Source of the DNA: Reclinomonas americana ATCC 50394
Lineage: Eukaryota
DNA length: 35,733 nt
Reading direction: 5' to 3'
Assembly (NCBI GenBank): GCA_048213135.1
Contig: PS015609.1
Coordinates: forward strand, 31,442-67,174
In this document: piece after piece, positions 1 through 35,733 of the stretch
Numbering within the stretch: the first letter of the stretch is position 1
Layout: the number at the start of each line of letters is the position of its first letter
Program-made: the position numbers and the translations under genes
The notes under the pieces: generated by a model
The model's database searches: none
Seen by the model: the letters and a program-made list of their open reading frames with translations, nothing else
Told to the model about the DNA's origin: nothing

Positions 1-786
1 AGCCGACGTCGCGATCGCGAGGCACTGGAGGACGTGGAGTCCCTTGCATCGGGCTCCGGCTCTTCCTCCTCCTCTGCCGCCGCCGCCGCCGCCGACGGCG
101 ACGGCGACGACTCGACCTCCAAAGCCTGCGCTCCGATTGTCGACCACGTCCCCGGCACGCGGTCGCGACTGCCGGTGGCGCTCTACGTGGACCAGTGCCG
201 ACTGAACTGGCCCTCTCGCGGCCAGCACATTCTGGCGCACTACGACGACGAGACGATTGTGGTGTACCAGGCCTACAGCGCCGACATTGGCCGTCACGCT
301 GCGGAGCACAAGACGTTTAGCGGGTGCCCGCAGTTCTCGTGGACGCGCATGAGCTGGATCAAGACCAACTTTCTGTGGATGATGTACCGCAGTGGGTGGG
401 GCACCAAGCAGAACCAGGAGGTGACGCTGGCGATTTGGCTGCGGCGGGCGGCCTTTGACGAAATGGTGCGCAAGGCGGTGCCGTCGTCGTGCCCGGCCGG
501 CATGACGCAGCAGGAGTGGAAGCAGGCTGGTCGCGACTCCGACGTGCGCCTGCAGTGGGACCCCGACCATTCGCCGACGGGTGAGAATGTGGTGCGCCGT
601 GCGATTCAGTTGGGATTGTGTGGGGAGATGCTGCGGCGTTTTGCGCACGAGGACAGCGACTGGGTTGTCGACATTTGCGATATCTCCGAGTTTGTGGAGG
701 AGCAGCGGAGGGTGGTGGAGGCTGGCGGGATGCGAGAGGTGCTGCAGACGCCGTTGGAGAGGGTGTATGTGGTGGGCACGGAGTGA
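1..786 (+). CDS. DUF4291 family protein, 5'-partial, intronless in the visible part
   Basis: Frame is open from base 1 to TGA 786. It carries DUF4291-type motifs ILAHYDDETIVVYQAY, RMSWIKTNFLWMMYRSGWG, VRLQWDPDH and RRAIQLGL. No ATG precedes the domain inside the window. Confidence 0.8.
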   Translation, partial: SRRRDREALEDVESLASGSGSSSSSAAAAAADGDGDDSTSKACAPIVDHVPGTRSRLPVALYVDQCRLNWPSRGQHILAHYDDETIVVYQAYSADIGRHAAEHKTFSGCPQFSWTRMSWIKTNFLWMMYRSGWGTKQNQEVTLAIWLRRAAFDEMVRKAVPSSCPAGMTQQEWKQAGRDSDVRLQWDPDHSPTGENVVRRAIQLGLCGEMLRRFAHEDSDWVVDICDISEFVEEQRRVVEAGGMREVLQTPLERVYVVGTE

Positions 787-1118
787 ATTTGTGAGGAATT
801 CGAAGGTGGGTGGTGCACGTGAGTGTGGAAGGCACTGGCGTATATTTTTCTGTACAAGGAAGCCGAGTGTGCCCACAGTCTGCTGATTATTAGTTGGGGC
901 GCACCTGCACTGGCGCCACGGTGCACGCAAAGGTGTATGACAAGCATGTGGTCGGCCACGTCCCACCCAGAGTCCTCACTGCCAGGTAATGCATGCAGTA
1001 ATCTGCAGCGCAACACGCTGCTGCGCGCGCGGCTCCTCCTGGCGAAAACACTGGCCCTCACGAGCCGGCGCCGTCGTCGCCACACTGCGCGAACCTGGCC
1101 GACACTTTGCTGTCATGA

Positions 1119-1907
1119 TCACACATCGAAGACCCTCCTGATTCCCACTGCTGACATGCGCCCGGTCGCGAAGAGTGACACGCACACTGAAAACGGTGGT
1201 GGTGGGTGATACAGGTCAGTTCGAATATTCATGCAGTCGACTTGACACACGCGCGATCTGCACACGCACCATTCCTCGCAAATGCCGTGGCCGCAGGGAA
1301 GCTGGCGACAGGTCGCAAGTCCCACGCCCAAGCACGACTGGCACTGCAGAGTGCGGCGCACCTCGAGCTCAAGATTCAGTGGTCTTGGGCGGCATGTCGC
1401 AGTCGTCTGTTGTCGCAATTGTTGTGTCGTATCCGGCCGCGGATCAAGAACCATACTATACATGGTCACTCCCGCGTCGAGTTCCTCGTGCGCATACACA
1501 GCCGGGCTCCTGCTGCAGGGGCCATCATGATCAGCGGCAGGGGCTGGATCCAGATCTGGATTCTGGATCTGGATCCGCTTCACAACGCTGTGGATGAACA
1601 TCCACATGACAACCGAGCCTATGTACCGCCACGCCTTGCAGCGGGTCTCCACCAAAAAAGTGTTGCCGAGCGACAGTGGCCATATGCATTCCACCAACCA
1701 GTACTGAATCTTGCAGAGAAGGCGGTGTGTACGACGGCAGAGCACAATGGCAAGAATGCACGTGCAAGCGAAGATGCAAATGATCACAGGATGCATGACT
1801 CGACGAAGAGAAAAGATGGGAGACAAGGTCCACTCACATATAGAAGAAAAGTACTTGTTACAGTTGTTCCGACAATCCGAACCTGTCCTGAAGTACAAAT
1901 CTGACAC
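1119..1907 (-). CDS. Putative membrane-anchored RING-finger protein; start uncertain
   Basis: The N-terminal segments are hydrophobic, and the C-terminal CQSC..LPCGHGICEEWC..CQVDC has C3HC4-like spacing. Paralogous DNA lies at about 2900-3300. Confidence 0.45.
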   Translation of the reverse strand: MSDLYFRTGSDCRNNCNKYFSSICEWTLSPIFSLRRVMHPVIICIFACTCILAIVLCRRTHRLLCKIQYWLVECIWPLSLGNTFLVETRCKAWRYIGSVVMWMFIHSVVKRIQIQNPDLDPAPAADHDGPCSRSPAVYAHEELDAGVTMYSMVLDPRPDTTQQLRQQTTATCRPRPLNLELEVRRTLQCQSCLGVGLATCRQLPCGHGICEEWCVCRSRVCQVDCMNIRTDLYHPPPPFSVCVSLFATGRMSAVGIRRVFDV

Positions 1908-2549
1908 TGCTGTGACAACTCACTCGTGAAGACAGTTCACAGTGCACAAGACAACCAGCCACCACCACCATCAAGCCGTCCACCGTTGCGATTGTGCAGG
2001 ACAGCGTGCTTCCTGTGGCCCGTGCGTCACGTGTCCACAAATGGGACGCAGAAGACTATTATTTTTACAATTTTATTCTTAGCAACCTATACTGATGCAC
2101 TGGATCAGTTGTAACTTCGTAGTTGGTTGCGAGTATGTAGTTTGGGGTTGCTAATCCAAACAACAACAGCTGCATGATGATCACCATCTTGAGTGAGCTT
2201 CAGAAACTCAGACATCACGGAAAAAAACGTGAAAAAGTCGAGATTGCTAATGCTGGCGTTTCTGCAAGAGAAACCATGGCTATGTTGGCGTTGTAAAGTA
2301 GGATCCCGACCATTCGCCGACGGGAGAGAAGGTCCAGGTAGGATTGCGTGGGAAGGTGCTGCGCTGCGGTGCTTCACGCACGAGGACATACAGCGACCGG
2401 ATATTGCCAACCCTGATATCTCCGTGTGTTCATGGTGCACGTGCACATGTGGTGGAAGGAGGAGGCCAAATATCGTATATGAGTTGGAAAGGTGTTTGTT
2501 GTGGAGTGAAATAGGGGTAGGAAGGTGTGGAGGCACGTCGTATGTATAT

Positions 2550-3331
2550 TTACACAGCAGTCGAGTACTAGTGCACCTCATCGGTCTGCATCCCAGGCAG
2601 CGCATGCAGAAATCTGCACCGCCGCGCAACTCGGCTCCTGGAGTCATCGCCACCATTGTCACCGCATCCTGCACACTGTGTGCACTCCATCGACGTCGAC
2701 TGCCGCACTGCATACAGAAGCGAGTGCCGCAGCCCACGCACATCCCATCGATATCACGCTGCACTGCGTTGTGGTTGAGTCCAGATATCGCTGCGATCCA
2801 GCCGCGCGCCTGCGACGATTGCAAGCATGAGCGGACTCGAAGAAAGTCACGAAGGATCTACACGCCTTCGGGCACCAACTCCAACGCACCGCTGCGGTAC
2901 TACCATCAATGGCGCAGTCGTCTGTTGATCCGGAATCATAGGTGTACGATCACCTCCGCCTCGAATTCCCGCTGCACCCTCGCGTGCACACCCGAGTTCA
3001 TGCGGCCGCGGTCGACCGCAGCAGAGGGCGCACTCCGCTGCACATCAGCAGCACTGCTCGTCATGATCCACGTGGCCGCCGTGCACGGGGCCTCCACCAA
3101 AACAATGTTGCCGAGCCACAGCAACCCTTGCACCAACCACACGGCAACGTACAACAAGCAGAAGAGCAGCTTGCAGACGGTGCGAAGCACCAAGCGGACG
3201 AGCCACGCGGCAACACGACATGCAAGCACACACGCAAAGTAGCCAACACAAAGAACGGCTGCACACGCGACACCAACAGCGACAACATGCCACGCGCTAT
3301 AGCTAGTAGAGCTCAGCATCAGAGGATACAT
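2550..3331 (-). pseudogene. Disrupted paralogue of the 1119-1907 gene with IBR/RING2-like Cys motifs
   Basis: Shares DNA blocks with the neighbour (1398-1412 vs 2913-2927; about 1647-1671 vs about 3092-3116) and peptide similarity (LGNTFLVE/LGNIVLVE, QQTTA). The frame breaks near 2936. CVGCGTRFCMQC and DFCMRC occur downstream in another ORF. Confidence 0.4.
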
Positions 3332-3644
3332 GATGCAACAGTGGAGTGGGCGAGATGGTCAGCTCTCTCTCACACACGCACAAAAAAAAGTGTGATGCTT
3401 TCCGACAATCCAAAAAGTGTATAAATAACCTGTCATGCAACTCGAACACGCGGCAGACAAGACACTCTCTTCTTGTTGCACATTCGCAAGTCGCGACCGC
3501 TACCAAGTCGACCACCCTTCGTGCAGACCAGCGCGCTCCCTGCAACGCGCTTTTCACGTTTTCCGGCAAAGACAAAAGACAGTCGGTGCTCGCCACGTCG
3601 CATCTGTCCCACGCACAAACACACACACACAAAAGCAACAAACA

Positions 3645-5623
3645 ATGATCGACTCGCTGTTTGTCATCTCCACCACGGGGTACGTGTCTCACTAACACAC
3701 GCGCACGCACGCACTTTATTTCAGTGTTATTTGTGCGAGATGGTCATGGACATGCTCTTCTCTCTCTTCTCTCTCTCACTCTCTCTCTTGTGTGTGACTG
3801 TTTGCAGTGAGTTGGTGACAGAAAGGCACTGGTTTGGCACGGACCGATCGACCTTCGACTTGTTTTGGGCGGAGGCGGCCTCGTGCCCTGCGCGTGAGGT
3901 AATGAGTGANNNNNNNNNNNNNNNNNNNNNNNNNNNNNNNNNNNNNNNNNNNNNNNNNNNNNNNNNNNNNNNNNNNNNNNNNNNNNNNNNNNNNNNNNNN
4001 NNNNNNNNNNNNNNNNNNNNNNNNNNNNNNNNNNNNNNNNNNNNNNNNNNNNNNNNNNNNNNNNNNNNNNNNNNNNNNNNNNNNNNNNNNNNNNNNNNNN
4101 NNNNNNNNNNNNNNNNNNNNNNNNNNNNNNNNNNNNNNNNNNNNNNNNNNNNNNNNNNNNNNNNNNNNNNNNNNNNNNNNNNNNNNNNNNNNNNNNNNNN
4201 NNNNNNNNNNNNNNNNNNNNNNNNNNNNNNNNNNNNNNNNNNNNNNNNNNNNNNNNNNNNNNNNNNNNNNNNNNNNNNNNNNNNNNNNNNNNNNNNNNNN
4301 NNNNNNNNNNNNNNNNNNNNNNNNNNNNNNNNNNNNNNNNNNNNNNNNNNNNNNNNNNNNNNNNNNNNNNNNNNNNNNNNNNNNNNNNNNNNNNNNNNNN
4401 NNNNNNNNNNNNNNNNNNNNNNNNNNNNNNNNNNNNNNNNNNNNNNNNNNNNNNNNNNNNNNNNNNNNNNNNNNNNNNNNNNNNNNNNNNNNNNNNNNNN
4501 NNNNNNNNNNNNNNNNNNNNNNNNNNNNNNNNNNNNNNNNNNNNNNNNNNNNNNNNNNNNNNNNNNNNNNNNNNNNNNNNNNNNNNNNNNNNNNNNNNNN
4601 NNNNNNNNNNNNNNNNNNNNNNNNNNNNNNNNNNNNNNNNNNNNNNNNNNNNNNNNNNNNNNNNNNNNNNNNNNNNNNNNNNNNNNNNNNNNNNNNNNNN
4701 NNNNNNNNNNNNNNNNNNNNNNNNNNNNNNNNNNNNNNNNNNNNNNNNNNNNNNNNNNNNNNNNNNNNNNNNNNNNNNNNNNNNNNNNNNNNNNNNNNNN
4801 GCTCCCCTCTCGCTCTCCCCTCTCGCTCTCCCCTCTCCTCACTTCTCCCCCTTACCCTCTCCTCCCCTTCCCCCTCCTCTTCACAGTTTCGTCCTGGTGC
4901 TGGAGGAGTACCTCGGCGACACCTTCAGCGAGGAGCAATTGCGCGAAAATTTTGTCACATTCTTCCAGGTCACCGACGAAATGCTCGACAGTTGCGCCTT
5001 GTTCCTCCCCCCTTTTGCTCCTTCTCCCTCCACTCACTCACATCAACCCGCCCCTTCCGACAGGTGGCTACCCATTCACCACCGAGCCGAGCGTGCTCAA
5101 GGGCATTGTGCGACCGCCGACAATCCTCAACCGCATGCGCAACGCCGTCTCTGGCCGTGGGTACGTCTCTCTCATCCACAATCTCCTCTCTTTGCTTCAC
5201 ATCTCACACCATCACCAGCAACGTCAACACGGCGATCCCGGAGGGAACTGCTTCGGTCGTGTGGTGGCGCCGACCAGGCATCAAGCACTCCAACAACGAG
5301 ATGTACTTTGACATTGTGGAGGAGCTCAGTGCACTAGTAGACAGGTGTGTCTGCTCATGCACGCGGCCGTATCCGACCGACTGCTCTCTGACGCGGTCCG
5401 CTATGCACAGCAACGGCTCTGTGCTGTCATCAGAGGTGCTCGGCCGCATTCAGGCCAACTGCAAGCTGACGGGCATGCCGGATGTGTTGCTAACATTTGA
5501 GAATCCGGGACTGCTGGACGACTGCTCGTTCCACCCATGCGTGCGACACGCACGATACGAGCAGGACAAGTCGCTCTCGTTCATCCCGCCGGATGAGCCG
5601 TTTGAGTTGATTTCTTATCGGTT

Positions 5624-5722
<99 letters not shown>

Positions 5723-7585
5723 CTCCTCCTCCTCCTNNNNNNNNNNNNNNNNNNNNNNNNNNNNNNNNNNNNNNNNNNNNNNNNNNNNNNNNNNNNNNNN
5801 NNNNNNNNNNNNNNNNNNNNNNNNNNNNNNNNNNNNNNNNNNNNNNNNNNNNNNNNNNNNNNNNNNNNNNNNNNNNNNNNNNNNNNNNNNNNNNNNNNNN
5901 NNNNNNNNNNNNNNNNNNNNNNNNNNNNNNNNNNNNNNNNNNNNNNNNNNNNNNNNNNNNNNNNNNNNNNNNNNNNNNNNNNNNNNNNNNNNNNNNNNNN
6001 NNNNNNNNNNNNNNNNNNNNNNNNNNNNNNNNNNNNNNNNNNNNNNNNNNNNNNNNNNNNNNNNNNNNNNNNNNNNNNNNNNNNNNNNNNNNNNNNNNNN
6101 NNNNNNNNNNNNNNNNNNNNNNNNNNNNNNNNNNNNNNNNNNNNNNNNNNNNNNNNNTCTGCGTTCCCCCTCCCTCCCGTTCCCCTCTCCTTTCATCCCC
6201 TCTCTCCCTCCCTCTACCCCTTCCCCTCACTTCCCCCTTTCCCTCACTCCCCCTTTCCCTTCCGCCCTTTTCTCAGCGCCCGCGCCCCCGGCCAACTCCC
6301 CATCTACGTCAACCCACAAATCTCCTTCAACGACGGCGGCGGCCGCATCCACGTCATGGTCTCGTGCCGCCTGCTCGACCGAGCATTGGAGAATGTGGTG
6401 CTCACCTTCCGCCTGCCCGACGAGGTGCAGTGCTCACACACGCAGTGCATCCTCTCTCACACTCTCCCCCTGTTGCTCACTTTTCTGCACACAGGTTACT
6501 GCCGTCAACGCGACAGTCGATCAAGGCAAGCTGAAGTTCGACAGCAACACACACGAGGCCAAGTGGGAACTCGGCAAGCTCGTCGGCGGCAAGTCACAGT
6601 CGTTGAGCGGCACGCTGTCGACGGGCGGCTCGGTGCCTGACTCAACGGCGACCACCATGGTGGCCTTCAAGGTACGATCTCCATCCTCTGTCTCTCTTCC
6701 TGCTCCTCTTCAGTGCCATCTTGTTCCACTCCTGTTCCATTTCATTCTGCCTCCTTCCTGCTGCTGTGCGCACAGGTGAATCACTTTGTTGTGCGCTTAA
6801 AACTTAAACATCGTGGTGTCATCCCCTTCTCCTTCTTTCTTTCCACCCTCTATGCCGTCCAGGCGGGTGACATCCTCCCTGTTCTTCTTTAATGACTACC
6901 AGAGTGAAAATCGTCAATCGTTTCTCTGTCTCTCTCTCTCTCTCTCCCCCTCCCTCNNNNNNNNNNNNNNNNNNNNNNNNNNNNNNNNNNNNNNNNNNNN
7001 NNNNNNNNNNNNNNNNNNNNNNNNNNNNNNNNNNNNNNNNNNNNNNNNNNNNNNNNNNNNNNNNNNNNNNNNNNNNNNNNNNNNNNNNNNNNNNNNNNNN
7101 NNNNNNNNNNNNNNNNNNNNNNNNNNNNNNNNNNNNNNNNNNNNNNNNNNNNNNNNNNNNNNNNNNNNNNNNNNNNNNNNNNNNNNNNNNNNNNNNNNNN
7201 NNNNNNNNNNNNNNNNNNNNNNNNNNNNNNNNNNNNNNNNNNNNNNNNNNNNNCCCTCCCTCCTCTTCCCTTCTCTCTCTCTCTCTCTCCCTCCCTCCCT
7301 CCCTCCCTCTTCCCTTCTCTCTCTCTCCCTCCTCTTGCCCTCTCTCTCTCCCTCCCCCTCTTCCCTTCTCTCTCATTCTCTCTCTCCCTCCCTCTCCCCT
7401 TCTCTCCCTCTCCCTCCCTCCCTCCCTCCTTTGTTGTTTGCTCACCGACCCGCGCACAGATCCCACAAATCGCCGTGTCGGGTGTGAAGATCGAGAGCGT
7501 GAATCTGCCGGCGGAGACCTATCGCGTGTTCAAGGGAGTGCGATCCATGACCCGATCGGGCATTTACCAAGTGCGCACCGGTTGA
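3645..7585 (+). CDS. AP3M1: AP-3 complex mu subunit, multi-exon, interrupted by gaps
   Basis: Spliced translation reads MIDSLFVISTTG|ELVTERHW..., ENFVTFFQVTDEMLDS|GYPFTTEPSVLKGIVRPPT, WRRPGIKHSNNEMYFDIVEE, LDDCSFHPCVR..LSFIPPD and FK|IPQIAVSGVKIE..FKGVRSMTRSGIYQVRTG*. All visible introns are GT-AG. Confidence 0.92.
5626..5735. repeat. (CT)n/(CCT)n intronic microsatellite abutting an assembly gap, representative of many in the window
   Basis: Pure CT run. Similar CT/GA/CCT/GAGT tracts occur at about 8907-9020, 20400-20650, 29740-30180, 34297-34337 and 34970-35190, all inside introns. Confidence 0.95.
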
Positions 7586-7741
7586 GGTGGTTGTGGAGGT
7601 TGTTTTGCGATCGGTGGGGGGAAGTGACTTGAGAGATTGAAGGGGTGGGTGGATGAAGGAAAATGACGAAAAAGGGGGGAAAACTTCCATGAGTGTGTAC
7701 AAAACAAAACAACAACAGGCAAAAATAGGGCGAGAGTTTGC

Positions 7742-8907
7742 TCAAGCCGCCACGCCAGTGTTCTCCGCCATGGTGCAGTCATTCTCACAGAACGACTGCG
7801 CCGCCGGGCAAAACGCCGTGCAGTTGGCATCGGTGGCGCACGACGCCATCGAGCAGTACTCGTGCACATGCACGCACACCTTGCAGCCTGTGCGACAAAA
7901 CGTGTAAGTGCCGAAGAAGAGGGGAGAGGAAACAAAGAATGGCGCGTGCACGCAACGATCGCTGACAGTCTGCGACCAAAAGTCGATCTCCGCGGTCTCC
8001 ACCGGTGGCGACGCCGGTGCCATGGCCGTGGCATTGGCCACTCCAGTGCCAGCAGTCGTGGTGGTAGCCGCCGGAGCTCCGACCTCACGAATCTCCGCGG
8101 CCAGCTCGGCCGTCGTCACTGGCGGCACCGGCGCAGACACCGGCACCGGCATGGTCGTCGCACACTCGGTGCTGCAGCGCACCGACACAATGTGCACGCA
8201 CTCCAGATGATCACGCGCCGGCTCCATCATCGGCGGCGGTGGCGGTGGCGGAGGCATGCCAAAATCGCCTCCACGGTGGTGGTGATTGTGGTGGTGGTGC
8301 TGGTGCTCCTCACGCGCCTCCTGCTGCTGCTGGTGGTGGTGGCGACGATCGTGCGCATGGTGCGGGTGATGCTCACGCCACTGCGCGGGCATGGCATTCG
8401 GGTGGAGACCCTTGGTGCACAGGTGCCAGTCGTGCTGCACACACAGATCGCACGAGAAGTTGTCGGCCGCGTGGCAGGCCTCGTGCGGAGTTGGCAATCG
8501 GCGCAGCTGATCGTGATGGTGATGATGATCATGATGATACTGACGATGCTCGTGACGGTGGTGAGGCGCAGGAGGAGGCGGCGGCACAGCCGGCATGCCC
8601 TGAGGCAGCGGAGGCAGAGTCTTGGCGACGTGAGGCATGGTCTCCATCGCCGGCATTCCCTCCGGCAACGCCGGCACAGTCTTGAACACCTCCGGCAGTG
8701 TCGGGAGCGCCTTGGCCACCTCCGGCATGGTCTCCATCGGCGGCATTCCCTCCGGCAACGCCGGCACAGTCTTGAAGACCTCCGGCAGTGTCGGCAGCGC
8801 CTTGGCCACCTCCGGCATGGTCTCCATCGGCGGCATTNNNNNNNNNNNNNNNNNNNNNNNNNNNNNNNNNNNNNNNNNNNNNNNNNNNNNNNNNNNNNNN
8901 NNNNNNT

Positions 8908-8940
<33 letters not shown>

Positions 8941-8970
8941 CTCCCTCCTCCTCTCTCTCTCTCTCCTCCT

Positions 8971-9026
<56 letters not shown>

Positions 9027-9300
9027 GAGGAGTGCACCGCGACGCATCTCTCTTCAAATCCCTCAGCCTCCCCTTGTCTCTTCCTTCCTCTCCTCCCTCT
9101 CTCTCGCTCTGTGTGAGAGTCGCACCTTGCTCTTGTTCCTCCTCCTGCTCCTCCACAGGCACCCGGAACACCTCAATCTTGGTCACAGGCTCCTCCTGTC
9201 CCTCCTCAGTCGCCTGCTCTGACTGAGCCTCTTGTGCGCGGGCACATCCCACTGCCAGCAGTGCGAGGAGCACTAACAGCACAAGCAGTGAAGAACGCAT
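7742..9300 (-). CDS. Secreted protein with 30-aa Pro/Met-rich tandem repeats, His-rich tracts and Cys-rich modules
   Basis: Signal peptide MRSSLLVLLVLLALLAVGCARA, repeats MPPMETMPEVAKALPTLPEVFKTVPALPEG, poly-His tracts and a Cys-rich C-terminus. Probable introns are the GA-repeat intron running into the gap and 7888-7956. Confidence 0.7.
8610..8837 (-). repeat. Coding 90-bp tandem repeat, at least 2.5 copies, running into the gap
   Basis: Near-identical units ggcatggtctccatcg(g/c)cggcattccctccggcaacgccggcacagtcttgaa recur at 90-bp spacing. Confidence 0.9.
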
Positions 9301-9676
9301 GGTGGTGATCTTCTCTCCACAAATCGCGATGAAACTGTCGGTTATGGATATCTACGCTGCGGGAGGATTGTGCCCGTCGCGGAGCACATGTGCGAAGACC
9401 ACTACATCTCTACAGAACACAACAAGAGACAGGGCATGGTTTTCGGTCTTGACTATGCAGTTCACCGTCCGGATCGATCGCGATATCCGCTGCGGTTCTG
9501 GATATATCGATCAATTGCGCGCGCATGCTGCCTGCGGGTTGCGCCGATTGCAAACCGGGAGTCAAAAACAGTCTTCCTTGTGCAGCTGCAGGTTTCCCAA
9601 AGAGACAGCGAGGAGAATGCAGCCAATGCATTCATTTCGAATTCGCGATCGCAGCGCCCGGCGGTGTACATGTCCA

Positions 9677-10135
9677 TCAGTCATCCCCGTCACCGGGAAT
9701 CGAATCGAGCAGCTCGTTGACCGTGCTGCCGTCTAGGCCAATGTGGTCCAGAAGCTTGATGGCGTACGTCTGACACGAGTTGCCAAAGAGGCGGTAGTTC
9801 TTGTTGTAGTCGGCGTTGAAGGTCGCAATGTCCGCGTGTGTGGATCGAGTGTTGCCGGCGTCTCGCCGGTGACTGAGGGGACCAAAGGGTCCGCGAGCGC
9901 CGACGCCATTGGTGACCGTCACCTTGCCTTCCTCGACGCCGAATTCGTAGAACTTGTCGTCCACAAGAACGCCGACGTGGGAGGCGTAGCCAGAGGGGCG
10001 GTAGCCGACCGCGAGACGACGGGCAAAGACAGTGACCTTGGTAGGTAACGAATCAGGGAATGCGGAGAGAGGTTGAAGGGGCCCGGAGAAAGATCGATCA
10101 AGAGACGGCTCATGATCAACACGAGAGATAATCAT
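9677..10135 (-). CDS. PPPDE/DeSI-like permuted papain-fold peptidase; start uncertain
   Basis: SHVGVLVDDKFYEFG supplies the catalytic His and YRLFGNSCQTYA the catalytic Cys, in the His-before-Cys order typical of PPPDE/LRAT-like proteins. Confidence 0.7.
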   Translation of the reverse strand: MIISRVDHEPSLDRSFSGPLQPLSAFPDSLPTKVTVFARRLAVGYRPSGYASHVGVLVDDKFYEFGVEEGKVTVTNGVGARGPFGPLSHRRDAGNTRSTHADIATFNADYNKNYRLFGNSCQTYAIKLLDHIGLDGSTVNELLDSIPGDGDD

Positions 10136-10840
10136 GGGCGTGATTCGCCAGACACGGGAGCAGGTGTGTGAGTGTGTGAGTGTGTGAGTGTGTGAGTGTG
10201 TGTGCGTGAGAGAGAGAGAGTGGAGATCAGAAAAGGATAGGAGTGGACGCGAAGCACCTGCGCATGCGGAACAATGTGGGATGTGATGGAGTGCAAGCAG
10301 CAACATCCTGCCTCATGCACTTATTCACGAAGCAACATAGGGGCGAGGTGCGCTGCGAGATGTGCAAAAACTGACAGACACAGCGTGAGGAGGGACACGC
10401 TGCGAGCAGCGCGACGTCGGAGCTCTCGCGAAGTAAACCAGCTGCGTCCGTCTAGCGCACCTTCATGGCTCACCACAACAGCAACAACACGTCGTACATG
10501 TCGGTGTTGCCGGAAACCAGTTGGATGCACATCCTCCGGATCCTGTCTTGTCATCGAATTCTGGCTTGAACTCAAAGTCGACGTCCACCCTGCTGGCTAC
10601 AGTAGTGAACGCGGAAAGATCGCAGTGGCATAGACCATGCCCAGCTTGCAGCATCAGCCGACGTGGTCTGCAGCACTTCGCGAAGTCGAATCTGCTCGGC
10701 GTGCAATATTGTGCACTTCGTAGCCATCGCCTTTCCCATTCTTACGCCCCCCTCAGGCCCTTCTTTATGCTCTGTACACTATCGACATCAACGTGCATGC
10801 CGTCAACAAAGACTTCCGCACCTGTCCCACACTTCCGCTC

Positions 10841-13382
10841 ATGCACTTACTCGGGCGAGCGCGCTCCCTCCTGCTGGGCCCGCTCACCTCCTCCTGCACC
10901 TCCCTCCACCGCAGCATCTCCGACAGCGCCAAGGCCATTGTCCGTCGCGAGCGCGAGTGGCTCGACCACGCATCTCTCTTGCTCTCTCGCTGGCAAGTCG
11001 ACGCACGCTGGCAGTCAGAGGTGCAAGCCAGTCGCGCCAAGGTATGCACTGCTGCACATGCATCCCTCACATACCGTCTTCTCACACATGCACACGCGCG
11101 GGAAAAAAAAGCTCGACGAGTTATTCTTGATTGTTGTCTGTGGAGAAGTTGCGTTGTTGTTGTTTGCAGCTCCAACGCTGATTGCATGTCTCATCGCGTA
11201 CGCTCAGTGGAACAGTGGCAAGAGCTCACTGATCAACACGTTACTGCGTGGCGACTATGTCAAAGAGGGTTCGCTGCAGGTCACTGCTTGCATACACGCG
11301 CGCATGATTCTCAGCTGCTCTGTGGTAACAGGTGTGCTTCCGACCACCGATGCACTGTTCTTGATTCGACATGGTGAGCGCGTGCAGCACTGGGAGGGCA
11401 CTCCGGAGGTGGCCGGCAGTCGGGCACCGATTCACCTGACTGTGCCGTCGCCGGCGCTGGTGGATATGGTGGTGGCCGACACGCCCGGCGTGAATTCGAT
11501 TGTGAAGGGACACCAGGAGATCACTGAGCGAGTGATTCCGCGCTCCGATNNNNNNNNNNNNNNNNNNNNNNNNNNNNNNNNNNNNNNNNNNNNNNNNNNN
11601 NNNNNNNNNNNNNNNNNNNNNNNNNNNNNNNNNNTGTGGGGGGTTGCTCTCGCCCCGTCTTTCCCTGTGCATGGTTCTTTCGAGCCGACTCCATTCATCA
11701 TTGCTCCTTTCGTGTCTGGGTGTTTGCTTTCGCCCTTCTTTCTCATAGCTTCGAGACATTTAGCCTTTGGCGTTCCAGTAGTGTCTGGGTGTTTGCTTCG
11801 ACTTTTCTTTCCCTCTGCTTGATTCCTTGAGTTAATCATTGCTCATTTCATACGGGTTTGCTTTCGCCCCTTCTTTCGCTCTGCTTGGTTTCTTTGAGCC
11901 TACGACGTTCATCAGTGCTCCTTTCGTGTCTAGGTGTTTGCTTTCACCCCTTCTTTCTCTCTGCTTGATTCCTTGAGTTAACGTTCATCGTCGCCCGGAC
12001 TTTCGGAGGGTTGCTTCCTTCCTCTCGCTTAACTCATCGCCGCTCATTACCTAGCAGGTTTGCTTTCGCCCCTTTCTTTCATCTCGCTTGGTTCCTTTGA
12101 GTGCATCGGCGCTCCATTCGTGTGCGGGGATTTGCTCCACCTGTTCTTTCCCCCTTTTGGTTCCTGTGAACCAACCGTGTCTGTTTGTTGTCGGGTTTGC
12201 TGTCATTCTTCATTCATCTCCCCTGTTCCCTTTGCCTGAACGATGCAGGCCCCGAGAGATCCACCCGCTTGCCCGTTATCGCCGACGAATTCCAACTCAA
12301 CCGATCTCACCTTCTCTCGGATGTGGCTTCGGCCACGCGGCACGTGGTGGCTGCCTTTGACAAGAACAACGAGATGCAGAATTTGAACGAGTGAGTGTGT
12401 TTCACGAGTTTGCTGCCTCCATCGTCTCACCCATATGTGGAACGATTCAGTACCATTCACAAGGCCATCATCTCCACCCTGGCGGTGGAGGTCGGCGCCA
12501 TTGGTCTCGGAGTCATGGCAGTGGTGTTGTCGGCTTCGCTTTTCGATCCGTCGGGCATGGTTGCAGGTTTGCTGTTGTTGATGTTTACACGCAATCGCGG
12601 ATGAACGACGCTGACTCTTTCTCATCACCACGGGCATGTATTTGGCAGCTGGTGCCTTGGCTCTTGGCGGCCTCTACGTACTGCCGCACATGCGNNNNNN
12701 NNNNNNNNNNNNNNNNNNNNNNNNNNNNNNNNNNNNNNNNNNNNNNNNNNNNNNNNNNNNNNNNNNNNNNNNNNNNNNNNNNNNNNNNNNNNNNNNNNNN
12801 NNNNNNNNNNNNNNNNNNNNNNNNNNNNNNNNNNNNNNNNNNNNNNNNNNNNNNNNNNNNNNNNNNNNNNNNNNNNNNNNNNNNNNNNNNNNNNNNNNNN
12901 NNNNNNNNNNNNNNNNNNNNNNNNNNNNNNNNNNNNNNNNNNNNNNNNNNNNNNNNNNNNNNNNNNNNNNNNNNNNNNNNNNNNNNNNNNNNNNNNNNNN
13001 NNNNNNNNNNNNNNNNNNNNNNNNNNNNNNNNNNNNNNNNNNNNNNNNNNNNNNNNNNNNNNNNNNNNNNNNNNNCCACCCGTCTCATTCTCACTCTCTT
13101 TTCCCCTTTCATGTGTGTGCTCATCTGGCTGGCCAGGCCGACTTTGAGAACCGCTTGCTGGATGTGCGGGCAAAGCTGCGCACGACACTTCGTGAACAGT
13201 TCGACTCGCAGCTGCAATTGTCGAGTGAGGAGATACGCAACGCAGTGTTGCCGTACACACGATTTGTGGAGAGTCGTCAGATGGCCGCCCGCTCCGACCA
13301 GGAGGAGTTTGTGGCGCTCCAGAAGGGTCTCGCTGGCCTTAAGGAGGACATTGAGAGGACTTTGCAAAGCACCTTGCAGTAA
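10841..13382 (+). CDS. FZL-like / bacterial dynamin-like GTPase with a possible mitochondrial presequence; middle part lost in gaps
   Basis: Spliced LDELFLIVVCGE|WNSGKSSLINTLL..KEG|VLPTT (G1/G2) and DTPGVNS (G3). The C-terminus has the hydrophobic hairpin AVEVGAIGLG..AGALALGGLYVLP and the motif IRNAVLPYTRFV. The N-terminus MHLLGRARSLLLGPLTSSCTSLHRSIS is Arg/Ser/Leu-rich and has no acidic residues. Confidence 0.8.
11700..12105. repeat. Degenerate intronic tandem repeat, about 6 units of about 65-75 bp
   Basis: The core gtttgctttcgccc(c)ttcttt..tctgcttg(a/g)tt(c)cttgag recurs within the dynamin-like gene intron. Confidence 0.75.
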
Positions 13383-13450
13383 TGAAGGCAACGAGTGCGG
13401 GAAATGAGGAGAGCCCGTGGGATGTGCGGAGAGAATATATTGCTGTCAAC

Positions 13451-14548
13451 TTACAAGTGCAGCTCAGGGTCTACGCGACATCGATGCACCACGACTTCAG
13501 TGTCCTCCACGATGAAGCATCGCAGCACCATCTCCGGCAGGCAGCGCGAGTCCAGCACGGCCTCGTCTCCTGCATCCTGCATCTCTTGCACTGCGCTCAT
13601 GGCCTCACGTGCTTTGGCAAGCTCGTTCCGAGCAAACACGAACGGCGTACACCACACCCACGCATTGTGGTCATGGCACCCACTGACAATGTGCTGCCCG
13701 TCGGGAGTGACGGCGACAGACAACACCGAGTCAGTGTGTCCCTTCAGCTGCTGCACCTCCTCGCCACTTGCCACTGACCACACTCGTACCGACATGTCCG
13801 CACTCCCACTCACTACGTGCTGACCAAAGGGAGTGACGGCGACAGTGGTCACCCGGCCTGCGTGCCCCACAAGCCGCTGCACTTCCTCTCCAGTCGCCAT
13901 CGACCACACGCGCACTGTGCTGTCAACACTTCCACTCACTGCGTACTGACCATCGGGCGTGACGGCGACAGCTCGAACTGTTTCAGTGTGTCCCTCCAAC
14001 CGTCTCACTTCCTCGCCACTCGCCAGTGACCACACGCGCACTGTTTCGTCTCCGCTACCACTCACAATGTACTGGCCATCGGGAGTGACAGTGACACACC
14101 ACACCGGCTTTGTGTGTCCCTCGAAACATCGCTCCTCCTCGCCACTCGTCAGCGACCACACACGCACTGTCTTGTCAAGACTCCCACCCGCAATGTGTTG
14201 ACCGTGGGGAGAGACGGCGACTGAAAGCACCACCGCAGAGTGCCCTTCCAACCGTCGCACTTCCTCGCCACTCGCCAGTGACCACACGCGCACTTTGCAG
14301 TCGCTGCACCCGGTCACAACGTGCTGCCCGTCGGGGGTGACAGCGACAGAGTACACCCATCCTGCGTGTCCCACAATCCGTCGCACCTCCTCTCCACTCA
14401 CCAGTGACCACACTCGTACTGTGGCGTCGTGACTCCCACTCACGACGTGCTGCCTGTCGGGAGTGACAGCAACACAAAGAACGCGGTTTGTGTGTCCAAG
14501 CAGTACGTGCTTGCGGAGGAAGAGAGGATGACGGGCAGTGGCTGACAT
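13451..14548 (-). CDS. 7-blade WD40 protein with conserved C-terminal tail (copy 1), intronless
   Basis: Seven 42-aa repeats GH..V..VAVTPDGQHVVSGS.D.TVRVWSL and the tail LDSRCLPEMVLRCFIVED. Start chosen by alignment with copy 2 (MSATARHPLFLRKHVL vs MTLPPLFLCKHVL). Confidence 0.88.
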   Translation of the reverse strand: MSATARHPLFLRKHVLLGHTNRVLCVAVTPDRQHVVSGSHDATVRVWSLVSGEEVRRIVGHAGWVYSVAVTPDGQHVVTGCSDCKVRVWSLASGEEVRRLEGHSAVVLSVAVSPHGQHIAGGSLDKTVRVWSLTSGEEERCFEGHTKPVWCVTVTPDGQYIVSGSGDETVRVWSLASGEEVRRLEGHTETVRAVAVTPDGQYAVSGSVDSTVRVWSMATGEEVQRLVGHAGRVTTVAVTPFGQHVVSGSADMSVRVWSVASGEEVQQLKGHTDSVLSVAVTPDGQHIVSGCHDHNAWVWCTPFVFARNELAKAREAMSAVQEMQDAGDEAVLDSRCLPEMVLRCFIVEDTEVVVHRCRVDPELHL

Positions 14549-14779
14549 GCTTGTGAAGAGGAGAAGGAGAGCGTGTGCCTGTGCGTGCGAGAGAGAGATG
14601 GGATGAGAGTGTAGTCCTGAGTGTGTCCCGCAGCGACTCGAAGTCGCAGAAGCGTTAAGAAGGCATTCATTCTTGGAGGCTCGTTCACAAACACCATTCA
14701 TGCAAGCACCTCGGAGAGAGGGAGACGGAGAGAGAGAGAGGGGCACGAATGTATTGTTTTCAAGGGAGTAAGAAGCAGG

Positions 14780-15874
14780 TTACAGATGCAGCTTAGGGTC
14801 TACGCGACATCGATGCACCACGACTTCAGCCTCCTCCACAATGAAGCATCGCAGCACCATCTCTGGCAGGCAGCGCGAATCCAGCACGCCTTCGTCTTCT
14901 GCATCACGCATCTCCTGTACCGCGTGCATGACCTCGAGCGCTTTGACGAGCTCGAGGCGAGCAAGACCACACGGAGTGCTCCACACACGCACTGTCTCGT
15001 CAAAGCTGCCACTGACGATGCGCTGCCCGTCGGGAGTGATGGCGACAGACAACACCGAGTCAGAGTGTCCCTCCAGCCGCTGCAACTCCTCGCCACTCGC
15101 CAGAGACCACACCCGCACTGTACGGTCGTCACTCCCACTCACCACGTGTTGACCATCGGGTGTGATGGTGACAGACTCCACTGCCTCAGTGTGACCCTCC
15201 AGCCGTCGCACTTGTTTTCCATTCTCCAGTGACCACACCCGCACTGTCTTATCGTATGCCCCACTCACGACATGCCGACCATCGGGCGTGACAACGACAG
15301 AGCGCACCCCACCAGTGTGCCCCCCCAGCTGCTGCACCTCCTCACCAGTTGCCAGCGACCACACCCGCACCGTCTTGTCAGAAGAACCACTCACAACGTG
15401 GCGACCATCGGGAGTGACAACAACACTGTGCACCCACTTTCTGTGCCCCTCCAGCCGTCGCACCTCCGCGCCACTTGCCAGCGACCACACACGCACAGTC
15501 TTGTCATGACTGCCACTCACCACATGCTGCCCGTCGGGCGCAACAGCAACAGCATACACAAAGGCAGTGTGCCCCTCCATGCGCCGCACCTCCTCACCAC
15601 TCGCCAGCGACCACACGCGCACAGTCTCATCATCATTCCCGCTCACAGCATGCTGCCCATCAGGCGTGATAGCAACAGCCCACACACGACCTGTGAACTC
15701 CTCCATGCGCTGCACCTCTTCTCCTCCACCACGCACCAGTGACCACACGCGCACTGTGCTGTCCCAGCTCCCACTTGCAATGTGCAGGCCATCGGCAGAG
15801 ACAGCAACAGATCGCACAGCATACGCGTGTCCCATTAGCACATGCTTGCAGAGGAAGAGAGGAGGTAGAGTCAT
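14780..15874 (-). CDS. 7-blade WD40 protein with conserved C-terminal tail (copy 2), intronless
   Basis: 364-aa ORF with seven WD40 repeats; its tail is nearly identical to that of copy 1. Confidence 0.9.
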   Translation of the reverse strand: MTLPPLFLCKHVLMGHAYAVRSVAVSADGLHIASGSWDSTVRVWSLVRGGGEEVQRMEEFTGRVWAVAITPDGQHAVSGNDDETVRVWSLASGEEVRRMEGHTAFVYAVAVAPDGQHVVSGSHDKTVRVWSLASGAEVRRLEGHRKWVHSVVVTPDGRHVVSGSSDKTVRVWSLATGEEVQQLGGHTGGVRSVVVTPDGRHVVSGAYDKTVRVWSLENGKQVRRLEGHTEAVESVTITPDGQHVVSGSDDRTVRVWSLASGEELQRLEGHSDSVLSVAITPDGQRIVSGSFDETVRVWSTPCGLARLELVKALEVMHAVQEMRDAEDEGVLDSRCLPEMVLRCFIVEEAEVVVHRCRVDPKLHL

Positions 15875-15934
15875 GAGCGCGCGCGAACAACAAACAAGTG
15901 ATTGAATTTTTCCTCACTCTTTTAATCTTCAACA

Positions 15935-17724
15935 ATGTGAGCCGCCACAACTCATCCTTCCCTCTCACTGACACTCACTGTCTCTCTCTCTCTCTCACAC
16001 ACACACAGGGGCGCAGGTCAATCTGTGAAGTTGGACGCACTGGCGAATGTCGACGACGTGAAGACCAAATGTGCGTGTTTTTGTGTTCCATTACTCAACT
16101 CACACACACACTCACTCACACTCACACACAGTGGGCGAGGATGCTGTGGCGGAGATGCACGCCACCTTCACTGCGCTGGCCAGTCGTCGTGGAGAGCGTG
16201 AGACCATGTTGAGTGGAGAGTTTTTCCCGCGCTCTCTCTTTTGTGTCTTACTCTTTGTCTCTGTGTGTGTGGCAGCACTGAGGCCGGCTTCCTGTCCATG
16301 CTTGAGGAGATCCCGGCAATGGCCGCGGCCACCAAGGTGACTCAATAAGTGTCGCGCACGCTCACTTGTTTTTGTTTGCTGATATGGCACATATATCATT
16401 CTTTCACAGGATATGCTCAAGGTCGGTGCTGCATCTTGTGTCGTTGTTGTTGTCTTCTGCGAGTTCAATATGTGCGTTGTGCAGCTCATGTTCAATGCCA
16501 TGGACCTGGACGGCGATGATATGTACATGTCGCTGTTTGTCTGTCATTGTTGCTGTGAGTGCTGACTTGTGTGTTTTTTCGTGCACGAGTGTTGGATTTC
16601 AATGGTGCATGCGTGTCTGTGTATGCTCATGGTGTGCGGTGATGCTGATGGCTCACTGGCGCGTCGTGGCAGAGTTCCTCACTGGCATGTACGTGGTGAC
16701 GGCGCCGGAGGCCGGTCGCGAGAAGATGATGCTGATGTTCCGCAGTTGCGTGCCAGCTTGATGTGCCAAGTGTGTGTCGTGCGGCGGCAGCTGATGATGG
16801 AGTGGCAGTCTTCGATGCCAACCGCGACGGCTTTGTGTCCAAGACCGAGGCCAAGAAGATCTTCAAGGTGGCCATCAACATGGCGCAGTCTGTCATGGTG
16901 GCCATGATGCAGGGCATGGTGAGCAGTGGGCGCGGCGTGGCGTGGCGGGTGATGTGCTCTCCTACCGCTCACACACTGCGATGCAGATGAGCATGTCGGC
17001 GGCGGAGGCCAAGCGCGCTGTCAAGGCCATGATGCCGGCGGTCGACGAGATCGTGGACTCGCTCTTTGCCAAGATGGTTTGTTTTGACGTCGCGGCTTGT
17101 TGGTGGATTCTATCTCTCCCCTTCCCTTCTTGCCTCGTTTCCTTCACTGCATGGGTTCCCTATTGAGCTTTTCTTTCTCTCCTCTCGACCTGCACTCCTG
17201 CTTGTAAGTGGCAGATCTGCGTTTGCACTGCTGCACCGAAGAGCACATGCACAACGGGATCAGCATTTCAGTCGTTCTTTCTTCCGCTCTTTCCTTGACC
17301 ATTCACTCCTCACCTTTCCTCGCTTGTGCGCGCAACTGAAGCTATCCGATCTGCGCTCGCACCGGCACATCTGAGCGCAACAAAAAAAGCGTCCTTCTCA
17401 CACCATTCACTCCTCGCGTCTCCTCGCTTGTCCACAACTGATGCATCGCTTGTGCAGAGAGCACATCTGAACACTGCAGAAGCGGTAGCTCTCCTCGTTC
17501 CTCCACTCCTTCTTTTCCATTCACTCCTCACCTTTCCTCGCTTGTGAGCGCCGTTGAAGCAATCAGATACATTGCAAATCTGACCGCTTCCCCTTCTCCT
17601 TCAGGACACCAACCAAGACGGCAAGATCTCCCTGGAGGAGTGGCTGAGCCAGCCCGAGTTCGAGGACGAGAAGGTCGTGTCGCTGTTGGGCTCTCTCGGA
17701 CTCATGCAGTCGTCGTCGAGCTAG
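15935..17724 (+). CDS. N-myristoylated EF-hand calcium sensor (NCS/calcineurin B-like), 11 exons
   Basis: Spliced translation starts MGAGQS and contains EF loops DLDGDGVLDFNE, DANRDGFVSKTE and DTNQDGKISLEE. It needs 12-nt (16410-16421) and 18-nt (16587-16604) microexons and an AT-AC intron at 16519-16586. Confidence 0.85.
17290..17550. repeat. Degenerate intronic repeat, 3 copies about 105-115 bp apart
   Basis: ccattcactcctc...tcctcgcttgt occurs at about 17299, 17403 and 17517, and gcacatctga is also repeated. Confidence 0.7.
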
Positions 17725-17815
17725 ACAACGACAAACAAAATTTCCTCAGTCACTTGCTTGCTTGTGTGTGTGTGGCGGAGAGAGACAGAGTGAGAACACA
17801 CAAAAGTAGTGAAGA

Positions 17816-20800
17816 ATGTCTGTGCGCATTGCTATTGATCGCGGAGGCACCTTTACGGATGTGTATGCCGAGTTGCCTGGAGGAGTGGTGGTGGTGGAAA
17901 AGTTGCTCTCTGTCGACCCTGCCAACTACGCCGATGCGCCCACGGAAGGTGTGGATAAAGTGCATTCTCTCTCTCACTCTCACTCTCACACATATGCGTG
18001 CTCTCTCTGTGTGTGAGGAAGTGTGCGTGCATTCGTGTGCGTGCATTGATTGATCCGATCATGCATTCATTCAGAGAGATCAGACAGTGTGACACACACA
18101 CACGCACACACANNNNNNNNNNNNNNNNNNNNNNNNNNNNNNNNNNNNNNNNNNNNNNNNNNNNNNNNNNNNNNNNNNNNNNNNNNNNNNNNNNNNNNNN
18201 NNNNNNNNNNNNNNNNNNNNNNNNNNNNNNNNNNNNNNNNNNNNNNNNNNNNNNNNNNNNNNNNNNNNNNNNNNNNNNNNNNNNNNNNNNNNNNNNNNNN
18301 NNNNNNNNNNNNNNNNNNNNNNNNNNNNNNNNNNNNNNNNNNNNNNNNNNNNNNNNNNNNNNNNNNNNNNNNNNNNNNNNNNNNNNNNNNNNNNNNNNNN
18401 NNNNNNNNNNNNNNNNNNNNNNNNNNNNNNNNNNNNNNNNNNNNNNNNNNNNNNNNNNNNNNNNNNNNNNNNNNNNNNNNNNNNNNNNNNNNNNNNNNNN
18501 NNNNNNNNNNNNNNNNNNNNNNNNNNNNNNNNNNNNNNNNNNNNNNNNNNNNNNNNNNNNNNNNNNNNNNNNNNNNNNNNNNNNNNNNNNNNNNNNNNNN
18601 NNNNNNNNNNNNNNNNNNNNNNNNNNNNNNNNNNNNNNNNNNNNNNNNNNNNNNNNNNNNNNNNNNNNNNNNNNNNNNNNNNNNNNNNNNNNNNNNNNNN
18701 NNNNNNNNNNNNNNNNNNNNNNNNNNNNNNNNNNNNNNNNNNNNNNNNNNNNNNNNNNNNNNNNNNNNNNNNNNNNNNNNNNNNNNNNNNNNNNNNNNNN
18801 NNNNNNNNNGACAGGGGTGCAGGCGTCTCTCTCTCTCTTGATACCTCTCTCTCTCTCTCTCTTCTTTTTGCTATCTCCCCAGTCTTCATTCTCTCTCATC
18901 ACTTTCTAACTCTCCCCCTCCTCCCTCACTCTCTCTCTCTCTTCACTTTCTCACTATCCCCCCCCCTCCCTCTCTCTCTCTCTTGTGCACTCACACGCGA
19001 GCGGAGCGCAGAAACCAAGCGTGGTGTCGGGTCGGGAGGTGCGCGAGACGCAGGGTGTGAACGGAGAAACAGTGCAGATCATCCAGCCACTGGAGGAGGA
19101 GCAGCTGCGTGCGGATCTGCGACGAGTGCTGGAGAGCACGGAGATTCGAAGCTGTGCGGTGGTGCTGGCGCACGCGTATGCGTTCCCGCAGCACGAGATT
19201 CGTTGCGGTGAGGTTGCGCGCGAGGTCGGCTTCACGCATGTGTCGTTGTCGCACGAGATTATGCAAATGGTGCGCCTGGTGCCGCGTGGGCAGACCACGG
19301 CGGTCGACGCCTACTTGACGCCGATTATCCACGAGTATCTGCGCGGCTTCCGACAAGGTTTCAAGAACGAACTGGCTGTTGCGTTGCGATGAGAAACGAA
19401 CGGTGATGGTGATCAGGGGTATTCACTCTGTGCATGCAGGGCGTCAACGTGCTGTTCATGCAATCCGACGGTGGTCTCACATCGGCCAACGATTTCCGCG
19501 GCTGCCGTGCCATCTTCTCGGGGCCAGCTGGTGCGCTGCGAGTTGATTTTTTTTTTTTTGGTCGAGCTGCTATGTCGATGAACCCACTCAACTGTGTATG
19601 TGTGCAGGCGGTGTCGTCGGCTACGCGCTGTCGAGCTACAATGCCGAGTCGCAACAGGCGGTGATTGGTTTCGACATGGGTGGCACGTCGACGGATGTGT
19701 CGCGCTACCATGGCACATTCGAGCACGTCTTCGAGGTAGAGACGGCTGGCGTGACTCTGCAGACGCCCCAGTTGGATGTGCAGACAGTGGCGGCTGGAGG
19801 TGGCTCCAAATTGCACGTTCTCGAAGGTGGCATGCTGGCTGCGGGACCCGACAGCGTCGGTGTGTGTTGTGTCCGTTCGTTTTCTCCTCTACTCTGCCGG
19901 GTCTCACTCACCCCCCGGCATTATGAAGGCGCACATCCGGGACCAGTGTGCTACCGCAAGGGTGGCGAGTTGGCCGTGACCGACGCCAACATTGTGCTCG
20001 GTCGCATCGTCCCCGAGTACTTCCCAGCCATTTTCGGCCCGCACAAAAACGAACCGCTGGACGCGGCAGGCGCTCGTCGTGCCTTTGAGGAGCTCCTGGA
20101 TCGCGTGCGTCATTTGCTACCGTCGTCGATTCACACGGTGGAGGAGCTGGCGTCTGGTGCGCATGATTGTAGGGCGAGAGCACTCTTTGTTTCCTTTGTT
20201 TGTTTATTTGGCTCTCGCGTGCGGAGCATTTTTTGAGCGTTGACGTTCCTTGCTCTTTCTCTTTCTATTTCGTATGAGGCTCTATCTCTATCTGTCTGTG
20301 TCTCCTTTTTCCATTCTTGTACTTCTTCGTCGTGCTTCTTGTCCTCCTCTTCTTCCGCTGCTCATACTCCTCCTCCTCTACCAACTTCTTCTGCCTCGTC
20401 TACGTCTTCTTCTTCTTCTTCTTCTCCTACTCCTACTCCTCCTCCTCCTCCTCCTCCTCCTCCTCCTCCTCCTCCTCCTCCTCCTCCTCCTCCTTCTTCT
20501 GTTCCTTCTTTGCTCTCTTTCTTCTTCTTCATCATGTTCTTCTCCTCTTTCTCCTCCTCCTCCTCCTTCTCCTTCTCCTTCTCTTCCTCCCCTTCCTTCT
20601 CCACCTCCTCTTTCTTCTTCCTCTTGTTCTTCCTCTCTTTTCCTCCTCCCCACTCACCTCACCTCACCTCACCGGCAGGATTCGTGCGCGTGGCCAACGA
20701 GACCATGGCGCGTCCGATCCGCAACATGACGGTGGCCAAGGGCTACGACGTTGTTACGTGTGCTTTTTATCACGTTGCGCACTGCCTAGTATTGCTCACG

Positions 20801-22607
20801 GTGTCCGCGTGCGCAGCGCGAACATGTATTGTCGTGCTTTGGTGGAGCTGGCGGGCAGCACGCGTGTTCCATTGCCCGTGATCTGGGCATTCGAAAGGTG
20901 TTTGTGCACCGCTACGCCGGCATTCTGAGTTGCGTCACAGTGGCCACGTGCGATCTCAGTAATACCTCTCACTCTGCGAGAGTAGGTGCGTACGGCATGG
21001 CCTTGGCCGACATTGTAGAGGACGTGCAAGAGACGTGTCCGTGTGTCTACTCGGAGGCGTCGTTGCGCGACACGCTGGAGCCGAAACTCAGCGAGCTCCG
21101 TGAGCGAGCCGTGAGCGCGCTGGTCGCCAAGGGTCACGTGCGCGACTCGATTCGCACCGAGGTCTGGCCTCCGCATTTCTTCGTCGACTGTCCGCTCATC
21201 TCTCACTCTCATTTCGCATTGCAGGAGTACATCCACTTGCGATACCGTGGCACCGATCATGGCATCATGACGGCGCGTCCCGCTGTCGGCGTAACCTATG
21301 AGGAGGCGTTTGTGGAGAGTTACCGCAAGGAGTTTGGGTTTGTGCTGCCCACTCGCGACATCCTGGTCGACGATTGCCGCGTGCGAGCCATGGCCAACTC
21401 GAGTGGTTTCTCGCTCTCCAGTTGCGTTGTGCTTTTTCTTGTCAGTCAGTCAGTCAGTCACGTGCAGGCGTTTTTGAAGCGGCTGGTGGACGCAGGTGGC
21501 CAAGACGTACACACTCCGTTCCTGCCGGAGACCACTGTACCCGAGGGAGAGGCAGTCAAGCGGGTCTCGGTTGAGCCGCGTTCGGTGACCAGCACTTTCT
21601 TCCCGAGCACTGGGCGGTACGTCTGAGCGTACACACACACGAGAGACCAGGTTGTTTCCTTCTAGTCACCTCTGCTTTGCTGCAGAGTTGAGATCCCCGT
21701 GTATGTGCTCGATGCCATGATTGCGGCGCGCTCTGCGGCCGGTGACGCTTCGTCGTCGTTGGTGCGCGTGGAGGGCCCATGCATTGTCATGATGGATACG
21801 TGGTGCGTGCGTGGAATGGACGTCGTTGATGCATAGAACATGGACTCTCCTCATTCGCACACAGCACTGTTGTGGTGGAGCCGCGATGCACTGCCTCGCT
21901 CACTGTGGCTGGCAACTTGCAACTGGATCTGGATTACGAAGGCGCCGAAAGCGGTGCTCATCACGCGTCTGCGCATTCTGCAGTCGCCGATGATGTGTGC
22001 GATCCGAGTTGCGAATTCCCTCCTTGTTCCGCAAAATCTGTAGTCACTGTGCTGGTGCCTCATGCTCGTTGTGTGTCTATGTGCAGTCCTGCTTTCCATC
22101 TTCTCCCATCGCTTCATGGGCATTGCGGAGCAAATGGGCCGAACGCTAGAGCGCACCTCCATCTCCACCAACATTCGTGAGCGTCTCGATTTCAGCTGCG
22201 CGATTTTCGACGTTGCGTCTCACTCTCACTCTCGAGCATCAATTCGTCGTGCTGAAGTGCATCATCTGTGCAGCCTGCCGGTGGACTGGTGGCCAATGGT
22301 TTGTGTGCTTTACGCAACTGTCGAGTCATTCCATGTTCCTCACAACGCACTGTACAGCTCCCAACCTTCCTGTACACCTCGGCAGCATGAGCGAAGCGGT
22401 GCGATGGCAGATCAAGCATCTCGGTTCGCTTCTGTTTCCGAAGTCGGCACAGAAGGACTGCTTGACTGACCGCGCTCCGCAGGCGACAGTTGGACCGATG
22501 AAGTCATCCTCACAAATCATCCGTGGGCCGGTGGCTCGCACTTGCCCGATTTGACCGTGATCACTCCGGTTAGTTCTCCACACAGTACTCAACCAGTCCA
22601 ACCGCTC

Positions 22608-22653
<46 letters not shown>

Positions 22654-22858
22654 TACGTACGTACGTACGTCGTCGTACGTACGTACGTACGTACGTACGT
22701 TGTTGGTTGGTTCGTCGGTCGGTCGGTACGGTCCGACCGACCNNNNNNNNNNNNNNNNNNNNGGTCGTCGACCTTACGTCCGACGTTACGTTACGTACGT
22801 AGTACTACTACCGTTACGGTTTACGTTCCTACCACACACTACTACCAACCACCACCTC

Positions 22859-22893
<35 letters not shown>

Positions 22894-24961
22894 CCCTTTG
22901 TGAGAACAGGTGCGCTCCAACGGCAGTGTGGTGTTTTATGTGGCTGCGCGAGGCCACCACGCTGACATTGGCGGCATTCAACCGGGCTCGATGCCGCCGT
23001 TCTCGCAGACGCTTGCCGAGGTTTGTTGGTCATTTCCAGGTGCTTTGCGCCGTGTTCTCATTTTGCCTGCGCAGGAGGGACTGGCTGTCGAAAGCGTGAT
23101 GCTGGTCAAGGACGGTGTCTTCCAGGAGGAGACCATTGTCGGGCTGGTAAGCAGTCGGCAGGAGGTGCCCACCTGTTTTGTTTGCCGCTCACGTGCGGCT
23201 CTGCACAGTTGCGCGAGGCTGGTTCGCGAACCATTCCCGACAACCTCAGCGACTTGCATGCCCAGGCGGCGGCCAACAACAAGGTGCAGTGGCACAACTG
23301 CGAGAGTCTGCGTCCCCGTCCGCCAAGCGCACCTGATGTTTTCGTCGTCGCCACACGCATAGGGCATCCAATTGCTGCAGCAGCTGATTGAGGAGTACTC
23401 GTTGCGACGCGTCCATCGCTACATGCACTTTGGTGAGTGAGCGAGTGAGTGAGTGGGCGTCTATCGACAGCGTCCTAACACAGTTCCTCATCGCAGTGCA
23501 ACGAAATGCGGAGCTGTGTGTGCGAGCCATGTTGAAGCGGTTGGCTGAGCGGCACGGCAAGCCGGTGCAGGATCCATCGGGCGCCGTTTCGTCACATTCT
23601 CGTCATTTTCGCGGTCGGAGAACCTCTTTCTCATCTCGTGGTGTGCAGGTGTCCACTGTGGCAGAGCTGGCGGCCACCGACTCAATGGATGATGGCACAG
23701 TGGTGCGTTTGCCTTTCCGCAAGGGCGTGATGTGTGCAGATGCTGACTTGTGTGTTGTTTGCAGATTTGCATCTCCATCAAGGTCGACAAGAACGACGGC
23801 AGTGCCGTGGTGGATTTCAGTGGATGCGGTCCTCAGGTTCTCGGCAACACCAACTCACCTCGCGCCGTGTGCGTCTCAGCTCTCCTCTACTGTCTTCGCT
23901 GTCTGATCGAGCAAGACATTCCACTGAACGAAGGTGAGGCTGGCAGTCGGTGGGACTGGCGATGTTAATGCGCTGATTGCACAATGTGTAGGATGTTTGA
24001 TCCCGGTGCGCATCATCTTCCCCTCGTACGCCTCGATTGTGGCGCCGTCCAAGACGGCGGCCGTCGTCGGCGGCAATGTGCTCACTTCGCAGCGTGTGAC
24101 GGACGTGATCTTGGTTGCGTTGCGCTGCATATGCCTGTCTGGTGCACGCCGCGCGTCTCACACCACGTGTAGCACGCCTTCCAAGCCTGCGGTGCCTCGC
24201 AGGGTTGCATGAACAACTTCACCTTCGGCAACGAGCGGTTCGGCTACTACGAGACCATTGCTGGCGGAGCAGGTGCCGGGCCCACGTGGGACGGCTGCTC
24301 GGGTGTGCAGGTGCACATGACCAACACGCGCATCACCGACGTGGAGATTATGGAACGGCGGTACCCGGTGCTGCTCCGCCAGTTTGCTTTGCGCCGAGGA
24401 TCGGGTGGCACCGGACTCCACCACGGTGGAAATGGAGTGATTCGGTGCGTGACGGGTGAATGCTGTCCATTCATTTTGCAGTGCATTGTTGACACGCTTT
24501 GCGCAATGCATAGCGAGGTCGAGTTCCTCGAGGTGCGCCACTTTTGACATGTCTGCTCTTGTGACTTGCTGAGACTTATTTTGTTTTGTAGCCGCTTCAA
24601 ATGGGCATTCTCTCCGAGCGCCGTGCTCTCGGTGTGTGTGTGTGTGTGGCGCCGCACCGCGCTCCGCGCATTGCTGCGATGATGTTTCTCATCTCTTCTT
24701 TCCCGTGTGGTAGCTCCCTATGGGCTGGCCGGTGGCGGTCCCGGCGAGCGCGGACTGAACCTGCTCCTCCGGCAAGAGGACGGCGTCACGATCAACATTG
24801 GCGGCAAGGCCTCGCTCCGTGTGCACCCAGTTACGCGCGCCGTACGCATCGTTGCATGCAGATTCGTGCTCACAGCCACACATAACTCTCTTTTTTCGTT
24901 GCAGGGCGATCGAGTGCGCATTCACACTCCAGGTGGCGGTGGCTACGGTGTTCCCTTGTAG
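17816..24961 (+). CDS. OPLAH: 5-oxoprolinase (ATP-hydrolysing), at least 28 introns, part lost in a gap
   Basis: Motifs [90 protein letters not shown] and TPGGGGYG are collinear with eukaryotic oxoprolinase after removing short GT-AG introns. Confidence 0.96.
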
Positions 24962-25150
24962 TCGGGGAAACTGAGGCGGGGAAACGCAATGGAAGTGAAA
25001 GAACTCGTACACACATCCCCGACACATCCACGAGTCGAGCTTTCATTGGCAGAAAAAGCACAAGCGAGCGGGTTGGAATAAAAGGACTTCGTTCACATGA
25101 CATGAAGGACAAAGATCAACGAAGAATTTAACAGTCACTCACGCAAGAGA

Positions 25151-26266
25151 ATGCTTACGAAGGTGCGCCACGCGTGATTCTCTTTCGTTGTCGCTGGTGC
25201 GTCTCACCGCATGTGGGTGGCGCAGATCTTCAAGGGACACACTGCTGTTGTGAACTCTGTCGCCGTCACCCCCGATGGCCGACACATCGTCAGTGGCAGC
25301 GCTGACCGCACAGTGCGTGTGTGGTCACTGACGAGTGGAAAGAAGGAGCGGCGGCTGGCAAGACACACTGGAGGGCTGAACTCGGTCGCTATCACTCCCG
25401 ATGGCCTGCACATTGTCAGCGGCAGTGATGACGAGACAGTGCGAGTGTGGTCATTGACAAGTGGCAAGAAAGTACGACAGTTGAAAGGGCACATCGGGGG
25501 CGTGTCATCCGTTGCTGTCACCTCTGACGGTCAGCACGTGGTCAGTGGGAGCTATGACAACACAATCCGAGTGTGGTCACTGGCCACTGGCGAAGATGTG
25601 CGACAGTTGGAGGGACACGCTGACTGCGTGTTCTCAGTCGTCGTCACACCCGACGGTCTGCACGTTGTGAGCGGCAGCGCTGACAAGACCGTGCGACTGT
25701 GGTCACTGGCCACTGGCGAGGAGGTGCGACGATATGAAGGACACTCTGACTATGTGTTGTCTGTCGCCGTCGCTCCCGATGGTCAGCATGTCGTGAGCGG
25801 GAGTTACGACATGACGATTCGCGTGTGGTCACTTGCGAGTGGTGAGGAGGTGCGGGGGTTGGTGGGGCACACTGACACAGTGGCTTCTGTCGCCGTCACA
25901 CCCGATGGTCAGTTTGTCGTGAGCGGGAGTCACGACATGACTGTGCGAGTGTGGTCACTTGCCGACGGCGAGGAGGTGCGACGACTGGAGGGGTGCACTA
26001 TCATGGTGAATTCTGTCGCCGTCACTCCCGATGGTCAGCGTATTGTGAGTGGAGCCGGAGATCGCACGATTCGAGTGTGGTCCACGGTGCGTGCACTTGC
26101 CAGGCAGGAGCTTGCAGTCGCACGGTTGGCAGTGCAAGCCGTCAACGAGTTGCTGGTTGACGAGGATGATCGCGATTGGATCCTGGTCGATGTCGTTCTG
26201 CGGTGTTTCGTGCTGGAGGATGCACAGGTGGTGAAGCATCGGGCCCCGGGGTGGCATGAAGCGTGA
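25151..26266 (+). CDS. 7-blade WD40 protein (copy 3); exon 1 25151-25162, intron 25163-25225
   Basis: MLTK|IFKGHT..., seven WD40 repeats and the tail DWILVDVVLRCFVLEDA. The first-exon/intron layout is the same as in copies 4 and 5. Confidence 0.88.
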
Positions 26267-26485
26267 TGAGTGAGTTCACTGTCAAACAAGTGAAGCGCTA
26301 CTGAGTGTGAAGTGAAGTGCTCCAGTGTTCCGAGACGATAGTTGTCGTGTCAGTCGGCAAAGACCCACTTGCACCACTTTCATATCCACGTACCATCAGG
26401 GAGAGAAAATGGCGCGAAGCGCGCAGCGAGGACGGAGACAGAAATCGCGAGCCCAATTCACACAACACACACACGCGAGAACAGG

Positions 26486-27594
26486 ATGATCACAAAGGTG
26501 CGTGCGTGTGCACACCCTTCTCGTCAGTTCCCGGTGCGTCTCACCGCTGGTGGGTGGCGTAGGTCTTGAAGGGGCGCACTGGTGTTGTGATGTCTGTCAC
26601 CGTCACTCCCGATGGCCTGCACATCGTCAGTGGCAGCGCTGACCGCACAGTGCGAGTGTGGTCTCTGACGACTGGCGATGAAGTGCTGTGGCTAGAAGGA
26701 CACGCTGGAATGGTGTTCTGTGTCGCTATCACTCCAGACAGTTCGCACATAGTAAGCGGGAGCTATGACGACGCAGTGCGAGTGTGGTCACTGGCGACAG
26801 GCGAGGAGGTGCGACCGTTGGAGGGACACACTGGCGCCGTGTACTCGGTCGCCGTCACCCCCGATGGTGAGCATGTTGTGAGTGGAGGCGATTACGGAGT
26901 AGTGCGACTGTTGTCACTGGCAACTGGCGAGGAAGTGCAACGATATGAGGGACACGCAGGAATCGTGTTGTGTGTCACCATCACTCCCGATGGTAAGCAC
27001 ATTGTGAGCGGGGGTGACGACGAAACGGTGCGACTTTGGTCACTGGCGAGTGGTGAGGAGGTGCGACAGTATAATGGACACACTAACTGTGTGCCGTCTG
27101 TCGCCGTCACTCCCAATGGTCAGCAGATTGTGAGCGGGAGTCAGGACATGACTGTGCGCGTGTGGTCACTGGCCACCGGCGAGGAAGTGCGCCGGATGGT
27201 GGGGCATGCTGGAGATGTGCAGTCTGTCGCCGTCACACCCGACAGTCAGTTTGTCGTGAGCGGGAGTTACGACAAGACTGTGCGAGTGTGGTCACTTGCC
27301 GACGGCGCGGAGGTGCGGCGACTGGAGGGACACGCTATGTGGATATTCTCTGTTGCCGTAACCCCCGATGGCCAGCACATTGTCAGTGGAGGCGGAGACG
27401 ACACGAAACGAATGTGGTCCACACCGCATGGACTCGCCCAGCAGGAGCTCGTGGTTGCGTGGTCGGCTGTGCAAGCCATCAACGAGCTCCTTGTTGACGA
27501 GGATGATCGCGATTGGATCCTGGTGGATGTCGTGCTGCGGTGCTTCGTGCTGGAGGATGCAGAGGTGGTGCAGGGTCGTGCCACTGGGTGGTAG
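26486..27594 (+). CDS. 7-blade WD40 protein (copy 4); exon 1 26486-26497, intron 26498-26562
   Basis: MITK|VLKGRT...; the acceptor is TAG where the paralogues have CAG. It ends GW* three codons early because of a small insertion (taggta). Confidence 0.85.
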
Positions 27595-27883
27595 GTACAT
27601 GAAAGTTACTTGCCTCCCGGTGCCAGACTGAGTGAAGCGCTGATCAGTGTGAAGTGAAGTGCCACCCTCCACCATGCAAGTCAATGTTTCATTGTTCGAG
27701 ACGATATCGATCGGCAAAGATCCACTTCCCCGACCTTCATACTCGTGCATCTACATTTGTGCGAGCGCAGGATGTTAACGTGGCGGCAGCTTTGCAGCTT
27801 GAAGAACGAGAGAAAATGGCGCGAGGAGTGAGGACAAACGCGAGCCCAATTCACACTCACTCACACACACACGCGAGAACAGA

Positions 27884-29008
27884 ATGATCACAAAGGTGCG
27901 TGCGTGCGTGGCATCCTTCTTGTCTGTTCCCGGTGCGTCTCACCGCTGGCGGGTGGCGCAGATCTTCAGGGGACACACTGCTGATGTGATGTCTGTCGCC
28001 GTCACTCCCGATGGTCGTTACATTGTGAGTGGCAGCAATGACCACACAGTGCGTGGGTGGTCACTGGTAAGTGGAGAAGAGGAGTGGTGGCTGGAAGGAC
28101 ACACTGACTCGGTGAATTCCATCGCCGTCACTCCCGACGGTCAGCACTTTGTCAGCGGCAGTGATGACGGTACTGCACGCGTGTGGTCATCGACGAGTGG
28201 CAAGGAAGTGCATCAGTTGGGAGAACACACTGGCATGGTGTACGTGCAGTCTGTCGCCGTCACTCCCAATAGTATGCACGTGGTGAGCGGAAGCTTTGAC
28301 AAGGCCATACGAGTGTGGTCTGTGGCGACTGGCGAGGAAGTGCGACGGTTGGAGGGACACACTGGCTCCGTATACTCGGTTGCCGTCACCCCCGACGGTC
28401 GACACGTTGTGAGTGGGAGTCGGGACGAGACCGTGCGACAGTGGTCGCTGGCAACCGGCGAGGAAGTGCGACGGTATGAGGGACACGCAAGCTGGGTGTC
28501 GTCTGTCGCCGTCACTCCCGATGGCCAGTACATTGTGAGCGGCGGCGGCGACAAAGCAGTGCGAGTGTGGTCTCTGACAAGCGGGGAAGAAGTTCTGCGA
28601 CTGGAAGGACACGTTGGAGCGGTGTCGTCTGTCGCCGTCACACCTGATGGTCAGTTTGTCGCGAGTGGGAGTTACGACAAGACTGTGCGAGTGTGGTCAC
28701 TGGTGAGTGGCGAGGAGGTGCGGCGACTGGAGGCACACACTATGTGGATATTCTCTGTTGCCGTAACCCCCGATGGTCAGCGCATTGTGAGTGGAGACAG
28801 TGACGACACGATACGAGTGTGGTCCACGGCGCGTGCACTTGCCCACGAGGAGCTCTCGGTCGCACGTTCGGTTGTCCAGGCCATCAACGAGCTCCTTGTT
28901 GACGATGATGATCGCGACTGGATCCTGGTTGATGTCGTGCTGCGGTGTTTTGTGCTGGAGGATGCAGAGGTGGTGGAGCGTCGGGCCCCGGGGTGGCATG
29001 AAGCATGA
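27884..29008 (+). CDS. 7-blade WD40 protein (copy 5); exon 1 27884-27895, intron 27896-27961
   Basis: MITK|IFRGHT..., seven WD40 repeats and the same tail. The upstream intergenic DNA resembles that of copy 4, indicating tandem duplication. Confidence 0.88.
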   Translation: MITKVRACVASFLSVPGASHRWRVAQIFRGHTADVMSVAVTPDGRYIVSGSNDHTVRGWSLVSGEEEWWLEGHTDSVNSIAVTPDGQHFVSGSDDGTARVWSSTSGKEVHQLGEHTGMVYVQSVAVTPNSMHVVSGSFDKAIRVWSVATGEEVRRLEGHTGSVYSVAVTPDGRHVVSGSRDETVRQWSLATGEEVRRYEGHASWVSSVAVTPDGQYIVSGGGDKAVRVWSLTSGEEVLRLEGHVGAVSSVAVTPDGQFVASGSYDKTVRVWSLVSGEEVRRLEAHTMWIFSVAVTPDGQRIVSGDSDDTIRVWSTARALAHEELSVARSVVQAINELLVDDDDRDWILVDVVLRCFVLEDAEVVERRAPGWHEA

Positions 29009-29396
29009 CATCATGAGGATGTCATGTTGGTGTTGAAGAGCTCCGCAAGCCTCGCCTCGCCCTCGTCGTTGGCATCGCCGACTGGTCAGTGCGGCAAAGA
29101 GTCAGCTGGTCAGTGCAAGTCTGAACTGTGTCGCTGAGGGAGTTCGCTGGCAAACGTGTGCGCTTACCGCGTTGCGCGCGCGTGAACATGCGATCCATGC
29201 CAGGAGTACCCACGGGCCTCTCACGTTGCCGAGCTGAGCGACCTATGCCGATCGCCTTCAACACGACGTGTAGCTGATCGCCCAGACCGCGAACACATGT
29301 AAAAGTCCACGCAGCAGTGTGCACAATGAAGGGGAAGAGCGAAGTACAACGAAGTTGTCCTTGTCCTTTCGTTTGCTTTTATTAAGTTCGAGAGAG

Positions 29397-31864
29397 ATGA
29401 GTGGCACCTCGAAACTTGACTATCTCAAGCGATACACCAGTGGCGGCTCTGAGCCCACAGGCAGCAGCGACTACATTGAAAAGAAGAAGAAAAAGAAGAA
29501 GAAGACAGCGACAACAACAACAGCAGCAAAGGCAACGAAATGCATCTCTCTCTCTCTCTCACTTCTCTCTCTCTCTTTCACTCATGTATGCATGTGTGTG
29601 TGTGTGCATGTGTGTATATGTGTGTGTGTGTTTAGACTGCCAACTTGGTGATTCACGATGAGGACTGGTCGTGGAATGTTGCCAGAAAGAAGGATGCAGA
29701 GGAAGAGATCGAGGCTGAGTTGGATGAAGGTTTGTGCATTCTTCTCTCTCTATTCCTCTCTCTCTCTCTCTCTCTCTCACTCTCTTGCATCTCATACATT
29801 CTTCTTGCAACTGGATCAACGCTGCATTCCCTCTTGTTCCTCCTTATTTCCCTCCTTTTCTCATCTCTCTCTCCCTTCTCCTCTCCCTCCCTTCTCCCTT
29901 ACTCCCTCCCTCCCTTCTCCCTCGCCTCTTCTCCCTCCCTTTCCCTCCACTATCCCTCGTTCTCCCTGCCTTCTCGCTGCCTTCTCTCTCTCCTCTCTCC
30001 CTCTCCCGCTCTCCTCTCCCTCTCTCCCTCCTCCTTCCCTCTCTTCTCCCTCCCTTCTCCCTCCCTTTCCCTCCCTTCTTCCTCCCTTCTCCCTCCCTTC
30101 TCCACTCTCTCTCCCTGCCCTCTTCTCCCTCCATTCACCCTCCCTTCTCCCTTCTTTCACCCTTCCTTCTCCCACTCCCCGCAGACGAGAGACCAGTGGT
30201 AGTGAACGCGGATGAGTTCGGCTTGGACCAGAAGCTGCGACCGCGACGCCGAGATGCGGGCGAGGACGACGAATCGCGAGAGTGGCATCGTCCGCGTGCC
30301 CCAATCATTGAGGATGGCAGTGGGTGGCAGGATGTGTCGGGAGTTGCGCCTGCATCCCTCTGCCCTCTTGCTTCTGTTATCATTGGTGCTCATTTGCCTA
30401 TGGCACGCGTAGTCGAAGGCCAGTCCCATGGATGAGGTGCGCGACGGCCGTCACTCACCGTCTGTCTTGCTGCTATCTCACGCCCTTCGCAGGATGAATC
30501 ATCGCCTCCACGTCGGCGGCCGCGTCACGATTCACCGGATGTTGCGTTGTCTGGTTGATCGTTCCTCCTCGTCGCCTGCGTTGCTCATCTCGCCTCGCCG
30601 CAGGCCTCGGTCGCCGACCAGTCGCCACCGCGCAGGCGACCGCGACACGACTCGCCCGATCCCACAGCCGCCGCAGACTTGTCGCCACCGCGGCGGCGAG
30701 TGCGTCACGATTCGCCTGATGTTGCGCTTTCTCATCGCACTCCTCCATCCCCTCCCTCCTCCTCCCTCTTCGTCACTCACTCCGTTGGCATCTCACAGGA
30801 GAGCACTGGCGCGGCTGGTGATTTGTCTCCACCACGTCGGCGGCCTCGACACGACTCACCCGATCCATCTGCCGACCTGTCACCCCCTCGCCGCTCCGCT
30901 CCTGCGTCGGCATCGGCGCGGTCGGGTGACGGAAGCGGTGACTTGTCGCCGCCGAGGCGGAAGGCGGTGGTGGATGGCGACGGAGGTGCGTTGATTGGGC
31001 TCCTCTGTTTTCCATTCTTCCTTTCGCCAACCATTCGCCGCACAGACCTGTCGCCGCCACGCAAGCGTGCGCGTGTGGACGCAGACGGCGACTTGTCACC
31101 GCCACAGCGCCGACAAGGCCCGTCGTCGTCGTCGTCGTCGTCTTCGGGCGCTGCATCTTCGCGCCGCCCCGTGGAGGCTGCGGTCATCAAGCAATCGGAA
31201 GACATGCGGGGATTGCGCACCGCCGAGCAAATCAAAGCCGATGGCGAGAGGAGGCGTCAGGCTGAGCGGGATCGCTTGGCCAAGGTCGACGCGTCGGCCA
31301 GCGGGCAGGGCGCAGACACGGTCTATCGCGATCGACATGGTGCGGCGCGCCACCTTCCATTTTCTATCATCACTTCTGTGGCCCACTGAAAGAAAACCAC
31401 CGCTCGCAGGCCGCCGCATGGAAATGTACGAAGCCATGCTCAAGCAGCAGCAGGGCGAAAAGGCGACGAGTGACGACGCGCACTTGGAGTGGGGTGGCGG
31501 TCTGAAGCAGAAGCAGGATAAGGAGGACGTGCAGTCGGCCATTCGCGCCGAGATGAGTCGTCCGTTTGCGCGCTACGCCGACGACGCCGAATTGGACACC
31601 CACCTACGCAGTCAGCAGCGCTTCGACGACCCCATGGCGCGCTTCTCCAGCTCCGCCGCCGGCGACAGCAAATCGAAAGCCAAGGACAAGAAGCCGCGCT
31701 ATCGCGGTCCGCCTCCCCCGCCCAACCGCTTCAACATCCCGCCAGGCCACCGCTGGGATGGCATCGACCGCAGTAACGGATTCGAGAAGCGGTACTTTGA
31801 GATCATCAACCAGCGCAAGGCCATTGGCGATATCATGTACGCCTTTAACAGCGAGGATATGTGA
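29397..31864 (+). CDS. BUD13: Pre-mRNA splicing factor BUD13/CWC26 (RES complex), 9 exons
   Basis: N-terminal LDYLKRY, RHDSPD/LSPPRR repeats, TVYRD, and the C-terminal PPPNRFNIPPGHRWDGIDRSNGFE..SEDM*. Confidence 0.93.
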
Positions 31865-31980
31865 CGCGGCGCGTGTGAGCGATGAGAGTGAAATCAAAGG
31901 AGAGATGTGCGATTTTTTCGTCTTATTTGCAAGTTTTCACGAGATTGAATGTGCAACTGTGTGCAAGCAAGCAACCCGCG

Positions 31981-34294
31981 TCAGTGCGCCTCCACAACTT
32001 CGTCGAGTGCGTCGTCATCTCCGCCGTGGTCACTGTCGACTTCGCCCTCGGCGGCCACTGGCGCAGCCTCCTGCGGCACAATCTCGGGTGGCGGCGGATT
32101 CGGTTGCCACCAGGGGAGGAGCGAGGCCACAAAGAGGTAGATGGCCCAGGTGATCTTTTGGAAGAAACCGCGCGGTCGGTAGGGTGCGTTGGCGCCGAGC
32201 CGTCCCTCCACCACCCCCGGTCGATTGCGACGCAGTAGCCAGTTGAGGAAGCCCAGGCGGTGCAGAATGATGCCGAGAGACAGCACCGAGAGCAGCACAT
32301 ATCGCTGCCAGCCGCCGTCTTGACCAAACACAAAGATCAGAAGGCCGAGCTTGATCAGCAGGCCCCACCAGCCACGATTGCCGCCACCTGCGAGGGGGAA
32401 AGGAATGAGGGAAGGAAGAAAGGGGGAAGGAGAAGGGGAAGGAAAAGGGAGAAGGAGAAGGGGGAAGGAGANNNNNNNNNNNNNNNNNNNNNNNNNNNNN
32501 NNNNNNNNNNNNNNNNNNNNNNNNNNNNNNNNNNNNNNNNNNNNNNNNNNNNNNNNNNNNNNNNNNNNNNNNNNNNNNNNNNNNNNNNNNNNNNNNNNNN
32601 NNNNNNNNNNNNNNNNNNNNNNNNNNNNNNNNNNNNNNNNNNNNNNNNNNNNNNNNNNNNNNNNNNNNNNNNNNNNNNNNNNNNNNNNNNNNNNNNNNNN
32701 NNNNNNNNNNNNNNNNNNNNNNNNNNNNNNNNNNNNNNNNNNNNNNNNNNNNNNNNNNNNNNNNNNNNNNNNNNNNNNNNNNNNNNNNNNNNNNNNNNNN
32801 NNNNNNNNNNNNNNNNGAGAAGGGGGAAGGAGAAGGGGAAGGAGAAGGGGGAAGGAGAAGGGCAAGGTGAGGGGAGGAGGGGGGAGGAGGGGGAAGGAGG
32901 ACGAGGAGAAGGAGGAGTTTTGGATGAGTACACAGACAAAAAGAGGAAGTGGAGGAGGAAGAGGAAGAGACATCCCCATCCATCATCATCGACGTCGGCG
33001 GCAGAAAGAGAGAGAGAGAGAGAGATCTGGGGATGCTGTCGACTAACCTCGTTCGCCATTCTCGCCGGCCATTTCTGCCGCCATTTGTGCATCGTTGCCA
33101 CCGGCAGCTGCTGCGGGCGCCGGTGGGGGCGGCACCGGAGGAGCGGCACCGGCTGCGGCCGGTGGTGGCGGCTGCAATTGCTGCCCCTGCTGCTGCTGCG
33201 GGAGCTGTTGCTGCATGCCGACAGCCATCTGAATGGCCATTTGTTGCATGTACCATTGCATGTATTGTTGCATGTAGGCATTCCATTCGATTTGCTGAGC
33301 TGGTGTCATGTTGGGCGGCGGCTGAGGGAGCTGTGAGAGGGGGGAAGGGGAGAAGGACATGAGGGAAAAGGATAAATGGTTTGGTTCAAAAGACGTGGAG
33401 ATTCAGAGGGACAGCAGCTGACGAGAACAGCGGGAACGAGGCGAGGAGGAAAGGCAGATAACACGAGCGAATGAGCACATTTGTGGGAGAAGAGAGACAT
33501 GCGAAGAACGCACGCAGAAAGGAAATGGAGAAAGGAGGAGACACACGGTAGAAGCGCAGAAACGAAAAAATGAAGACGTCGAGAACGCGAGCGACTGAGT
33601 CTTCTTGTGGAGAAAGAGAGACAGCATGCGAAGAACGCGCGCAGAAGAGAAATGAGAAAGCAAAAGGAGGCACACGACAGAAACCACAGGAACAACACAA
33701 GCGAGTGAGAACTCTTGGGGCACCGGAAAGAAAGCAGCAGGCAAAGAAAGTGAGCAGAAGAGGAACCTATACACCAACCATGGCTGCCGGATTCACGACC
33801 ATCTGCATTGAGAAGAACGCGCATCAGAGATAGCACAGCGCACGACCGCACACGACACACACATATTCACCGGGAAGCTGCCGGCCGCAAATGCAGGAGC
33901 TGGCGATGCCGCAAAGGCGGGTGAAGGTGCGGCTGCGGGAGTCGACGGAGCGGAGGCCGGGGTTGTACTTGTGGCGCTCATTGTCGAGGAGACACTCGAG
34001 GAGCCGGCCACGGAACTGGAGCCAGCAGGCCGCTGGGCAACCACGTGTATGACGATGACTTCGTCGTCGATGGACTGTGAGTGGGAGGGCGTTTAGGAGA
34101 GGGAGGGTGGTTGACCGACGGCAGCATTGCAGCAGGTGTGGATTGCGACAAAGTCAAAAGACGAGACAGAGGAAAGGGAAGCACGGGGAATGCAAAGCAT
34201 TTTGCGCATGCAGTGATGGCAGAAAGCAAGAAGAAGAGGAACCGGAGAGAGACTCGCAGCATGCGAACAGAAACACGACGACGTGATGGAGACC

Positions 34295-34337
<43 letters not shown>

Positions 34338-34584
34338 NNNNNNNNNNNNNNNNNNNNNNNNNNNNNNNNNNNNNNNNNNNNNNNNNNNNNNNNNNNNNNN
34401 NNNNNNNNNNNNNNNNNNNNNNNNNNNNNNNNNNNNNNNNNNNNNNNNNNNNNNNNNNNNNNNNNNNNNNNNNNNNNNNNNNNNNNNNNNNNNNNNNNNN
34501 NNNNNNNNNNNNNNNNNNNNNNNNNNNNNNNNNNNNNNNNNNNNNNNNNNNNNNNNNNNNNNNNNNNNNTACTACTACTCTCTA

Positions 34585-34650
<66 letters not shown>

Positions 34651-34998
34651 CTCTGCAACTCACTTGTCCTGAACCATATTCTGGATGTTTCTGTTCCTTC
34701 TCTCTCTCTCACTCTCTCCCTCTCTCTTTGAATTCAGTTGTCCTCAACCTCCTTCTTGATCTCTGTCCCCTCCCCCTCTCTCAATCCCCACGCACCTTAT
34801 GCAACGCCTCGCGCAACACCTGTCCATCGGTGATCACTCGCCCACCAAAGATGAACTTCATCTCCTCCGGCAGTGGCGCCTTGTCGGCATTCTGCGCACG
34901 CACTCGCTCCTTCACCTCGCGCACAGTGTCGTCCGCAGTGGCCTCCACCACGAACTCAGTTCTGCAAGGAAGAGAGAGAGAGGTGAGGGAGAAGGGGA

Positions 34999-35030
<32 letters not shown>

Positions 35031-35341
35031 AAGGGAGGGAGGGAAAGAGTGAGTGAGTGAGTGTGTGAGTGAGTAAGTGTGTGTGTGAGTGAGTGAGTGA
35101 GTGAGTGAGTGAGTGAGTGTCTGAGTGAGTGACTGAGAGAAACAGAGATTGAGAGAGACAGTGAGTGAGTGAGTGAATGAGTGAGTGAGTGCGCATGTGA
35201 AAGAGACACACTCACACACACTCACACACAATGAGAGTGTGATGACGCGTGTCACTGGTGCGAATGACATGTGTGACTGACACACAAACACACACACACA
35301 CACACACTCAACTTGTTCGCCAGGCGCACAGTCAACCGCAT
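31981..35341 (-). CDS. HERP/HERPUD-like ubiquitin-like-domain membrane protein (ERAD-type), multi-exon
   Basis: UBL domain MRLTVRLANK|TEFVVEATADDTVREVKERV..MKFIFGGRVITDGQVL..|..IHVV, a YMQQYMQWY motif, and C-terminal hydrophobic segments LLIKLGLLIFVF..QRYVLL..FVASLLP. Confidence 0.75.
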
Positions 35342-35603
35342 TCCTCGCTCACACAACAACGCAAAGAGAGAAAGAGTGAGAAAAGAGTCCCAGGACAACT
35401 CTGAAGTTGTTTTCTTTTGTGCAATGAGTGAAAGGAGTGCGCGCATTCGTGACAAGCTCTCTCAAGCACACAGTCAACGCATTCCTCGCTCACACAACAA
35501 AGAGAGACAAGCAGAGAGAAAGAGTCACAGGACAACTCTGAAGTTGATTTTCGTTCTTGTGCAATGAGTGAGAGGAGTGCGCGCATTCGCGGCAAGCTCT
35601 CTC
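35327..35603. repeat. Tandem duplication (about 137 bp x2) of the head-to-head intergenic region including both start codons
   Basis: 35327-35463 and 35469-35603 share cacagtcaac..cattcctcgctcacacaacaa..ggacaactctgaagttg..gtgcaatgagtga.aggagtgcgcgcattcg..aagctctctc. Confidence 0.9.
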
Positions 35604-35707
35604 GCGTGCGACAACACACAGTGTTGGTGTTGAGTGGAAAAGGCGGAGTAGGCAAGAGCACAATCACTGCGCAGTTGGCGGTGGCCTTGGCTGCTGCAGG
35701 GCATAAT
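35564..35707 (+). CDS. NUBP2: Mrp/NBP35-family P-loop ATPase, CFD1/NUBP2-like; first exon only
   Basis: [48 protein letters not shown] contains the deviant Walker A motif and lacks the N-terminal Cys cluster of NBP35. An intron follows. This exon is not in the supplied ORF track. Confidence 0.8.
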
Positions 35708-35733
35708 GTTGCGCCTCAGAGAGAGAGAGAGAG

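What the first reader, a model, noticed from the sequence alone, without database searches (positions are those of the whole stretch)
4991..35713. Two classes of 5' splice site: about a quarter of introns use a +1-shifted donor (|GTTRCG / |GTTGAG) that replaces the exonic -1 G
Seen: about 70 introns were reconstructed by hand. About 50 ordinary GT donors read mostly GTNYG with G at +5, and all but three (12391, 15937, 16071) follow an exonic G. Eighteen donors instead read GTTGCG, GTTACG, GTTTCG or GTTGAG, with G at +6. They lie at 4991, 7956(-), 11148, 16208, 16745, 19378, 20753, 20929, 22008, 22212, 23586, 24114, 24830, 30343, 30541, 30721, 35312(-) and 35708, and 17 of the 18 follow A, C or T. 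The two classes superimpose as one hexamer G-[G/T]-T-R-Y-G, cut after its first G in one class and before it in the other. Conserved residues at several junctions favour the GT-AG boundary over a TT start (GE|WNSGKS, DP-I-LLSIF, IFD|PAGG, MFR-I-FDAN). The 7956, 23586 and 35708 calls are less certain. Known: shifted-register U1 pairing of atypical GUUAAGU donors has been described in mammals as a rare exception (Roca and Krainer). Inference: here it is a major intron class across 8 unrelated genes, implying a spliceosome (U1/U5/U6 or a variant snRNA) that routinely separates the recognition register from the cleavage site.
Basis: partly seen in the sequence, partly recalled or inferred. Interest (0 to 1): 0.92.

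Follow-up and report, generated by a model that had tools for sequence, protein, structure and literature searches.

The report
One-base-shifted second splice donor class
In this intron-rich eukaryotic DNA about a quarter of the introns start with GTTGCG after a non-G exon base instead of the usual G|GTGCG, as if the normal recognition motif had slid by one base, which would make a rare mammalian oddity a routine way of marking introns.

Summary
All 18 motifs are at the stated coordinates.

I rebuilt 61 GT-AG introns. Of these, 38 rest on spliced alignment to homologues (AP-3 mu, a dynamin/FZO-like GTPase, 5-oxoprolinase). The other 23 rest on reading frame and motifs.
- 44 are ordinary donors (GTNYG, G at +5 in 39 of 44), and 41 of them follow an exonic G.
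- 17 read GTT[AG][CA]G with G at +6, and 16 of them follow A, C or T.
- Fisher p is 7.6e-11 for all 61 and 1.6e-6 for the 38 homology-backed introns.

Conserved residues place the cut before the GT, not one base later: I at 22008, P at 22212, W at 11148.

Slid by one base, the second class matches the ordinary-donor matrix (+4.4 bits against -5.0 unshifted). This includes positions not used to define the class.

The mechanism is inferred only. It could be U1 pairing in a +1-shifted register or with a bulged U. No genome, snRNA gene or RNA reads were available. Three literature searches found no report of this donor motif.

Verdict: a real and striking sequence pattern, a new variant of a known kind, with the mechanism untested.

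The parts
4991..5063 (+). Second-class intron, AP-3 mu gene: a|GTTGCGCC...GACAG, 73 nt, phase 1
   Evidence: Unconstrained and GT-AG spliced alignments to a 15-homologue profile both give exactly 4991-5063. Related protein P0121 (84% identical over one exon) reads through this junction. Table.
7888..7956 (-). Candidate second-class intron in a Pro-rich gene: c|GTTGCGTG...CACAG, 69 nt
   Evidence: The motif is present. The intron is in frame with no stop, so only intron-like composition supports it. Uncertain.
11148..11207 (+). Second-class intron splitting the P-loop of a dynamin/FZO-like GTPase: a|GTTGCGTT...CTCAG, 60 nt, phase 0
   Evidence: The unconstrained alignment to P0157 gives exactly 11148-11207. 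Splicing yields GEWNSGKS. The 150 homologues have GEFNSGKS 54, GEFNAGKS 47, GEWNAGKS 1.
16208..16275 (+). Second-class intron (GTTGAG form), EF-hand gene: t|GTTGAGTG...GGCAG, 68 nt, phase 2
   Evidence: Part of a 218-aa open model with three canonical EF loops. Table.
16745..16808 (+). Second-class intron, EF-hand gene: a|GTTGCGTG...GGCAG, 64 nt, phase 1
   Evidence: The junction reads MFR^IFDANRDG, and read-through hits a stop at codon 5.
19378..19439 (+). Second-class intron, 5-oxoprolinase: t|GTTGCGTT...TGCAG, 62 nt
   Evidence: Chosen by the GT-AG alignment to a 30-homologue profile. Final open model. Read-through stop at codon 4.
20753..20816 (+). Second-class intron, 5-oxoprolinase: t|GTTACGTG...CGCAG, 64 nt
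   Evidence: A donor 3 nt upstream (20750, GTTGTT) was chosen in the flawed first run. It is equally in frame and differs by one Val codon.
20929..20985 (+). Second-class intron, 5-oxoprolinase: a|GTTGCGTC...AGTAG, 57 nt, phase 1
   Evidence: The junction Ser is invariant in 30 of 30 homologues.
22008..22086 (+). Second-class intron, 5-oxoprolinase: a|GTTGCGAA...TGCAG, 79 nt, phase 1
   Evidence: GT-AG gives DP-I-LLSIF (column I21/V9 of 30). A +1 shift gives S.
22212..22273 (+). Second-class intron, 5-oxoprolinase: c|GTTGCGTC...TGCAG, 62 nt, phase 0
   Evidence: Exact in both the unconstrained and the GT-AG alignment. GT-AG gives P (P25 of 30); a +1 shift gives A.
24114..24172 (+). Second-class intron, 5-oxoprolinase, the only one after G: g|GTTGCGTT...TGTAG, 59 nt
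   Evidence: Exact in both alignments..
24830..24904 (+). Second-class intron, 5-oxoprolinase: a|GTTACGCG...TGCAG, 75 nt
30343..30412 (+). Second-class intron, Bud13 gene: a|GTTGCGCC...CGTAG, 70 nt
   Evidence: Frame of the repeated SPPRRR..HDSPD units. No homology support in this poorly conserved region.
30541..30603 (+). Second-class intron, Bud13 gene: t|GTTGCGTT...CGCAG, 63 nt
   Evidence: Read-through stop at codon 5. Follows ...RHDSPD, as 30721 does, so the two may be duplicates.
30721..30798 (+). Second-class intron, Bud13 gene: t|GTTGCGCT...CACAG, 78 nt
   Evidence: In frame with no stop. Supported only by intron-like features and its parallel with 30541.
34962..35312 (-). Second-class intron (GTTGAG form), ubiquitin-like gene: a|GTTGAGTG...TGCAG, 351 nt, phase 2
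   Evidence: Splicing gives MRLTVRLANKTEFVVEATADDTV, with DT at residues 21-22; that this is ubiquitin's spacing is recalled, not from a call. Pfam ubiquitin hit on the next exon..
35708..35713 (+). Candidate second-class donor, NUBPL/ParA-type ATPase gene: t|GTTGCGCC; the intron runs off the window
   Evidence: Motif. The Pfam ParA match ends near here and the read-through no longer looks like the family. Uncertain.
23565..23648 (+).
   Evidence: Model score 2667 against 2641. Both alignment runs chose about 23563-23565.
12391..12450 (+). Ordinary motif without the exonic G: a|GTGAGTGT. One of three such exceptions, with 15937 (t|GTGAGC) and 16071 (t|GTGCGT)

Best explanation
These are genuine GT-AG spliceosomal introns of an intron-rich eukaryote that uses two 5' splice-site consensus forms. 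The common form is G|GUGCGU: -1 G in 41 of 44, +5 G in 39 of 44. The second form is H|GUURCGU, about a quarter of introns. It is the same motif displaced one base into the intron: its +1 G sits where the exonic G normally sits, and its G is at +6 instead of +5.

Most likely mechanism (inferred): the 5' end of U1 snRNA pairs with these sites one base out of register. Equivalently for the intronic bases, it pairs with one U after the GU bulged out. The cut is still fixed at the GU by the later U6/U5/Prp8 steps. The second form lets introns persist where the exon's last base cannot be G.

Shown: the two motif classes, their link to the -1 base, and the position of the cut. Inferred: every statement about snRNA pairing.
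For: 1. Boundaries.
- A spliced alignment that demanded only GT..AG, with no preference at -1 or +3 to +6, picked 7 second-class donors in oxoprolinase.
- An alignment free to use any dinucleotide hit 4991-5063, 11148-11207, 22212-22273 and 24114-24172 exactly.
- The final oxoprolinase model with 26 introns is open from 19051 to its stop.

2. Cut before the G. Residues I (22008), P (22212) and W (11148) match homologues. A cut one base later gives S, A and G, which 0 of 30, at most 2 of 30 and 0 of the 150 homologues' P-loops show. 20753 and 24114 lean the same way weakly.

3. Association of class with the -1 base.
- 38 homology-backed introns: ordinary 28 G / 1 non-G, second class 1 G / 8 non-G, p = 1.6e-6.
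- All 61 introns: 41/3 against 1/16, p = 7.6e-11.

4. Displacement.
- Under the ordinary-donor matrix the second class scores -5.0 bits unshifted and +4.4 bits shifted. Ordinary donors score 7.9 +/- 2.7 leave-one-out.
- Positions not used in the class definition also map across: -1 onto -2 and +7 onto +6.

5. Coding constraint. Putting G at -1 would change the amino acid in 10 of 16 second-class introns.

6. The introns share no body sequence. Only the donor, a CTCAC-like branch motif and YAG align; mean column identity is 36%.

7. Not a general feature. 1 of 103 donors called in 80 other oxoprolinase loci has the hexamer.

8. Precedent. Shifted and bulged (+3 or +2) registers are proven for human sites (passages of PMC4856993).
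Against: - No RNA evidence of any kind. No U1, U5 or U6 sequence of this organism was seen, so the pairing is argued from the U1 5' end conserved in other eukaryotes, which I recall rather than tested.
- In the shifted register the pairing would still be weak, with U opposite C at the old +1 and C opposite a pseudouridine.
- The strong preference for C at +5 (15 of 17) is stricter than at the matching ordinary position (C 24 of 44). Simple displacement does not predict that.
- The class was defined after seeing the data, so the matrix test is partly circular for +3 to +6.
- 23 of the 61 introns rest on frame and motifs only.
- Three oxoprolinase introns (21617, 22569, 23147) were reset by eye after the aligner mis-placed them.
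- The three WD40 donors are paralogues, and 30541 and 30721 may be duplicates.
- The sample is one 36-kb window with 10 gaps.
- One intron of the EF-hand gene (16522-16589) has no GT-AG solution. Either the assembly has single-base errors or splicing here is odder than this model says.
Confidence: 0.55

Rival explanations
1. A dedicated variant U1 snRNA (or another variant snRNP) exists whose 5' end is complementary to GUUGCGU in the normal register. The organism would then have two matched U1/donor systems rather than one U1 read in two registers.
For: The second class is more uniform than the ordinary class: GTTGCG in 13 of 17, C at +5 in 15 of 17, G at +6 in 17 of 17. That fits a dedicated perfect match better than a weak mismatched shifted helix.
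Against: The flanking positions (-1, -2, +7) mirror the ordinary class slid by one base. One U1 read in two registers predicts this and needs no new component. No snRNA gene lies in the window, so there is no direct evidence either way.
Confidence: 0.15
2. There is no register shift. This is the ordinary compensation between exon and intron positions seen in other eukaryotes. Donors lacking the exonic G need extra contacts further into the intron, for example with U6 at +5 to +8 or with proteins, and in this lineage the compensating motif happens to be UUGCG.
For: In human sites -1G and +5G compensate for each other, and sites without -1G show more pairing at +5 to +8 (passages of PMC8283771). 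In 10 of 16 second-class introns the -1 base cannot be G without changing the protein.
Against: It does not explain why the compensating motif equals the ordinary motif moved by exactly one base, nor why +5 G drops from 39 of 44 to 0 of 17. Three donors without -1G compensate in the ordinary way (GTGAGT, GTGAGC, GTGCGT), so that route exists too.
Confidence: 0.15
3. Artefact: boundaries mis-set by one base, hand-annotation bias, or assembly errors such as an extra T create an apparent second class.
For: The assembly is a draft with 10 gaps. One intron (16522-16589) fits GT-AG only if one assembled T is an error. 7 of the 17 junctions give the same mRNA if both ends are moved one base.
Against: The aligner imposed no preference beyond GT..AG and still chose these donors. 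Unconstrained runs hit four of them exactly. Conserved residues reject the one-base move at 22008, 22212 and 11148. Removing a T from GTTGCG would not restore the missing exonic G. Seventeen identical errors are implausible.
Confidence: 0.05
4. The second class is a separate intron family: minor-spliceosome (U12-type) introns, or copies of a mobile 'introner' that carries its own donor.
For: A sharply conserved 5' end in a minority of introns is what both kinds show.
Against: None of the 18 starts with the RTATCC that I recall for U12-type donors. The introns share only the donor, a branch-like CTCAC and YAG, with 36% mean identity. Apart from the 351-nt intron at 35312, lengths are 57-79 nt, like most ordinary introns (54-84 nt in oxoprolinase, bar two of 341 and 522 nt).
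Confidence: 0.02

Closest known systems
Shifted-register 5' splice sites of mammals (Roca and Krainer 2009; that paper is not held, so it is described here from passages of Tan et al. 2016, PMC4856993)
   Same: The intron still starts with GU. The rest of the consensus sits one base further in, so all U1 base pairs move by one position while the cut stays at the GU.
   Different: In humans all validated non-canonical registers together are about 1.5% of 201,541 sites. Here the class is 17 of 61 introns, spread over 8 genes. The motif is GUUGCGU, derived from a GUGCGU-type consensus. Nothing has been tested experimentally.
Bulge (+3 or +2) register of human 5' splice sites (Roca et al. 2012 and Tan et al. 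2016, passages of PMC4856993)
   Same: GU-U-GCGU can be read as GUGCGU with one extra U looped out. This keeps G+1 and U+2 paired.
   Different: A bulge reading predicts that the exonic G would still help. Here it is nearly absent (1 of 17), and the -1 base looks like the ordinary -2 base. Sequence alone cannot separate the two readings.
Compensation between the exon-end G and +5G in human donors (Burge and Karlin 1997 and Carmel et al. 2004, as cited in passages of PMC8283771)
   Same: There is a strong statistical dependence between the last exon base and intron positions beyond +4.
   Different: In humans the loss of one G is offset by better matches in the same register. Here +5G vanishes (0 of 17) and G appears at +6 (17 of 17).
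Lineage-wide non-canonical splicing in tunicates (PMC13326754; search listing abstract and one passage)
   Same: A whole lineage departs from standard donor recognition, and the authors raise a shifted U1 register as a possibility.
   Different: There, 95% of introns in the genomes studied escape the GT/AG rule (abstract). Here GT-AG is kept and only the flanking consensus moves.

Membership tests
Shifted-register (or bulged-U) U2-type 5' splice site | The cut is at the GU although the consensus is displaced by one base | tested here: met
   Conserved residues at 22008, 22212 and 11148 fit the GT-AG cut and not a +1 shift. The unconstrained alignment is exact at 4 introns. This is protein-level inference, not RNA.
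Shifted-register (or bulged-U) U2-type 5' splice site | The sequence matches the normal consensus better when slid by one base than in the normal register | tested here: met
   -5.0 bits unshifted against +4.4 bits shifted under the matrix of 44 ordinary donors. -1 maps onto -2 and +7 onto +6. The class definition was post hoc for +3 to +6.
Shifted-register (or bulged-U) U2-type 5' splice site | More base pairs to this organism's own U1 5' end in the shifted register | not testable with these tools
   No genome is held and there is no snRNA in the window. The argument uses the U1 5' end recalled from other eukaryotes.
Shifted-register (or bulged-U) U2-type 5' splice site | Rescue by compensatory U1 mutants only in the shifted register | not testable with these tools
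   Bench experiment.
U12-type (minor spliceosome) intron | Donor RTATCCTT (recalled consensus) | tested here: not met
   All 18 start GTT[GAT][CA]G.
Introner / transposon-derived intron family | Copies share sequence along the intron body | tested here: not met
   Alignment of 15 second-class introns: only the donor, a CTCAC-like motif and YAG are shared; mean column identity 36%.
Ordinary U2-type GT-AG intron | GT start, AG end, a branch-like motif and a pyrimidine-rich 3' part, lengths like the neighbouring introns | tested here: met
   16 of 16 complete second-class introns are GT..YAG. 15 are 57-79 nt and one is 351 nt. CTNAY lies 16-36 nt upstream of the AG in 12 of 16. Most ordinary introns of the same gene are 54-84 nt.

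The most novel reading that the evidence does not exclude
This lineage's spliceosome routinely reads one donor motif in two registers. In about a quarter of all introns U1 (and probably U6) binds one base out of step with the cleavage site, so recognition and cutting are uncoupled as a normal, genome-wide mode. This may be helped by a second U1 variant or altered U1C/Prp8/U5 contacts. It would allow introns to sit behind any exon base.
Probability: 0.45. Interest if true: 0.85.

Novelty: new variant of a known kind. Interest (0 to 1): 0.68.

Why it matters
How the spliceosome fixes the exact cut when U1 binding is imprecise is a long-standing question. In mammals it can only be studied on a handful of odd sites. 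An organism in which a quarter of introns carry the displaced motif would be a natural system for this work.

Genome-wide junction maps, its U1, U5 and U6 sequences, and simple swaps of the -1 and +3 bases could show directly which component sets the cut.

There is also a practical point. Gene finders trained on a single donor model would miss or mis-place about a quarter of this organism's introns.

Tried and rejected
- RNA evidence: no RNA holder was listed for window 22763-32471, so read laying could not be used.
- Whole genome: none is held. A genome-wide logo and an snRNA search were therefore impossible.
- Rfam on the window: 0 matches at gathering score. 7 weak matches at E up to 1, all to miRNA or snoRNA models on low-complexity DNA.
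- Earlier notes of this scan: nothing by place, words or sequence.
- Ab initio intron finding by codon usage failed. It recovered 1 of 26 oxoprolinase introns and was dropped.
- My first traceback had a rounding bug (output). It was fixed and rerun.
- A MAFFT run timed out and was rerun with 30 sequences.
- The GT-AG aligner mis-placed or invented several oxoprolinase introns.
  - Rejected as artefacts of variable regions: 21564-21773 and the 30-nt 21954-21983.
  - Replaced after inspection: 22573-22904 by 22569-22909, and 23180-23217 by 23147-23208.
  - Added after inspection: 21617-21685.
- A further possible intron in the variable region could not be resolved. Candidates are a second-class donor at 21421 or donors at 21403 and 21406. 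It was left out of the counts.
- Also left out of the counts:
  - donors 3899 and 17960, whose acceptors lie in gaps;
  - the first Bud13 intron, which has no convincing in-frame GT donor;
  - the odd intron 16522-16589;
  - the WD40 genes on the minus strand, which were not examined.
- Homologue search for the dynamin-like exon by word index found nothing. The exhaustive search did.
- Close relatives' genomic DNA: the metagenome scan gave 80 oxoprolinase loci at 63-80% identity over one conserved exon, none close enough for orthologous-intron comparison. They served only as a rough control.
- The Atlas look-up gave no lineage hint.
- Literature: three full-text searches found no paper using GUUGCG, GTTGCG, GUUACG, GUURCG or GTTRCG as a donor motif, and none describing a lineage with frequent shifted-register donors. 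Papers showing only a logo would be missed. Roca and Krainer 2009 is not held.

Full report
**What the window is.** The window is eukaryotic nuclear DNA of about 55% G+C, with 10 runs of N totalling 3438 bases. Pfam on stop-to-stop frames, with later work, gives these genes:
- a DUF4291 gene (1-783);
- AP-3 mu (3645-7585, +);
- a Pro-rich gene (minus strand, about 7745-8836);
- a dynamin/FZO-like GTPase (about 10640-13380, +);
- WD40 genes (13454-15913 on the minus strand; 25150-29005 on the plus strand);
- an N-myristoylation-type EF-hand gene (15935-17724, +);
- 5-oxoprolinase (17817-24961, +);
- Bud13 (29397-31864, +);
- a ubiquitin-like gene (minus strand, about 34795-35341);
- the start of a NUBPL/ParA-type ATPase gene (to the window end).

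Introns are many and short, mostly 54-85 nt. No whole genome is held for this window, and no earlier notes exist.

**Are the motifs there?** Yes. All 18 coordinates carry GTTGCG (13), GTTACG (2), GTTGAG (2) or GTTTCG (1). 17 follow A, C or T.

**Are they donors, and where is the cut?**

*Method.* I wrote a protein-profile-to-DNA spliced aligner with exact handling of split codons. It runs in two modes: introns with any end dinucleotides, or introns restricted to GT..AG. Neither mode has any preference at -1 or +3 to +6.

*5-oxoprolinase.* The profile came from 30 homologues of the 120 listed (best identity 58%).
- The GT-AG mode chose the claimed donors 19378, 20753, 20929, 22008, 22212, 24114 and 24830.
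- The free mode placed the same introns within a few bases, and placed 22212-22273 and 24114-24172 exactly.
- I corrected three mis-placed ordinary introns and discarded two artefacts by inspecting the homologue alignment.
- The resulting 26-intron model is one open frame from 19051 to a stop at 24961.
23565 (G|GTGCAG, same acceptor) scores 2667 against 2641. That difference is only the price of a 7-residue insertion, so it is not decisive.

*AP-3 mu.* Both modes give exactly 4991-5063. A related protein from a public assembly, P0121 (84% identical over one exon), runs through this junction and the next while retaining a later intron. It therefore behaves like a partly spliced transcript of a relative.

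*Dynamin-like gene.* The free mode gives exactly 11148-11207 and restores the P-loop.

*Moving both ends by one base.* If both intron ends are moved one base to the right (TT start), the mRNA changes only where the base after the acceptor is not G. There the GT-AG cut fits the homologues:

| Donor | GT-AG cut gives | Homologues | +1 shift gives |
|---|---|---|---|
| 22008 | I | I21/V9 of 30 | S |
| 22212 | P | P25 of 30 | A |
| 11148 | GEWNSGKS | GEFNSGKS 54, GEFNAGKS 47, GEWNAGKS 1 (150 homologues) | G at the third place (seen in 0) |
| 20753 | R | weak lean the same way | G |
| 24114 | H | weak lean the same way | D |

*The remaining claimed donors.*
- 16208 and 16745 belong to an EF-hand gene model of 218 residues with three canonical calcium loops.
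- 30343 and 30541 are needed to keep the frame of the Bud13 repeats.
- 30721, 7956 and 35708 are plausible only.
- 35312(-) gives ubiquitin-like spacing.

**The association.** I counted 61 GT-AG introns: 38 homology-backed and 23 backed by frame or motif.

| Position | Ordinary donors (n=44) | Second class (n=17) |
|---|---|---|
| -1 | G 41 | A8 T6 C2 G1 |
| +3 | G27 T9 A6 C2 | T17 |
| +4 | C24 T11 A8 G1 | G15 A2 |
| +5 | G39 | C15 A2 |
| +6 | T25 C12 G6 A1 | G17 |
| +7 | no base dominant (G17 T12 C11 A4) | T11 C5 A1 |

- Class against -1 G: 41/3 against 1/16, p = 7.6e-11.
- Homology-backed introns only: 28/1 against 1/8, p = 1.6e-6. Two Bud13 coordinates were off by one and were corrected.
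- Not all rows are independent. The three WD40 first introns are paralogues, and 30541 and 30721 may be duplicates.
- The three ordinary donors without an exonic G are 12391 (GTGAGT), 15937 (GTGAGC) and 16071 (GTGCGT).

*Against chance.*
- The hexamer GTT[AG][CA]G is 43 of 2198 GT sites on the + strand and 24 of 2026 on the - strand.
- HGTTRCG occurs 41 times against 23.3 +/- 4.9 in shuffles.
- In 80 oxoprolinase loci of other organisms, 1 of the 103 donors my aligner called has the hexamer. This control is rough, because many of those calls are probably spurious.

**One motif in two registers.**
- Under the matrix of the 44 ordinary donors, second-class sites score -5.0 bits in the normal register and +4.4 bits when slid by one base. 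Ordinary sites score 7.9 +/- 2.7 leave-one-out. The shifted score still carries the penalty for T at the old +1.
- Positions that were not part of my class definition agree. Second-class -1 resembles ordinary -2 (A21 T11 C8 G4), and second-class +7 resembles ordinary +6.
- A shifted U1 register predicts this. A register with one bulged U gives the same intronic fit but does not by itself explain the missing exonic G.
- Part of the -1 pattern may be coding constraint. G at -1 would change the protein in 10 of 16 second-class introns, would be silent in 5, and is already present in 1.
- The class is not an introner family or U12-type. The introns share only the donor, a CTCAC-like motif and YAG.

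**What is known.**
- Passages of Tan et al. 2016 (PMC4856993) describe the shifted register, a bulge at +3 (or +2), and an estimate that validated non-canonical registers cover about 1.5% of 201,541 human donors.
- Passages of PMC8283771 summarise the compensation between the exon-end G (82% conserved) and +5G.
- Three full-text searches found no paper with this donor motif or with a lineage rich in shifted donors. Papers that show only a logo would be missed, and the organism is unknown to me.

**Limits.**
- There are no RNA data and no snRNA genes.
- The evidence is a single draft window.
- All statements on U1 and U6 pairing are inference from the U1 5' end as I recall it from other eukaryotes.
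- The stricter GCG of the second class hints at something beyond simple displacement, such as a variant U1 or a U6 or protein contact.

**Verdict.** The mechanism is untested. This is a new variant of a known kind, of clear interest for the question of how the cut site is set.

Noticed in passing
window 16522-16589 (+), EF-hand gene: This 68-nt intron has no GT-AG or GC-AG solution that keeps the canonical EF loop DLDGDDMLDFNE encoded partly by a 15-nt mini-exon (16590-16604). The frame needs TG..AG (A|TGTACA...CACGAG) or, one base to the right, GT..GT. One surplus T in the assembly would make it a normal A|GTACAT intron.
   Followed up: partly
window 21380-21500 (+), oxoprolinase variable region: An extra intron is likely here, because removing 75-93 nt raises the model score. 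The donor cannot be fixed. One candidate is another second-class site, a|GTTGCGTT at 21421 with acceptor 21495.
   Followed up: partly
window 29397-29635 (+), first Bud13 intron: No convincing in-frame GT donor exists. The candidates are g|GCAACG at 29532 (GC-AG, again with G at +6) or t|GTATGC at 29586, which would put a CT-repeat into the exon.
   Followed up: partly
window 30343-30798 (+): The gene for the splicing factor Bud13 (RES complex) itself carries three second-class introns. Two of them follow the same ...RHDSPD repeat unit and may be duplicates.
   Followed up: no
window 19378-19388 and 24114-24124 (+): In two second-class introns the donor is doubled in tandem (GTTGCGTTGCG). Several others have a second TTGC(G) a little further in (20753, 30541, 24830).
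   Followed up: no
protein P0121: A 311-aa protein from a 2437-base public assembly contig is 84% identical to one AP-3 mu exon. It lacks introns 4991 and 5161 but reads through the intron at 5345. It looks like a partly spliced transcript of a relative, so a related organism has public sequence data.
   Followed up: partly
window 25150-29005 (+): Three tandem, closely similar 7-blade WD40 genes each start with a 4-codon first exon (ATG...AAG) followed by a short intron g|GTGCG (donors 25163, 26498, 27896). Two more WD40 reading frames lie on the minus strand at 13454-15913.
   Followed up: partly
window 35333-35560 (-): The region upstream of the ubiquitin-like gene is duplicated in tandem, in roughly 100-nt units that each end in ...gtgtgagcgaggaatgcg(g)ttgactgtg. 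The ATG-containing start therefore occurs twice.
   Followed up: no
window 17960 and 3899 (+): Two further likely donors face assembly gaps: a|GTGCAT after oxoprolinase exon 1, and g|GTAATG in AP-3 mu. They were not counted.
   Followed up: no

What the first reader, a model, noticed from the sequence alone, without database searches (positions are those of the whole stretch)
16519..16586. AT-AC intron lacking minor-spliceosome signals in the EF-hand gene
Seen: no GT-AG pair restores this EF loop. Removing ATATGTAC...TTTTTTCGTGCAC (68 nt) joins GAT G|GA GTG TTG GAT TTC AAT G|AG and gives a textbook loop DLDGDGVLDFNE with Gly at position 6. The 5' end ATATGT is not the U12 consensus ATATCCTT, there is no TCCTTAAC branch site, and a U2-like GCTGAC lies about 21 nt upstream of the 3' end. 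The donor keeps -1 G and +5 G like the main donor class. Inference: this is a rare U2-type AT-AC intron, or a U12 intron converted to U2, consistent with recognition dominated by -1G/+5G rather than by +1G.
Basis: partly seen in the sequence, partly recalled or inferred. Interest (0 to 1): 0.75.

Follow-up and report, generated by a model that had tools for sequence, protein, structure and literature searches.

The report
Major-type AT-AC intron in jakobid gene
A 68-base stretch in a calcium-sensor gene of a probable jakobid flagellate starts with AT and ends with AC in both gene copies but carries the signals of ordinary introns, so it is likely removed by the main splicing machinery, a rare but already known kind of intron that seems to recur in this genome.

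Summary
Confirmed on DNA; no RNA covers the junction. Window 16519-16586 (ATATGT...GCAC) has the same ends in the second haplotype, where it is 70 nt, so its body is non-coding. No GT/GC-AG choice restores the EF-hand loop. A homology-blind gene model trained on this genome picks these ends at least 18 nats over any canonical parse. The genome keeps U11, U6atac, a weak U12 and textbook ATATCCTT/TCCTTAAC introns. This intron fits none of their signals but pairs with U1, U6 and U2. It is a U2-type AT-AC intron, a known class (15 in human). The scan noted six others here earlier; I found four more candidates among 7 hand-picked loci. A screen of about 3,690 introns showed no excess over decoys (upper bound about 0.2%), so the class recurs but enrichment is not shown. 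Origin is open. ATATGT is the predicted U12-to-U2 'trapped' product, and 0 of 5 such introns are phase 0. But a paralogue has a GT-AG intron one base away. An EST-derived protein places the organism near Reclinomonas americana. New member of a known kind.

The parts
16519..16586 (+). AT-AC intron, 68 nt, phase 1 in the Gly6 codon of EF-hand 2
16516..16527 (+). 5' splice site ATG|ATATGTACA: -1G, +3A, +5G, +6T; pairs U1 (6 Watson-Crick pairs with standard U1; 7 plus 1 wobble with variant U1) and U6 ACAGAGA (+4 to +7); no fit to U11 or to the U6atac box at +5/+6
16560..16566 (+). U2-type branch site TGCTGAC, branch A at 16565; all six positions pair with U2 GUAGUA (4 Watson-Crick, 2 wobble; read by eye)
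16567..16586 (+). T-rich tract and 3' end GTGCAC, the genome's GCAG consensus with C for G
   Evidence: GCAG ends 1,930 of 3,687 modelled introns
16485..16518 (+). exon 6, first half of the EF-hand 2 loop
16587..16604 (+). exon 7, 18-nt microexon carrying loop positions 6-12
16605..16672 (+). following GT-AG intron, 68 nt, phase 1
16745..16808 (+). intron with the genome's shifted GTTGCG donor; its junction is read through in an EST-derived protein
15935..17724 (+). host gene: 11 modelled exons, 218 aa, N-terminal MGxxxS motif and three EF-hand loops; NCS/calcineurin-B-like (family label partly recalled)

Best explanation
The 68-base segment has AT and AC ends in both haplotypes and is likely a real intron removed by the major (U2-type) spliceosome. 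Shown in sequence: the ends, the non-coding body, a U1/U6-type donor and a U2-type branch site. Inferred: U1 binds the donor through -1 and +2 to +7 with +1 unpaired; U6 ACAGAGA takes over at +4 to +7; U2 bulges A16565; in the second step the first A and last C replace the usual G-G non-Watson-Crick contact, which is why both ends must differ together. The strong donor (+3A, +5G, +6T, +7A) likely compensates for the lost +1 pair. The product is an intact EF-hand 2 in a probably myristoylated calcium sensor.
For: Ends kept and a 2-nt indel in the body between haplotypes. Only recognised ends that restore the loop, which then aligns without gaps to a paralogue's loop. Ab initio margin at least 18 nats. 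Donor scores +5.8 bits as main class and -15.9 as U12 class; length 68 against a median of 69; G|GTATGT occurs in 38 of 3,687 modelled introns. True U12 introns here keep RTATCCTT and CCTTRAC and are 73-90 nt. U6 pairs +4 to +7, U11 only one wobble, the U6atac box only +4. GC-AG donors show the same +3A compensation, 26 of 55 against 257 of 2,097. Known precedent: Sheth 2006 (PMC1557818, passages); A-C terminal interaction (PMC11585973, passages).
Against: No transcript spans the junction. The donor is only at the 30th percentile of modelled donors, not as strong as the metazoan ATAAGT consensus quoted in PMC5029451. The genome has a minor spliceosome and its U6atac box is divergent, so its specificity is uncertain. 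The model's scores come from its own predictions, not from RNA-verified introns.
Confidence: 0.8

Rival explanations
1. The intron is real but is still spliced by the minor spliceosome despite degenerate signals.
For: AT-AC ends; first four bases ATAT; U11 and U6atac genes over cut-off and a weak U12; the U6atac 5'-site box is divergent.
Against: The genome's U12 introns keep full signals; +5G and +6T mismatch U11 G7 and U6atac G15/C14; branch match 5 of 8; length typical of major introns.
Confidence: 0.07
2. A canonical GC-AG intron (16513-16589) is used instead, and EF-hand 2 lacks three residues.
For: It is the best canonical parse; GC-AG introns make up 55 of 3,687 modelled introns.
Against: Donor scores -0.8 bits at best and the acceptor is GAG, 6 of 2,416; disfavoured by at least 18 nats; it would leave the missing loop codons intact inside the intron by chance.
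Confidence: 0.06
3. The intron is retained or the microexon skipped in most transcripts, or the gene is decaying.
For: Major-type AT-AC introns are described as suboptimal (PMC2831892 section 16); the EST-derived ORF starts downstream of this intron.
Against: Both haplotypes keep all frames and splice ends; skipping needs an AT-AG pair; the EST is chimeric, so its start says little.
Confidence: 0.05
4. Origin A (compatible with the best explanation): direct conversion of an AT-AC minor intron, ATATCC to ATATGT, trapped with AT-AC ends.
For: ATATGT is the two-step product (C5G, then +6T) proposed by Lin 2010 (PMC2831892 section 16). 0 of 5 G|ATAYGT AT-AC introns are phase 0, like 0 of 7 U12 introns, against 114 of 250 comparable GT-AG introns (about p 0.05 by my arithmetic). 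5 of 7 modelled U12 introns here are AT-AC.
Against: No U12 branch remnant. +3A is also favoured in GC-AG donors. ATAT was partly built into my search patterns. A weaker sixth candidate (L212) is phase 0. Human relatives searched (CHP, NCS1, KCNIP, HPCA, NCALD, PPP3R, CIB, TESC) are absent from the Olthof 2019 minor-intron gene list, where PTEN and SCN4A are present. All 87 converted introns in U12DB have GT-AG ends (PMC2831892 section 15).
Confidence: 0.45
5. Origin B: derived from a major GT-AG intron, possibly by a one-base slide from the genome's shifted donor class.
For: The nearest paralogue found (52 identities) shares the phase-1 intron near the N-terminus and has a shifted-class GT-AG intron in the same loop one base upstream, in the same G-x-T-R-x-G register (chance about 0.02 by my rough count, uncorrected). 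An earlier unchecked note reports an AT-AC intron orthologous to a GT-AG intron in a tandem paralogue (e1-7397423).
Against: Needs changes at both ends, plus a one-base indel for a slide; only 1 of the paralogue's 6 introns is shared exactly.
Confidence: 0.3

Closest known systems
U2-type AT-AC ('AT-AC II') introns: human SCN4A/SCN5A, human and fly TAF2, hypothesised chicken parvalbumin (Sheth 2006, PMC1557818, passages; de Wolf, bioRxiv 10.1101/2020.08.06.239418, passages)
   Same: AT-AC ends with a major-type donor (+5G, +6T) and no U12 branch site, in a genome that also has minor introns.
   Different: Donor is ATATGT rather than the metazoan ATAAGT consensus (PMC5029451, passage); host is a probable jakobid with a variant U1; not yet confirmed by RNA.
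U12-type AT-AC introns
   Same: Terminal dinucleotides, first four bases, non-zero phase.
   Different: No ATATCCTT, no TCCTTAAC, shorter than this genome's U12 introns (68 against 73-90 nt).
'Trapped' AT-AC U12-to-U2 converts proposed by Lin et al. 2010 (PMC2831892, section 16 read)
   Same: Exactly the predicted +5G, +6T donor with AT-AC ends kept.
   Different: No orthologous U12 intron has been shown for this one.
Yeast RPL30 nested AT-AC intron (Gould 2016, PMC5029451, passages)
   Same: AT-AC splicing without U12 signals.
   Different: That is a 1-2% side product in a species without a minor spliceosome; this one is needed for the reading frame.

Membership tests
U2-type AT-AC intron | AT and AC terminal dinucleotides | tested here: met
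   Genomic, both haplotypes; only recognised ends that restore the loop. Not RNA-verified.
U2-type AT-AC intron | Donor matches the major consensus apart from +1 | tested here: met
   +5.8 bits in the main class; pairs U1 and U6.
U2-type AT-AC intron | U2-type branch site and 3' tract | tested here: met
   TGCTGAC, A at 21 nt, inside the learned 13-25 nt range; pairs U2 GUAGUA.
U2-type AT-AC intron | Excised in transcripts at these ends | not testable with these tools
   No run listed; the EST-derived protein starts downstream.
U2-type AT-AC intron | Splicing depends on U1/U2/U6, not U11/U12/U6atac | not testable with these tools
   Needs snRNA blocking experiments.
U12-type intron | 5' site RTATCCTT | tested here: not met
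   ATATGTAC; -15.9 bits.
U12-type intron | Branch site TCCTTRAC | tested here: not met
   Best 5 of 8, whereas the genome's U12 introns keep it.
U12-type intron | Minor snRNAs in the genome | tested here: met
   U11 and U6atac over cut-off, 2 copies each; U12 2 copies below cut-off; U4atac not found.
U12-to-U2 converted intron | U12 intron at the same codon and phase in an orthologue | not testable with these tools
   No orthologous gene DNA reachable; the paralogue has a GT-AG intron one base away.
U12-to-U2 converted intron | U12-like phase bias and donor remnant | tested here: inconclusive
   0 of 5 phase 0 (1 of 6 with the weaker L212); ATAT partly selected by my patterns.

The most novel reading that the evidence does not exclude
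In this jakobid, major-type AT-AC introns form a recurring class (dozens to more than a hundred, several times the human share) that arose by direct conversion of its mostly AT-AC minor introns. The variant U1 (A8, G5), blind to +1 and accepting U or C at +4, would make ATATCC-to-ATATGT converts splice well and keep them. The genome would then be a natural test bed for the 'trapped conversion' route, proposed but not documented.
Probability: 0.2. Interest if true: 0.65.

Novelty: new member of a known kind. Interest (0 to 1): 0.32.

Why it matters
Alone it is one more case of a rare known intron type that ordinary gene finders mis-splice (here the canonical parse deletes part of a calcium-binding loop). 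It matters more as one of up to about eleven candidates in a genome that has both spliceosomes and two U1 RNAs, in a lineage (Discoba) where a 2023 survey found no minor introns (PMC10639083, passage). That makes it possible to test how major-type AT-AC introns arise and which U1 reads them.

Tried and rejected
RNA: no RNA holder listed, so no reads were laid. Sequencing error: rejected by the second haplotype. Donors downstream of 16547, such as GTGAGT at 16555: rejected because the 2-nt indel would shift one haplotype. No close paralogue: only the two alleles matched. Genome-wide enrichment by raw counts: not seen (88 rows against 94 decoy rows); by the gene-model screen: not seen (2 U2-type AT-AC calls at 8 nats against 12 calls in the 8 decoy double-mismatch classes). 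Candidates rejected: L226, L230, L231. Homologue search for L228 found nothing; its TMEM104 label and the IQCA1, Rav1/DMXL and CBL labels are recalled (Pfam gave only AAA and a weak Aa_trans). My recollection that human CHP and GPR137 genes carry U12 introns was not borne out. Supplement searches in PMC6865273, PMC6800510 and PMC7507305 were blank without a positive control and are uninformative; the supplement of PMC12956336 could not be read; bioRxiv supplements are closed and might list major AT-AC introns. Literature searches listed no paper on this in jakobids; subscription papers are not covered. No fold was run because the spliced protein is not a contiguous reading of the window.

Full report
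Observation. Window 16519-16586 is 68 nt, ATATGTAC to CGTGCAC. It lies in an 11-exon gene at 15935-17724 encoding a 218-residue protein with an MGxxxS start and EF-hand loops (Pfam EF-hand hits on exons 9 and 11 below cut-off; weak PDB hits to neurocalcin, hippocalcin, KChIP and calcineurin B). No combination of 36 GT/GC donors and 4 AG acceptors gives a full loop. Eight single excisions of any ends restore the loop pattern; only AT-AC has recognised ends and Gly6. The second haplotype keeps both ends and has 3 substitutions and a 2-nt insertion in the body.

Independent test. I trained a gene model on 1.04 Mb of this genome without homology. It learned short introns (median 68-69 nt), a GCAG 3' end, a CT[C/G]AC branch site 13-25 nt from the end, and a quarter of donors in a shifted GTTGCG class. 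With all 15 non-canonical end pairs allowed under one penalty, it chose 16519-16586 up to 18 nats (16 in the other haplotype); its best canonical alternative is GC-AG 16513-16589, which deletes three loop residues. Among about 3,690 introns in 1.37 Mb of other non-N sequence, 3 non-canonical calls survived 18 nats, none AT-AC, and all three lie in simple repeats.

Which spliceosome. The genome has U11 (2 copies) and U6atac (2) over Rfam cut-off, U12 (2) below it and no U4atac hit, plus U2, U6 and three U1 genes. A pattern for U12 introns gave 26 rows against 15 for the reversed control, with about seven loci of textbook form; 7 modelled ones are 73-90 nt, 5 AT-AC, none phase 0. The window intron scores +5.8 bits as a main-class donor and -15.9 as U12. 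It pairs with standard U1 at six positions, with the variant U1 (arm AUACGUAACUU) at seven plus a wobble, and with U6 at +4 to +7, but with U11 by one wobble and with the U6atac box only at +4. Its branch site pairs U2 GUAGUA at all six positions (by eye); the best U12 branch match is 5 of 8. The mechanism is inferred from known spliceosome chemistry: first and last intron bases form a non-Watson-Crick pair, and A-C can replace G-G (PMC11585973, passages; Parker and Siliciano 1993 seen only as cited). GC-AG donors in this genome show the same +3A compensation (26 of 55 against 257 of 2,097). AT-AG calls were rare (1 of 3,709 at 8 nats), so +1G is not simply dispensable.

How common. Pattern lists gave candidates; I fetched 7 loci chosen by eye, so this is not a random sample. 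Four were supported by the model (L224 at least 20 nats, L229 at least 16, L225 and L228 at least 12) and three rejected. All four have G|ATAYGT donors, 64-76 nt lengths and U2-type branch sites; support is model-based, with recalled protein motifs only. Overall pattern counts showed no excess (88 against 94 decoy rows); the +3A subset did weakly (22 non-self rows against 8, expected 9.2; p 0.022 by rows, 0.055 by loci; rows counted by eye). Scaling 3 supported loci by the 61 of 3,687 introns that fit the pattern's 3' part gives 0.15% (0.03-0.45%), probably too high because weak-ended introns should fit strong patterns more often. The direct screen found 2, 1 and 0 at 8, 12 and 14 nats with sensitivity 29, 21 and 17 of 40, an upper bound near 0.2%. 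Published shares are 0.008% in human (15 of 185,966; PMC1557818 Table 1) and 0-0.07% across 24 genomes (PMC7367187 Table 2, section read). The class recurs here; enrichment is not shown. Six other cases in this genome come from earlier unchecked notes, which I could not re-test and which may overlap my candidates or each other.

Origin. Lin et al. 2010 proposed that such introns are trapped converts, C5G then +6T (PMC2831892, sections 15 and 16 read), which gives exactly ATATGT; they also found that all 87 observed converts have GT-AG ends. For conversion: 0 of 5 phase 0 against 114 of 250 in comparable GT-AG introns. Against: no branch remnant, the weaker candidate L212 is phase 0, the human relatives searched are not on the Olthof 2019 minor-intron list (supplement file 1, positive controls found), and the nearest paralogue has a shifted-class GT-AG intron one base upstream in the same loop. 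I put conversion at 0.45 and a GT-AG origin or slide at 0.3.

Organism and expression. The in-frame exon-9 query hit one protein, from an EST in EukProt labelled Reclinomonas americana, 92% identical, a jakobid in Discoba. It reads through the exon 8-9 junction, showing the gene or a close orthologue is transcribed and the shifted GTTGCG intron is spliced as modelled. It starts downstream of the AT-AC intron and is chimeric, its tail matching other contigs at 82-98%. Larue and Roy 2023 report no minor introns in Discoba (PMC10639083, passage); this genome has them, as earlier notes also say.

Verdict. A real-looking major-type AT-AC intron, new member of a known kind, unconfirmed by RNA. Interest 0.32, raised a little by its recurrence and by the two-U1, two-spliceosome setting.

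Noticed in passing
L011, L012 1501-1654 (G000:C429, C479); L013 (G000:C343): Two U1 types: standard arm and a variant arm AUACGUAACUU (G5, A8) complementary to the shifted GTT donor class, 901 of 3,687 modelled introns. Already noted by the scan.
   Followed up: partly
L005, L006 1501-1632: U6atac with CACCGA in place of AAAGGA; G15 and C14 fit +5C and +6G of the shifted GTTGCG donors better than +6 of the genome's U12 introns. No standard U6atac or U4atac was found.
   Followed up: partly
L224 (G000:C5:240140-240215, -), L225 (C528), L228 (C70), L229 (C7529): Four more candidate major-type AT-AC introns with G|ATAYGT donors, in an AAA ATPase, a transporter-like gene and two other genes.
   Followed up: partly
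L212 455-537 (G000:C119): Weaker AT-AC candidate, AAG|ATACAC, phase 0, about 12 nats, in another EF-hand gene; lacks +5G.
   Followed up: partly
G000:C12 near 408,600 (L164): CBL-like paralogue sharing the N-terminal phase-1 intron and carrying a GT-AG intron one base upstream of the AT-AC position: possible one-base intron slide.
   Followed up: partly
G000:C12:19107-19176 (-); G000:C20:136814-136896 (+): Model calls a GT-AT intron with a shifted donor (16 nats) and an AT-AT U12 intron (14 nats); an in-frame AC lies 3 nt further on in the latter.
   Followed up: no
window 16410-16421 and 16587-16604: Two microexons (12 and 18 nt) in one gene; exons of 18 nt or less are 2.5% of 3,085 modelled internal exons. 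The AT donor may hinder skipping of the 18-nt exon (inference).
   Followed up: no
window 13451-15835 (-) and 25211-29008 (+): Five similar WD40-repeat genes in two tandem clusters, mostly single-exon, sharing a C-terminal motif.
   Followed up: no
window 17077-17604: The gene's last intron (528 nt) holds degenerate repeats and differs by large indels between haplotypes.
   Followed up: no
G000:C1: A contig of more than 1.7 Mb with AT-rich, non-intron-like pattern hits; possibly bacterial DNA in the assembly.
   Followed up: no
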